Origin: Pelagomonas calceolata
Lineage: Eukaryota
Assembly (NCBI GenBank): GCA_918797485.1
Contig: CAKKNE010000001.1
Location: forward strand, 1,116,001 to 1,180,000
Direction of reading: 5' to 3'
DNA length: 64,000 nt
Shown: positions 1 to 64,000 of the stretch, piece by piece
Layout: each line of letters opens with the position of its first letter
Position numbering within the stretch: the first letter of the stretch is position 1
Notes under the pieces: model-generated
Told to the model about the DNA's origin: nothing
Databases searched by the model: none
What the model saw: only the letters and a program-made list of their open reading frames with translations
Translations under genes and position numbers: made by a program

Positions 1-1
1 G

Positions 2-523
2 CCGATCCACGACGGGGCGACGCCGGCCTTCATCGCGTGCTATCGGGGCAACGTGGAAATCGTGCGGTTTCTCTGCTCGCAAATGGTCAACCTCGAGACG
101 CCGAACGCGAACGGGAACACGCCCTTTGCGATCGCGGCGCAGCACCGGCGGCTCGATATCGCGGAGATTTTATTGCAGCACGGCGTGAACATCGCGCCCG
201 TGAACAAGAAGGGGAGCACGCCCTTCTTTTTTGCCTGTCAAGAAGGGAATCTCGACGTCGTCAAATTCTTGGTGCGGAACGGCGCCGACGCGCGGCTAGG
301 GAAGAACGGCATCTCGCCCTTCCACATGGCGTGTTATCGGGGTCATTTGGACGTCGTGACGTATTTGGTGGTCGAGGTCGAGGTCGACGCGCGCGCGGTC
401 GACGGGTCGGGGCGGACGCCTTTGGAAGTAGCGCGGCGCGCCAAAAAGGCGGACGTCATCAACTTCCTCGAGCAGATCGACGCGGAGAAGGACAAGGGGA
501 TTGATCCTTTGCCGCAGAAGTGA
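2..523 (+). CDS. Ankyrin-repeat protein, 3' part (starts before the window)
   Basis: Repeated G-x-T/S-P-F/L-x-x-A ankyrin units (GATPAFIAC, GNTPFAIAA, GSTPFFFAC, GISPFHMAC, GRTPLEVA); frame is open to the window edge. Confidence 0.9.
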   Translation, partial: PIHDGATPAFIACYRGNVEIVRFLCSQMVNLETPNANGNTPFAIAAQHRRLDIAEILLQHGVNIAPVNKKGSTPFFFACQEGNLDVVKFLVRNGADARLGKNGISPFHMACYRGHLDVVTYLVVEVEVDARAVDGSGRTPLEVARRAKKADVINFLEQIDAEKDKGIDPLPQK

Positions 524-636
524 CCGCGGCGACGGCGTCGAGGGGGAATCCACGAGCCTAACTAGTTTTAACAGAGACAGCGAAACAATGATTATGTCCA
601 GATGTGCGGGGACGACAAAAAAAACAAAAGGACCGC

Positions 637-1647
637 CTAGGCCCACGCCGGCACCGCGACAAAAGTAAACGCGCGCTGGTCCTCGGGCACGCGGTGGTCG
701 AAACTAACCCCGCCCTTCTCGACCTGCGAGTGCCGGTCCAAATCCAGGCCGACGCCGCGGCCCCGCGCGCCGTGCGTCAGCGTCAGGCAGAAGCCGACGC
801 GGCCGTGCGGCACTTCCACCGTCGCCTCCACCAAACCCCGTTTGAGCTCGTAGGCGCCGCGGTGCGTCTTCTCCTCGTCCCGGCGGTGCCTCGGAGTGAT
901 CTCAGGCGCGAGTCTTTTGGCCGCGAGGCGCGCGACGGCCTGTAGACCGCCCTCCGGTTCGGCAAACAAGCAATATCTCAGACTCCCGTCGGCGAAGAAC
1001 CGCAGGCAGCGCCACCACGCCGCCTCGACCCAGTAGACTTGATCTAATTCCTTCGGCGTCCACATATCGCGCCGGACCGGCTTCGAGCGAGACTGCCGCA
1101 GGGCGTAGAAACCAGATAAACGGACGCGGTCGCGGCGCGCTAGCATCTGGCGGAAGCCGCCCCAGCGCTGGGGGCGGCAGGTGCGCCAGTGGCGCCGGCA
1201 CAAGACCTCGCAGAGGATCTCGGACGTCGACCGCCGGTACCACGTCTTGCACGCGGCCGCCCCGCAGAACGCTCCTTCTATCGAGCAGTAGCCCAGCACG
1301 CGCACGGCGAGCTCCGCGGGCATTTGTAACAACAAAGAGGCGTCGTCGTCGACGTCGTCACAAGCTAATGTTGTCTGGGCGTCCTCGAAGAGCGGTATCA
1401 AGGCTTCCTCATCACTACTATCGCCGGACTCGCTCTCCTGGAGCGTCCTCGGCGTCTCGGGGCGCGCCTCGTCTTGCTGGGGCCGCGACGCCGCGAGCGC
1501 CGCCTCGAGGGCCTGGGCTTCCAGCAGATCGCCGACGCGGCGGCCGGCCGCGCGCGCGGCGGAGCGGCGCTCCTCTGATATTAGTTGGTCGTAGATGGAG
1601 TCGTCTTGAGTCGTGCCGCGGCCCCAAAAACCCCTATTGGGTGCCAT
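637..1647 (-). CDS. F-box protein, FBXO9/Hrt3-like, with UIM-like segment
   Basis: F-box LLQMPAELAVRVLGYC; RVRLSGFY and WWRCLRFFADGSL resemble the FBXO9 C-terminal domain; LEAALAASR is UIM-like. Confidence 0.75.
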   Translation of the reverse strand: MAPNRGFWGRGTTQDDSIYDQLISEERRSAARAAGRRVGDLLEAQALEAALAASRPQQDEARPETPRTLQESESGDSSDEEALIPLFEDAQTTLACDDVDDDASLLLQMPAELAVRVLGYCSIEGAFCGAAACKTWYRRSTSEILCEVLCRRHWRTCRPQRWGGFRQMLARRDRVRLSGFYALRQSRSKPVRRDMWTPKELDQVYWVEAAWWRCLRFFADGSLRYCLFAEPEGGLQAVARLAAKRLAPEITPRHRRDEEKTHRGAYELKRGLVEATVEVPHGRVGFCLTLTHGARGRGVGLDLDRHSQVEKGGVSFDHRVPEDQRAFTFVAVPAWA

Positions 1648-1809
1648 TGCTCTCTGCCGCTTCTAACGCACGCGTTACGTCCAGTCGCGAAGCCAAGGCG
1701 CAGAGCCGGATGCTGCGACTGAAAGGCAGCTGATGCCTAACTAACGCTGTCCCTGGTTGAGGCAGTGGACCGCTAGACGCATCACGCACGACGAGTAGTT
1801 TTGTCCTTT

Positions 1810-1831
1810 CTAGTGTCTTACCGGCCGCTAG
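1810..1831 (+). promoter_or_regulatory. CTAG-bounded intergenic motif copy
   Basis: ctagtgtcttaccggccgctag between divergent starts 1647(-) and 1999(+). Confidence 0.6.
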
Positions 1832-1998
1832 CTCTCAGACAGTCGCACGCGTGGTTTTGCTCACGCTCTGCGCGTTAAAAGCCAACAACCTCTTACTTAT
1901 AAGCCACCTTCGCTGCCCGAACACTTCTGTGCAATCGCTTTTGCAAATAATACACTCAACACTGCTTTGCTCTCCCAGCCGCCAGAGCCGCACACATC

Positions 1999-4177
1999 AT
2001 GGCAGACGCACCCCCACCCCCCGTGCTGCGCCGCGAGACCACGAGCGTCGAGGAGGACTGCTGCAACGCGCCGGAGCCGCCGCCGTGCACGCCCATGCAA
2101 TGCCGCGCCGCGCGCGCCAAACTCCGGAAGCACATCTGGGCCTGCGCGCGCGAGCTGCTGAAGATGCCGGATTGCTGGGCCAAGCACCAGCTCGAGAGGC
2201 GGCCGGCGCAGCGCATCCGGAGGCACCGCTACGACCCGGAAACGCAGGAGTGGCGCGTCGACGAGTCGTTGATCAAGATCGCGGCCGAGCCCTTCGACGA
2301 GGGCGCCATGCGCCAGTGCTACCGTGCGAAGAAGCTGAGCTTTGGCTACGTCCAGCGCTTCCACGCCCTCGACTGGAAAAAGGCGCAAAACTTCGTCGTA
2401 AAAAGCTACAAGACCGAGGGCGACGCGGCGCGGGCCTTCGACGACGTCCGGCTGCAGGCCGAGGCGTCGTTGTATGCGGACAAGTAAGGGATGCGGCGCG
2501 GAACTGAACTTCAGCGTGACGTGCTCTCGCGTCGACGCCGTTCAAGCCAGAGCGTGTGAAAAAACACAGGTTTAATGAGCTCGAGCCGCCGAAGCCCATT
2601 CACGTCATCGCCGCGTGCGTTTTGGAGTTAGTGGACGACCCGACGACGCCGGCGCTGTGCGCTGAACGCTTTATTGATGGGGCCGATCGGTTTGGCCGGG
2701 GCTTCGTCAAGCACAACAACAACAGCGGCTTCGTCGACCACGACGAGCACCGGTCGACGCCGCAAGCGTTCAGCAGTGCACAAATCAAATCTTCTGGCGC
2801 TTCTCGACGCGACACCTGAACTGCGCACAGGCGTTCAGCGCCTACTCGTTCTACGCCTCCGAAGGGGACGTGCTGGTCTGCGACGTCCAGGGCGTCGACG
2901 ACCTGTACACGGACCCGCAGCTGCATTCCGTCGACGAGTCGAGGGGCGAAGGTGATTTGGGCCGGCGGGGGATGGCTCTTTTTTTTGCCACGGTCGATGC
3001 CGAGGCGACCAAGGGCTTGTTCGAACCATTGGGCATCCCGCAGTTCGAGCTGTCGCCAGCAGAAAGGCGCCGCGCGGCGACGCAGGAGGACGAGGAGGAG
3101 CCCCAGAAGCGGTCGTCGGTGCGCTTTAGCGGCATCCCCGACAAGTCCACGCAGTCGCGCCACGACGAAGCCCGGCGCCTCTCGATCATGGGGGCGCGGC
3201 GCGTCCGATTGGAGGCGCAGAAGTCCTTGCGGACGCTCTGCAAGTGCGACGAGATCAATGCAGAGCTCGAGGACGTGTCGACCGCGGGCGGCGCCACCGC
3301 CTGCGCCGCCAGAGCGTTACTAGACGCCATCGACGAGAGCGCGTCTTCGGCGACGCCGCGGACGTCATACAAGCTCGAGACGGCCGTCGCCGAGGTCCAC
3401 GCCGCGCTGGCACGCCTGGAATGCGAGGCTCGGTGGACGGCGAACCCCGACGTGTATAGTGCCCTGTTCCACTGCGCCATCGCGGCGAGGCATTCGCCCT
3501 CGGCGGCCTACGCGCTGGCGCGATTTCACCGGGGGTTGGATCATCCCATCCTCCCGCTGCCCGTCGATGCGGCCAAGGAGCTGCGCGACGAGGCGCGCGC
3601 GGGGAGTCTACTTCTGAGCGCTGCTGCCGGTGGACACAATGCGGCCAAGGCGTCGTTCGCCCTCGCGGCCCTCGACGACGCGAGTGCACGAGCCATCGGT
3701 CTCGTCGGCGCGGATATCGCGGTGGCGGAGCGCTTCGTCTGCGAGGTCTGGGAGGACCGCGAGGGTGGCGGCGCCGCGGCCGCCGAGACCTTCGCCGTCG
3801 GTGATGTGGTAGAGGCAAATTATGGGGGCGAGGGGCATTGGTATCCCGGCAGAATCGCGTCGTTCGACTCCGGGAGTTACGAGATCGCGTATGACGACGG
3901 GGAGAGCGAGTCTGGTGTCTCGACGGCCAACGTGCGGCGCGCCTCGGATGTCTCGGAGGACGACGCCACGGCGGCGACGGCGGAGCCCGCGAAGGAGGAC
4001 GACGACAGCGCCCTGCCGATGCCGCTGCACGAGCTCTTCGCAGCCGTCGCCGCGGCCTACGCTTCATCGAACGCGGCGAAGGCGACCACGCTCTACGAGA
4101 AGGCCGCGGCGATCGCGCTCAAGGGCGGGAGCGCGAGCGCGGGCGTCTACCTCTCTAAGGCCGCGGCGCTCGAGTAA
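1999..4177 (+). CDS. Alpha-kinase (eEF2K/MHCK-like) with Sel1-like helices and a Tudor-like domain; exons 1999-2483, 2570-2765, 2831-4177
   Basis: Motifs PFDEGAMRQCY, VVKSY, FVKHNNNSG, TPQAFS, VCDVQGV, YTDPQLHS, GDLGRRGM. Removing introns 2484-2569 (GT-AG) and 2766-2830 (GC-AG) restores one frame. Tudor-like FAVGDVVEANYGGEGHWYPGRI..YEIAYDDGE. Confidence 0.9.
2766..2830 (+). mobile_element. Introner element, family 1 (GC-AG intron)
   Basis: Perfect 8-bp duplication gcgttcag (2766-2773 and 2831-2838); element runs cagtgcacaaatcaaat...tgaactgcgcacag with imperfect terminal inverted repeats. Confidence 0.85.
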
Positions 4178-4204
4178 GACTCTATGTGTGACTCACACAA
4201 CAAC

Positions 4205-4972
4205 TTAGGAGCTCGGCCGCGCCGCCTTCTGCACGAGGCGCTGGCGCGACGGCTCGCCCGGCAACCGTTTGTCCTCGGACGGGAAGAACCCAAAGGCCCG
4301 GTAGGGCAGCACGAGCACGTCGCCGGGCGAGCACCTTATATGAGACCCGTCCTTTGACGCGGAATCCGGCAGCTTCTGGAGCGCCGACGGGTTCCACTTC
4401 TGTAAATGTGAAATCACGGCAGACGTCAGCGCGTGCGACGGCGTGCCCGGTCGTCCCGCAGCATCTAGCAACACGGGATGCTTCTCCGTCGCCGACGCGA
4501 AGCACCAGCCGCAAAGCTCGAACGGCGACCCGTCGTCGCCGCGGAACGGCCTTGATAACCCCACAACTAACAAGTGCTCCTTTTGCAAAGGTTCATCCCG
4601 GTCGAACCGCCGGAGCCACTGCTGGATCGGCACGATGGGCATGACGTCGGGGTCGGCGTAGTAGCCCGCGAAGTGGTGTATCAGTAAAAACCGCGCCGTG
4701 CCGCCTTCCTTGTAATTTTGGGAGACGATCGACTGCTGCTGCGTCGGATCATGTGCTAGCACCACAAAGTCGCCGTCGTCGCCGTCGTTGATCATCGTCC
4801 AATCATAATAATGCGGGTAGGCGTTCTCGACGTTCTCGACGCAGGCGATGAGGCGGCCGGGGAACGCTCTTGCGCTGTGCGCTCGGGCCTTCGGGAGTTT
4901 TAATTGTGTCTTCGGGGCGTCGTCGTCGCTGATGTCTTCCGCAAATTTGTCCCACTTGGCGTAGTCAGTCAT
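4205..4972 (-). CDS. Hypothetical protein with N-terminal DYAKWDKF motif
   Basis: Globular-looking ORF beginning MTDYAKWDKFAEDISDDD (Cdc37-N-like short motif). Confidence 0.65.
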   Translation of the reverse strand: MTDYAKWDKFAEDISDDDAPKTQLKLPKARAHSARAFPGRLIACVENVENAYPHYYDWTMINDGDDGDFVVLAHDPTQQQSIVSQNYKEGGTARFLLIHHFAGYYADPDVMPIVPIQQWLRRFDRDEPLQKEHLLVVGLSRPFRGDDGSPFELCGWCFASATEKHPVLLDAAGRPGTPSHALTSAVISHLQKWNPSALQKLPDSASKDGSHIRCSPGDVLVLPYRAFGFFPSEDKRLPGEPSRQRLVQKAARPSS

Positions 4973-5129
4973 GTTTTGGCTGCGCTTCTGAGTTCTGCCG
5001 GCGCGGCGACGACGTCTAGCTCTGCCGGTCAACGTGCGGCGGCGACGGCGGTCGTGAGGAGAGCAGATGCTTGTACGCGCTGCGGCGGCGTTTTTGCTGG
5101 CTCTTGCTGGTATGCGCGGCAGCAGCGAT

Positions 5130-5191
5130 GGTTGAAATGAGCTTTAAGCGGCTCGGATGCGGTTGAAATGAGCTTTAAGCGGCTCGGATGC
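5130..5191. repeat. Perfect 31-bp tandem duplication
   Basis: ggttgaaatgagctttaagcggctcggatgc twice. Confidence 0.95.
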
Positions 5192-5244
5192 AGCCGTGCG
5201 GCCAAACGCAGCGCTGTGGGCTGAGTTGGGCTTGCTTGCCTTGC

Positions 5245-5266
5245 CTAGTGTCTTACAGGCCGCTAG
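5245..5266 (+). promoter_or_regulatory. CTAG-bounded intergenic motif copy (consensus)
   Basis: ctagtgtcttacaggccgctag between divergent genes 4972(-) and 5536(+). Confidence 0.6.
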
Positions 5267-5535
5267 CTTAATCGCAACCCGACACTTCCATTGTGCCTGT
5301 CCCCGGAGCCGATACAGGAACCCCAGAGGACTCCTACCTCTCGCTGTCCCCGGAGCTCCGTTGCTCTCACAGAGCTGTGACTCGGGCCGAACACACGCCG
5401 TCGGCGCAAATCGGTAAGGGCTGCAAAGCGGCGGAGCCGCCGAGGCGACCCTCCCACCGCGTTGCGAGGGGCTGCAGCGCCCCCATCGTGTGCGCAGCGA
5501 TTACATTCTGATTCTGCGCAGCTGACCCTTCTGCT

Positions 5536-6411
5536 ATGCGCATGCTCTTCGCCCTCCTGTGGGCGCCGGCGGCCGCCCGCGAGCTCTCCATTACTGATTT
5601 CGGTGCGGTGCCCGGTGGCGCCAACAACGCGACCGCCGCGTTTGAGAACGGGAAGGCTCTGTACGACGCGCTGCGCGCCGCGCGCAAGGGCGACGTCGTC
5701 GTCGTGCCGAGCCAACGATTCGTGATGGTGCCCTACGCGCCGCTCTACGGCCTCGAGCACGTCGAGCTGCGCCTCGAAGGCTGCCTCGCCGCCTATGAAC
5801 CGCCGCAGGGCGAGCACGCCAAGGTGTGGCCCTTCTACCTGGGCAACTTCGAGAGCCTAATCACGATCCACCTGTCGTCGCACGTGACAGTTTCGGGCGG
5901 CGGCGCCTTGGACGGCCGCGGCCACAACTGGTGGGTCGCGTTTGCGCGCAACAAGCTCGCTTCAAAACGCCCCATGCTCCTCCAGATCGACGGCTCCACG
6001 GACATTGTCGTGCGCGACATCACGATGCTCGACTCGCCAAGATTCAATCTCTATCTCGGGAGCTATTGCAAGCGGGTCCTCGTCGAGCGCGTCACGATCC
6101 TGGCGGACTGGGCGGCGCAGGCAGCGCTGCAGAAGTCCGTACCGATGTTCCCTTTCAACACCGATGGTATTGATGTGGCCGGCCGGGACGTCACGATCCG
6201 AGACATCGTCGTGTCGAACTACGACGACGTCGTCGCCGTCAAGGCCGCCGATCTGCTCTCCGACAAAACAGGGGCCGTGCCTGGCTGCACGCAGAACGTG
6301 ACCATTTACAACACCACGGTCTACCGCGGCGCCGGCCTGTCCATCGGAAGCGTGCACCCGTCGCCGCTCAAGCCCTGCGTGGGTGTCGGCCGCGGTCAAC
6401 TTCTATATTGA
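5536..6411 (+). CDS. GH28 polygalacturonase-like protein, apparently C-terminally truncated
   Basis: Signal peptide; ITDFGAV, LDGRGHNWW, NTDGIDV, DDVVAVK, GAGLSIGS. No RIK motif or remaining beta-helix follows. Confidence 0.8.
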   Translation: MRMLFALLWAPAAARELSITDFGAVPGGANNATAAFENGKALYDALRAARKGDVVVVPSQRFVMVPYAPLYGLEHVELRLEGCLAAYEPPQGEHAKVWPFYLGNFESLITIHLSSHVTVSGGGALDGRGHNWWVAFARNKLASKRPMLLQIDGSTDIVVRDITMLDSPRFNLYLGSYCKRVLVERVTILADWAAQAALQKSVPMFPFNTDGIDVAGRDVTIRDIVVSNYDDVVAVKAADLLSDKTGAVPGCTQNVTIYNTTVYRGAGLSIGSVHPSPLKPCVGVGRGQLLY

Positions 6412-6515
6412 GGTTTTAGTCCGCGTGCCCGGCGATGAGTCAGTTCGGCAATGAGCCAGTTTGAGGAGATCCCGTCCCCGGGGCGCGGCTTCCAGGGCTC
6501 CCGCGCTTAGGTGGG

Positions 6516-6537
6516 CTAGCGGCCTGTAAGACACTAG
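6516..6537 (-). promoter_or_regulatory. CTAG-bounded intergenic motif copy (reverse, consensus)
   Basis: ctagcggcctgtaagacactag is the exact reverse complement of 5245-5266; about 270 bp upstream of the cold-shock gene. Confidence 0.6.
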
Positions 6538-6807
6538 CAGCAACGACACTAGCAAGCAGCAACAGTGGCAAGCAAGCAAGTTGCAGCAGTGCACAGTCGT
6601 TCGTTGCAAAAGAGAACAGCGCGACAGGACCTACCTGTACCACAGATTCGCCACAGCCAGAACTCGCTGCGTACGGGACCTGTGTTAGTAAAACAGCGAG
6701 GTTGCCCTCGAGAGCCATTGAGGTTGCGGAGCGACGCCACGCCGTTTTGCAGAGCAAGTGGCTGCGTCGACGTCGCATCGATGGCGTGCGTCCACACAGG
6801 CCCCACG

Positions 6808-7155
6808 ATGCGATCACTTCTGGCCGCAACCTGCCTCGGCGCCGCCGCGGCGTTCGCACCCGGTTTTAAGGCGGTAACCCCGCGCGCGCGCGTCGTCGTG
6901 AACATGGAGGGCGAGGCCGACGGCTGCCGGGGCTCGGTCAAGTTCTTCTCGGACAAGGGTTATGGGTTCATCGAGCCCGACGACGGTAGCGAGGACATGT
7001 TCGTGCACTTCAGCGCCATCAACAAGAGCGGCTTCAAGAGCCTGAACGACGGCGAGACGGTCACCTACGACAAGCGCTACGACGCGGACAAGGGCAAGTG
7101 GTTCGCGGCGAACGTGGACGGGGACGGCGACGGCACGCCGCGGGAGCGGTACTAG
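6808..7155 (+). CDS. Cold-shock domain protein, probably plastid-targeted
   Basis: [18 protein letters not shown] leader; [37 protein letters not shown]. Confidence 0.9.
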
Positions 7156-7300
7156 GACGGTCTAGGACCTCGCTCGAGTCTCGACCGACACCGTTAATTC
7201 TCGTGTACGCTTACTGCCTAGAAGTAGGCCGGGTTGAGGCTCCGAATCCGCGAGTGAAGAGTGATACAACTAAACGAATTATAAAAAGCCGCGCGGACTA

Positions 7301-9040
7301 CTATCGCCGCACGTCGACGCCCTGCGCCCGCTTCAGGAAGGGCTCCTCGTAGCGCGGCGACGGCGGCCGGCCGAGCGGCCGGACGGGCACCTCGGCCAGC
7401 AGCCCCTCCAAAAACGCGAAGATGGCCGCGACCTTGTCCGCGATGCGCTTGGCGTCGGGGCCCGCTTGTACTCGCGCCCCAAACTTCGATTCGAACGCGA
7501 CCGGCTCCCACCTAGACATTTCTCGTTCACAAAGCTTCCGCCGCCGCTCCGCGGGGGCGCCTCTTTGAGTACCGAGACTGCGCCACCCGAGATCCGTCTC
7601 CAGCCATTTCACATCATGATAGGCAATCGGACCGGCCTTCTTCGCGAGACCGTCCAGATCGAACCGTCGATCCTCGGGCAAACAAACGCCGGCCGTCTTG
7701 AGCGGTGGCGTACTGACGAGACCCTTCCTTTCTTGCGACGGGTGCGGGTTCGCCGGTAGCGGTCGCGACTTTTCAGGGGTGCGGTACTGCAGCGGAATTT
7801 CTGACGGCGGTTCTCCTAACTCCGGTGGAGGCGGCCGTCGTTCCGCCATGGCCGCCCGGGCTCGGTCCTGGGCCCGTTCCGCCTCCCGGCGCTTCGCCGC
7901 TCTCGCCCTAGCTTCCGCCCGCTCCTCGCGCTCCCGTCTTTCCGCCTCGACGCGGTCGCGCTTCTCGTAGCGACCCCTCTCGCCCGCTTGGGCATCACCT
8001 TTGGCGTAGAACTTCTTCTTCGCCTTGCGTGCTCTTTCTTCCTCGATCTCGGCCGACAGGAAGTCGTCGTCGCCGGCCGGCCAAAAACCGTCCGGCGGTC
8101 TGTTGGCGAACATGGGCGTCGTGTCTAACGATGAGGACGAGTCCAATCGTGACATCTTCGGCGAGACGGCGCTGAAGTCTATCGATGAGGTGGAATCCTG
8201 CCTCGATAACTTGCGGGAAAAAGAATTTTTTCTCTCCAGAGAAAACGAGTCCTGCCGGGGCAGGTTCTTGCCGTCCAAGTTGATCTTGCGGATGGGCCGT
8301 CCGCTATCTAGAGCCGCGGTGCCCGGGCGACTACTGCCGGTGGTCTGGCGCCGGTTCTTCTCGAGGCGCTTGCGGCCAAGACCGCGGTCCGCGCTCTGGG
8401 TCTGCAGAGGCGCCGCTTGACCGGGCGAGCCGTTGCCGTACATCCGATCCAAGCGCTTCTGCTCCGCATCTTTCCGGCGCTGCTCCTCGAAGGAGCCGCG
8501 GCCCCTCGTAAGCGCTTCGTTTAGTTGACGGGCGAGATCGTCCTCTCCCGGATCACCGTTCGCGTCAATCCTACAAACTCTGAGAGGAGCCACATCGATG
8601 GCGCCCGTCTGGCGGTCGAAGCCCACGGCCATGAAGACCTTGCCGTCCTCGAGCTTCGAACCCACGTCTCGCGCTGCAGGTACCTTGCGCGGCGGGCTCT
8701 GGAGCGGCACGCCCGTCGCGCGGCTCTTGGCGAAGTCCGAATAGGTTCGTGGGAGAGGCACGTCTTCATCACGGACGTCCGTGCCCCTTCTGATAGCCTT
8801 CGCGAGGCCCCCGGCGTGCTGCCGGTTGTTGTCGTCGTCCCGCAGCGCCTCCACAAAATTCCCCTTCTCCACGAACTTGCTATGGTCAATACCACGTTCC
8901 GTGCAGAGCTTCTTGAGCTGTTTTATCGAATGACTCTCGAAGTCCTCGCTCTTATTGAGTCGACTGGCTTTCGGCGAGCCGGGCGCCTTCTCGGGCGTGA
9001 CGCGCTGCTGCGGCGGCGAGCGGCGGAAGAAGCGCCGCAT
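7301..9040 (-). CDS. Hypothetical protein with SAP/HeH-like motif and degenerate J-like C-terminus
   Basis: SIKQLKKLCTERGIDHSKFVEKGNFVEAL; low-complexity middle; EMSRWEPVAFESKFG resembles RWHPDKF. Confidence 0.65.
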   Translation of the reverse strand: MRRFFRRSPPQQRVTPEKAPGSPKASRLNKSEDFESHSIKQLKKLCTERGIDHSKFVEKGNFVEALRDDDNNRQHAGGLAKAIRRGTDVRDEDVPLPRTYSDFAKSRATGVPLQSPPRKVPAARDVGSKLEDGKVFMAVGFDRQTGAIDVAPLRVCRIDANGDPGEDDLARQLNEALTRGRGSFEEQRRKDAEQKRLDRMYGNGSPGQAAPLQTQSADRGLGRKRLEKNRRQTTGSSRPGTAALDSGRPIRKINLDGKNLPRQDSFSLERKNSFSRKLSRQDSTSSIDFSAVSPKMSRLDSSSSLDTTPMFANRPPDGFWPAGDDDFLSAEIEEERARKAKKKFYAKGDAQAGERGRYEKRDRVEAERREREERAEARARAAKRREAERAQDRARAAMAERRPPPPELGEPPSEIPLQYRTPEKSRPLPANPHPSQERKGLVSTPPLKTAGVCLPEDRRFDLDGLAKKAGPIAYHDVKWLETDLGWRSLGTQRGAPAERRRKLCEREMSRWEPVAFESKFGARVQAGPDAKRIADKVAAIFAFLEGLLAEVPVRPLGRPPSPRYEEPFLKRAQGVDVRR

Positions 9041-9492
9041 CGCGCTACGGCTGCGCGCGCGGGGGCTGCCGGCGCTGGGGACCAGGTGCCTAGTTCACTT
9101 GATAACGTGCCGCATGCTCGGAACCGCGGCGCGCGCGCCGCGCCCGGGGCGCATCTATGAAATGGCGCCGGCCCATGGCTGCCCGCGGCGCTCCAGGCGG
9201 CGCTACAACTTGGCGCAAAGGCTGTTGTGTGATGCCGCTGCACGGACCCCGCACCGCACGGGCCGGGCCCGCGCGCCTTGCTTGATCCCTCTCCCGCCTT
9301 CGGAGCGGTCGGGCGGAGCACTCCCGGCGCGCGAGGACCCGTCGCACGGCGGCGGCACTGGCCATCTCTCGACGAGCTCCGCGGCGTCGCGGCGTGCGAG
9401 CGCTGCCATTCGCACGCATCGTCCCAAGCGACCGCCTGCGCGCGCAGCGTTACGCGTCGTCGAAGCTGCCCCAACGCGTCGCACCGGAAAGC

Positions 9493-10236
9493 ATGCGGCA
9501 TTATGGGCTGCTCCTCGGCTGCCTCACGCTCACCCATGGAGACGACGCCGCGCCGAAAATACAAGCATCGGTCCACGCCCCAGCTGTGGTGGAGGCGGCG
9601 GAGTTCGTCGTCGAGGAGCTGTCGAAGCTCTCCGATTCAGGCGTCTACGAAACGCTCACGCTCGCGCAGATCGTAAGCGCGCAAACGCAGCGGGGCGTGT
9701 TTCACGAGAACACTTTTTTGACGCTGGAGTTGGCGTCGCCGCACTTCCTGTCGCGCAACGCCACCGAAAGGTTTGAAGTGATTGACATGGTGCGAACCGA
9801 CGACAAGTCGCGATCCTTCGCTATTGATACTTTCCCGGAGATGTCCGAGGAGTCTATCGAAGAGTTTTCGATCCGCAATGTGGAACGACGAAGAGCTTTG
9901 CGGGAACAAGCATTTGAAGAGCTCGAGTTGGACGCCTGCGCCGCCGGTCTCTGCGATGACAGTGACGACGCGGCGTCCTACCTCGAGAGGTCCTCTTCTT
10001 CACTGTTAGAGGAGCTCAAGGACAGCTCGCAATATCCCGATCGGCGGCGACGGGCCCAGGACGCTCTGGAACGGCGTGCGAAGGAGGATAGAATGAGGCA
10101 TTTGGTGGATTTGCATGCTAGGTCGTCCTACGAGCTGGACCAGATCGCGTCGAACGAAAATGATTTCGCGGTGCGGCGGGCGCTGGCGAAGCAGTTGCTG
10201 GACGAGCGGCTCGCGTTGGAAGATAAGAAAGGGTAA
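9493..10236 (+). CDS. Secreted protein, possible cystatin-like fold
   Basis: Signal peptide; PAVVEAAEFVVEEL..LAQIVSAQTQRGVF..TFLTLEL follows the cystatin helix/strand pattern. Confidence 0.55.
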   Translation: MRHYGLLLGCLTLTHGDDAAPKIQASVHAPAVVEAAEFVVEELSKLSDSGVYETLTLAQIVSAQTQRGVFHENTFLTLELASPHFLSRNATERFEVIDMVRTDDKSRSFAIDTFPEMSEESIEEFSIRNVERRRALREQAFEELELDACAAGLCDDSDDAASYLERSSSSLLEELKDSSQYPDRRRRAQDALERRAKEDRMRHLVDLHARSSYELDQIASNENDFAVRRALAKQLLDERLALEDKKG

Positions 10237-10498
10237 ATAAGGGTTGTGTTTTATTTCGTTGTTACGGCGCTAGGACTAGTGGGCGGAGCCCCGCGCGTCG
10301 CCGATTCATCGGCGGGGGGCGCGTGCCGCTTCTTTAATAACAGCATACCGCCTTCTAAGCAAAACCGCCTCGGCAAGAACCCCACAGTGTGCGCCAAAAT
10401 AGCTAGTGGCGGTGTCGCTAGGTAGCTTCCACCGATAATTCGGCAGCAGTTCAGATATCTCGGTGTAGCGCTCCTCAGTTGCATCGTATTACTGAACG

Positions 10499-11226
10499 AT
10501 GCAGCTCGCGAGGTTCTTAGTCATCGGTGCGACCGCGCGCGCGTTCGCGCCGGCGCCGCGCGCGCCGACGCCAGTGAGGTTACATGGTGCCTATGAGGAC
10601 GCCGTCCGCAGCAGCGCGTATAATGAAGCCTTCGCCCAGAAGCATGGACGCAGACGTCGTCGACGGCCGCACGACACAAAATCACACGCAACACACAGGT
10701 CGCCGAGGCCAAGTCCTTCTCCGTCGGGTCCCCCGAGGCCCGGGCCGCCTGGGCCGCCGTCGAGGAGATCGAGGGCGCGGACAACTCCGCGGCCACGAAA
10801 CCAAGTTTAGCGGACGAGTGCGACGCGCTCAACCCGTCGAAGGAGTGCCGCGAGTACGCGAACAGTATGGCGGAGTTGGAGGCGATCCTCGCCTCCTCAA
10901 AAGCGAAGAGCGACTCCATCAAGGTGCAAGTGTCAAAGTTCGCCCAGACGCCGCTGCCGTCGTCGTCTTCCTCATCCCCTGCGGAAACGCCCGGCGCGGC
11001 GGCCGCCGTCGCCGCCGCGGAGAAGGCGTCCTCGGAATTCGGGCCGACGTCCTCGGAAGCCAAGGCCGCCTGGGCCGTCGTCGAGGAGATCAACGATTCA
11101 TTAGATGCGCCGGCGGCGGCGCTCCCGGGCCTCGACCAGGATTGTGTGGTCGCCGCTTTGGAGAAGTGCCGCGAGTTCGACGCGGCGATGGCGTCGCTCG
11201 AAAAGTCGCTCGCGGCGATGAAGTGA
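10499..11226 (+). CDS. CP12-like plastid protein with two CP12-type repeats; exons 10499-10603, 10699-11226
   Basis: ARAFAP leader; GT-AG intron 10604-10698 restores the frame; EARAAWAAVEEI and EAKAAWAVVEEI are each followed by a C..CRE(Y/F) cysteine pair. Confidence 0.8.
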
Positions 11227-11886
11227 GTCTTGCACGTCGCCGTCGTGTGTAAGAGTGGCCTTAGGAGTTTGTCGTTTTTTCGCGGCGCTGCGTCGCTCGC
11301 GTGATGGTGTGCGTGCGAAGTTAGCTCGCGCAGCTCGACGGCGTCGCATCCTAGGAATGGTTTCTTGGTTGCCACTGGCTGTGACAGCCGCTTGTCCCAA
11401 AGCGCAGAAAACCCGAACGAAAAGGCTAATGCACCCTTTCTTCGAGTTTTCCGTCTTCTGGCCACTCTAGAGTTCTCCTGCGACAGCTCCGGCGCTTGTC
11501 TGCGTCCCGTCTGCGTCCCGCGCCGATTTGGTGTGTTTTGGGGCTCGATCAAAGCGACCCTGCCAAAATCACGCTAGGTGGCACGCTCACGGGATTACGG
11601 TACGCAGCAGGCAAGTTCAGTCGGGCACCAAAACGTGCGCGGAACAGCTTGAGCGGTACCGCAGGAGCAAACGAGTAATCGCTCTCCCAAACTCGGCAGG
11701 CCAAACAGCTGCGCTCGCTTGCGGCTGGCCAAGCGGAGTCCCACAGCCCGTTCAAGGCTTGCAAAAGAACGCGCAAGTCGCCGCTAAGTCGCCGCTTCTA
11801 GAGCGCGACCGCTTTTGCTGACGCGCGCGCACGAGCCGCGTCGCCAGCAGCAAAGCGAAGAAAGGATTCCGCCGCCGCGGGGCAAG

Positions 11887-13296
11887 ATGCCGGCGGCCCG
11901 CGTCGCGCGTCCGGCGCCCGTCGCGCTCAAGCCGCCGGGCCTGCAGAGCCCGGCGGGCCTGCAGCGCCCGGCGCCGCGCGCGGCCGCCGCGCCGCGCGCC
12001 GCGCGGCCGCCGCCGCGCGCCGCGCCGCCGGGCCTGGCCAAGCCCGCGCCCGCGGCCAAGCCCGCGCCGCCCAGGCCGCCGCCCAAGGCGCCGAGCCCGC
12101 GGCCCGAGAACCCGGGCCCCAACGGCCCGCGGGCGACCGGCACGGTCAAGACCAAGAAGGAGGGCGTGCACAAGTGGAAGAACAAGGGCGACAAGTACGT
12201 CAGCGGCTTCATCGCTCCCGACGACGGCTCCGAGGACATCTTCTTCATGTCTCGAGGTGATGATGGCCTTCTACTAGAAGTCGGCCAGCGCGTGAGCTAC
12301 GTCCAGGAGACGAACGCCAGGGGCCCCATCGCCCACTACGCCAAGCCGATCGAGGACGACGCCGCGGCGCCCGCGCCGGCCGACTTCCCCGCTTTGTCGA
12401 AGCCGGGGCCCTGGGGCACGGCTACTTCTCCGAAGGCGGCGCCCCCGAAGCCGCCTGTACAACCGGTGAAGAAGCCCAAGCTGCGCGGCACGGTCACGGC
12501 GGTCAGACCGCGCGAGGCGCCGTCGTACGGCTTCGTGCGGCCGGACGCGGGCGGCGACGACGTCTTCGTGGCGTTCGTGGACGTCGAGAGCGCGCCGGGC
12601 AAGTTGGCGGAAGGCGACCGCGTCGACTACGAATTGGTGCCGAACGCGGGCGCCCGCAAGTCGAACCGGACGTCGGGCGACCCGAAGTACGCCGTCAAGT
12701 GCGGCCACGTCGTCGTCCTGCCCAAGGGCGCGCCGAAACTCGGCGCGCCCAAGGCGTCCGCAGGGCCGGCGCACCTGCGCCGCGCGCCGCCGCCTCCCTC
12801 CGTCGGCAAGATTTTGAGGGATAAGGCCACGGGCCAGCTGCTCGCGCCGGCGCAGCAGGAGCGCGCGCAGCTCCAGGCCGCCATGCAGGCGTCGGCGCGC
12901 GAGTACGAGGCCGACCAGCTGCGCCAGGCCCAACGCCTGTCCATCGGCGACCGGCGGCGCCAGGGCTCGCCGCGCGCGCCTTCTGTTCAGGATGTGGACG
13001 AGGACCAGCTCGCCGCCGAGTTGGAATCTTTACGTGAGAAGCACGACCGCGAGCTCGCGAATTTACGGACGTCGCACAACCGCGAGATGGGCCAGCTCCA
13101 GGACCGCCACGCGGCTTTGAGGGACCCCGTCGGCGCTTTACTCTCAACTACGGGTTGCGGCCAGTACCGCCAGAAGTTCGCCGAGCAGGACATTGTGTCA
13201 AAAGCGGACTTCGACATGCTGCGCATGGAGGACCTGTTGGAGGTCGGGCTCGAGCAGCGCGAGGCCGACGCGCTGGCCGCGGCGCTCGGCATTTGA
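11887..13296 (+). CDS. Protein with two cold-shock domains, UIM-like segment, coiled coil and C-terminal SAM-like domain
   Basis: GFIAPDDGSEDIFF and YGFVRPDAGGDDVFV (CSDs); QLQAAMQASARE; GCGQYRQKFAEQDI..DLLEVGL (SAM-like). Confidence 0.8.
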   Translation: MPAARVARPAPVALKPPGLQSPAGLQRPAPRAAAAPRAARPPPRAAPPGLAKPAPAAKPAPPRPPPKAPSPRPENPGPNGPRATGTVKTKKEGVHKWKNKGDKYVSGFIAPDDGSEDIFFMSRGDDGLLLEVGQRVSYVQETNARGPIAHYAKPIEDDAAAPAPADFPALSKPGPWGTATSPKAAPPKPPVQPVKKPKLRGTVTAVRPREAPSYGFVRPDAGGDDVFVAFVDVESAPGKLAEGDRVDYELVPNAGARKSNRTSGDPKYAVKCGHVVVLPKGAPKLGAPKASAGPAHLRRAPPPPSVGKILRDKATGQLLAPAQQERAQLQAAMQASAREYEADQLRQAQRLSIGDRRRQGSPRAPSVQDVDEDQLAAELESLREKHDRELANLRTSHNREMGQLQDRHAALRDPVGALLSTTGCGQYRQKFAEQDIVSKADFDMLRMEDLLEVGLEQREADALAAALGI

Positions 13297-13492
13297 TGGC
13301 ACGCGGCGACTCGGCGCGTCCGCGCGCCGGCTGTTTGGCGGCGGAGGCGTGCGGGCGGGCGCATGCGCACCACTGGCGCGGCGACGGCCGCGTCCTTGCT
13401 AGCGCATGCGCGCTAGAGAATAAATATGAACTGACTTTGGGAGAAAGAGCGTTCGCTCCAGTTAAACATATATACTACAAGCATTTATTTAC

Positions 13493-14443
13493 TCATGGGC
13501 CCGGCGCGACGCCCCGCCCCTTCGCGTTCAGTTTGCGGATGAGCTCCGCGTCCTTGGCGTCGGCGATGGCCCGCTGGGCCATCTGCTTCGGTCGTTGGAG
13601 GTGGTTCAGCTCGCGCATGCCCGGTAAGCGCGAGACATACGCTTTTGGGGGCGGCAGATCGAGCGCCGTCATTTGGGCTTCCAGATTCTTCTGCATCCAC
13701 TTCAGGCAGTTTCTGAAGACCGAGTCGGTCACGCCATCGCTATCGTGCAAGTACCGCGCGAAGTCCCGCAACATGTCGTCCTTGGCCACGCCGTCCGGAC
13801 TCACGAAGACCACCGCCTCGGCCGGGTCCATCTTCCGTTCTTTGACGTATCCAACGAAATGTCTCAACGCATTGTTGTACTGCGACCGCAACGAGTCGGA
13901 AAACCGCAAGGACTCAAAGGCGACGTCTCGGGGGTCATGCTCGAAGCCGATCAATGACCGGTTGATCCTCGAGGTTTTTTGGCGCTTCCGAGGTGCGGCC
14001 TTCTTCTTCGGCGGCGCGGGCGGCGGCGCCACCTCAGGTTGAGGCATGTACCCGAAGAAGGCGTGGGGCGGCACCCGCGGTTGAGGTAATCCTGGTGGCG
14101 CCGCAGCGCCCGCAGCAGGTGGCACGAACTGGGGCTGCACCTGCCCGGGCTGCTGCGGCGCGAGCTGGGGCATGTAGTAGTAGCCGTAGGGCGGCATGAC
14201 CATGAGCGGCGGGTAGCCCGGCGTAGAGCCGTCGGCGGCCGGCTGGGGCATCATCATCGGAAAACCTGGTGGCAGCTGCATCATATCTGGATGGGGCGCT
14301 TCCGGTTGAGCGGGTGCCGGCGTTTGTACTGCGATTTGTACTGCGCTTCCGGGGACGTCGACGACGGGCGGTCCCAAAACACCGGGCGCGTCGGGCAGAT
14401 CCGGCAGGTCGCCGACGTCGGGGGCCGGCACGGGCTCGGCCAT
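13493..14443 (-). CDS. Hypothetical protein: P/Q-rich N-terminus, NLS, helical domain reminiscent of a tyrosine-recombinase core-binding domain
   Basis: MAEPVPAP.. Pro/Gln/Met-rich; PKKKAAPRKRQK; SLRSQYNNALRHFVGYVKER..MLRDFARYL. Confidence 0.6.
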   Translation of the reverse strand: MAEPVPAPDVGDLPDLPDAPGVLGPPVVDVPGSAVQIAVQTPAPAQPEAPHPDMMQLPPGFPMMMPQPAADGSTPGYPPLMVMPPYGYYYMPQLAPQQPGQVQPQFVPPAAGAAAPPGLPQPRVPPHAFFGYMPQPEVAPPPAPPKKKAAPRKRQKTSRINRSLIGFEHDPRDVAFESLRFSDSLRSQYNNALRHFVGYVKERKMDPAEAVVFVSPDGVAKDDMLRDFARYLHDSDGVTDSVFRNCLKWMQKNLEAQMTALDLPPPKAYVSRLPGMRELNHLQRPKQMAQRAIADAKDAELIRKLNAKGRGVAPGP

Positions 14444-15002
14444 GGCTGGTCTGTGGTGTTGCGGTGCGCTGGCGGGCCGCGGGGCGTCGGGGTTCTTCTG
14501 AGAGCCTCGTGCTGTAGGCGAGCTGCTGCCGAATCCTACGCGCTGGCGCTTGTTTCGGCTCCACAATGAGGCGGGGCAGCCTCCCTCCGTGGGGCACGTT
14601 GCTATCGAGTCCGTCCGAGCCGTTTCGTGGGGCCCAGCCGGATTGGGACCGCGAATCACGTCGATGTTGTCGAGCTCACCGTGCCGCCAACATCGACGGC
14701 CGGCTCCTTTGCCCTGGAGTAGGGGGTAATTAAATCGTCGCGCCAGGGAGCACCCGGCACATCTAACCGCACCAGGGCACCGCTCGTGACCCTCCACTCA
14801 AGTATCGGAGGCCTCCCATGCAAAAACCTGGAGCGAGCTCTCTCTGCAGCGCGGCAGACACAGCGACGTCGTGCGCGCGGCCTCCGCACGCCGGCGACGC
14901 GAAAACCACTCCCAGTGCATCAAGGTTGGCGCCTCCGGCCGCGGGCAGCCTCAGTTTCCCGGGCAGCGCCGCACCAAGGTTGTGGGCGCTGCGCCAGGCA
15001 GT

Positions 15003-17339
15003 ATGTCGGACATCAGCCACGTCCTCCGCACGGTAGACGACCTGGCGAAGCGCGTCGCACATCTGGAAGAGGAGAACAAGCAGCTCAAGCGCCAGCTGCG
15101 GCCGTCGACGGCCAATCCATCGTACGCCGACAGAGGCGGTAGCGATGGCGACGGCCGCCAGTTACCTTACCTTGGAGGGCTGCCCGGCGATCCGGTTGCG
15201 TTGGAGGCCATCGAGTCTGAATTGAGGTACCTCGCGAAGCGTTTGGACAACAACGCGGCCGAAGACGAAAAGGCGAAACAGCTCCAGGAGACGCGCGACG
15301 AGCAGCAGGACGAGCTCATCAAGATGGAGTTCCTCAAGCTCAAAAGAGACGTCGAGAAGTGCGCTCAGTCTGCTGAGGTAAGGAAGGTCAAAAATACGTT
15401 GACCGAGAAGCTTGATGAATTGCTAGAGGACGCTACATTAATAGCGAGGCAGCAGTGCGAATTGAGTACAGAAAACTTCCAGCAGGACATCACTGGGCTG
15501 ACGAAGATCTCCGAGAAGAGCATGCAGGCCGTCGACACGCTGGAAGCGAGATGTGTGGAATTGGAGTCCAAATTGGCCGACTATGATGTAAGACACTCGG
15601 ACCTCGCGTCGGCGTCTTCGAAACTGGCCATGGAGCAGAGGCGCATCGACGAGAAGGCCCGGAAGGCGTTGCGCGGGTCCTTCGAGCTTCAGAGCTCGTC
15701 GTTGGTCGCGTCGAAGGACGTGTTGGCGAGGGTGTCTGTATTAGAGGCTCGCCTCGACGACGCCTTCCCGCCGCACCGTCGTAGGAGACGACGCACGGGT
15801 ATTGATGGGACGGACATCTGGACAGGAAGTACAGATTCTCTGGAAGACCTGGCCATGGACTACGCTTCTCTCAGAGACGTCGAGCTGCTGAAACGGGCGT
15901 TGGTGAGTCGATTGTCTGAGACCGAGGACAACCAACAAAAATCAATAAAATCGATGCGGCGCGCGCGGGAATTGGACCAAGAAGCTTTGGCCGAGAAGCT
16001 CAAGAGTAGTGAGAGTTCCATAAATGACCTCACGGAGCGATTGGTCAAGGGCGAAGTCAAAAGGGAGTCCATAGAAAGGAAGCTGCGCGGGTCGCTCGAC
16101 GAGCTCGTGAACATGCGAGAATTGAGGGATCGCGTGAAGAAGTGCGAGTACGACTTTGAGACCGTAACGGATACCACTATCAAACTTACGGCCTCGATCG
16201 CGGAGAGTTGTGACGACCGATTGGCAAAGGACGCGTTGCTAGACGACAAGCTGCAGAACCTCGCGACGCTCGTCAACTCGCGGGTGGGCAAGATGGGCGA
16301 CGACCTCCTGGCGCAGGGCATGGCCTTGACGGATCGTGTGAATCAGGTCCAGGACACGACTCATAGGTCGATCCGCATCGCGGAGAATGCTGAAAAGAGA
16401 TCAGAAATTTGTGAAGAAAACGTGCAACAGGTGTCCGCGAAGGCGCTGCGGAGCGTCGCTGAGGCTAGAGAGAGTTGTCTAGATGCTGTCAATGCAGCCA
16501 CAAACGAGGTCCGGATTTGTGTCGGGAAAGCCGATAAGCTAGGTGTTTCCATCGAGGAGCGATGGTCGGAGCACGAGCGCGACTACGACGACGCCATGGC
16601 TAGGCTACATCGTTCTCTCGTAGCGCAAGCGGTCGCCGTCAAACAAATTAAGCACATGGCCGGGAGTGCGGTGCTGAAGGACATGGCCGGCGACCGCCTC
16701 GATGCGATCCTGGATGAGCACGTGTCAGAGCTAGCCAAACATTGTGTGGAAGCCGAGAGCGCCGTCATCTCCGAGCGGGAGATGTCCCTTCCTGTCAACG
16801 AACAAAAATGGCTCGCAGCTACAATACAACACTGCTCGGAAGCGCTAGCGACGCGGGCGGACTTGGAGTGTCTGCGCGGATTGATTGGTCATGTCGAACC
16901 TCCCGAAACTTCTGATTTATGGGACCAACAACTAGAGAAGAATAGAGCTAGACTATTACGTTCGTTCTGCGAGCGGCTGGACGAGGCCGCGGCCAAGCTC
17001 CATCCGACGAACGACCACATGGCCGAAGCGACGCGGCGACGCTTCAATGAGAGGCTGAAGCTCTGTTTGAGGGTCGGCCTGTCGAAGCACGATCCAGTCC
17101 GGCCGAACATGACGCTCTTCGGCAAGACGAAGCTCGGCCCGGCCTGCGTGGCCTGCGACCGGCCCTTCGATACGCCTACCGATGCTGATGCTGCGATCAC
17201 GCAGATGAAAGGTGGTTCTAAGAGTGAACCGGTGGAGCGGCGGCCGCCGCGCCTGAAAAAGGGGACGATCGTGCAACGAGCAGCTGCTCGGGGGCCCGAC
17301 GAGATGTTCTTCCCGGACGTGGGGAGCCCCGTAAGGTAG
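15003..17339 (+). CDS. Long coiled-coil protein with C-terminal CVACDRP (DUF4795/QRICH2-like) motif
   Basis: About 780 aa heptad-rich ORF; GPACVACDRPF. The 3' end may be spliced (gtaaggtag at the stop). Confidence 0.75.
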   Translation: MSDISHVLRTVDDLAKRVAHLEEENKQLKRQLRPSTANPSYADRGGSDGDGRQLPYLGGLPGDPVALEAIESELRYLAKRLDNNAAEDEKAKQLQETRDEQQDELIKMEFLKLKRDVEKCAQSAEVRKVKNTLTEKLDELLEDATLIARQQCELSTENFQQDITGLTKISEKSMQAVDTLEARCVELESKLADYDVRHSDLASASSKLAMEQRRIDEKARKALRGSFELQSSSLVASKDVLARVSVLEARLDDAFPPHRRRRRRTGIDGTDIWTGSTDSLEDLAMDYASLRDVELLKRALVSRLSETEDNQQKSIKSMRRARELDQEALAEKLKSSESSINDLTERLVKGEVKRESIERKLRGSLDELVNMRELRDRVKKCEYDFETVTDTTIKLTASIAESCDDRLAKDALLDDKLQNLATLVNSRVGKMGDDLLAQGMALTDRVNQVQDTTHRSIRIAENAEKRSEICEENVQQVSAKALRSVAEARESCLDAVNAATNEVRICVGKADKLGVSIEERWSEHERDYDDAMARLHRSLVAQAVAVKQIKHMAGSAVLKDMAGDRLDAILDEHVSELAKHCVEAESAVISEREMSLPVNEQKWLAATIQHCSEALATRADLECLRGLIGHVEPPETSDLWDQQLEKNRARLLRSFCERLDEAAAKLHPTNDHMAEATRRRFNERLKLCLRVGLSKHDPVRPNMTLFGKTKLGPACVACDRPFDTPTDADAAITQMKGGSKSEPVERRPPRLKKGTIVQRAAARGPDEMFFPDVGSPVR

Positions 17340-17529
17340 GTTTTCTTGTATATTTTTGTGCACACCGCTGCCCGCACGCCGCTTCCTAGCTACCCTCTCA
17401 AAGGGCGCTGCGGCGGCGTGGAGTCACTGGAATGTCCGCTCGACGGCGTGGCTGCCAGCCCCAACGCCATCGACGAGGTCCGGCCCGGGGGAGAGGAAAA
17501 GGGAGGCACAAAAACACAGGTCAGCATCT

Positions 17530-18096
17530 TTACCGCTGCGGCGTCGGCCGCCGCGCCGGCGCCGCGGCCGCGGACGACGCCGTCTTCTTCGCGGCCGACG
17601 GGCCGTCCGAGACCTTGGCCTTCGTGCGGGCCGCGGGCCGCGGCGCTCTGGCGGTCTTCAGCTCGGCCTTCGTCTTGGCCAGCTCCTTCTTGAGGCGCGC
17701 GGCCTCGGCGCGCGCCGCCGCGAGCGACGACTCCATATCAACCGCCTTCGCCGCGGACGCCTCGGCGGCGGCGGCGCGCTGCTCCGCCGCCGCGAGCTTC
17801 GTTTTCAGCGTCGCGACGTCGCCCTCGAGCTTCGCCACGGCGGCGGCGTTCTCGGCCGCGACGCGCTCCGACTCGGCGATGGAGTCGCGCAGCGTGGTCC
17901 GCAGCTCGCCCGTCGTCAGGCGCATCTGGCGCAGCTGCTCCAGCAGGATCCGCTCGTTGCTCTCAAATTCCAGAGTGTCGCGCTCGAGCGAGCGCACCTT
18001 CTTTGCGAGGGCTGTGGTCCTCCTCCCAAATGGCCAGATGCCATGCGCCGGTGCGGCTGCGAGCGCGCAAAGCACGACGGCGCGCACGCGAGCCAT
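17530..18096 (-). CDS. Signal-peptide coiled-coil protein
   Basis: MARVRAVVLCALAAAPAHG followed by heptad repeats. Confidence 0.65.
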   Translation of the reverse strand: MARVRAVVLCALAAAPAHGIWPFGRRTTALAKKVRSLERDTLEFESNERILLEQLRQMRLTTGELRTTLRDSIAESERVAAENAAAVAKLEGDVATLKTKLAAAEQRAAAAEASAAKAVDMESSLAAARAEAARLKKELAKTKAELKTARAPRPAARTKAKVSDGPSAAKKTASSAAAAPARRPTPQR

Positions 18097-18191
18097 GGCG
18101 CTTTCCGGGACGCGTCCTGTGCACCAGCTGGCAACAGAGGTCGCGTGGGGAGCTCGCAAAGCCAGCTCCAGTTGGAAGAGAGTTGAATTCG

Positions 18192-18213
18192 CTAGTGTGT
18201 TACAGTCCGCTAG
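18192..18213 (+). promoter_or_regulatory. CTAG-bounded intergenic motif copy
   Basis: ctagtgtgttacagtccgctag between divergent genes. Confidence 0.6.
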
Positions 18214-18423
18214 GTCGGCAATTTTTTCGCAGGCAGCGTGAAACGCTGCAGCCGCGAGCCCGGGCAGCCTGCAACTCACATTTCGCACGACTACGCCGGC
18301 GGCGGACCATCGGTGCGGTCCGGAAAGGGGCGGAACCATGCATTAAAGAAGGCTGCTCCCAGGGCAGCAGCACAGCCTCATCTCAGGAACAGCCTGCGAG
18401 GAGAAGAAGGCGCGCGTGCCATA

Positions 18424-19872
18424 ATGCGGAGCACATGCTGCGCATTCGTCGGCGTGACGACGGCCCAGCTCCTCGTGCCGCCGAAGAAGATGGTCTTTCG
18501 GACGCGCGACCCGCTCACGAACACCACCAGTAACAACTGGCGGAAGGCGTTAGCCATAGACGGCTTCCCGACCTTCATGGGAGTGGCCGAGGCCCACGAA
18601 AAGGCGGACGACGACGTCCTGGCGGCGATGCGCTGGTTCATCGTTCCCGAGACGGGCGTCGTGCTGCTCAATCCATTGGTACCATTACACTACATCTACC
18701 GGCACCAGCACAACGCCGTCGTCGGGAGCGTCTGGTCGCGTCACCATAATCAGTTCGCGCATCTGGTCGCGACGCACGCTCCTTCCGGACATATTTTGGA
18801 GATCGGCGGCGGCCACGGCTATTTGGCGGCGAAACTGTTATTTTCCGAGGCCGTGAAGCGCAGTGCCCAAATCAAATTGTCGCCGTGCGTCCGCCACTGC
18901 TGAATCAAGACCTCCACGCCATCGACGCGACGTCGGCTCGATGGCGTGGCGGTGTGGCGGTGTGGCCTTCACGCCATCGACGCGACGCCGCCTCGATGGC
19001 GTGGCGGTGTGGTCTTTCACCGATCGACTCAGCACGGCCGAAACAGGACTCACTGCTTGATGTGCGCGCAGGTCAAGCACTGGACGATGGTCGACCCGAA
19101 TCCCGTCAGCACTTTTGCTATACCAGATCTGGACATTGTCAAGTCCTACGTCGAGGACCTGGGGAAGTTACCTCATGAAATCGACTGCGTCGTGCACTCG
19201 CATACGCTGGAGCACATGTACGACCCGGCTCGATTTTTCGAGATTGTCCGCGGTTTACTATCCGAGGGTCAACTCCACATCTTCTCCGTGCCCAATTTAT
19301 TTGCGTTGGTGAACGACGGCCAGCCGTCGCTGCATTTCGAACACACCATTTTATTAAGGGAGGAGCACATCCAGTGGTTGTTAGAATCCAAGGGCTTCGA
19401 GATTGTGACAAAGCAGTACTTCGGCGGCACGCACTCCATATTTTACGTTACTAAAGCGGTGGAGCGGAAGCCAAATGGCCCGCCTCCCAATTACTTTCAT
19501 GAAAACAAGCGCGCCTTCCAGCGCTGGCACCAGCGCATCTTCGAGGACGCGGCGACGTTTAAGGGCCGCCTCGCGGAAGATAAGTCAAGGAACTTTATTT
19601 TCGCCGCGCACGTCGCGACGCAGTACCTCCTCGCGGCGGGCCTGCCCTCCGAAAGGTTCGCGGCCGTCCTCGACAACAACCAAGATAAAATAGGAAAGAG
19701 GCTGTACGGCCACGACCTCTTCGTGAGGGCGCCGGCGGCCATCAAAAATATTGATAGGCCCGTCGTCGTTCTCCGGACCGGTGTTTACGACGACGAGATC
19801 GCCGCGCAGTTGGTCGCCGTCAACCCGGGGGTCGTCATCCTCCGCGCGGCGCGCAACGCTACCGTAACTTAG
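18424..19872 (+). CDS. Class I SAM-dependent methyltransferase, NDP-sugar C-methyltransferase-like; exons 18424-18852, 19072-19872
   Basis: ILEIGGGHG, HSHTLEHMYDP, FSVPN, HFEH and C-terminal VLDNNQDKIGKRLYG. Intron removal gives FSEA|VKHWTMVDP. Confidence 0.8.
18853..19071 (+). mobile_element. Introner element, family 1 (GT-AG intron, 219 nt)
   Basis: Target duplication gtgaagcg/gtcaagca (6/8); element cagtgcccaaatcaaat...ttgatgtgcgcgcag; internal duplicated acgccatcgacgcgacg..cgatggcgtgg hairpins. Confidence 0.85.
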
Positions 19873-21191
19873 AGTGTCGTTACTACTACACCACCTGCGC
19901 GAGTCGTGGGCGCGAGATCGAGTGCCATGTTGAAGGGCGCGCGCCTCGCGTCGCAGTCCCGTCGCATACCGCTGGGCGCCCGCGCGCAGTTGAACGAGGG
20001 TCCCTCCGGCGTGACGTAGAGCTGGACGATCGGGAACGCACGTAGCCTAAAGCAGCCGAGCCCGCGCCGCCAGCCGTACTCGGGGGCGCGGCGCTCGGCG
20101 CCGAGGATGGACGCCCTCTCCTTCTTCGTATTCCCAAGACGACGCGATGGCGGGCGCCTTGGGCTCCGCGGAGGGCGACGCGGACGTCTTGGCGGGCGCG
20201 GCATCCTTCGCGGCGGGCTTCTGCCAAGCCGCCGGCACTCCCGCTCGAAGGCGGCGACCGCGAAGAACTGGTCCGCCCGGCTCCGGGGGACGAAGAAGAA
20301 CGCGTCCCATCCCTCCTCGTAGTCGCCTTCGGCTGGCTGACCGGACTTGCGTGCGAGCGTCGCGCAGTCCCCGGCACCGCGCGTAACGTTGACCCAGCCG
20401 CCTGACCTGTACTCCCGCGGAGGCTCCGCGCCGCGCGGCGGCGCGCCGATCTGTATTGGTGCGACGAGGTATAGATCCGGCCGCGTCCGGGCGATCCAGG
20501 CGAATTCCTTTCCCCTCTCACGTTCCCGCACGACGACGGCAGCAAAGCAGTGGTGCATCCAGTAGTACTGGAGCGCGGGCATGCCTCGCGGTTCAAGGCG
20601 GAGCCCGCGGCCCGGCGTCGCGCAGCAGGCCCATTTGTAATCGAACTCCGCGCACGTCGACTCCCTGGAGACGTGTATGAGGCCCGCTCCCGGATAGGTT
20701 TCGGCCAGGTACGCCTCGACGTCAAGATCCGTCGCGTTGTGGCCGGCAGATTGGCCGGCGAGCCACTGTACGCACGACACGTTCGCGTAGGGATTTCCGG
20801 AGTGTAGCCGCTGCTCGGCCCCGGGTGCGCGCCTTTGATGGCCCGGGTAGAACTTAGCGCCGCTGCAACTGTCTTCCAGGTGCACGGCGAAGAACGGCGT
20901 CGCGCCATTGGCTACGATGAAGCTCTTGAGCGCGTCGCGAATCTCGGCGCTCCGCGCGAACGCCCGCGCCGCGCCCGTGACGATCGCGGCGACGCCCTGG
21001 GCATCTCGTGTTCGACCTTTCGCCTGCGGCGGCTGCTGCGGCCGCGTGCGCTTTGCATTAATGGCCTGCTGCCGCAGCCGCGCGGAGTGTGCTCTGAAAT
21101 TGGCTCTGAAATTGTCGTGACGCCTTGAGAGCAGCCCCCCATTAACGACTGCCGCTGCGGACGCGGCGGCAACGAGGCCGCGGCTCATCAT
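19869..21191 (-). CDS. Secretory-pathway protein, putative glycosyltransferase-like (RxRPD motif)
   Basis: Hydrophobic N-terminus; AAIVTGAARAF, QYYWMHHCF, WIARTRPDLY, DAFFFVPR. Confidence 0.55.
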   Translation of the reverse strand: MMSRGLVAAASAAAVVNGGLLSRRHDNFRANFRAHSARLRQQAINAKRTRPQQPPQAKGRTRDAQGVAAIVTGAARAFARSAEIRDALKSFIVANGATPFFAVHLEDSCSGAKFYPGHQRRAPGAEQRLHSGNPYANVSCVQWLAGQSAGHNATDLDVEAYLAETYPGAGLIHVSRESTCAEFDYKWACCATPGRGLRLEPRGMPALQYYWMHHCFAAVVVRERERGKEFAWIARTRPDLYLVAPIQIGAPPRGAEPPREYRSGGWVNVTRGAGDCATLARKSGQPAEGDYEEGWDAFFFVPRSRADQFFAVAAFERECRRLGRSPPRRMPRPPRRPRRPPRSPRRPPSRRLGNTKKERASILGAERRAPEYGWRRGLGCFRLRAFPIVQLYVTPEGPSFNCARAPSGMRRDCDARRAPFNMALDLAPTTRAGGVVVTTL

Positions 21192-21348
21192 GGTGGCAGC
21201 CCTATTTACGCCATGCAGCTAATATGCCCGCGGCGACGCGCAGCATTGATGTGATCATCGCATGGGCGTCTACTCAGCCTGGCCTTCCATCCAGCCTGCA
21301 CAGCGGATGGCCCGTGCGGGCAGCCAACCTCTTCTCCTGTGAGTGATG

Positions 21349-21369
21349 CTAGTGTCTTACAGCCGCTAG
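21349..21369 (+). promoter_or_regulatory. CTAG-bounded intergenic motif copy
   Basis: ctagtgtcttacagccgctag between divergent genes. Confidence 0.6.
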
Positions 21370-21543
21370 CTGCGTGAGTGGCACGCCGGGGGGGGATAGC
21401 ACGCATCAAAGCGCGCGCGGGCAGCCTACAGGTAGCTCTCGCACCACTGCGCCGGCGTCGGACCATCGGTGCGGTCCGGGAAGGCATGCGTTAGCCAGGC
21501 ACAGGCTGCTCCCACCACAGGGCAGCAGTGCGCACGCGACACA

Positions 21544-22521
21544 ATGAGGCGTGGCACGCTCACGGCCTGCCTGCTGGCGGCAGCTTGCGCCAAGGAAAAG
21601 GTCTGGAAGGCACGACCCTTCAGACCGGTACGTGTGCCGGTGTACAACAAAAGCGCGGCGTGTGACAAGGCGGATCCGTTCCCCCGCGACGGCGGTCCTT
21701 GCTACGACCGGCGCGCCTGCCTGGCCGAGCTGGAAAAACGAGGCCAGGGCAGGCAGGACGCGAGTCGCCTGGCGGCGCTGTTCCGCAACACGTCGATGCT
21801 CGTGCTCGGCGATAGCGTGAATTTGTACCGCGCGAAGCGGCTGGAACGGGCGGGTCTCCAAAGGAACTGCGGCGAAGGTCTAGGGAGAGCGGAAGCGGAA
21901 GCCAAGGGAAAGGGCATCTGCTACCACCCCCACAACAACTTTGTTCACACCTGGTGCGCGTCGGAAGCACGGCGGGAGAAGTTCTCCCGGAGGCGCGATT
22001 TCGATGTGGTATTTTGGAACTATGGGGGTCTCCATCGCCTCCACCTCTTACCGGCGCGACCGATCACCGTGCCGGGCCCGCGCGGGCCCATCCAGATCGG
22101 GACCTTGACCACTTCTCAGGAGTACAAGGAGGGCCTGGAGACGTGCGCGAAGGTCGTTTCCGAGAGGTACCCCACAGCAAAAATCGTCTACGTCCTCACG
22201 AACGACGTGTGCTCGCAGAACTTCGCGGGACCCTACGCCGCCGCCGCGCGAACCTGGGCCACCAAACAAAATGATCCTATGTACGACATGCAGATGACGT
22301 CGGTAGGTGTTCAAACTTTGCGAGGCCACGAGCGAGCTACTGCGCGCTTGATGGGCCACACCGTCTTAGACCCGCAGAACGACGGCCTCTGCGCCTGCAC
22401 CGCTAAAGGGGACGGGCGCCACTACGTCGACACGGACCCGCGGACGCTAGGGCGCCTCGCCGACCTCGTCGTGAGCTACCGGCTCAAGCCCGACGGGCGG
22501 ATCGTATTTGTGAACAGGTAG
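21544..22521 (+). CDS. Secreted SGNH/PC-esterase (TBL-like) O-acyltransferase or esterase
   Basis: Signal peptide; LVLGDS, DVVFWNYGGLH, DGRHY (GDS...DxxH). Confidence 0.65.
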   Translation: MRRGTLTACLLAAACAKEKVWKARPFRPVRVPVYNKSAACDKADPFPRDGGPCYDRRACLAELEKRGQGRQDASRLAALFRNTSMLVLGDSVNLYRAKRLERAGLQRNCGEGLGRAEAEAKGKGICYHPHNNFVHTWCASEARREKFSRRRDFDVVFWNYGGLHRLHLLPARPITVPGPRGPIQIGTLTTSQEYKEGLETCAKVVSERYPTAKIVYVLTNDVCSQNFAGPYAAAARTWATKQNDPMYDMQMTSVGVQTLRGHERATARLMGHTVLDPQNDGLCACTAKGDGRHYVDTDPRTLGRLADLVVSYRLKPDGRIVFVNR

Positions 22522-22539
22522 AATTAACGACACACAACT

Positions 22540-23538
22540 TTAATTACCACGCCACGGGGCGGCGTGCCGCCGGTCGCAATAGGGGACCGGCGCATCGCAC
22601 CCCGACCAGACCGAGCCGGAACCGTTTTTCAAGACCGGTCGCCACGCGGCCGGCGTCGGCTGCCAGGCCCAGTTCTCCGGCATCCGGGCCGCGCGGCCGT
22701 GGGCTTGGATGAGCTCTTCGGGGCTCTTGTACTTGTGCAGGGCGAGGACGCGCGTGCACGCGCCCGCCCCGACGTCTGCGCCCGGCGCGCGGACGTCGAA
22801 GACGAGCAGGTGGGCCGAATCGTACGCCTCGACGGACCGGAGCGGCGCGCCGCGCAGGATCGACGGCAGGTTCACGGCGAGCGTGCTGCCGAGCGCGGGG
22901 CCGCTCCACCGCGCGCGCCCGGCCCACGCGCCCACGAGTTCGCGCGCCGCGCCGGCCGAGAGCAGGAGGAAGAACTCGTCGACCGCGCAGAGCCGCCGGT
23001 GGTACGCGTGCGCCGCGTGGCCCGCGTACACGACGCGGGCGCCCAGGGGGGCGAAGGGCGGCCGGCGCAGGGCGGCGAGCGTGTGTTCGACGCAGAGCAC
23101 GACGTCCGCGTCGAGGCGCAGCCACCAGTCGAAGCGAAAATGGCGCCGCGCCCAGCCGGCCATGCCCACGACGAAGTCCGTCCACCGCGTCGAGCCGCAG
23201 CCGTACTTGCGGTCGGGGGGCTTATCGAGGAGCGCCTCGCGGGCGACGCTCGCGGTGCGGACGAAGCGCGCGTGCCCCAGCGCGGCCCGGAGCGCCGCGT
23301 CGTCGAGGACCACCACGAGCTCCTCTCGTATCCGGAGTGGCCGCTCCACGAAGAAGCGGAGCGCGCCGCCGCCCCTCTCGAGCGCCGGCGCCCAGGTCTG
23401 GCGCACCGCCTGGCGGAGCGCGGCGTCCGCCGGAATGTCCTGACTCGGCACGGCGACGAAGACGATAGCGGTGCGGTTCGGGGCGTCGCCGTCCGCCCGG
23501 ATGTGAGGCACCAGCAGCAGCAGGATTATCAGCCGCAT
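22540..23538 (-). CDS. GT31-like glycosyltransferase
   Basis: Signal peptide; LRQAVRQTW, LRFFV, FDWWLRLDADV (DxD), VVYAG, LALHKYK. Confidence 0.7.
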   Translation of the reverse strand: MRLIILLLLVPHIRADGDAPNRTAIVFVAVPSQDIPADAALRQAVRQTWAPALERGGGALRFFVERPLRIREELVVVLDDAALRAALGHARFVRTASVAREALLDKPPDRKYGCGSTRWTDFVVGMAGWARRHFRFDWWLRLDADVVLCVEHTLAALRRPPFAPLGARVVYAGHAAHAYHRRLCAVDEFFLLLSAGAARELVGAWAGRARWSGPALGSTLAVNLPSILRGAPLRSVEAYDSAHLLVFDVRAPGADVGAGACTRVLALHKYKSPEELIQAHGRAARMPENWAWQPTPAAWRPVLKNGSGSVWSGCDAPVPYCDRRHAAPWRGN

Positions 23539-23743
23539 GGCTGCCCTCTCCTTATGCTGGTGCTGGCGTGCTGCGCTAGGTTTTGGGCTGCCCTGCTCTC
23601 AGCTCTTCATCATATATATGCAGGCAGCCCTGCGCCTGAGGCTGCCCACGGCAACCCACCGTATTCGGCTGTATCCTATCGTGTTCAAGAGCACAGATAG
23701 CGACCGTTGTGGCGGAATATACCTCCCGGGTGACAACCAGCTG

Positions 23744-23765
23744 CTAGCGGCATGTAAGACTCTAG
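23744..23765 (-). promoter_or_regulatory. CTAG-bounded intergenic motif copy (reverse)
   Basis: Reverse complement reads ctagagtcttacatgccgctag; between divergent genes. Confidence 0.6.
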
Positions 23766-23947
23766 CAAACGTGCCGGCTCGACGACGCGTACGACGCGTA
23801 CGCCGACGCGCATCGCAGCGACGCGCGGCACACCACGACGGCAGCCGAGAACCCATCCACAACACCGCAGCGTCGGCCGGGGCAGCCGTAACCGCACAGA
23901 CCCCCATACCCAAAAGCACAGTGCCGCACGCCGCCGCTCATCCAAAG

Positions 23948-24487
23948 ATGATCAAGGGCATCATCATCGTCAACAACTCCGGCCAGGCCCGCATCTGCAA
24001 GTTCTTCCAGCAAGTACATAGAGAAGGTTACAGTCCCGAAGAGGCGCAGCAAAGCGTCGTCCAGCAGGTCTACAAACAAGTGAGTGAACGACCGGACTCC
24101 TTCTGCAACTACCTGGAAGGTAGTATCATGCAGTGGGGCGACGCCACGAAGCTGATCTATCGGCACTACGCTACTTTATACTTCGTCTTCGCGGTCGACA
24201 AGCTTGAATCCGACCTGGGTATTTTGGACCTCATCCAGGTCTTCGTCGAGGCCCTGGACAAGTGCTTCGAGAACGTGTGTGAATTGGACTTGATCTTCCA
24301 CAGCGACAAGGTCCACTACATCTTGGACGAGATCGTGATGGCCGGGATGGTCCTCGAGACGAACATCGTCACTATTCTGTCAGGAGTGAACGACCAGACG
24401 AAACTCCACCAGAAGTCCACCTCGAAACTGAACGAGGCCCTGGGGAAGGCCACCTCCACCAAAATGGGGTCGCCGGGCGTAAGGTAG
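23948..24487 (+). CDS. AP3S: AP-3 adaptor complex sigma subunit
   Basis: MIKGIIIVNNSGQAR..KLIYRHYATLYF..LGILDLIQVFVEALDKCFENVCELDLIFH. Confidence 0.93.
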   Translation: MIKGIIIVNNSGQARICKFFQQVHREGYSPEEAQQSVVQQVYKQVSERPDSFCNYLEGSIMQWGDATKLIYRHYATLYFVFAVDKLESDLGILDLIQVFVEALDKCFENVCELDLIFHSDKVHYILDEIVMAGMVLETNIVTILSGVNDQTKLHQKSTSKLNEALGKATSTKMGSPGVR

Positions 24488-25107
24488 TAGTTCTCTGTTC
24501 TTCTTGTGCGGGCGTTTTTGTGGTCCTAGGCTCTGCGCGCGGCGAGTACTGCGTCGCGGCGACGGCGTGGCGGTGGGGTAGGTGTGTGCTCGTGCGAGCC
24601 TCGCGGCGATGGCGTGTCGCGGCTCACGCGAGATCGACGCGACTCGTCACTAAAACTCCCGGGTCGCGGCGATGGCGTCGAGCCGAGTACACGGCGCCGA
24701 GTTTGGTGCTCGGACTAGGGGCGCGGCCCGCGACGACGCCCACGTTTGGCTGTTGAGGTGACAAAGAGCAGGCAGGGCTGCCTGAGGTCTCGTATAAGGT
24801 CCCCACGAGTCTGAAGAGCCCCCGATACGTCGCGCCGAACCGAGCACGAAGGCTAGTGTCTCTCTTGCATAAGCCCTCGCACGCCGCCTTGCGGGTGTCC
24901 ACCATGCCGCCGCTGTAGGCTCAACGAGGTGCAAACGGCACTGAGCCGCGGCCAGAAGGCTGTGGCTTGCCTTGTCCAAAGTTTGGCGGGGTTTCGCGTA
25001 GGGAGCAAGGAGAGGGAGAGCCAACAGCTCTCCGGGAGTGAAACCGCCGTCACGTGACGCCGGCGCAGCGAGAGTTCGTATAGAGACCGCAGGACATCAA
25101 AGCAGCG

Positions 25108-25995
25108 ATGGCCTGCCGCGAACGCGAGTCCTGCTGGTGTTTTGGCACCGCGACGCCGCAAAGAGCCCCGTCGCCACCCCAGAACGGCCTCTGCTCGCCG
25201 TCGACGTCCAACGGGAGAGCTTCACCAGCCCCGTTACCTTCCGTCCTGAGAAAGATCGAGAAGTGGGGCGACTACGAGGCCGTTGGGGGCTTGGTGCCGG
25301 TGCGCGGCGGCCGGGGGTTCGTCCCAATGAAGACGCCGCTGACACGGGCCCAGATGGCCTCTCTAAAAAAATCGGGCAAGCGCATTAAATATCCCCACGA
25401 CCTGCAGGGCTTTGTCCGGGACCAGGCTGCTCAAGGGAGGCGTGTGGGTCTGGTTATCGATTTAACGTGTCATGATTGCCTCTACGAGTCGGAATTGAGC
25501 TTGTGTCCGGGCGTGCGGTATGTCCACCTCGCCACGGAGGCCAAGAAGGTCGTGGAGCCCTGGTTGGTCGAGCGGATCGCCGACGAGGCTCGGTCACTAT
25601 GGCGGAAAGATTCGAAGGCAGTAGTAGCGATCCACTGCAGCTATGGGTTTAATAGGACCGGATTTGCACTTTGTTCTTACTTAGCGACGCACGACGGCAT
25701 GGACATCGATGACGCCTTAGCTCTATTTGAACAAGCACGACCGCCAGGCGTCAAACACGGTCATTTCAGCGAAGAACTGAAAAGGAGGTTTCCGGGCCGG
25801 CCGACGCCGTCGCCCGTCCAGAATATACAAACACCGGAGAACAATGGTCATAACGCGGACGAGGAGGACCCTGGGTCTTTGTCGGAGCCCGCGTCGCTGT
25901 CGACGACGCCAGTCGCCGGTGAGGACCCTCTGATGGGCCTGAAGCGCTGCAAGCCGAGCGGCGAGTTCAGCCCGCTGCGGACGAACTCGCGGTAG
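25108..25995 (+). CDS. Cys-based RNA 5'-phosphatase (DUSP11/capping-enzyme triphosphatase-like)
   Basis: FVPMKTPL, GLVIDLT, HCSYGFNRTG P-loop, FEQARPPG; no guanylyltransferase domain follows. Confidence 0.85.
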   Translation: MACRERESCWCFGTATPQRAPSPPQNGLCSPSTSNGRASPAPLPSVLRKIEKWGDYEAVGGLVPVRGGRGFVPMKTPLTRAQMASLKKSGKRIKYPHDLQGFVRDQAAQGRRVGLVIDLTCHDCLYESELSLCPGVRYVHLATEAKKVVEPWLVERIADEARSLWRKDSKAVVAIHCSYGFNRTGFALCSYLATHDGMDIDDALALFEQARPPGVKHGHFSEELKRRFPGRPTPSPVQNIQTPENNGHNADEEDPGSLSEPASLSTTPVAGEDPLMGLKRCKPSGEFSPLRTNSR

Positions 25996-26247
25996 TAGGC
26001 GCGTGTTCTAAAAAAGTATCGTTTAGTCTCTCTTTCGGGTGCGGTACGAGCGAGCCGTCGCGTCGACGGCGTGCGGCGTCGTGGCCGCCGTAGTGGAGGG
26101 GCGCCGCGCCGTATATCATATCCCGTCGACCCGCGCACTGTACGAGCTTGTAGCACCTAGAGCTCCGATCACCGCGTCCTGGCGGCCTCGAGGCCGATAC
26201 GAGAGAGAGAGAGAGTCGCTAATTGGAGCTGCTCCGTTGGCACCACG

Positions 26248-26310
26248 GACCCGATACCTGTGTTGTATTGTTGCGGTGCTAGGACTAGTGGGCGGAGACC
26301 CGATACCTGT
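26248..26310 (-). mobile_element. Short insertion flanked by 14-bp direct repeats (possible 5'-truncated retroposon)
   Basis: gacccgatacctgt at 26248-26261 and 26297-26310; 26270-26297 matches 10261-10288 at 26/28. Confidence 0.5.
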
Positions 26311-26316
26311 CGAAGG

Positions 26317-26334
26317 CTAGTTTCTTACAGGTAG
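26317..26334 (+). promoter_or_regulatory. Degenerate CTAG motif copy
   Basis: ctagtttcttacaggtag about 250 bp upstream of 26571. Confidence 0.4.
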
Positions 26335-26570
26335 CAGGTCAGCAATTATTGAGGACGCGCCGCAGTTTGCTGCGTCCCTGGCCTAAGCTACGCTCGGGCG
26401 AGTGTGTTGCGGCAGCCATAGATCCGTTTGAAAGCGCTAGATAGCAGCTGCGCGGCCAAGCGGGCTCCTTAGGACGCGGTTGGGACCAAAACCGCCCTGC
26501 CGCATTTTGATAAACAGCAGCTAAATCGTCACGCCAGCCGCCGAAAAACGCGCCGACGCACGACAATAAA

Positions 26571-28526
26571 ATGGCCGACGAAGACGCCGCCGACGCGCCG
26601 CCGCCGCCGCCCGAAACGGGGGGCCGCGGCCAGCAGGTCTCGAGCCTCGTGAGCGCGATGCAGTCCGGCGAGATTTCGAAAGCGGAGCTCTTCGCGAGCC
26701 TGAGCGAACTCAAGCGGACGCCGCGGTCGCCTAGAGCTGGCGCGGGTGACGTCCAGCGGTTGGTGGGTGCCATGCGCGCGGGAAAACTCACGAAGCGCGA
26801 GCTCATGGCCTCTTTAGCGCAAATGAAGGAGGCCCAGGAGCCCGTGGAGCCGCCACCGCCGCCCCAGCCCGACTCTCGCGATGAAAGTTTATCTGGAGAG
26901 CTCAGAGAAGCTGAGATGTGGGCGGAGCTGCGGCGGGACACGTCGTCCCAAAAACCCGAATCTATTTCTGTGGAGGAGGAAGTGACGTCGCCGGCCCTAT
27001 CTTCCGCACGACGCGTCCGCCAGCCCTCGCCGAAAAAGCCGCCGCCGCCGCGGCCGAAGGTGAAGCCAAATACGCGGCAGCCCTACATGGAAAGTACTCG
27101 CCAATTACGGCCTCGGGCTACTAGAGATGACGACTGCACCTTCCGGCCGCGCGTGAAGAAGCTGCCTAGGAAGCTGTATCCGGACGCCGATCGGTATTCG
27201 CGGCGGCGGGACGACAGAGACTTTCTCACGAGAACGCAGCGCTGGGCGTCGGAGCGGGACGAGCATGTGCGCCGGAAGAGTGAAAGGAACGCGGAAAGGG
27301 AGTTAGATGAATGCACCTTTCAACCTAGGATTTCCGCGAACAGTAGAAGGTCCGCGGCGGTCACAAGGTCCGGAGCCGCGACTCCAGCTAGGCTGTACGA
27401 CGAGGAGAAACAAAGGCAGCTCGAACGAGACACGAAGCGAGAAATGATACTGAGGAAGCGCGACGAGGACTTCGACCAGCGCCACCCGTTCCAGCCGTCG
27501 ATGGCGCGGCCTCGGCGTCCATCGAATAACTGACGTGGTCGCGTCGATGGCGTATGAGCCGCGACACGCCATCGACGCGAGCGCATCGATCCCGCGCAGG
27601 CCACGAACGCGGACGTCGCGCCGCGCTACCGCTCGGCCCGCAAGGCGAGGCACGACGAAGAGCTGCCGCCGCATTGTACCTTCCAGCCGAACGTGCGCGG
27701 TCCTAGCGACGGGATGCAAAATGCGTCCACTTACCTGTCCTGCGACGTCTTCGAGCGCCTGGCCGTGAACCTGCCGGCTCGGGATGCTCCACAAATTGAG
27801 GCCGAGCCCTCGGAACAGATCGTGCCCCAGACCAAGGCCGCGACGCCCAAACAAGTGGAAGCGTTCCTGGCTCGCCAGAAAGCATGCGACGCGAAACGGG
27901 AAAAGAAGGTTAGTAGGGTCGCCGACGAACTGAAGCCGTCGTTCCAGCCCTCGGTGAAGGGTCGCAAGTCGTCGGGTGGCGATGGCTTCATGGAACGACT
28001 CGCGGTTGCCGCGCGTCGACGGGAGCGACGAGAGTTGGAAGCTGCAGAGAGAGGCGCTAGAGGCGGTGATGAAGAAAATCTAGAATGCACGTTCACGCCC
28101 GAAATTTCCAAGAGGGCCAAGGCCGTCGAACGGCCTCGGCGGTCCTGCGCCGAACTTTCTGCGGGAGACGCTCTCCGGAAGGAGACCACTCGTAGATTGT
28201 TGATGCTCAGGAGAGAAAGAGAAGAACGGGCCAAGCACAACTTCCAGCCGAAATTTGCCACGTCGACGACAGTAGAATCAAAGCTTAAAATCACGAGCGA
28301 CCCGACGACCTACTTAGAACGCCTCAAGGAGGACGCTGATAGAAGAGAAGCCGCCCTGCAGGCGAAGCGCGATAACCGAGGAGACGACGAGGACGCCGAG
28401 CTCACCTTCCAGCCGAAGCTGACGAAGTGCCCGGCATACGTCACGCGGATCGCACGCGGGTTGGCGCTGACGGGGCGTTCCACAAAGAAGGTCGAGGCGC
28501 CGTCCAAGCCCGACTTCCGGTTTTGA
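26571..28526 (+). CDS. Coiled-coil protein with (C/L)TFxP repeats (microtubule/cilium-associated type); exons 26571-27503, 27600-28526
   Basis: CTFRP, CTFQP, HPFQP, CTFQP, PSFQP, CTFTP, HNFQP, LTFQP; GC-AG intron 27504-27599 restores the frame. Confidence 0.75.
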
Positions 28527-28823
28527 GATGTATCTTGCTTTTTAAGTTTGGGTGCATATCTTCTTCATCCGCAGTCCCGCGTCACGTACCAATCCGCAGG
28601 TTCGCCTCGCGCCACTAACGCGGTGTTGCGAATGCAACTGCGCCTGCTCGGTGGCGTGGGACGGGGCGCGAATTCCCCGCGGGAGCCGTTAGGATCGAGT
28701 TGCTCTGCGGAGAGCACTCTCAAAAAAAGCTGGGCTGCCTCGCCGTACGCAACGCCGATGGGCAGCCAGCGAACGGCGTGAGTACCACGACGGGGCTGTT
28801 GCGCGCGGCGCAACCCCCTTGCG

Positions 28824-30073
28824 ATGGCACCCGGGTACTACTTCTACTGCTGCTGCTTTGTGGCAATAGCTGCGGCCGACCCTCGCGTAGGCGCGGAAGA
28901 GCGCGGCCTCGTGACGCGGCTCAACCGCCGGTATCGCGGAGGTCTCTGCTTCAAGGCTTTTATACGATGGCCTAAGCTAGGCCGCGAACGGGCCCGCGGC
29001 CGCGCGGAAATCGACTTTCACGCCATCGACGCGGCGTCTGCTCACTGGTTAATGTCACACAGGTCCGCGAGTGCGCGTTCGAAGAGCGGCTGACGCCGGC
29101 GTGCGCGGGCCGACTCTCCTGCTCGCTCGCGAGCCTGAATGTGCCGGCCACGTTCGACCTCGAGGGGTGGGGCGGGACGGTCGGCGTGGTCGTGCGCCCC
29201 GATGTCACGCGGAAATGCGTCCTCTGCTCCTGGGCCTGGGACGGCTGGACGGATTTAAGGGGATGCAACCGGTCGAGCGGCTGCGTACCTGGTTGTGTCG
29301 GCACGGTGCATCCGTCCCACGACGTCTACGCGGCGACGGAGTACGTCTGGGCGGGCTGGGGGCCCTACAAGCCGCGCGAGGGTCTACGGTTCATGATCGA
29401 GGAACAGCAACGGCAACGGTGGGCCTGGCCGTGGAATCAACATACGGGTCGCACGAAGTACAACGAGCTCGTCCTTTCGTCGGCGTGCTGGCTCCGCCAC
29501 CTTCCTTCCCTAGTCCTGGCCTTCTACGTCACGCACCGGGCCACACAATTTGATATAGATTTGGTCGTAGCGACGCGCGACGAGTTCCTCCGCAACTACA
29601 GCCTCCCGGCGGCGACCGCGCCCCTCGTGGCCTACGATGAGCGAGCACCAGCGGCGCCGTTTTCGCCATTTCGACGCCAGAACGCTTCCGTCGTGTCGCC
29701 GACCGCGTCGCGTGGTCCGAGTTCTCGCCCGTCGCCGCCCACTCAGCACGAGTTGGACTGGCTGGAGGCCATCACGGAGGCCAGGGCGCAGAATAATGAC
29801 GATGCGTGGTGGTGGGCGGACGAGGAGGCCGCGCGCCACGGCAGCGACGACTACTTCGACGACGAAGACGACGACTACTACGTAGATGACCAGGCCGACG
29901 AAGCGGCGTGGATGAAGCGGGTGGAGGAGGAGCGGATCGTGAAGGAGCTTCGCGCCTTCGAGGTGGAGGAAGGCGACGACGACGGGGACATCGCTCGCCT
30001 CGAGGCGGAATTGCGGATGCGCCGCGACGAGATCGCGCGCGACCCCCAACTCGCGGCGATGTATCTAGACTAA
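28824..30073 (+). CDS. Secreted hypothetical protein; exons 28824-28991, 29063-30073
   Basis: Signal peptide; CSWAWDG, KYNELVL, PLVAYD conserved-looking core; acidic tail. Confidence 0.65.
28992..29062 (+). mobile_element. Degenerate introner, family 2 (GC-AG intron, 71 nt)
   Basis: Target duplication gcccgcgg/gtccgcga (6/8); 5' end ccgcgcggaaatcga; internal acgccatcgacgcg; phase-0 removal restores the ORF. Confidence 0.7.
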
Positions 30074-30077
30074 GAGT

Positions 30078-31862
30078 TCAAGTTCTATCCCCGGGGAAGC
30101 CCCAGTCTTTCGGGTGCACGGGCGTCCGGGGGGCTAGAACGTGGTTCGTCCGCGCGGCCGCCGCTGCTTCGAGGCCTTGGACCGGGTCGTAGTAGGGGTA
30201 GCGCCGGTTCTTGTATTCGATCAGCTTCACCCCGTTAACCGTCGCGTACTTTTCATACCGGCCGCTGATCATGTAGCACGAGAGAGTATCTCCCGTCCGC
30301 GTGTTCGGCGCTCGTAGTGAGACCGCGGGGACCCATGCGCCCTCGACGCTGCGCCATTCTATGAGCTCCGCGGGAACGCCAAAATACCGCTTGACTTCGG
30401 CCCACAGATAATCAATGTTGTAGTGGAAATGATGGGGCATGCCGCGGACGCCGCCCCACCGCGAGGGGCCAGCTTCGATCATGAACTCGATGACCGCCTT
30501 GAGCATCGGGTTGCCGGGCGCCTGCGTGAAACGTCGATGATAACGCCGTCACCGCGACATTAGTTCGAGGACGCTGCGTCGAACCCTCGCGTAGAGCAGC
30601 CCGTTCCACACATTCCGGCCCACCGGGTCGTACACAAAGATGCAGTCGTGCTCGAAGGCCTCCGTCGATAGCGGCCGGAGGAGCAGCGCATCAGCGTCTA
30701 AATAAAGACCGCCCTCTTCGTAGAGGCGGCAGTACCGCCACAAGTCCACCTTCCACGCCACGAACTTGAGCGAATCGAACAGTGGTAATAGTCGTGGATC
30801 TGAGTGTTCCACAAAGTATCTGCGGAGATCCTCGCCGTCGTAAATAAACGAGTAGCGGACCGGGATCGGGATGTTCGCCAAGTTCTGCGCCACAATGTCC
30901 GCCGGCACGGGCCGGCGAAACACCTGATACAACGTCACGCGCGGCACTGGCGGGAACCGGAGCCGCCGGAGCTGGCGCTCGCTGGCCAGGACGTCGTCCT
31001 CGCGCTCAGGGGCGCGCAGCTTACACCTCCACTCCTCTTCGTGGAGCGAGCAGGCGACGCATTGGGCCGGGGCGTTCTGCAGGACAATGTCGCCCGGCCG
31101 GAACGCGTCGAGGTAGCGCTGGGCCCCCTCCCGCGTGAAGAGCCCGGTGGACATGTCCGTGTAGGCGACGAGGGGCCCGCGCGGGGACGGGCCGTAGTAC
31201 ACCTCGAAGCACCACTCCTCGGCCGGTGCCGGGGGCCAGCCCCGCGCGAGCGGCGGCGGCACCGCGAGGGTGCGCGGACCGCAGTTCTGGGGAAGGCAGC
31301 CCGCCGATATGTGGTCGAAGCCGCGCAGGTGCTCGCCGAACGCGGCGTGGAGCAGCGGGTACACTTCGGCCAGCACGTCGTCTTCGTCTTCATCGGGAAC
31401 GAGCACCAGGACGTAGCCCTCGTCCCGCCCGCTGGCGATCGCCTCCAGAGCGGCGCGGTACGCGACGCCGGCGGCGAGGTACGCGAAGCTGCGCCGCGGC
31501 ACGCCCGGCAACTCCTGGTCGAGGAGCGCCTCGATGGAGGTCTGGCAGGCGCCGCGCATGTCGTCGCCGCAGCCCGCGACGTAGGTGTAGACTGTGTAGA
31601 CGGCCGCGAGGGGCAGCGCGCGCGGCCGTACGGCGGCGAGGGGCGCGCGCGGCCGTTGTTTCATGACGACCTTTGGTGACTGCGCCCAGAGCAGCCGCGC
31701 GAGACCGGCGGCGGCCGCGAGCGCACATAAGAGAGCCAAGACCTTGCGCCGCGTCTGTTTTTTTTTGGTGACTGCTACCCCGAGTAGTTCGATGGGGCGC
31801 CGATGGGGCTGCCGATTGAGGTGCCGCGCGGATTGCCGATGGGAAGCGCCTTCGTCGTGCAT
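30078..31862 (-). CDS. Type II membrane GT32 (DxD) glycosyltransferase; intron 30522-30584
   Basis: TM anchor; KVDLWRYCRLYEEGGLYLDAD; GT-AG removal gives NGLLYAR|APGNPMLKAVI. Confidence 0.85.
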
Positions 31863-32036
31863 CCTCGATATGCTCCGTGATGCGCTTGTCAATTGGCTTC
31901 GATTCGCAGTTTGGGTGCTTCTAGGGTCGCGATGACAAGCTCTAGAGCCACGAGCGCAGCGCACCCTTGCCGTACTACCGCTCAAGCCCTCGACGGGGCT
32001 GCCCCAGGACGCGTGCGAGCCATCAAGTTGTTGTGG

Positions 32037-32056
32037 CTAGTATCTCACACCGCTAG
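32037..32056 (+). promoter_or_regulatory. CTAG-bounded motif variant
   Basis: ctagtatctcacaccgctag between divergent genes. Confidence 0.5.
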
Positions 32057-32224
32057 CTAATCACAGCTTCGCGTCTGCATCTGCTCTGCGCCTGCTGCAA
32101 ACAGGACACCTTAGAACGCAGTCGACGCGCCAATTTGTGCTGCACCGCCGCACCGTCGCCGCGCCGAGTTCTCTCGCCAATTGGTGGAGCACACAGCAAG
32201 TGCCAGCATCGCCCGCTGCACACT

Positions 32225-32356
32225 CGTTGATTACGCACGCATCGCTGCGAATCGCGCGTCAAGATACACCTGTGTGCAACTGCATTGATTACGCGCGCAT
32301 CGCTGGTTCACCGCACTACACCTGTGCAACTGCATTGATCACGCGCGCGTCGCTGG
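32225..32356. repeat. Imperfect tandem repeat, probably within a 5'UTR intron
   Basis: ttgattacgcrcgcatcgctg-like unit three times and gtgcaactgcattgat twice; acceptor cacatag ends at 32372. Confidence 0.75.
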
Positions 32357-32376
32357 CAACGGAACCACATAGTAAG

Positions 32377-32682
32377 ATGGTGCACCAGGACGTCATCTCC
32401 GCGCTCGGCGCGGACCAGATGCAAAAGGTCTGCGACTTTTCAGACAAAGAAAAGGAGGCAGCACAAAAAGAGATCGACGAGGACAAGCGCAAGCGCCTCG
32501 AGATGCAGGCCGACATGGGGAAATTTCTCCTGTTGTTGGGTTTTGGGATGTTGTACTACTTCTGGGTGTCCTATGACGCCGTGCCGCCAATCATCGACAG
32601 GGCGGCGCAGCTGCTGGGGTTTGCTCGGTTCGCGCGCGTCGGCGACCTGAAGGCCATGTTCTCCGGGGGTCAAGATTTGTAA
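32377..32682 (+). CDS. Small single-pass membrane protein
   Basis: 101 aa; hydrophobic FLLLLGFGMLYYFWV; ends GQDL. Confidence 0.6.
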   Translation: MVHQDVISALGADQMQKVCDFSDKEKEAAQKEIDEDKRKRLEMQADMGKFLLLLGFGMLYYFWVSYDAVPPIIDRAAQLLGFARFARVGDLKAMFSGGQDL

Positions 32683-32686
32683 GTTA

Positions 32687-33184
32687 TTAGTACATCTGCT
32701 TCGAGTGCTGGTCCACGAGGACCTGGCCGCCCGCCGACTTCTCGCCGTCGACGACCCGCGTCAGGTCGGGGTTGCGGAACGTCTCGCTCTCGCCCTCCGG
32801 GACGTGGCCGTCGCGGCAGACGTGCAAAGGCAAGGGCGCGTTGCGCATGTATAAGGAACCGCCCGGCAGGTATGCCACAATGTAGCGGTCGGGGTGCGAC
32901 TCCTGGAAGAGTTTTTCTTCACCCCTTTCAAGTAAATTTCGAGCCTCGACCGACGTCGCCGCCAGTTGGGCATGCTTGTCGAACTCCGCCCGCATCTTGT
33001 CCGCCTCCGCAATAAAGACCTGCCGGTCGACGGCCCAGCTGTTCTGGGTCTTCAGGGCGTTGCGGTAGAGGCGGCAGACGCGCTGCGCGTGCGTCAGCTT
33101 CGGGGCCGCTTGCCGGTACTGGGCCGCGGCGGCGCGGAAGGAGGCGTCCATGCCCTGGCCTACTTTTCCTGGCCATGCCGCCAT
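32687..33184 (-). CDS. NDUFB9: Complex I subunit B22 (LYR family); start may be 33151
   Basis: THAQRVCRLYRNALK..SWAVDR..MRAEFD..HPDRYI..PGGSLYMRN. Confidence 0.9.
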   Translation of the reverse strand: MAAWPGKVGQGMDASFRAAAAQYRQAAPKLTHAQRVCRLYRNALKTQNSWAVDRQVFIAEADKMRAEFDKHAQLAATSVEARNLLERGEEKLFQESHPDRYIVAYLPGGSLYMRNAPLPLHVCRDGHVPEGESETFRNPDLTRVVDGEKSAGGQVLVDQHSKQMY

Positions 33185-33400
33185 CCTGTCCGTCGGCGCG
33201 GCGCGTCCCTACGTCGGCGCGCGCGTCCGATGCGGCTGCTGAGCCTCAAGTGCCAAACACCGGTGGCGCGGCGGCGCGGCGACGGCGCAAGCGGGTGCGC
33301 TGCTCGGCGGCTGCTGGGAGCGAGCTCTGAACGCGTTCTTTGGCCCGCGGCAGTCCTCCGCTGCGCTGAAAAAGGCGTTTTTGGCTAGCTTGCTCGATTG

Positions 33401-33422
33401 CTAGTGTCTTACAGCCCGCTAG
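33401..33422 (+). promoter_or_regulatory. CTAG-bounded intergenic motif copy
   Basis: ctagtgtcttacagcccgctag between divergent genes. Confidence 0.6.
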
Positions 33423-33582
33423 CGCGCGGCTGCCTAATCGACGCAAACCGGCTTCAACGCGGCCGCTACGCTGTCATTCGTGGCAAGACTCGCACCAGAG
33501 CTTGCCGTGATCACTGCCGGCTCGGTGCAGCGGCGCCAGAGCTGTCAGACGCGTTGGCGCCACCGCTGCACGCTGCACATTG

Positions 33583-34446
33583 ATGCGCCTACTCATGGCA
33601 GCCTGCGTCCACGCGCTCACCCCGCCAACGACGCCGACGACACCCGTCGTCCTCGAGCCGCCGCCGCCGCTGGAAATACTCTACGAAGGAGACACGTTCG
33701 CCATCGTCGCGAAGCCGGGCGGCGTCCCGTCCCACGCCTCCGAGTACATCGGCAAGGACTACGTCGTGCCTCTCCTGCAACGGGCCCGCGACGCGCTCGG
33801 CCGGCGCGTGAATTTGGTGCACCGCCTGGATCGGGGCGCGAGCGGGTGTGTTATTTGCGCCTACGCGGATCTGGACGATGCGGCGGAGGTGACGACCGCG
33901 TTGGGAGAAGCCCTGGCGGCGGGCCAGAAGACGTATGTGGCGCTCGTGAGGGGCGAGGGCTTCCTGCGGGAGGACCTCCTGGAAAAAGCGGGCGCGGACG
34001 TACCATCGGGCGACCTCAAGCGGGAGGGCTGGTTCGTCGTCGACCGGCCCATCAAGGACGACAGAGGACGGGAGAACAACGCGACGACTACTTTTAAATT
34101 TGTGGCGTCCACTGGCAGTGAAGACGCGGCGCGCGCGTCGCTCGTAGCGGCGCGCCCCGCGACGGGCCGCTGGCACCAGATCCGCCGCCATTTGAACGGC
34201 CTCTCGCACCCGATCCTCGGCGATAGCTCGCACGGGAACTCGCGGACGAACCGCGAGTGGAGGAAGGAACGGGACCTCCCCGGCGCGCGCCTCTGCCTGC
34301 ACCTGTGCCGCATCTCGCTGCCCGCGACGGCACGGACGCCAGCGATCGACTGCGCGTGCCCGCTCCCCGAGGACCTCCGCCGCGTCCTCGGCCACATGGG
34401 GAACGTGGGCGACGCGTCCGAGGAATTTCTAAATGAAATGTTGTAA
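33583..34446 (+). CDS. RluA/TruC-family pseudouridine synthase with organelle leader
   Basis: KPGGVPSH, VHRLDRGASG, KTYVALV, TGRWHQIRRH, HPILGD. Confidence 0.92.
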   Translation: MRLLMAACVHALTPPTTPTTPVVLEPPPPLEILYEGDTFAIVAKPGGVPSHASEYIGKDYVVPLLQRARDALGRRVNLVHRLDRGASGCVICAYADLDDAAEVTTALGEALAAGQKTYVALVRGEGFLREDLLEKAGADVPSGDLKREGWFVVDRPIKDDRGRENNATTTFKFVASTGSEDAARASLVAARPATGRWHQIRRHLNGLSHPILGDSSHGNSRTNREWRKERDLPGARLCLHLCRISLPATARTPAIDCACPLPEDLRRVLGHMGNVGDASEEFLNEML

Positions 34447-35885
34447 CTAGGGATTTATGTTCGAGAGCCGAGCGATCCCCTTGCCGTCGATGACGCCCCG
34501 CGCGTCGGCGAGCGTCTGCTCGAACTTGAGCGTCAGCGCGTGGTCCTCGCCCTGCGTGCGGCGCGCGCGCTCCGCGGCCTTCTTGAAATACGGGATGGCG
34601 TGTTCCATCTCCTCGGGCGTCCGCGCGTCGTTGAAGATGGCCACCGCGTAGATCCAGTTGAGCTGCAAGGTCGTCGCGCAGCCGATGTCCGTCCGCTCGG
34701 CCAACCTTAAAACCTCCTTCAGGAAGAGGACGGACATCGTGAACTGCGACATCTTGATCATCGACTTCGAGAGCTCGAGCACGTCCTCGCAGCACTGCTG
34801 GTCCGAGAGCTTCAACTGGTTGCAGCAGCACCTGCGTGGACATCAACCAATGAGCTAGGTTTGCGTGGACCTTCGTGAGCCTCCACGCCATCGAGCCGCC
34901 GCGGTCGCGGGAACAACGTCGCGTCGATGACATTGAACCTCCACGCCATCGAGCAGACGCAGGCAGAGGAACAACGTCGCGTCGCTGGCGTGGGGCGCCC
35001 GAAATTCGATTTCCACTCAGAGCAGTACGCGATATTATTCAAAATTTGGAGTTGCTGCTGGCACGTCTCCAATTCGTAGCCCCGCTGACTGACGTTGCCT
35101 AAGACGCGTCTTCTATACATCCCCAGCCTCGCTCGAAACACCCGATTCGCCTCCTCGTACCGCTCCGCGCCGTACAAGCCGCGAGCCAGAAAGCCCGTCG
35201 CGTTGAAGCGCAGCTGCCAGTCCGCTTCGTCCGTCCGCCGGCAGTACGTCCGCCAGCAGGCCCAGCCCAACGCGTTGGACAACTGACCAACATATTCGGC
35301 GCCACAGAGCGGACACGCGTTCCAGCGCGCCCAGGACTGCTCGGAATGCGGCACGCGCGGGCCCCTTTTATTGACCGCATCTTCCACACTCTTCGCGGCC
35401 TTCTTCTCCAAACATGCAATATGAGCGAAGCCGTTCTTGCCCGAGCACGCGCACATGCGCACCAACTTGCCTCCTTTCCGGCAGACGTGGCACGTGAGAC
35501 CCGTGTGGCCGTCGATTTTGAGTTGCGTCCGGATGGCCGCCGACGTGTCGTCCACGGGCGTCTCGCCGACGACGTACTTCAGATTCTTGTTCTTCGCGGC
35601 TTTCGGGCCGTTGTCCTTTACATTAGTATTGCAACAATCTTCTGCGGTCTTGACGGCTTGCGCATATTTCTGGTTCGCGTAGTGCTGCTCGGCGCCGCCC
35701 GCCTTCTTGATGGTCTTGCAGAACTTCTCGTGGGGCCCCGTCGACCAGGGGTGCGTCGGTTGCTGCTTCCAGTGCTCCCGCTGGCACGCCTCGCCGCAGT
35801 AGCGCGTGTGGCAGCGGCCGCACCTGGGAGCGGTGTGGGGGATGTCCACGAGGCAGGTGGCGCATCTTGTTAATATCCCGGCCAT
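34447..35885 (-). CDS. MYND zinc finger + RINGv + TPR-like protein; intron 34832-35028
   Basis: CGRCHTRYCGEACQREHW..H..C; CHVC..CACSG..AHIACL..CPLC; C-terminal GEDHALTL repeat; splicing gives NNIA|CCCNQLK. Confidence 0.8.
34832..35028 (-). mobile_element. Introner element, family 2 (GT-AG intron, 197 nt)
   Basis: Target duplication gtactgct/gtgctgct (7/8); terminal inverted repeats ctgagtggaaatc / gatgtccacgcag; internal cctccacgccatcgagc twice. Confidence 0.88.
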
Positions 35886-36278
35886 CTCAGGGTGTTGTTC
35901 GGCCGCGCGGCGACCGGATCGGCCCGGGTGAGATTGGAGGGTAGGAGTCCCGCGGCGGCGGCGCGGGGCTGCCCGGCGGTCTGGCCTTAGCGTTGGGAGT
36001 GAGAGGACGTCCGCGAGGCTGCTGTGTCTCCGGCCGCGCGCACAGGTGGGCGCCCGGGCTCCCAGATCGAGCTCTGGCTCTACACCCCGCACCCTGCCAT
36101 CCCTGCCCGGGCGCCGTATCGGTGGTCTCCGCGCTTTGACGGCCTCGCATCGCTCTGCAGGAGTCTCAGTAGTAACGCCTCGGCCGGCTGCAGCGGCTTG
36201 CGCCAGGTCTGACGGCTGGCATTTTGTGGGCAGCCCCCCCCAGCCCCAAGCCGCGGCCGCGCGTCGGGCACGCGTCGA

Positions 36279-37214
36279 GTGATGCCCTTCGGCTTCGACT
36301 GGTGCCGCCGGGGCACCGTCAGAGCCGCGAGAACCGCCGCCGTCGACGACGACGAGGGCTGGCTGGACGCGCGCTGCGTCGATATTCTCAAGCGGTCCCC
36401 GGGCAGTTGTGTAGCCTGCGTCCTCCATAAGGAGCGCTACGCCCTCGCGAAGGTCTGGGACCGCCGACGCATGGATTCATTAAAGATCGCGTCCCTAGAA
36501 AATGAAGTAAAGGCGCTCCGCGACGCACAAATCCAGCGCGGCTTCGTGGCGCTCGCGTCATCTCCAGATACCGTGGCGCTCGTCACGGAGTATTATCCTG
36601 GAGGCGACTTGGATCGGAGGCGGAAGCGCCGCGGCGGCGTTTTAACGGAGGCCGAGGTATCCTTCTACGCGTATGATGCGTGGGCAGCCCTAAAGGCCAT
36701 CGGCTCCTTAGGGTGGGCCCACCGCGACGTCAAGCCCGAGAACTTGTGTATCGACGCGCGCGGGAATTTGAGATTAGTCGACTTCGGCCTTTCCAAGTTT
36801 TGTGAAGGCGGCCGGTGCCGCACGGCGTGCGGCACCGTGGCCTTCGCGGCGCCGGAGGTCTGCGACGTCGCGCTCGGCATTGAGATAGACTACGACGGCC
36901 ACGCGGCGGACCTGTGGTCCCTCGGCTGCGTCCTGCTTGAATTAAAGACGGGGCGCCTCGCCTGGGACGCGGGCCGGCGCGTCGCGCCCGGGAAGGACGC
37001 GCTCGAGGCGCTCGAGGCCGTGCGCGCCGCGCAGCGGGCGCTCGCGCCGCTGCCGAACGAGTTGTTAATAGCGGACCCCGGCCGGAGGCGGGCGGTCACG
37101 CTGTCGTGCGATTCGGAACCGCCCTTCGTGCCGCGGCCGCGCGCGGACGCGCCGGCGGCGGTGGTGCGCGGGGTGCGCGTGGGGGAGTTGTGTTCGCGCG
37201 AGGAGGATTCTTGA
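36279..37214 (+). CDS. Ser/Thr protein kinase (AGC-like), degenerate Gly-loop
   Basis: YALAKV, EYYPGGDL, HRDVKPEN, DFG, CGTVAFAAPE, DLWSLG. Confidence 0.85.
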   Translation: MMPFGFDWCRRGTVRAARTAAVDDDEGWLDARCVDILKRSPGSCVACVLHKERYALAKVWDRRRMDSLKIASLENEVKALRDAQIQRGFVALASSPDTVALVTEYYPGGDLDRRRKRRGGVLTEAEVSFYAYDAWAALKAIGSLGWAHRDVKPENLCIDARGNLRLVDFGLSKFCEGGRCRTACGTVAFAAPEVCDVALGIEIDYDGHAADLWSLGCVLLELKTGRLAWDAGRRVAPGKDALEALEAVRAAQRALAPLPNELLIADPGRRRAVTLSCDSEPPFVPRPRADAPAAVVRGVRVGELCSREEDS

Positions 37215-37244
37215 TGTATGTGTAACTGTGTTATTCTCTATATC

Positions 37245-38612
37245 TTAGTGTCCCCCTTCCGGACCCCGTCCGTAGCCTACATAGTCGCAACGCTCAGCCC
37301 AATCCTCCTGTAGAAACTCTATCACATCATTGACGGTGTGGGGCCGAGGGCCCGGAATCCATCTCTTCTGCTGAAAATCATATTCATCTCCCGATAACTT
37401 GCGCTGCCATTCGAAGATTCGTTTCCAATCGTAATAATGGAAACTCCAGCGGTGTATCGTGACTGACAAATAGGGATGCGGCTTAGGAATAGTTTCGTGG
37501 CAACAGGCCTGGCAGAGCTCCCATACGTTTTCGCCGTACTCGCTCTCCAAGCGCTCATAGTGATTGCGATAAAAATCTACGAAGACCGCCCGGCTGGCGT
37601 ATGGCATAGAACGTTTCCCGTCATGCCAACGCCACTTGGTCGGGAAGAGAGCATAGGTCGCCGTCAAAGCAATTTCGCTTTGGTGGCTCATGCCCGACAC
37701 ATTAGCAAAGTACCGCGTGATAGGCTCGGGCGTTTCAAAGTAGCGACAGCAGTCACCGATAAACACGTAGCCGTACCGTTGCCCATCGTGGTCGGTCACC
37801 GGCATCTGCAGCAGAATCGAACCGCCAAAGTGAGGCGACCGCCACGGCTTGTACAAGGTAGCACGATCGTCATCGTCTAGACAGGTAGCGCCCACGAAGA
37901 CGCCAACACACTCGTAACGCTCGAGCGGCACCATTTCGTCAAGATTGACGCTCCGAAAGATACCACCAAAGTCCTGCAAATCGCCGAACTCGAGTTTTTC
38001 CCCATCCTCGTCAACGGCCGGATACTCGTATACGAGGACCTCTCCGGCGCGCTTATCGATCTCGACGATGAAGGGGTAAACGCCGCCTTGGTCTGTAAAC
38101 GTTCGGAGCACGACGCGCGAGTACTTCGGATCAAAGAAGTCCTCGAGGCTCTCCTCATGGTAGCTATCGCAGACCAGCGTTCGCGGGCCGATCTGAGGCG
38201 CCGGGGGATCTTGTCGTTCATCTCGCCAGTTACCATATAGGCGCCGAGGGCGGCCCGGGGGGTCCGAGGTCTCGATCGGGGCCAGGCATAGATACTCCGT
38301 CGCACAGTCGCGGTCTCGCAGGTTCCGTTCTCCGCCCCACCGGTGCGGCATCGCGCCTAGCGTGAGGCGGTGCCGCGCCCGCGTCGCGGCGTCGGGCACC
38401 TTGTGCAAAGTCTTGCTCGCGTGTGACGCGGCCAGTGAAGCATGAAAGCCGAGACAACCAAACAGCACGCCGAGGATGTCCGCGGGCAATTTCTCGATCG
38501 TAGACGTGCCGTGCGCGGCCTCCGCCGCGGCCTGCTGTTGTTGCCGCCTCTGAGCCGCAGCGCGCGCCATTGCTAACGCCCGCGCCCGTGCGCGGCGACC
38601 GGCTTTGGCCAT
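37245..38612 (-). CDS. F-box-like N-terminus fused to a domain of unknown function
   Basis: IEKLPADILGVLFGCL; DQGGVYPF, GGSILL, YVFIGD..YFET..ITRYF. Confidence 0.65.
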   Translation of the reverse strand: MAKAGRRARARALAMARAAAQRRQQQQAAAEAAHGTSTIEKLPADILGVLFGCLGFHASLAASHASKTLHKVPDAATRARHRLTLGAMPHRWGGERNLRDRDCATEYLCLAPIETSDPPGRPRRLYGNWRDERQDPPAPQIGPRTLVCDSYHEESLEDFFDPKYSRVVLRTFTDQGGVYPFIVEIDKRAGEVLVYEYPAVDEDGEKLEFGDLQDFGGIFRSVNLDEMVPLERYECVGVFVGATCLDDDDRATLYKPWRSPHFGGSILLQMPVTDHDGQRYGYVFIGDCCRYFETPEPITRYFANVSGMSHQSEIALTATYALFPTKWRWHDGKRSMPYASRAVFVDFYRNHYERLESEYGENVWELCQACCHETIPKPHPYLSVTIHRWSFHYYDWKRIFEWQRKLSGDEYDFQQKRWIPGPRPHTVNDVIEFLQEDWAERCDYVGYGRGPEGGH

Positions 38613-38762
38613 TTCAATTCAGATGTCTTCTAAATCTGTATCGCTTGTTGGCGGGCGCTCTCCTTACAGTAAACGCGATAACTTGGCCCGCTCTTCCGCG
38701 TGATTGAATTCTCCTCGAGCCGCGTGATCCGGCTCCAAAAAGCTCAGTCTAAAAATCGATGC

Positions 38763-38783
38763 CTAGCGGCCTGTAAGACACTC
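38763..38783 (-). promoter_or_regulatory. CTAG motif copy (reverse) abutting a stop codon
   Basis: Reverse complement reads gagtgtcttacaggccgctag; about 150 bp upstream of 38612(-). Confidence 0.55.
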
Positions 38784-39546
38784 ACATTACTCGACAACGC
38801 CCCGCCTCCTCCTCGGCCGCCATCGCATCATGTAGCTCGACGGCCGGCTCGACGGCCGCCGCTGGCTCGACAGCGCGCGCCGCCCGCGCGACCCTCGCCT
38901 GCCGCTCCCGCCTCTGCCGCTCGCCGGCCTCCCGGAGCGCGGCGCGTCGACGCTCCCGCCCCTGCCGCGCGCGGATCTGCCGGACGATGTCGACGCCCCA
39001 AGACTCCGGCGCGTCGCCGTGCGGCACGCGCGCGACGTCCTCGGGTATGACACGCCAGCGCGTGTAGGTGCCACACCGTACGTGGCACGCCCACGGCGTG
39101 TGCCCGAACGCCTCCGGGCCATCCGTCTGGTAGCGCCACATCGGGTGCGGGATGCGCTGGACGCCGCCGCAGCCCTGGCACTCGTACCGCAGCGCGATCT
39201 GGTTGCCGAGCCAGCACGCGTCGCAGATCGCGACTGAGCCTCCGTCGGGCGCACGGCCGCGGGCGACCAGTACCCTCGGCTCCTGCATGCAAATGCTGCA
39301 CCGGCCGGTCCCGTCGTGGGCCACGACCTCCTCGTCTTCCACCGAGATCCACGCCCGACACCGCGGGCAGCGCGCGACGCCGCCGCCGTGCTCGCAGTTC
39401 ATCCTTAGACATTCGAGGCAAAACCGCGTCGTCGACTCGGTCGTGGTCGCGTTGTCGCAGCACGGCAGCGCGGCGAGCGGCGTCTCCTCGAGGCAGATAG
39501 CGCACGTTCCCTCACCAGCGGCCGACGCGGCGACAGCTTCCGCCAT
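38782..39546 (-). CDS. RING-type zinc-finger protein with C-terminal CaaX-like box
   Basis: CAICLEE..LPCC..FCLECL..CPRCR; further CxxC pairs; ends CRVM-stop. Confidence 0.75.
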   Translation of the reverse strand: MAEAVAASAAGEGTCAICLEETPLAALPCCDNATTTESTTRFCLECLRMNCEHGGGVARCPRCRAWISVEDEEVVAHDGTGRCSICMQEPRVLVARGRAPDGGSVAICDACWLGNQIALRYECQGCGGVQRIPHPMWRYQTDGPEAFGHTPWACHVRCGTYTRWRVIPEDVARVPHGDAPESWGVDIVRQIRARQGRERRRAALREAGERQRRERQARVARAARAVEPAAAVEPAVELHDAMAAEEEAGRCRVM

Positions 39547-39776
39547 GGTCTGAAGCGCTGGGCGGCGTAGGACGCTCTGAGCCCACAGCGCAGAGAGAGG
39601 AGAGAGGCTGGCGCTCCGGCGCGAATCTGAGCGCCCTGGGCTGTCCGATTTGAGCTTCTCGCAGCGCTGATTGCGTGGCTTGACCGCTGATTAGCGCAGC
39701 GCGGCGCCAGAGCCTGCTGAAGCCAAGCAGAGCGCTGATGCTCTCGCACACAAAATCGCTACCCCGTGCCGCAGCG

Positions 39777-40622
39777 ATGATAATGAGGGTGTGTCTGCTT
39801 ATAATTCATGCAAACAGCTTGCGAGAAAGCCCTGCACCGCATCCACGCGCCCCGCGCCGCGCCGTCCTCGGCGGCATCCTCACTGCACCGCAATGGGCAA
39901 GAGCACAGTCGCCCTACGACGCAGCGTTCGCCGCGTCGACGAAGCTCGATGCCGACGCATTCTACGCGGCGCACCCCTACCGGTCCGCGGGCGACGTACT
40001 AGCTTACATCGAAAAGTGCGCCGCGCCCGGCGACGCCAGCGCCGTCTTGCAAGCCTTCGAGTACTTCGGTAAGAAGTACCCGATGTACTCGATCGGCGCG
40101 ACGAAGGGCAAGATCCTGGACAGTGCCGTCGCGACGGCCAGGCCGCGGCGCATCGTGGAAGTGGGGAGTTTTCTCGGGTATTCGGCGGTGCGCATGGCGG
40201 CGAAATTACCGGGAGACGGTATGTTAGCTTGCGTCGAGGGGAATCCGGAATTCGCGCGGACGGCCGAGGGCGTCGTGGCGCGCGCCGGGTTGTCGGACCG
40301 CGTGCGGTTCTTCGTCGGGCTGGCGGCGGACGAGATCCCGGGCGTGGCCAAGACTCTCGGACGGGCGGACCTCGTCTTCCTCGACCACTGCAAGGAGTGC
40401 TACGCGCCGGATCTGGAGCGCATGGAGGCGGCGGGCCTCGTGGCGAAGGGCACGGTGGTCGTCGCCGACAACGTCGTCTTCCCGGGCGCGCCGGGCTACC
40501 TCGACAAGGTCGCAGCGCCGGCCTACGCCACAGTCCTAAAATCGGCGCCCTACGAGGCCGTCGGCTGGGAGACGCGGTGGAAGGAGGTCGACGACGCGAT
40601 GAGTATTTCTACTAGGCTGTAA
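39777..40622 (+). CDS. Catechol-type O-methyltransferase with signal + RR..AxA leader
   Basis: SIGATKGKILD, VEVGSFLGYSA, VFLDHCKECY, VVVADNV. Confidence 0.88.
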   Translation: MIMRVCLLIIHANSLRESPAPHPRAPRRAVLGGILTAPQWARAQSPYDAAFAASTKLDADAFYAAHPYRSAGDVLAYIEKCAAPGDASAVLQAFEYFGKKYPMYSIGATKGKILDSAVATARPRRIVEVGSFLGYSAVRMAAKLPGDGMLACVEGNPEFARTAEGVVARAGLSDRVRFFVGLAADEIPGVAKTLGRADLVFLDHCKECYAPDLERMEAAGLVAKGTVVVADNVVFPGAPGYLDKVAAPAYATVLKSAPYEAVGWETRWKEVDDAMSISTRL

Positions 40623-40654
40623 CTTTGTGTGTCGATTACTCTGAGGTGTCACAT

Positions 40655-41473
40655 CTAGTTGAGCGCCTTGTAGGCGAGGCCCGCCGAGATCGCGGCCCAG
40701 ACGAGCGGACCGGCCTTGGGGACGTTGAGGTCATCGGCCTCCATGAGGGCGAATTTGGCCCCGGTCGCTGCGTACATGGCCATCGCGTAAGCGAACGCTT
40801 CGCTCTGGGACTTGTCCTTGAGCAGCGCCGCGAGGTACGTGCCCACGCTCAGGAACTGAGCACCAAGCATCCCGATCATCGCCTTGCCGAGCTTCGAGAC
40901 GCCCTTCATCTCGTACATGTCCACGGCGCTGTCGGGCGCGAGGAAGAACTGCGCGCCGTTGATGAGGCAGATCGCCGTGATGACCCACTTCGAGAGCGAG
41001 CCGTCGAGCGTCTTGTAGCCGACCGCACCCATGATGGCCATCCAGATGGCGTCGGGCATCTTGGGGGCCTTGTGGAACTCCCACGTCGGCTGCGAGAGAA
41101 GGACGAAGGCGAGCGAGTGGTACGCCATCCTGCGCGCAAATCAACCAGTGTGTCGGGTGACGCCGCGACAATTTGATTTATGCACTGGATCGCGCTGGCC
41201 GTGGACATTATCAGTGTCCATGTTCAGCGCGGCCGCGAAGACGAGCTGCCCGAGGGCACCGGCGCGCATGAGTGTTTTGCCCGAATCGCCAATATTCTTG
41301 CAGCCATATTTCTCTAGGTTGGCCTTCGGGTCGAACGCGCCATAGACGCCCGACGCCGCGATGATGCCCTTGCCGATCTGGATGGGGTCCATCTCGCCGC
41401 CGCGGACGGCAAGCGCACGCTGCGGGCGCTTGAGCGCCGCGGCCGAGGCGAAGACGAGCAGGAGCTTGTACAT
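40655..41473 (-). CDS. RGG-leader multipass membrane protein, paralog 1; intron 41130-41195
   Basis: MYKLLLVFASAAALKRPQRALAVRGGE; aligns with paralogs after GC-AG splicing (VHGQ|MAYH). Confidence 0.85.
41130..41195 (-). mobile_element. Introner element, family 1 (GC-AG intron, 66 nt)
   Basis: cagtgcataaatcaaat...ttgatttgcgcgcag; donor 8 nt upstream of CAGTG; target duplication not recognisable. Confidence 0.8.
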
Positions 41474-42025
41474 TGTGTGTATACCTGCGCGGGGCGTTGC
41501 CGGCTGAGCTTTGGCGCCCGATGCGAGCGTGCGGAGGTCGATCCATATACGGCCGAGGGCATGCGCAGACTTTCTGTCCACAGTGGGGCAGCCGGGCAGC
41601 CGAAAATCGGTGCCGCACGCACGGCCGACGCGCGCGGGTGACGCACGGCTAGCAGCACTATCAACGATGCCGCGCCGTACCTTCTGGCAGCGCGTGATGC
41701 GGTGTGGACGCGGTGCTGGACTCGGATCTGCGAGACTGTCTGTTAATAAAATGAGAGCCCGTGCCCTAGTAGGCTACGGATGCGCGATTTTACGCGTCCT
41801 GTGGACTGCAGCACATCTCGGTACGGTTCGCGGACGGGTTGGCAGGCCTATTAAGATGCCCACTCGCGCTTTTCCAGCGCGAGGCCTCGCAACAGAACAA
41901 CCAAGATCGCCGCCGCGCGCACACGCCCGCGTCCGCAGATACGCGCCGCTGGCGCATCGCAGCAGCTGCTGCGCGCCTCCTTGAGGCTGCCCCGTTGACT
42001 TGTTGCATCCGCAGGCACTCACACA

Positions 42026-42931
42026 ATGTACAAGCTCCTGCTCGTCCTCGCTTCGGCCCAGGCGCTCAAGCGCCCGCAGCGCGCGCTGGCCGTGCGCGGT
42101 GGTGAGGTCGACCCCATCACGATTGGCAAGGGCATCGTCGCGGCGTCGGGCATCTACGGCGCGTTCGATCCCGCGGCAAACGCCGGTCTGTACGGGATCA
42201 AGGCGGAGGACAAGGGCAACGCCATGATGCGTTTGATGGGCTGGTCGCAGATCCTCTTCGCGGCCGCGCTCAACCTCGACATGGACAGCGTGGTTCGGCG
42301 TCGCTCTGGGTGCCTTCTTCCTGCGTCGTCTCGGCGCCGTCGCGGCGATGGCGTCACGCGCTGCACGCCGTCGCCGCGATTGCGTCGACGGCGTCGCGGC
42401 GATGGCGTCATGTCGTATGCCATATCACCATTCTATCGCATAGGCGTCCACGGCCAAATGGCTTACCACTCGATCGCGTTCCTCCTCGTCGCGCAGCCGT
42501 CCTTCGAGAAGTTCCAGTGCCCGAAGGCGCCCGACGCCGTCTGGATGGCGATCTGTGCGGCTGTTGGCTACAAGACCCTCGACGGGTCTCTCAACAAATG
42601 GGTCCCGACGGCCATCTGGCTCGCGAACGGCGCGCAGTTCTTCCTCGCTCCCCAGAGTGCGATCGACCTCTACGAGATGAAGGGCACGAACCGGTTGTGC
42701 AAGGCGATGACGAGCATGATGGGCGGACAGATGCTTTGCGTGGGGACGTACCTCGCGGCGCTCGTCATGGACAAGAGCCAGTCGGAGGCGTTCGCCTACG
42801 CCATGGCCGTCAATGGTTTGGCCGCGGTCAAGTTCGCTCTGCAGGACGCTGATGACCTCAAGGCCCCGAAGAGCGGCCCGCTCGCGTGGGCCGCCCTGTC
42901 GGCGGGCCTCGCCTACAAGGCGCTCAACTAG
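42026..42931 (+). CDS. RGG-leader multipass membrane protein, paralog 2; in-frame intron 42288-42443
   Basis: Removing the 156-nt GC-AG intron gives 249 aa, the same length as paralog 3. Confidence 0.85.
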   Translation: MYKLLLVLASAQALKRPQRALAVRGGEVDPITIGKGIVAASGIYGAFDPAANAGLYGIKAEDKGNAMMRLMGWSQILFAAALNLDMDSVVRRRSGCLLPASSRRRRGDGVTRCTPSPRLRRRRRGDGVMSYAISPFYRIGVHGQMAYHSIAFLLVAQPSFEKFQCPKAPDAVWMAICAAVGYKTLDGSLNKWVPTAIWLANGAQFFLAPQSAIDLYEMKGTNRLCKAMTSMMGGQMLCVGTYLAALVMDKSQSEAFAYAMAVNGLAAVKFALQDADDLKAPKSGPLAWAALSAGLAYKALN

Positions 42932-43267
42932 ACTCGTACTAGAAAGTGACTAGATTCACACAAGTAGATAGACTTCGCGGGAGGGGAGGTTTCTAGCGCC
43001 TCTCTCACAAGCTAACTCCCAAAAACAGAACCAAGATCGCCGCCGCGCTGCACGCGCCCCGCGTCCGCCAACGCCGCGTGCTGATGCGCGCGGCACCATC
43101 GAGGCTCTGCAAAAATGCCGGACGCCCGCGCGCGCGCGCGTCGGCCGTGCGTGCTGCGCATCGTTCCGGCTGCCCCACTGTCTGGATGCAAAGAATGTGG
43201 TCGCGGAGGCGAGGCGAGAGCCTGCACGCCATCGCCGCGACGCGACGTGACCCGCAGGTCAATAATC

Positions 43268-44017
43268 ATGTACAAACTCCTTCTTGTTCTCGCTTCGGCC
43301 CAGGCGCTCAAGCGCCCGCAGCGCGCGCTGGCCGTGCGTGGCGGCGAGATCGACCCCATCACGGTCGGCAAGGGCGTCGTGCTCGCCTCGGGTCTCTATG
43401 GCGCGTTCGACCCGAAGGGGAATCTCGACAAGTACGGTATTAAGGCCGAGGCCAAGGGCCAGGCGGCGGGGCGCTGCACGGCCTGGATGCAGATCATGTT
43501 CGCGGCCGCGCTCAACCTCGACCCGGAGTCCGTGCACGCGCAAATGATGTACCATATGCTCGCGGTGATGGTCATCACAGAACCTATGTCTGAGGTTTTC
43601 GGGGCCCCGAAGGCTCCGAGCGTCATCTGGATGGCTATTCTGGGCGCGGTCGGGTACAAGACCCTCGACGGGTCCCTCAACAAATGGGTCGCCACGGCCA
43701 TCTTCCTCGCAAACGGTGCGCAGGCCTTCCTCGCGCCTGATTCCATCTGCGACATGTATGGAATTAAGGGCGCCAACAAGATTGTCAAGGCGATGTTCAG
43801 TCTCATGGGCGGCCAGATGCTCTGCACCGGCACCTACCTCGGGGCGCTTCTCATGGACAAGAGCCAGTCGGAGGCGTTCGCCTACGCCATGGCCGTCAAC
43901 GGCGCCGCCGCCGCGAAATACGCCCTCACGGACGCGGACGACCTCAACGCCCCGAAGACCGGTGCGCTCGCCTGGGCCGCTATCTCGGCGGGCCTCGCCT
44001 ACAAGGCGCTCAACTAG
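43268..44017 (+). CDS. RGG-leader multipass membrane protein, paralog 3
   Basis: 249 aa with no coding intron; same leader; ends AGLAYKALN. Confidence 0.88.
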   Translation: MYKLLLVLASAQALKRPQRALAVRGGEIDPITVGKGVVLASGLYGAFDPKGNLDKYGIKAEAKGQAAGRCTAWMQIMFAAALNLDPESVHAQMMYHMLAVMVITEPMSEVFGAPKAPSVIWMAILGAVGYKTLDGSLNKWVATAIFLANGAQAFLAPDSICDMYGIKGANKIVKAMFSLMGGQMLCTGTYLGALLMDKSQSEAFAYAMAVNGAAAAKYALTDADDLNAPKTGALAWAAISAGLAYKALN

Positions 44018-44105
44018 ACCCGTACTAGTAGAAGTAACTTAACTAACAAGTAGTTGACTTGTGGGCGGGGGAAGTGCCGCCGCGGCGGCGACTCGGGAAA
44101 GGAGC

Positions 44106-44873
44106 TCACTTGAGGCAGGCGTACGCGATGCCGGCGGAGATCACCGCCCACACGCCCGGGCCCGCCTTCGGGACCTTGAGGTCGTCGGCCTCGGTGATGC
44201 AAAACTTCGCAGCCAGGGCGGCGCCGACGGCCCACGAGATCCCAAAGGCCTCGGCCTGCGACTTGCCCTTTGTGAGGGCGATGAGGTAGGCGGCGCCCAT
44301 GAGCATCGACTGGCCGGAAACGCCCATCATCGCCTTGCCGAGCGCCGACTGCTTGTTGCAGCCGTACATCTCGAGGCACTGGTCCCGCATGAAGTGCTGC
44401 TGAATGCCGTTCAAGGTCCACACGGCGACGAGGGGCCAGGGCGAGAGGTCGTCCCGCAGTGTCTTGTAGCCGAGCGCCGCACAGATAGCTGTCCACACGT
44501 ACGTCGACGCCTTCGGGCCGCCCATGACGTCGCTCACGCGCGACTGCGCGAGGAGGGTCCACGCGGCGATGTAGCCCGAGAGGCCCACGGCCTTCTCCGC
44601 GTCGGCGGCGTAGATCGCCGCGAGCGCGACCTGCCAGCCGCCGGCCCAGGCCATCATGTTCACGGCCGAGGCGTCGGGCTTGGAGACGCCGTACTTGTCG
44701 AGGTTGCCGGCGGGGTCGATGACGGTGTAGGCGCCCGCGACGCCCATGAGGCCCGTGCCGACCTGGATCGCCGTGTCAGCGTTGAGACCGAGCTCGCCGC
44801 CGCGCACCGATAGCGCGCGCTGCGGGCGCTTGAGCGCAGCCGCCGAGGCGAGGACGAGGAGGACCTTGTACAT
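44106..44873 (-). CDS. RGG-leader multipass membrane protein, paralog 4
   Basis: MYKVLLVLASAAALKRPQRALSVRGGE; KSQAEAF, ADDLKVPKAG. Confidence 0.88.
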   Translation of the reverse strand: MYKVLLVLASAAALKRPQRALSVRGGELGLNADTAIQVGTGLMGVAGAYTVIDPAGNLDKYGVSKPDASAVNMMAWAGGWQVALAAIYAADAEKAVGLSGYIAAWTLLAQSRVSDVMGGPKASTYVWTAICAALGYKTLRDDLSPWPLVAVWTLNGIQQHFMRDQCLEMYGCNKQSALGKAMMGVSGQSMLMGAAYLIALTKGKSQAEAFGISWAVGAALAAKFCITEADDLKVPKAGPGVWAVISAGIAYACLK

Positions 44874-45312
44874 GATTATTGACCTGCGGGTCACATCGCG
44901 TCACGGTCATGGCGCGGATTGCGGATCACATCGCGGCGATGGCGTGGAGGCATCTGTTTAGCCGCCAGCTGCCATCAGCGCTCAGGGGGCAGCTGTTTAG
45001 CCGCCAGCTGCCAGAGCACCCAGAGCAAAATCAATCGACCAGGGAGACAGGTCAGAAGTGACGCATGCGAGCGCAGGGGCAGCTTTTCGGAGACGACGCG
45101 GGGCACGCGCGCCGAGTCTGTGAGATTCTGCCCGGCGGAGACCGCGAGATCGGGCGGGGTTTACGAGCGCGAGACCATGTGTCTACGCATCCAAAAAATA
45201 CGTAGTTAGATTCACAAGCGGATGGACTTGTGGGCGAGATAGACTTGTGGGCGGGGGAAAGTGCCAAGTCGCGTCGGGACTTGCCATCTAGACTTGCCAG
45301 TGGGAGAACGGC

Positions 45313-46086
45313 TCACTCCTTGAGGCAGGAGTACGCGACGGCGGCGGAGACGACAGCCCAGCCGAGGACGCCCGACTTCGGGCAGTTGAGGCCGTCGGCC
45401 TCCGTGAACGCCCACTTGAGCGCCAGGCCGCCGCCGAGGATCCATGCGTAGGCGAAGGCCTCGGCCTGCGACTTGCCCTGCGTGAGCGCGCCGAGGTAGA
45501 CGGCGCTCATGAGCATGGAGTTGCCCGCGACGCCCATCATCGACTTGCCGAGCGCCGACTGCTTCTTGCAGCCGTACATCTCGAGGGTCTTGTCCTGCAT
45601 GAAGTGCTGCTGGAGGCCGTTCATGCCGTAGACAGCAATAAGGGCCCACGGGGACACGTCGCCCGAGAGCGTCTTGTAGCCGAGCGCAGTGCAGATCGCG
45701 ATCCAGGCGTACTGCGACGCCTTCGGGCAGCCCATGACCTCGCGCACCGGCTCCAGCGCGACGATGTTGGCGGCGGCGACGTAGCCCGAGAGGCCCACGG
45801 CCTTCTCGGGATCCGCGGCGAAGATGGCGGCGAGCACGCACTGCCAGGCCGAGGACCAGCGCGCCATGTTGACGCCCGAGGCGTCGGCCTTCGTAAGGCC
45901 GTATTTCTCGAGATTGCCCGCCGGGTCCATGAAACCGTAGAGCCCGCTGAGGGCCGTGAGGCCCGTGCCCACGCTGATCGCCGTGTCGGCGTTGAGCCCG
46001 AGCTCGCCGCCGCGCACCTTGAGCGCGGCATGCGACGGGCGCTTGAGCGCGGCGGCCGAGGCGAGGACGAGGAGGACTTTGTACAT
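45313..46086 (-). CDS. RGG-leader multipass membrane protein, paralog 5
   Basis: MYKVLLVLASAAALKRPSHAALKVRGGE; closest to paralog 4. Confidence 0.88.
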   Translation of the reverse strand: MYKVLLVLASAAALKRPSHAALKVRGGELGLNADTAISVGTGLTALSGLYGFMDPAGNLEKYGLTKADASGVNMARWSSAWQCVLAAIFAADPEKAVGLSGYVAAANIVALEPVREVMGCPKASQYAWIAICTALGYKTLSGDVSPWALIAVYGMNGLQQHFMQDKTLEMYGCKKQSALGKSMMGVAGNSMLMSAVYLGALTQGKSQAEAFAYAWILGGGLALKWAFTEADGLNCPKSGVLGWAVVSAAVAYSCLKE

Positions 46087-46606
46087 GGTTTTATTGCCTG
46101 CGCGGCGACGGCGTGGGGGTGGGGCCAGCTGTTCCGTTAATTTTGCCAAGGGCCCGGCACGCGCAGCAAAATCAATTGGCGAGGGGCGAGATACAGGTCA
46201 GGAGAGACGCGCGCGTTGGTGGGGGCAGCTTTTCGGGCGCCGCGCGGCACGTTAATGCGATTCTTCTGAGCGGCGAGGCGCGAGATCCCCGCGGGATTTC
46301 GGTCACGCGATGGCCGCAGAGCCGTCTGTGGCGCTCCGTTGTGGCCCCTGCGACACCTCTGTGCCGATTCGCGCAGTAAAAGGCGCGGTGCTAGTGTGTC
46401 TGATGCATTAGATAGTGGTTTGGGCCTCTCTTGATTGTCGGGGGATATTTGCATGCTATCCAGCGGTAGTGACTCACAGAGCCTGTCAAAGACTCGCTCG
46501 CACTCCTGCGCTGCCCTGATTTCGCGCGCGGTGCATATAACCTCCAGCACGCAAAGCAGCACACTGCTGGCCGCCGCGCGCGCGGCTGTCCAGCAACGCA
46601 TCGATC

Positions 46607-48319
46607 ATGGCGAACGTCCTGCAAATCGCCGACGCCCTCTACGCCGAGGACAGGGACGCGAAGACGCTCGCGCAGCGCGTCGCTTCGAAACTTGAGAGAG
46701 ACGGCGTGACAAACCTGCCTCTCTTGACGCAAGAAAACTACGCCACCGGGCGCACGCCGCCCGGCTCCCTTGTTAGATATGTGGGCATGGTCCAGGACAT
46801 GGGCAACCCCGAGTTCTACGCGCCCTCGGTAAGTGTAAACGGCACGGACGTTTGTGTGGCTTTTCGGGATGAATTGCCTGCGGGCGCGGACCCGTCCGAC
46901 GCGACCCTAGCCGATAGAAAACCCTTCTTCTGCGTGGCGCCGCCGGGGCTCACGGACTGGGCCTCGCCACGAAGTGAAGTGCCGCCGCCTCCTCCATCAA
47001 CGTCGCAAGCGACGAAGCGGCAGAGAGAAGAAAGCGACGAGCAGCCCGCTCAGAAACAACCTTGTGGAGGCAACGCCTTCGCCTACTCTTCGACATCGGC
47101 AGCCAAAGCCGTCTCCACGCCGCCCGGCGTTTTGGTACGAGTCTACGGCGACGACGGGCCCCGGCTCAACGAACTCGTAGAAATCGTCGGCGTCGTCGGC
47201 GGAGGTTTGACGACGACGGGCCTCGAAGTTACGGAAGAGGACGACGCCTTCGACCGGCAGCGGTTGGAAGATGAACAGGCCTGGGACCCCCCTACTTCCA
47301 AAGTCGCTAGATTACACGCGCTGTCGTGGCGTAGATTGGACCCGTCTCATCCCGTGCCGCCCGGCGCTCTCGATAAGGCGACGGCGGACTCTATCCGGAT
47401 TGCGTTGCTGGAGAGGTTATCAATGGCGTTGGATGGCGACGCCATAGGCGCGGAGTACGCCCTGTGTGCTCTACTTGCGAGTGTGGACAAACGCAAGGAT
47501 GGACGCGCGGTGGGCGCATTATCCCTGGGCCTGTTCTGTGAGGCTGCGCATGTCGACCGCGTCGCTCAAAACCTGGCAAGGGTCTTCGGCGAGGTGCTCC
47601 CTCGCGTCGTTTCTGTAAAAACGTCGACGGCGTCCGCTCCCTTACGTTCTCCTGGTTCGGAGCGACTGGCCATGTCCTCGCTCCAGATCTGCGACGGCTC
47701 CGCGTTGATTACTGTGGTCGACGGTCAGGCCCCGGCCTCGCCGGCCGCGGCCGCGGCTACTTCTGCATTGAGACAGCTCTATGGCTCGGCAAAGCAAATC
47801 CCGTTCAATTTCGGCTTCTCGGAGGTCAAGGTGCCCTGCGACGTCGTCTCCGTGCGCATTGGAGTTACCGACGGTTCGATCGAGTGCGACGTTGATTTAC
47901 CACTGAAGCTATCGCAACAATCATCGCTACCCGATGTGTCGGCGAGCACGCTGGCGATCATGCGGCAGTACGTCGCGGCAGCTCGACGCGTCATCGTCGA
48001 TATTGATGAAGAGGGCGCCTCTGGCTTGGAAGATCAGTTCGTGGCTGCTAGAGCCACTGGGCGCTTACCGTCCAGAGACGCGGAAGGCCGATTACACCAG
48101 TGGGTCTCCGTGTCGAAATTGAAAGCGAGAGCTCTTGGCTCCGTGCATATGAACCCGCCACACTACAATGAAGCGTTTGACTTGGAGGAAGAAAGGGCGA
48201 ATCGTTTGAAGGAACGGACGAAACTGATGCGCACCATGGCGCCGCCGCCGCCCCGATCCGTGCAGCACGGTTTTCGATCCGGGTTCCTGAGCGCGAAGGA
48301 GGTGGGGTTAGCTGATTAA
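46607..48319 (+). CDS. MCMBP: Mini-chromosome maintenance complex-binding protein
   Basis: SLVRYVGMVQDMGNPEFY, LVRVY..RLNELVEIVGV, PPTSKVARLH, LDGDAIGAEYAL. Confidence 0.85.
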   Translation: MANVLQIADALYAEDRDAKTLAQRVASKLERDGVTNLPLLTQENYATGRTPPGSLVRYVGMVQDMGNPEFYAPSVSVNGTDVCVAFRDELPAGADPSDATLADRKPFFCVAPPGLTDWASPRSEVPPPPPSTSQATKRQREESDEQPAQKQPCGGNAFAYSSTSAAKAVSTPPGVLVRVYGDDGPRLNELVEIVGVVGGGLTTTGLEVTEEDDAFDRQRLEDEQAWDPPTSKVARLHALSWRRLDPSHPVPPGALDKATADSIRIALLERLSMALDGDAIGAEYALCALLASVDKRKDGRAVGALSLGLFCEAAHVDRVAQNLARVFGEVLPRVVSVKTSTASAPLRSPGSERLAMSSLQICDGSALITVVDGQAPASPAAAAATSALRQLYGSAKQIPFNFGFSEVKVPCDVVSVRIGVTDGSIECDVDLPLKLSQQSSLPDVSASTLAIMRQYVAAARRVIVDIDEEGASGLEDQFVAARATGRLPSRDAEGRLHQWVSVSKLKARALGSVHMNPPHYNEAFDLEEERANRLKERTKLMRTMAPPPPRSVQHGFRSGFLSAKEVGLAD

Positions 48320-48334
48320 GTCGTTGGTCTTAGC

Positions 48335-49666
48335 TCACGAAGCGTCGTCCGCGGCCTGGTTGCCGGGCACTGCGTCCGTCACCGGGATACCTCCCGGGCC
48401 GTCGGCGGGCGCCGCGCGCCGCCGGGTGTATGTGTCCCAAGCGGCCCGGTTGCCGCGGATAGCTCGCGCCGCTGCGCGGCCGGCGCGGGCGTTCTGGTAC
48501 AAAGTTGCCTCGTCCCTCGCGTCGATGACGTAGGCCGGGTCGAGGGGTGCCGTCGGCGTCACCCGCCTCCTGATCGCGTCGAGGACGGATCCGCGGCGCT
48601 GCGCGGCTTCGGCTGGCGTCTGGTACGTGTCCGGTCGCCGCTGGCGGAGGTTGCGTCGGTCGTTTTCCGCGACGAGTAACGTTACGCCGTCTTCGACGCC
48701 GGCCGCTGTTGGCGTCCACTCGCGGTTCAGCGCCCGCCCTTCCGAGTCGATGAGCCGCAGGCGCGCCGCCTCGTCGACGCCACCCAACAAGTCCCCGAGC
48801 GGCGCGTCGCCATTAATAGAGACGACGCGCGACGCGCCAAAAACACTTTCAACCCAGGGGCCCGAGGGCACGAGCGTGACCTGCCGCGTGCCGGCCGCCG
48901 CCGCCAGGGCGCGCTGCGCCGCCGCGTCGGCGGCGAGCGCCTCCGCGCTAGAGCTCGCCGCAATCATCGGATCGGCGAGCGCTTTTTCCAGAGCCGCCGC
49001 GGCCTCGGTGTGGCGTCCGAACGTCGCCAGCGCGAGGCCGAAATATCGATAAGCGGAGCCGGACGCCGCCTTTTGTAAAGCGGCGCGGGCCTCGTCGAGC
49101 GCCCGGGCCGCGGGCAAGCGCACCCTCGGGTCGCGGCCGCGCACGGCGAGGCGTGCCCCCGCCGCCGTCGCGAGCAGCTCCGAGCACGTTTCATCAGAAG
49201 CGAGCGCGAGGTAGAACGGCGGCGGGAGTTGATCCGAGGGGCCGGTCCCGGTCTCACGCGACGGAGGCGACCCGAGCCCGCGCGGCGGCAGCGCGCCCGC
49301 GAGCGACGCCAATCCACTAATCGCCGCGACGTAGTCGCCCATCTGTAAATTCGCCGCAGCGCGCGCCACCGCAACAGAAGCAAAGTCCTCGTAGAAGGCC
49401 TTGCCCGTCGCGCGCGCGGCGCGCCAGGCCCTTCCGGTAGCGTGCAGCTTGAGGTCCCAGAGCGGGCTCGACTCGACGCGGTCGTCGCACAGCGTCTCCG
49501 AAGTATCATTCATCGTGTCGCGGAGGACGCGCCGGCCCCTCCCATCGTACGTGCGCCGCCCGGGGACGACGAAGTCAAACACTATAAATTGCACGGATCC
49601 CGGGAGCGCGGCGCCCCACGGATTGAAACAAGCGGTGGGCGGCGCTTCGGATGCATCTGCTGCCAT
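48335..49666 (-). CDS. Hypothetical protein with TPR-like helices and a possible ubiquitin-like segment
   Basis: AYRYFGLALATFGRHTEAAAALEKAL; RLRLIDSEGRALNREWTPTAAGVEDGVTLLV. Confidence 0.55.
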   Translation of the reverse strand: MAADASEAPPTACFNPWGAALPGSVQFIVFDFVVPGRRTYDGRGRRVLRDTMNDTSETLCDDRVESSPLWDLKLHATGRAWRAARATGKAFYEDFASVAVARAAANLQMGDYVAAISGLASLAGALPPRGLGSPPSRETGTGPSDQLPPPFYLALASDETCSELLATAAGARLAVRGRDPRVRLPAARALDEARAALQKAASGSAYRYFGLALATFGRHTEAAAALEKALADPMIAASSSAEALAADAAAQRALAAAAGTRQVTLVPSGPWVESVFGASRVVSINGDAPLGDLLGGVDEAARLRLIDSEGRALNREWTPTAAGVEDGVTLLVAENDRRNLRQRRPDTYQTPAEAAQRRGSVLDAIRRRVTPTAPLDPAYVIDARDEATLYQNARAGRAAARAIRGNRAAWDTYTRRRAAPADGPGGIPVTDAVPGNQAADDAS

Positions 49667-49734
49667 TTTTTAGAGCCGTGAGACGAGAACACGCACGACA
49701 GCGGGAGCTGAGCTCGAGAATTTTGCGCAGTTAG

Positions 49735-49790
49735 CTAACGTATAGTAAGACTCTAGCAAGTGATTTGCTAGTGTCTTACAGGGACGCTAG
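49735..49790. promoter_or_regulatory. Inverted pair of CTAG motif copies
   Basis: Reverse copy 49735-49756 and forward copy 49768-49790; gtaagactctagcaa-N5-ttgctagtgtcttac is a 14/15 inverted repeat in a divergent promoter. Confidence 0.65.
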
Positions 49791-50004
49791 CTCCGATTTT
49801 TTGCGCCAGCCCCAAAAACGCGCTGCCGGGCCTCTAACGAGCCTCAGACGCGCAGGGCGAAGCGCTACCGAGGCACCCGAAAAGATAGAGCACCAGCCCT
49901 TCTTGCCAAAGCGCGTCGACGCTCGTACCAGGGCCGAAGCCGACACGTCGTCCGACCCAGCGGGACGCGCAGCGATTGCGTCCGAACCAAGACGCCGCAG
50001 GCCG

Positions 50005-51996
50005 ATGGCCGCCGCGCCGCCCCCCACGGACGAGGCGCGCGGCGCCGAAACAACAACACCGCCGGCCCTCGACCCGAACTCTCCCGAGGCGCAGTCGGCC
50101 GAGCTCTTGAACGCGGTCGTCGGCCAGATCTTCTCGACGCGGCGGCCGCGCGACGTCTGCGCCGGCGCCGCGTCGGCCTTCAAGAGCGTGGCCAAGGGCT
50201 TTGCGTTAGGAGTGGCTACGTTGATCGCGGCGCCGGCCGCCGCGGCGTACAACCAACCCCCCGAAGAGGAGCAGCAGCCGCAACCACAACAGACGCAACT
50301 ACAGAGACTAGGAACGATGGCCGGGGCCGTCGGCGCGGGCATCGCCGGTGCCGTGTTGTTACCGCTCGCGGGCGCCGTCGTCGGCTTCGTGCAAGTCGTG
50401 CGAGGCGCCTGGAACACGCCTTCAGCAGTATACCACTGCGTGACGGGCGACCAGGTCTGGGACGCCGAGGAGCGAGAGTGGAAGGACAAGGAGCGCTACG
50501 TTCTGGCCGAGGAGGCCGCGAGGGTCCGCGCCGAGGCCGAGGCCGAAGGTGTGGACGTGCCCGCGGCGCTGCTGATGAGTGGCTCGTCCACTACGTCTAC
50601 GAGCTCGACACCAGCAAGGCGACCGTCGCGCAAGGTCGCTTCATTAGAATACTACGACTTGCTGCAGATCGAGCCGAATGCCAACGAGGCGCAGATAAAA
50701 AAAGCGTACTATCGGCAGGCGCGGAACTGCCACCCGGATAAATGTGGGGACGACCCCGACGCGGCCGCTGCGTTTCAGAAATTGAGTCATGCCTATCGAG
50801 TGCTGTCTGATGTACAGCTCCGGGCCGCGTACGACCGCGACGGCGCCGACGCGACGCAAGACGTCGGCTTCGAATACGACCCCGCCGTCTTCTTCGGGGC
50901 GCTGTTCGGCTCGCAGCGCTTCGAGCCCTTCGTCGGGGAGTTAGCATTGGCGCAGATCTCGGCGACACTCACGAAACGAGGAGGGGCTGCTGATGCGGCA
51001 GCTAGAGCGATGCGCCAGAACCGCCAGTCGCAGCAGGTCGACGACGAAATGTCGAAAGCTATTGGTTTAGGGCTCAAAGAAGTGAGGTCCCATGGGGACG
51101 TGAAGCAGCGAGGCCGGGAAGTGGCCCTCGCGACGACGCTCGCCGCTTCGATACAGTCTTTCGTGGATGGGGACGAAGCTTCATTTTCTGCTTGGTGCGT
51201 GAACGAGGCCCACGATTTGGCCGTTGCCGATCATGAGGGCTTGACGCGGGGCGCTTTGGTGCTGGCCTTAGCGCGCGGCTACTCGTGTGGAGCGGACGAG
51301 TGGCTCGGTTCTGTCGATACGCCTTTAGGATTGGGGTCCATACTCCCAGCGGCCAAACTCGACGCCTTCAAGAACATGGCCTACGCGTCGGCGGCGCGCG
51401 CCGGTGCGAGTGGTTTATATGCAGCAAAGCAGCTGGCGGACGCGTCCGAGAAGGCCCAGAAACGGTCTCAGCAGTCGGAGCCGGAGCCGGCATCTCGCGA
51501 GGACTTGCTGGAGCTGTCCATCTCTCAACTCAAAAAGCTCGCGCGCGAGAATGATGTAGATGTTTCGATGTGCTTGGAGAAGGCGCATATTGTGGACGCG
51601 CTGGTCCTCGTGAAAGTGCCCTTGCCCGCGGACCACCCGAAGCGCATCGCGAATACACCGAAATCACCGGAGGAGGAGATGAAGGCGAAGATGCCCGTGT
51701 TTTTGGACGCCATGCTTCGGGTTTCATTGGTGGACGTGTACGAGACGCTGCGGAAGGTCGTGCATCGGGTTTTGGCGGATGAAAGTGTTGATATGGATGC
51801 GAGACGGCGGCGCGCGGCTGCTTTAAAGTTGTTCGCGGACGCCCTGCACGCGGCTTCATCGGAGGTCTCTTCGGACATAGCTACGGATGTCGAGCCCGAG
51901 AAGCGCTTCGAGCACGCGATGAACGTGACGATGGCGGCGGCCATGGGCCAGGAGATGAGCGAGGGGCACGGTGATTCTATGCCCCCGACGGTGTAA
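50005..51996 (+). CDS. DnaJ protein with X-domain (Djp1/Caj1/ATJ10-like)
   Basis: YYDLL..IKKAYY..CHPDK..FQKLSHAYRVLSD..YD; FFGALFGSQRFEPFVGEL; DVYETLRKVVHRVLAD. Confidence 0.9.
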   Translation: MAAAPPPTDEARGAETTTPPALDPNSPEAQSAELLNAVVGQIFSTRRPRDVCAGAASAFKSVAKGFALGVATLIAAPAAAAYNQPPEEEQQPQPQQTQLQRLGTMAGAVGAGIAGAVLLPLAGAVVGFVQVVRGAWNTPSAVYHCVTGDQVWDAEEREWKDKERYVLAEEAARVRAEAEAEGVDVPAALLMSGSSTTSTSSTPARRPSRKVASLEYYDLLQIEPNANEAQIKKAYYRQARNCHPDKCGDDPDAAAAFQKLSHAYRVLSDVQLRAAYDRDGADATQDVGFEYDPAVFFGALFGSQRFEPFVGELALAQISATLTKRGGAADAAARAMRQNRQSQQVDDEMSKAIGLGLKEVRSHGDVKQRGREVALATTLAASIQSFVDGDEASFSAWCVNEAHDLAVADHEGLTRGALVLALARGYSCGADEWLGSVDTPLGLGSILPAAKLDAFKNMAYASAARAGASGLYAAKQLADASEKAQKRSQQSEPEPASREDLLELSISQLKKLARENDVDVSMCLEKAHIVDALVLVKVPLPADHPKRIANTPKSPEEEMKAKMPVFLDAMLRVSLVDVYETLRKVVHRVLADESVDMDARRRRAAALKLFADALHAASSEVSSDIATDVEPEKRFEHAMNVTMAAAMGQEMSEGHGDSMPPTV

Positions 51997-52019
51997 ATTT
52001 ACTTCTTGCAAGCTTAGCC

Positions 52020-52488
52020 CTATAGCGCGGCGAGCCCTGTGCGCGCCTCCTCGGCGGCGAGTTTCATTCGTGCTTTCGCAAGCATGTTCTCGCTCTCCAA
52101 TGTCTGCGGATTGTTTTTGCCCAAGACGCGGCGCAACGTTTGTGCGCAGTCCTCCATCGTTTTGACGGCAAGCCGCATGTCGTCGAGAGTAGCGTCGCTG
52201 CTGTTGAGTAGCGCAACCGCGTGACTTCCGCGAAAGCACAAAGTCAGACCATGCTCAGACCCAAGGGCACGCTCTGCTTCGGGAATTCTTTCCCGCGCAA
52301 ACTCTTTACATTCGTCGAAAAGCCCGAGCCCGCACATCTGGTTTGCGAGGCCAAAAGCAGTGATGAAAATTGACTCAGGCGGCAGCCACTTGGATAAAGC
52401 ACGTTTCCCGTCATAGATCTTGCGTCCCATGTCTAGAGCTTCTTTGTGTCGCCCGAGTTCGCTGAGACATCCGGCTATGTTGCCGGCG
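52020..52488 (-). pseudogene. 5'-truncated C-terminal TPR-like fragment related to the 34447-35885 family
   Basis: AGNIAGCLSELGRHKEAL..ALGSEHGLTL..RRVLGKNNPQT; runs directly into the opposite-strand formin fragment with no promoter space. Confidence 0.6.
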
Positions 52489-52489
52489 C

Positions 52490-54424
52490 CTGCTGGAGTA
52501 CCTCCGGCACGACGCGAGCGAGGCCGACGTCGCAGTCGCGTTCGCGGGCGGCGGCGCCGCGGCGCTGCTCCGCCGTGTCGAGGACTGCGCGGCGGCGGCG
52601 GCGCGCAGGGTGCCGGAGGCGGCGGCGTCCCTGGCGTCGGCGGTCGCGTGCGTGCGCGCGCTGGTCGAGCGCGGCGACGGCCTCGAGCGCTTCGCGCGCG
52701 ACCCGGCGCTCGCCGCGCGGCTCTCGCGGGCGCTGGACGCGCCGCGCGCCGCCACGCGCGCCGCGGTGCTCGAGCTCCTCGCCGTCGTCGCGGCGCACTC
52801 GCCCGCAGGCCACGCGGCCGTCGTCGCGGCGCTCCACTATTTCCGCGCGGCGACGGGCGAGGGCGCGGCCTTCGAGGGCCTCGTCCAGGCCGTCGGCGAC
52901 GCGACGGCGGCGACGGCGCTCCGCCGCGACGTGCTGCTCTTCGTCAACACGCTCGTGAACGCCGCGCCCGACCTCGCGGACCGCGCGGAGCTGCGGGCGC
53001 AGCTGCACAGCGCCGGCCTGGGCCGCGCCCTGGCGGGCGTCGCCGCGGCCGTGGGCGGCGGCGGCGCCGACGCCGACGCGGCCGCGGCGGAGGAGCTCGA
53101 GGCGCAGCTCCGGGTCTACGAGGCCGTGGCCGCCGACGACGCCCAGCGGGTCGCCGCGGCCGCGGGCGCCGAGGGCGAGGCGCTGCGCCTCGACGACGAG
53201 GCGGCGCTCCTCAAGGCCTGGACCGCGCGCGCGACGCGACGCGGCGCCGGCAAAGAGGCGCGCGCGCTTGCCCGCTACCTCGCGTGCCTGCCCCTGGACG
53301 ACGCGCGCGGTCGCGACACGCTCGCGGCGATCGTACGAGATGTGCATCGACGTGCGCTGGGCGCGCGGGACGACTTCGACGCGGGCCTCGACGACATCCG
53401 GCGCGTCGTCGACTGGCGCCGCGCGCTCGACGAGCGGGCGCGCTCGCTCGCCGACGCGACGGCCGCGCTCGACCGCGCGCGCGCGCGCGCCGCGGGCGCG
53501 GCGCCGCCCGCCGCCGCGCCGCCGCCCACCGCGCCGCCGCCCACCGCGCCGCCGCCCGCCGCGCCGCCTCCCACCGGCGACGTGGCGCGTTTCGAGCGCA
53601 TGCTGCGCGCTGGCGTCCCGCGACCGGCGGTCGAGCACCGCATGCGGCTCGAGGGCGTCGATCCGGCTCGGCTCAGCGGCGCGCCCGAACCCGCGCCCGC
53701 GCCCGCGCCCGCGCCCACGCCCGCGCCCGCGGCGGGGCCGGCGCTCCGCGCCCTCTTCTGGACCGTCGTGCCCCCCGAGCGCGCGACGGAGACGGTCTGG
53801 CGCAACCTCGACGCGGCGTCGGTGCGCGTCGACGCGAGGGCGCTGGCCGCGGCGTTCGCGCGCGCGCCGGCGGGCGGCGCGCGCGCGCGCGCCGAGGGTG
53901 GCGGCGGGGCGCCGGCCGCGCCGCTCCGGCTGCTCGACGCCAAGGCGGAGCAGCGCGCGGCGATCGCGCTCGCGCGCGTGCGGCTTGGCGACGCCGCGAT
54001 CGTCGAGGCCGTGCTCGCCTGCGACGCGGACGCGCTGGCGCCGGCGCGGCTCGAGCTCGTGCTGCGCGCGGCGCCGAGCGACGCCGAGGCCGCCGCGGCG
54101 CTCGCCGTGGCGCCGGGCGACGCACCGCGGCTCTCGCGCGCGTCGCAGTTTCACCGTGCGCTCGCGGCGCGCGTGCCCGACGCGGCGCGGCGCCTCGAGG
54201 GCCTATCCTTCGCGCAGCGCGTCGAGCAGTCTACGCGGAACCTCAACGACGACTTCCGGGTCCTCGCGCGCGCGTGCGAGCAGATCGGCCGGAGCGAGCG
54301 CCTCGCGCGGCTCCTGGAGCGCGTGCTAGCCCTGGGCAACGCGTTGAATGCGGGCTCGGCGCGGGGCGGCGCGCGGGGCTTCCTCGTGACCGACCTTCCT
54401 CGCGCACCCGACTACACTCGTTGA
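52490..54424 (+). pseudogene. Formin-like fragment (FH3, Pro-rich, incomplete FH2)
   Basis: LLFVNTLVN..DLADRAELRAQL; RFERMLRAGVP; LRALFWT; VLALGNALNAGSARGGARGF, then ends abruptly; no ATG at the 5' end. Confidence 0.7.
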
Positions 54425-54435
54425 TTTATGCACAG
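54405..54435 (+). mobile_element. Orphan 3' half of a family-1 introner
   Basis: cacccgactacactcgttgatttatgcacag resembles the 3' end of the 41130 element (cacccgacacactggttgatttgcgcgcag). Confidence 0.65.
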
Positions 54436-54527
54436 AGGACCGACGTGTTTCAGTAGACCCATGTTTGAAATATGAGGAGCTAGGAGAGGAGGTAGGCCTG
54501 TGAAGCAAGCGCGAAAAACGCGGCTGG

Positions 54528-54548
54528 CTAGTGTCTTACACGTCCTAG
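54528..54548 (+). promoter_or_regulatory. CTAG motif copy in a non-divergent context
   Basis: ctagtgtcttacacgtcctag. Confidence 0.5.
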
Positions 54549-54583
54549 GTCGACTGGAGCCACGCCCGGATGGTGGGTTTGTT

Positions 54584-54611
54584 ACTAATGTACCGCTAGC
54601 GGTAGATTAGT
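54584..54611. repeat. 28-bp near-perfect palindrome, copy 1
   Basis: actaatgtaccgctagcggtagattagt followed by tgt. Confidence 0.85.
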
Positions 54612-54699
54612 TGTAAGTGTTTGGGACGTGATGGTAAGTGTTTGGAGGCCTCTCGGAGGGAGAAGTAAACGTTTGGTAAGTGTTTACGTCCCACCCTGG

Positions 54700-55294
54700 G
54701 GCCCTTGAGCTTCGGGACGGTCATCGCGTCGACCTCGGCCTGCGACCACTTCGGCGTCGCTGGCGACGGCGGCGAGGGCGAGGCGTCGGCGTCGGCCTTC
54801 TGGCTCTTGGCCGGCGGCGCCGCCGAGTCCGTCTCGTCTTGGCACGCCTTGTCGTTCCAGGGCTTCTGGGCGTGGGGGGGCAGCTTGTTCCACATCTGGG
54901 CGATTAAACTCGTCGCCTCCGGTCCCGTAATCGTCAACGTGGGGCGCTTCGCCTTCATGAAGAGGTGGTAGCCGCCGAGGCGCTTCACGAGCTTGGCGTA
55001 GTCCCAGCCGATGCAGTCGCCGTATTTCTTGAGCTGGAACGCCTCGGGCTTCGCCGTCTCGTCGATCGTTTTCAACTGCTCAAATAAATCCTGGCTCGCG
55101 CGGCGCGCCGTGGCGTCGTCGAACCAGCTGTCGAAGTTCCACGGCTGCGCCTCGTCGGGGATCTCGGACGCCGCCGGAGCCGAGGCGACGACGGCCGCTG
55201 AAGCCCGGGAACTGGCCTGACGCCGCCATCTCCCGCCGCGGCGGATCTGGGCATCAATCTTGAACCGCTCGTGGCAGACGACGGCATGGTCGAC
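54700..55294 (-). pseudogene. HMG-box fragment with truncated SAP-like motif
   Basis: KRLGGYHLFMKAKRP..IAQMWNKLPPHAQKPWNDKA; EVDAMTVPKLK is cut by cagggtgggacg.. sequence; no in-frame ATG upstream of the HMG box. Confidence 0.6.
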
Positions 55295-55376
55295 TCACCA
55301 AAAACGAATACCCAACAAAGAATTTAAACAAAGTCTGTCTAGTGAAAAGGCCCGCTAGGGCTCGTGTCCGGCCTAT

Positions 55377-58300
55377 CTAGGGATATGAAATGGGATATGA
55401 ATCAGAATCGTCCTCTTCCTCGTCCTGCACTGCGCGCCGGACAGGAGGCGCTTTTGGCGGCTGATCGGGGTGAACTGTTTCTCTCCTTCCCCGCCGTTTG
55501 GAGATAAATCTCATGAGACGCCAACCGCCCGATTTCCGCGCTTTGGATTCTCGTTCCACCAAGTGTCGTGAAGTTACGACATATGACCTCTGAAGCATGA
55601 ATCTTCCTTTGTCGTGCGCCCGGAGTCTCTTCGTCAGCTCCTCCGGAGTCTGTTCGTCGTGCGTGTCGACCTCAGGCTTGAAGAGTTCCACGCTGCCCGT
55701 CACACGGGAGATCTCGTAGAACTTGTGCTGCGCGCCGCACTTATCCTCGATCTCTTTTATCTTGATCTGGACCTCCACGAGAATGCTGACGGATGCTGGT
55801 GAAGGTTGGAACTCGTAGACAGCGTGGAGGTTGAACGGTACCTTTCCTTTCTCGAGCTTGTTCTTGACCTTCCTAAGCGTGAATTTCCCATTGGGGTTTT
55901 TGAGCTCTTCGTAGACCATGTACATCGCATCCTGGTTGGGGCACACGAGCGTGGCGCGAAGCGCGTCGCGCACCGACGCGCTGATGGGCTGCCACCGGCG
56001 AACGTCGTCGTTGGCGCCCTCACCTTCGGCTTCTTCGTCCGCAGCGATCTCGTTCACCATCTTCTCGACCATGCGCTTGCTCTTCTTGACGGATTTGCCC
56101 TCGTCGCACACCACCTTCACATCACCTACCTCTTCAGCAACCGCGTAGAGCGCCTTTTTGAGCGCAGGGAGGCACATGTACGCAAAGACCCGGAGCATCG
56201 GCGGCAGGACCTCTTTGTCCATCATGAGCTTGCCTCTGGCGAGCAGCTTGTGCAATTCCTTGTTCTTGCCGTCCGCCTCCGGGATCTCGCCGTCCTCCGT
56301 GAGTGCTCGTTTCACCACGAGCAACGCCGCCTCGGTGATCTGGCCGCCTTCGCCTCGCAGCGCCGCTTCGGTTATCTTGTCGTCCTCGCGTTTTACTACC
56401 AGCTGGTTATCACCGCCAGCCCCAAGGGTCGCATCCGTGACCTCGCGGGGATTGCTTCGGAATAGTAGCTTCTGGGACGGCTGCTGCCCGTCCAGTTCCT
56501 CCTTGCTCACGTTCCGCCACACGTCCCCGACCGCGGGCTTGACGTCGAACGTGCCGTCGGCATTTACAGAGACGATCCTCCCCTCGCAGCCCTCCCTTTT
56601 ATCACGTGCTTTCACGGAGACGCGTGCACCCTCGTCCAAAACAAGGTCATTCGGGTATCCGATATCCTTTATTTTTTGGTCGATCTCCTTTACGGTGGGG
56701 GTTTCGCGGATTGTCTTCTCTAGTTTGTCGGCTTCCGCCTTCGCTTGCGACCGCAGCCAGGCCCAGCGCGTCGCTCTAATTTCTCGCTTCGTTCCGCCCT
56801 CGGATGTCGCGATTTCCTGCAAAATGTCTATTTTCTTTTGGTGTGCGGTTTTCGTTGGTTGGCTCCAGTCGTTTTCTATGTCTTGTTCCTTTTTGCTGAT
56901 GAATCTATCAAGCTTCTCCTGCTCCTTCTTTTCTAGGTCCGTTCCTTTAGCATTTTCCGCCTGTTTCTTCAGGCCCGCTTCGATCTGGGCGACATGGTCG
57001 CGCGCCAGCCAAATTTCCGCTTCTCGCCGCTTGTGCGGTTCCGATACCGGTTCGTTCCAGAATGTCTCGAGCGCGCAGAACTGCGAGCGGAACCGCTCCC
57101 ACGGATCATCGGAGCCGTCCGACGCTTTAAACTCCTGCTTGAAGTAGCCGTCTATCGCGTCGAAGACGGCGGCCTCGAGCAACTCCTTTCCGCCGGCGGC
57201 GTAGAGCGTCTCGAACTCGGTCTTGTCGATCCGGTCCTCTTTGTTTCCGCGCTTGATCTTCCAGCAGAGGACGCGGATCGGAGCCTCGTCGGAGTGGCGC
57301 CACATGGCAAGTAGGAATACGATAAGTTGGCCGATTACGAGGACGGTGCTGATCGCTCGAAGCTGTGGGAGTTTTAGCACGCCCTGCGTCACGCAGAGCG
57401 CGTAGAAGAACGTCGACGTCACGAAGAACCAGAAGGTTGAGGCTACCATGTTTACCGCCGATGATTTGAACGGCTTGCAGTCGGAGACGAGCAGAGCATA
57501 GATAAGAGCTATCCCGAAGGACAACACGATGCGCATTCTTTTAGCCTGAGGCAGGCAGATCAGCAGAAATCCACTCAGCGACGTCCTCACGACCATCGAG
57601 AGCGGCTCCGTGAACCACGCAACCTCCTTGTACGGGCCTACGAGGGTCTCCCAAATATCTCCCACGAGGGTCTCCCAAAGCGCGAGCAGCGGTTTTGGAC
57701 ACCTTGCAGGGGTAACATTGTCGGGTTTGGAGTTGCCTGAGTCGTCGGTTGAGTCGTCGTCACCGGAGAGGGCCGTGGTGTTGGTGCAGACGGGGGCGTC
57801 GTCTGCGGCGTCTTCTGCTTCGGCTGCTGCTGGCCCGCCGCCGCGCTGCTCGCCTCCAGCTTGACTGTCTCCACGTACCCGACAGTCGGCGTCGGATGCG
57901 TCGGCCTTCCTACGGAGCCGCTTTACGAGTCCGTCGACCTGCCTAAGGAGGAAGCTGATGCAGCGTGGCGTGTCGAAGTGGCCGTCGAAGCTTTTCTTAG
58001 CAAGCAGCGCGACGAGGAAGAATAGCGGAATCACTACCACGTAAATCAAGCAGCACAAGATGGCGTACGCGCGATACTTCTGGTACTTCTCGTCGGACTC
58101 CCTGATCCTGTAGTCGCGGGCGAGGTACAACTCCGTTTCGTGCGCAGACGTCGAAAAACCGTCGTGGGCCCTGCCGTCGAAGTGAAAAAACTCGAAGAGG
58201 ACCGAACAAATGGGCGCGTGGACCATGACCAAGACCGTGACGACCCCGTGGCCGCTAAAGCACCAGTCCAGGAGGCGGAAGAAGTCGTTAACGACGGGTT

Positions 58301-61300
58301 TGTCTTTTGCTTCGGATGCGGCTTCGGGATGCGGCGTCTCCGACGGCGGTGCCGACGCTTCCGGCACCGCCGGCGCCGGCGCAGGCGCCTCGCCGGGCCG
58401 CTCCTGCATCTCCGCGTGGCGCCCCTTCCTAAGGTGTCTTCTCCCAAGGTTGTAGAGCCAGGCCACCACGACGTACGCAACAGGGAGCAAGGTCGCCGCG
58501 AGTAGAGTGTCGTAGTACGACCACCTGATGCAGGGCGTCGGCAGCCAGGCCACCAAGTCCAGCGTCACGAGACCGTAGATGCGCATCACCCACGCAAAGG
58601 GGCCGGGATACTTCACGTCCTCGACGCTCGAAAACCTGACCAGTACCGTCCAGGAGTACCAAATAGCCCTGGCGCAGTCACTCCTGAAGAAGTCCCCGAA
58701 ATGAGTCTGCACCCATCGACGCAGACGACTACTCTTCAGTGCCTGCAGCAACTCCTTAGTGTAACCAGAGCCCCACACACATGACCAGATCAATACCGCA
58801 AACACGAACAATACGATGAGGACGAAGAAGAAGAAGGCGACCATGAGGAACGTGCTCGGCCGCTGGTCGCACCTTTGGCAGGTCCGCAGCACGGGCTCCA
58901 TGTAGTAGCCCCGGTCGCACAAATGACAGAGCGGCCCGTGGTGGTGGTTCGCGCACAGGTCGTCGCCGCTGCCGGCGCCGCCGACGCAGCCGTCGTTGCG
59001 CTTGCAGCGGTAGATTTCCGGCGTGTCCATCGAGAAGCGATAGAAGCCCTCGTCCACGATCCACTGGCTCCCGAGCGTCGAGTTGCGCGCGCACGTCGCC
59101 GACCAGGGACAGTCGAGGCAACTCTGGCCGTCGTAATAGTAGTCGGCCTCGCAGATGTCGCAAACCGCCGCGCCGGGGGGGCTCGTGCGCCCCGCGCCGA
59201 ATTGCCGGCAGCTGCTGCATGCGGTGGCACTCGAGGCAAATCTCCCCGCCGCGCACTGTTCGCATTCGCTCCGACCCGACTCGGACTGAATCCGCCCGGG
59301 CGCGCAGTCGACGCAGGTCGACGCGCCTGCGGCCGCGCTGTACGTGCCCGCGTCGCACCGGTCGCACGAAGCTTGCCCAGAGACCGAAGCGACCCGGCCG
59401 GGCTCGCAACGCTCGCACTCCAGCTGACCGGACGCGGATTGATGCCATCCGGGCGGACACGCCGTACAACTCGTTGCGCCGTCCGTCGCGCTGAACGTGC
59501 CGGCGTCGCAGGGGTTGCAATTAATTTGGTCCGCCGTGTAGGAGCCGGCCAGGCAGGTGAGGCAGTAAATTCCCAGGGGACTGTACGTTCCTTCGCCGCA
59601 CGGGACGCAAACAATATCGGCGTCCACCACGAACTGGCCACCTTGACGTACGAGGCGCCGCCATCGGTCGTGCGGAAGACGTAGACTGCTCCGCCAGGGT
59701 AATAATGCATTGCACCGACCACGATGGTGTTGCCGTCGATCGCCACGGAGAAGCCGAAGTAGTCGCCCGACGCGGCGTCGTCGGCCGTCAGCTTGGCCAC
59801 CTGGCTGTACGTGGCGCCGCCGTCGGTCGTGCGGAGCACGTAGGCCGCGCCAGTGCCCTCGGTTCCGACCACGACGGTGCCACCGTCGATGGCCACGGAT
59901 CTGCCGAAGTTGTCGCCCGCAGCGGCGTCGGCGGCCGTCAACTTTGCCGTCTCCGCGTAGTCGGTCGGCGCGGGGAGCGCGAAGACGTAGGCCGAGCCCG
60001 AGTCGGAGCCGCCGTCGTCGTCGTGGGTGGCTCCGACCACGACGGTGCTGCCGTCGATGGCCAGGGAGTAGCCGAGGTAGTCGCCCGGCGCGCCCACCGC
60101 GGCGTCGGAGGGCGTCAGCTTGGCCATCTGAACGTACGTGGCGCCGCCATCGCTCGTGCTGAAGACGTAGACTGCGCCCGAGCCACTAAAAAAATTTTGG
60201 GTTGCACCAACCACGATGGTGCCGCCAGCGATCGCCACGGAGCGGCCGAACTGGTCATCTCCTGCAGCGTCGCTGGCCGTCAGCTTTGCCACCTGGTCGT
60301 ACGTGGCGCCGCCATCGCTCGTGCGGAAGACGTAGGCTGCGCCCACGTAACTGAGTGTGGCGGTGTGCTTCATGTAGGCCCCGACCACGATGGTGCCGCT
60401 GTCGATCGCCACGGACCAGCCGAACTCGGCGTCATAAGAGGCGTCGGAGGCCGTCAGCTTGGCGACCTGTGGGTACGTGACGCCGCCGTCGGTCGTGCGG
60501 AAGACGTAGACTGAGCCCGAGGTGCTGGCGCTGTCGTCGTCATAAGGGGAACCGACCACGATGGTGCCGCCGTCGATGGCCACGGAGCTGCCGAACTCGT
60601 CGTCCGCCGCGGCGTCGCTGGCTGTCAGCTTCGCTACCTGGGCATACGTGGCGCCGCCGTCGGTCGTTCGGAAGACGTAGGCCGAGCCCTCGTTAAGGCT
60701 GCCGCCGTAGTCTTTGGAGGCACCGACCACGACGGTGTCCCCGGCGATGGCCACGGAGATGCCGAAGAAGTCGGTCGCCGTGGCGTCGGCGGCCGTTAGC
60801 TTGGCCACCTGGTCGTACGTGGCGCCGCCATCGGTCGTGCGGAAGACGTAGACAGAGCCTGAGTTGAAGCCGCCGTCGTCGTCCAAACAGGCTCCAACTA
60901 CGACGGTGGCGCCGTCGATCGCCACGGATCTGCCGAACTGGTCGTGTACCGCGGCGTCAGAGGCCGTCAGCTTGGCCACCTGGCCGTACGTGGCGCCGCC
61001 GTCGGTCGTGCGGAATACGTAGACAACACCTGGGCTGTCGACGGCGGTGTGAGTTTGGTAGGCCCCGACCACGACGGTATCGCCGTCGATCGCCACGGAG
61101 ATGCCAAAATGGTTGCCCCCCGCGGCGTCGCTGGCCACGAGCTTCGCGAGCTGCGCGTAGTCGCCACTCAGCCGCCTCCGCGCAACCAGCGCACGCGAGG
61201 TCGGCGCCGGAAGCCGGCGGTCCTTCAGAACGAGCGCGCTGCTCGCGTTCGCAGCGGGTCCGCGCAGCCGCGCGCGCGCGCGGGCGTCCGGCGCGGCGCC

Positions 61301-61354
61301 GTAAGACGCCGCCGCCAGTAGGAGGCAGCCCCGCAGGTGCAGGGGCCGCCCCAT
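55377..61354 (-). CDS. Receptor-like protein: signal peptide, 9 FG-GAP repeats, Cys-rich repeats, about 9 TM, coiled coil, Tudor-like, RelA/SpoT-type domain; frameshift at about 59635-59640
   Basis: ORF from 61354 carries the FG-GAP units (FGxSVAIDGxTxVVG); ORF 59630-55377 carries CxxCxxG repeats, TM helices and KKSKRMVEK / RDALRAT / KVKNK..NLH / EVQI / HKFYE. Confidence 0.8.
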
Positions 61355-61667
61355 GCCGGCGGTCCTTGGGCAGCCCGCTGCTGGCGACGCTTGCGAAAAG
61401 CTGCTCCGCGTCTACTGCTCTGCTCCGGTGGGGGTGCAGCAGCTCACTTGTTGTGGGCGGTGGGCACCTCCATTTGCCATCACTTGGTCATCGTTGAGTC
61501 TGGCAGGACTTTTGCTCCGCCGCCGACGACCAGTCCGTGGGGGCTTTGGAGGCATCCTACGGGGACCCACGAGAAACGCGGATAAAACCCGAACCCCCAT
61601 GATCACATCATGAGCTCGACTTTGGGCGTAAAACTGCGGCCACGCAAGCAGTGCAGGTCGGGCTGCC

Positions 61668-61853
61668 ATGGCTAAGGTGCGACGAGTTGAAGCTGACATT
61701 ACCACAGTTTCCCAGAAGCTCAGCGAGTTGCCCACTTGGCTTTGGCTCCTGACGCGCGCGTGTTTGGCACGTCGGATGGATTATTTGGCAGGGCTCATGT
61801 ACCCTGACGAATCGGCGCCGGCTCTAAAAGCGGGGATCTTGAACTCAAGTTGA
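61668..61853 (+). mobile_element. Possible relic of a non-LTR (CRE-like) retrotransposon post-RT region
   Basis: KLSELPTWLWLLTRACLARRMDYLAGLMYP resembles an LLRxCxxxRxxYL..P pattern; locally lower GC. Confidence 0.3.
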
Positions 61854-61859
61854 AGTTTC

Positions 61860-61887
61860 ACTAATGTACCGCATGCGGTACATTAGT
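61860..61887. repeat. 28-bp perfect palindrome, copy 2
   Basis: actaatgtaccgcatgcggtacattagt followed by tgt. Confidence 0.9.
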
Positions 61888-61953
61888 TGTTAAACCGCCG
61901 TCCAGAGAGCCGCAAGATTGCTACAACTACTACATGGCGGATACGACTAAATA

Positions 61954-63999
61954 TTACTTCCGCCCCCACGCGCTATCCTCCGACTCGTCGTCGGAAGGCC
62001 AAGAATCCTTCCGCTGTTCCACAGCCGACTCGATGTCGGAGTCATCGGAACCCTGGGACATGTCGTCAGCGGAAGCCCGCGCCGCGCCGGCCGTCGGCGA
62101 CGGCCACCCCGCGCTGCTGTCCGAGTCGGTCTCGATGGCCGCCCGCCGTGCCGCGACGGCGGCGTCGAGCGGCGACAGCTTCGGCGGCGCGGGCGCGGGC
62201 GCGGGCGCCTCGTCGTCCCAGTCGTCAATGGTGTGGATCTCGCCCGACGTCTGCGCGACGGGCGCCGTCGACGACGACGCCTCGCGCGAGGGCGCGCCCC
62301 AGTCGTCGCCGCTGTCCGAGTCGTCGTCATCATTACCACCGGTCGGCGCCGTGATACCCACGACGCCCTCGGCCGTGTCGTCCTGGCCGTAGCCACCTGA
62401 AACGGGTTTGGCGTCGGGCCAGGCGTCGCCGCTGTCGTCGTCGCTGCCGTCGTCGGAGCGGATCGTGTCGAGGCGCCGCGGTGGCGCTTTCGATGGCATT
62501 GCGGGCGTCGCCGCGGGCTCCGGCCAGCCCTCGCTGCTGTCGTCCGAGTCGCTCGGCGGCGCGGGGGGCGCGTCCTTCGTCGCTTGTGGTGGCGGTGGTG
62601 GTTCGTCGACGTCGAAGGAGTACGCGGGCCCGCGGCCGCCGTCGTCCGACGCCGTCGGCGGCGCGGGCCAGCCCTCTTCGTCATCATCGTCCGACGGCGC
62701 AGGCCTTCTGGGCGACGCCCGCGCGGCGTCGAGGGGCGTCGCCCGTCTTTGTGGAGGCGGCTCGGCCTCGTCGGAGGACGAGCTGTCTTTCACCGGCGAC
62801 TTTGCCGACCGCTCGACCAGCTCCTCGTGGAGCCCTTCCAGCTCCGCGAGGTGCTGCTCCGCCTCCAATAACTCGTCATCATCAACATCCTCGTGGCCGT
62901 CGAGGGCCTCCAATGTATTGGCGATGGACGCCTCGAGCGCCTGTAACCGGTCGTCGTGGGGCGGCTCTTTTTCAGCATGTTCGAGGACGGCCGCCGCGTG
63001 CTCCGCGACGGCGCGCTCCTTCTGCAGCCGTCGCTCCAGCTTCTGGACCTTCTTTTGCAAATCGCGCGCGGCGCGCGAATCCGGCGACTGCGGCGGCTTC
63101 GCCCGCTCCTTGTCTAGTTCGGACCGCACCTCTTGCAGTTGCGTCGACAACTCCCGTTCTCGCTCCGAAATCTGCTTCCGGCCCTGCAGCCGCAGCTCGT
63201 CGATGGAATGGGCGAGCTCCGCGTGTCTCAATGACGTGTCCACAAGCTGTGCCTCGGCCTCGGCGAGCCTCGCCTGGTGCGACGCGCTTTGAGCCGCATA
63301 CGCCTCCTTCTCTCTGAGGACGTCGTCGTGTGCTTTCCTCGTCTGCGTCAGCTCCTCCTCGAGCATCTGATATTGTTTGGAACTTTGATCCATGAATAAC
63401 CGTTCGTCGTCTTTTGATGATGACAGTAGCCGCTGCAATTCCGCCTCGCGCTGCGCGGCCTTCTTGTCGTGCTTCTTCAATGCATCCTCGAGGCGTATCT
63501 TCTCAGAATCGCGCTGCGTGAGCTCCGCTTGTAAACGAGCCGCCTCGACCTGGAGCCGCGCGGCCTCGATGCGCGCCTGCTTCGCCTCCTCGCGCGTCTC
63601 GTCCAAGACCTTCGACGAGGCGGCCTCTAACTTCAGTGGAGACCGCCGCGGCGCATCCAATGCGACCTGCTGGAGGCGCTTCGGTGAGTTTGGGGCCTTG
63701 CCCCGCGGCGACCACGGCGGTCTCGACGGGGACGAGGGAGCGTCGCCAACAGCGGCGTAGCCCGCCTTGTACGCCTCTTTAAGATGGGAGGCCGTGCCCG
63801 TCAGCAGGGCATCCTCATCATCATCCCACGTCGCCTCGATGGCTTTCGGAGAGGCTAATCTCAAGGAAGAATGCATCGACGGCGGCCGCCGTCGCGGCGC
63901 GCGGCGCTTCGGCGGCGGCCTTAAAGGTCGGCCCGAGGCCAGGACCTCCCTGGCTCTATGTGCATTAGTCCCATATGTCACCGCGCCGCCTCGTTCGAC
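61954..63999 (-). CDS. Coiled-coil protein with acidic low-complexity tail bearing (G/A)WP repeats; 5' end may lie beyond the window
   Basis: Frame is open to the window edge; heptads followed by EEGWP, SEGWP, DAWP, AGWP, DSWP. Confidence 0.7.
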   Translation of the reverse strand, partial: VERGGAVTYGTNAHRAREVLASGRPLRPPPKRRAPRRRPPSMHSSLRLASPKAIEATWDDDEDALLTGTASHLKEAYKAGYAAVGDAPSSPSRPPWSPRGKAPNSPKRLQQVALDAPRRSPLKLEAASSKVLDETREEAKQARIEAARLQVEAARLQAELTQRDSEKIRLEDALKKHDKKAAQREAELQRLLSSSKDDERLFMDQSSKQYQMLEEELTQTRKAHDDVLREKEAYAAQSASHQARLAEAEAQLVDTSLRHAELAHSIDELRLQGRKQISERERELSTQLQEVRSELDKERAKPPQSPDSRAARDLQKKVQKLERRLQKERAVAEHAAAVLEHAEKEPPHDDRLQALEASIANTLEALDGHEDVDDDELLEAEQHLAELEGLHEELVERSAKSPVKDSSSSDEAEPPPQRRATPLDAARASPRRPAPSDDDDEEGWPAPPTASDDGGRGPAYSFDVDEPPPPPQATKDAPPAPPSDSDDSSEGWPEPAATPAMPSKAPPRRLDTIRSDDGSDDDSGDAWPDAKPVSGGYGQDDTAEGVVGITAPTGGNDDDDSDSGDDWGAPSREASSSTAPVAQTSGEIHTIDDWDDEAPAPAPAPPKLSPLDAAVAARRAAIETDSDSSAGWPSPTAGAARASADDMSQGSDDSDIESAVEQRKDSWPSDDESEDSAWGRK

Positions 64000-64000
64000 G

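Follow-up and report, generated by a model that had tools for sequence, protein, structure and literature searches.

What are the short CTAG-bounded sequences that recur between the genes in this stretch of Pelagomonas calceolata DNA, and what might they do there? From the letters alone, a motif of 20–23 bp with CTAG at either end had been proposed at twelve loci of the window, that is, of the whole stretch of 64,000 nucleotides that was analysed. Every one of these loci was recovered by a mismatch scan with the 22-mer followed by an indel-tolerant search. At up to three mismatches, the 22-mer matches seven times (1810+, 5245+, 6516−, 18192+, 23744−, 33401+, and 38763−) versus zero matches in 100 dinucleotide shuffles, and the indel-tolerant search adds 21349+, 49768+, 26317+, 32037+, and 54528+. 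The 14-base core yields 12 matches at up to two mismatches, compared with a mean of 0.04 and a maximum of one in 50 third-order Markov simulations; the core match at 15586 on the minus strand lies within a coding frame, has no second box and is probably due to chance. The frame pattern CTAGTG-N4-16-GCTAG occurs ten times in the window against 0.21 expected, and the 8-mers of the word rank first when intergenic is compared with coding DNA (nine versus zero), the density of the word resting throughout on a single 64-kb window.

While the recurrence of the motif thus stands, its proposed length does not. The word extends over about 28 bases and is composed of two boxes, (GCTTG)CTAGTGTCTTACAG and GCTAG(C), separated by a spacer of 1–4 bases. 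Among the 116 unique core matches listed from public metagenomes, this spacer measures three bases in 68, two in 21, one in three, and four in two. In 94 metagenome copies among the matches listed, base frequencies reach background five bases before and two bases after the word; the word is a discrete and genuine element. The ends of its GCTAG...CTAGC frame read alike on either strand. Beyond the GCTAG end, a dip in GC content is accompanied by an excess of T-runs, 17 of which fall into the first 20 bases versus 1–9 in later bins (40 loci). The GC content of the window is 64%, and 63% is stated for Pelagomonas calceolata in the text of PMC9481584. The copies, variants, and traces in the window are:

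1810 to 1831, plus strand: full copy with one mismatch, between head-to-head genes
5245 to 5266, plus strand: exact copy, between a head-to-head pair (uncharacterised protein on the minus strand, GH28 on the plus strand)
6516 to 6537, minus strand: exact copy, between tandem plus-strand genes (GH28, then a cold-shock-domain gene)
10403 to 10421, plus strand: frame variant CTAGTG-GCGGTGTC-GCTAG, upstream of a mapped start
18192 to 18213, plus strand: copy with two mismatches, between head-to-head genes
21349 to 21369, plus strand: copy with a 2-base spacer (one base shorter), between head-to-head genes
23744 to 23765, minus strand: copy with two mismatches, between a head-to-head pair (uncharacterised protein on the minus strand, clathrin adaptor small chain on the plus strand)
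24853 to 24866, plus strand: weak half site, CTAGTGTCT only, could be chance
26317 to 26338, plus strand: good first box, second box missing, between tandem plus-strand genes
32037 to 32056, plus strand: degenerate copy with three substitutions and a shorter spacer, between head-to-head genes
33401 to 33422, plus strand: copy with one mismatch, between a head-to-head pair (uncharacterised protein on the minus strand, pseudouridine synthase on the plus strand)
38763 to 38784, minus strand: copy with TGAG replacing CTAG, between tandem minus-strand genes and immediately next to where the upstream reading frame ends
46391: weak trace retaining GCTAGTGT
49735 to 49756, minus strand: degenerate copy, back to back with the copy at 49768
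49768 to 49790, plus strand: copy with a 4-base spacer (one base longer), between a head-to-head pair (uncharacterised protein on the minus strand, DnaJ on the plus strand)
54528 to 54548, plus strand: copy with a degenerate second box, between tail-to-tail genes, the sole exception to a promoter position
55339 to 55358, plus strand: frame variant with both boxes and another middle, CTAGTG-AAAAG-GCCCGCTAG

The degenerate copy at 49735 is real, with three core mismatches and GTTAGC in place of GCTAGC. At the 6516 locus, the exact copy is joined by a partial second copy (6534–6552) and by a GGGAGCCCTGGAAG word at 6489–6502.

The position of the word relative to genes was assessed on a gene map built here from frame GC3, Pfam families, and RNA contigs. 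As the sequence-only reading had stated, the loci are intergenic throughout: all twelve fall into the 12.5 kb mapped as non-coding (chance about 3e-9), and eight of them separate head-to-head pairs. The word is present in 8/14 head-to-head, 3/12 tandem, and 1/15 tail-to-tail intergenic regions, or in 11 of the 26 promoter-bearing regions versus one of the 15 tail-to-tail ones; six head-to-head regions do without it. About 19 of the 42 mapped genes (about 45%) carry the word upstream. The emphasis that had been placed on divergent promoters holds weakly: regions with two promoters would be expected to carry the word more often anyway, and the excess beyond this is small. A preference for head-to-head regions is seen in the pooled data (28/43, p=0.014), is not significant in the window alone, and remains modest because head-to-head regions make up 47% of the intergenic bases. 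Within these regions, the word sits near the midpoint (Irwin–Hall p=2.8e-4), exemplified by the copy at 5245, whose centre is 1.5 bases off the midpoint between two predicted start codons. In the tandem regions of the window, the words at 26317 and 38763 face the downstream gene and that at 6516 faces away from it. The neighbouring genes are functionally unrelated, as had been supposed, with Pfam families ranging from alpha-kinase, GH28, cold-shock domain, and clathrin adaptor to pseudouridine synthase, glycosyltransferase, and DnaJ. Neither Rfam families nor tRNAs were found in the window.

A scan of public metagenomes identified at least 121 stretches carrying the word; among the matches listed, about a hundred unrelated loci are represented. 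Of the 124 metagenome core matches listed, 99 are followed by the second box, compared with 0/47 viral and 3/120 prokaryote-genome matches. Among the metagenome matches listed, the nearest called gene usually faces away from the word (38/46 cases on one side, 40/53 on the other), the median distances to the ATG are 152 and 184 bases, tandem cases go both ways (six and three), and overlap with predicted coding sequence is limited to four of 97 copies. A single one of the 121 metagenome loci listed, L083, matches a site of the window (80.5% identity over 528 bases). It carries a canonical word at the place corresponding to 32037, from which the window copy differs by three substitutions and a 2-base deletion. 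A footprint specific to the word is not discernible in this comparison since the entire intergenic stretch is conserved (88%). Three genomes from prokaryote bins contain one exact full copy each; near matches are no commoner in them than those of a control pattern, and these genomes therefore yield no further loci. Seawater and marine metatranscriptome runs contained 0.08–0.14 of the sequence words looked up in them.

Transcript starts were taken from RNA reads and spliced transcript contigs at seven full-site loci and one half site. On the GCTAG side, starts at five loci lie 11–24 bases beyond the word (+11/+17, +15/+22, +14, +15/+22, and +20/+24), which places the first box about 25–35 bases upstream of the start. 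The distance differs on the CTAGTG side, where starts at three loci are found 35, 37/39, and 43/44 bases away, with an outlier of 6–17 bases at 33401 (minus-strand contigs ending at 33384 and 33395). Most of these starts are ends of assembled contigs, which may stop short of the true 5′ end; pile-ups of raw reads among the word-linked starts are confined to 18153/18155, 32076/32080, and 24900, and a pile-up can also arise where an alignment breaks, for which 14085 and 20817 are examples. At 1810, the minus-strand contig reaches to 1775 and those on the plus strand begin at 1842 and 1848, so that the word occupies an untranscribed gap of 67 bases. The corresponding gap at 21349 spans 78 bases, between minus-strand contig ends at 21305/21306 and plus-strand contigs beginning at 21384/21391. 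Raw-read 5′ ends on the minus strand at 18153 and 18155 are 37–39 bases off the CTAGTG end of the word at 18192, with the predicted ATG at 18096. A minus-strand contig at 23744 ends at 23730, 14 bases past the GCTAG end, and plus-strand contigs at 26317 begin at 26353 and 26360. Raw-read 5′ ends mark 32076 and 32080 at the 32037 locus (17 and 15 molecules), 24900 on the plus strand at the half site 24853 (19 molecules), and 10458 and 10462 downstream of the frame variant at 10403. Expression at 38763 is low, and no start could be mapped there. At all seven mapped full-site loci, the word lies outside the transcripts. The gene downstream of the decayed copy at 32037 has one of the highest read coverages in the stretch (depth 217), suggesting that a perfect word is unneeded or that the word is inessential.

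The promoter association claimed in the sequence-only reading is thereby upheld and sharpened by the adjoining transcript 5′ ends and by flanking genes that point away from the word. Starts close by, genes facing outward, and neighbours of unrelated function fit the site of a putative general promoter factor. It seems likely that the word, lying beside starts in non-coding DNA, is the binding site of a sequence-specific factor of this kind. Such a factor would direct RNA polymerase II to begin transcription on one side of the word or on both. The two boxes suggest a binder with two DNA-reading modules, and a protein of the multi-zinc-finger or tandem helix-turn-helix type would accept a spacer of 1–4 bases. 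Its binding may clear nucleosomes from the gap and position the initiation machinery, and a single site could then suffice for a head-to-head pair, in which the two starts are only 67–78 bases apart. A bolder version, tentative and in our view rather doubtful, holds that one lineage-specific protein reads the word, replaces TATA positioning at nearly half of the genes, fires bidirectionally from starts 67–78 bases apart, and may descend from a BED/hAT-type transposase that was domesticated. DREF in flies is a domesticated transposase of that kind. On this version, a free-living eukaryote would possess a compact promoter code resembling that of operators.

The word could instead mark a chromatin boundary, a roadblock terminator, or a replication origin rather than a promoter as such, an interpretation that we regard as unlikely. 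Since the genome is so compact, a boundary-type site would lie between genes anyway, and a long word of two boxes with a variable spacer resembles the sites of multi-finger insulator proteins. Copies between tandem genes are situated near the end of the upstream gene, the word at 38763 abutting the end of a frame and that at 6516 lying 108 bases past a stop codon, and the copy at 54528 separates tail-to-tail genes. However, this is the only one of the 15 tail-to-tail regions to contain the word, in a degenerate copy, a count that constitutes a weak test because tail-to-tail regions are very short. Moreover, flanking genes mostly face away from the word, and the narrow distances that separate it from transcript starts are those expected of a promoter element. 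Boundary and promoter roles need not be mutually exclusive.

Even less probable is a descent of the copies from the ends of a transposon family whose insertions favoured open promoter DNA, the remnants being now neutral or used only secondarily. The likeness of the frame ends on both strands would agree with such an origin, as would the beginning of the first box with TAGTG, which we take to fit the terminal pattern of hAT elements, and the occurrence of some paired copies (49735/49768 in the window; L044, L046, and L082 among the metagenome loci). Yet nearly all copies are single, and no common sequence accompanies the word inside or outside its borders in the 12 window copies and the 94 metagenome copies listed. 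Target duplications were not seen by eye around the window copies or the L044 pair, and flanks are unshared over 60 bases on each side in the window; the sequence-only reading had likewise noted generally unshared flanks and no target duplication there. About a hundred copies with sharp borders and high identity are unlike neutral relics of differing ages, and a fixed position relative to transcript starts likewise speaks against insertion relics. A MITE or DNA-transposon terminal repeat, which should show common internal sequence, inverted ends in pairs, and target duplication, was rejected as well. Domestication from a transposon end, which had been considered possible, was accordingly not borne out: flanks are not shared beyond about five bases before and two bases after the word, duplications are lacking, and almost all copies are single.

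A role of the word in RNA, as a 5′ leader, spliced leader, or translational signal, is highly improbable: at 5244, 6532, and 6539, contigs from other loci have 21–22 bases in common with the word, and plus-strand RNA seemingly covers the word at 6516, but joints of this length are expected from any shared 22-mer, transcripts begin outside the word at the seven mapped loci, and the word faces genes in both orientations. The latter two observations also argue against a spliced or transcribed 5′ leader. Trans-splicing at the word was discarded, the joints being explained by word-sharing contigs of other loci; the loose-end sequences of the RNA joints match nowhere in the window. Plus-strand RNA fragments at the 6516 locus end at 6499 and 6506, so that either the word is transcribed there or these ends represent alignment breaks at a variant spanning 6483–6506.

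Literature text searched for the word and its 12-mers returned matches that are unrelated as judged by their titles and abstracts. Searches for promoter motifs of Pelagomonas calceolata, bidirectional promoters of pelagophytes, and cis-regulatory motifs of Aureococcus gave nothing relevant among the records retrieved, and the terms "motif" and "promoter" do not occur in the text of PMC9481584 and PMC13284251. If the word governs the choice of starts at a large share of promoters, the regulatory code becomes directly testable and the binder can be fished out. The word may then also help to predict gene starts and to annotate compact GC-rich genomes, and it could guide the design of short bidirectional promoters for transformation. 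As a highly specific lineage tag, it has picked about a hundred metagenome contigs among the matches listed and has flagged three contigs filed in prokaryote genome bins.

Several known systems share features with the word. Like core promoter elements, it keeps a narrow distance to the start; its first box has a TATA-like position on the GCTAG side, and the distance on the other side differs. Core elements act in one direction, and those of the Inr and FPR type include the start itself, whereas the present word is bidirectional and untranscribed at the seven mapped loci; a directional core element (TATA, Inr, DPE, or the oomycete INR/FPR) was rejected, as both orientations face genes about equally and a fixed orientation is not observed. 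CTCF-type sites are also long and bipartite with variable spacing between their two modules, but CTCF is an animal protein, and the present word is tied, as far as seen, to transcript starts rather than to domain borders. Yeast Reb1, Abf1, and Rap1 occupy sites in promoter gaps that serve both directions, as proposed here. The sites of such general regulatory factors lie in the nucleosome-free gap and can block upstream read-through; they are shorter than the present word and farther from starts. The words of DRE/DREF, Motif 1/M1BP, and BEAF-32 in Drosophila are common to unrelated genes and are found near starts, between head-to-head genes, and in either orientation, as is the word described here. 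These housekeeping words comprise 8–12 bases and bear no sequence likeness to the present one, which spans about 28 bases in two boxes with a variable spacer. The vertebrate ZNF143/Staf site, 18–20 bases or so in length and read by a multi-zinc-finger protein, is likewise a long site just upstream of starts and often bidirectional. Its sequence is different, the share of genes bearing the present word in the window (19/42) exceeds that of ZNF143, and binding is putative in the present case. Common to the word and to sites of general factors are over-representation in promoter-bearing DNA, independence of orientation, an association with unrelated genes, and a narrow distance to starts, the last based on a small sample that consists mostly of contig ends. 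In our reading, the word is probably a site of the promoter-proximal general-factor kind, recognised by a putative factor.

The 22-mer put forward in the sequence-only reading was found by window search at every position claimed for it. At up to 3 mismatches it yields 7 matches in the window versus 0 in 100 shuffles, and permitting indels brings in further copies at 21349, 26317, 32037, 49768, and 54528. Its 14-base core, CTAGTGTCTTACAG, occurs 12 times in the window at ≤2 mismatches, as against 0.04 expected; one core match, at 15586, sits in a coding frame without the second box, GCTAG, and is probably due to chance. As for the weak traces noted at the same time, just 8–9 bases are kept at 24853 and 46391, and 55339 is a variant. 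Departures from the consensus are as follows.

10403: frame variant, both ends kept and the middle different, as at 55339
38763–38784, minus strand: copy with TGAG in place of CTAG, adjoining the upstream reading frame (38785–39690, minus strand) at its end
49735, minus strand: degenerate reverse copy

At 38782–38787, one gene's stop codon seems to adjoin or overlap the word belonging to the following gene.

No shared sequence was found in the 60 bases on each side of the window copies. Scanning public metagenome contigs with the exact core gave at least 121 stretches. Among the matches listed, 116 unique copies had sufficient flank, and in 94 of them GCTAG follows the core after 1–4 bases, the spacer of these two-box copies measuring 3 bases in 68, 2 in 21, 1 in 3, and 4 in 2. 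Base frequencies in the matches listed carry extra information upstream of the core only at five bases (frequencies of 0.49–0.74 for G, C, T, T, G) and downstream only at CC-GCTAG-C(T); outside they are at background, and the unit is therefore a word of ~28 bases, composed of two boxes and a flexible spacer, rather than the extremity of some longer repeat. By way of control, the core is followed by the second box in 99/124 metagenome matches listed versus 0/47 viral and 3/120 prokaryote-genome matches. The full 28-base word is present in three contigs (L181, L202, and L272) assigned to bacterial metagenome-assembled genomes, at one copy per genome and with no further copies above control in these genomes; the three contigs may be chimeric or mis-binned pieces of eukaryotic origin, foreign to their bins.

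Companion words occur near the main word. GGGAGCCCTGGAAG lies 1–25 bases past its GCTAG end in constant orientation (e.g., 6489–6502, minus strand), at 1/12 window loci and in 5/97 metagenome copies among the matches listed (L010, L026, L064, L082, and L118). The match of L010 and L082 to the window over 62–95 bases in the 6489–6502 region indicates that a small promoter sub-family has a longer module in common. GGGCAGCC or its complement is found 16 times in non-coding versus 6 times in coding DNA of the window (examples at 14943, 18262, 21318, 21419, 23880, 31997, 36228, 41586, and 41985), frequently no more than ~50 bases from the main word or directly before start codons, and may represent a second promoter or 5′-UTR word.

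The window, with 64% GC and 0 N bases, holds dense eukaryotic genes with few short introns, as indicated by Pfam matches and spliced transcript contigs. A map of 42 genes was drawn up here, as distinct from an annotation, by combining RNA contigs, Pfam matches, and frame-specific GC3. On this map, non-coding DNA amounts to 12.5 kb and contains all 12 loci (chance ~3e-9), and ~19 of the 42 genes have the word upstream. It occupies 8/14 head-to-head, 3/12 tandem, and 1/15 tail-to-tail intergenic regions of the window and, in head-to-head regions, lies close to the midpoint between both start codons (p = 2.8e-4). The top enriched intergenic words of the window are its own 8-mers (9 versus 0 in coding); CTAG itself is depleted in coding sequence (50 versus 165 expected) and enriched outside (65 versus 44). 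Among the metagenome matches listed, the nearest callable gene points away from the word in 38/46 cases on one side (a further 51 being uncallable) and 40/53 on the opposite one (44 uncallable), 4/97 copies overlap predicted coding sequence, and the median distances to the ATG are 152 and 184 bases on the two sides. The emphasis initially laid on divergent promoters finds only partial backing: the pooled data (28/43 head-to-head) give p = 0.014, and the window by itself shows no significance; head-to-head regions account for 47% of intergenic bases, and a per-promoter chance of ~0.25–0.35 explains the counts by region type.

Strand-specific poly(A) RNA runs from the window's own organism were mapped to window positions 1–20000 and 20001–40000. 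In this library, reads come from the strand complementary to the RNA, and an "end" is the RNA 5′ side, as verified on gene 32080–32665. Most mapped starts are ends of assembled contigs, and read pile-ups may be alignment breaks, e.g., at 14085 and 20817.

Outward transcript starts, in bases beyond each end of the word oriented as the consensus
1810: +11/+17 beyond the GCTAG end; 35 beyond the CTAGTG end
18192: 37/39 beyond the CTAGTG end (raw reads)
21349: +15/+22 beyond the GCTAG end; 43/44 beyond the CTAGTG end
23744: +14 beyond the GCTAG end
26317: +15/+22 beyond the GCTAG end
32037: +20/+24 beyond the GCTAG end (raw reads)
33401: 6–17 beyond the CTAGTG end

Where both divergent starts were mapped, at 1810 and 21349, they are separated by 67 and 78 bases, and the word between them is untranscribed. 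Raw-read starts at the half site 24853 lie 26 bases past its would-be end, and CA frequently ends the sequence at starts, as expected for polymerase II. At 6516, plus-strand RNA appears to cover the word, and a variant is present there at 6483–6506.

Several other features of the window were recorded. Three of nine introns checked (2765–2831, 27503–27599, and 28991–29062) read GC..AG instead of GT..AG after permitted joint shift, and acceptors frequently end in CACAG. The adjacent plus-strand frames 41999–42928 and 43085–44014, each of 310 codons with an identical weak DUF4267 match at identical positions, are likely a tandem duplicate. Within a methyltransferase gene region, the short stretch 18909–18951 attracts thousands of RNA reads from either strand; it has fixed differences at 18933 and 18935 and, on each side, loose ends of >1000 reads. 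It resembles an element common to other loci that is either highly repeated or very strongly expressed. A segment at 34829–35027, in an intron of a minus-strand gene, has numerous loose ends and a very high contig depth (~12,800 at 34985), resembles the metagenome stretches L003 and L025, and has no Rfam match; it may be a repeat or a small RNA hosted by the intron. An RNA joint between 24569 and 29017, present in all four runs with the same 16 letters between sides, probably stems from a transcript of another locus having short stretches in common with both places.

Since a discrete long word of two boxes and a flexible spacer stands beside the starts of unrelated genes in either orientation, it seems likely that a general promoter factor with sequence specificity uses it as its site; we infer its binding as well as its chromatin state and necessity. 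A putative factor at the word would set initiation on one or both sides. The GC dip and T-runs immediately past the GCTAG end fit an open promoter gap. Against a strict requirement, the word is missing from 6/14 head-to-head regions, a well-covered gene follows the decayed 32037 copy (the related contig L083 having a canonical copy at the same place), and 54528 lies between tail-to-tail genes. That the word is a boundary, terminator, or origin, a role that could coexist with that at promoters, appears rather improbable. Descent from a transposon end is unlikely, given that copies are nearly all single, with sharp common borders and neither shared flanks nor duplications. Action at the RNA level is very unlikely, because transcripts begin outside the word and both orientations are found. 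The original observation holds and has been extended; its interpretation is upheld in part.

Text and topic searches found no literature description of the word or its parts, and "motif" and "promoter" are absent from the main text of two papers on a candidate species, PMC9481584 and PMC13284251. Membership tests speak against the word being a directional core element, a transposon end, or a leader sequence. Unusual features are its length, the share of promoters that it occupies, and how tightly it fits between divergent starts lying very close together. As a promoter-factor site, it would work like the general promoter words DRE and Motif 1 of flies, the vertebrate ZNF143 site, and the sites of yeast general regulatory factors.
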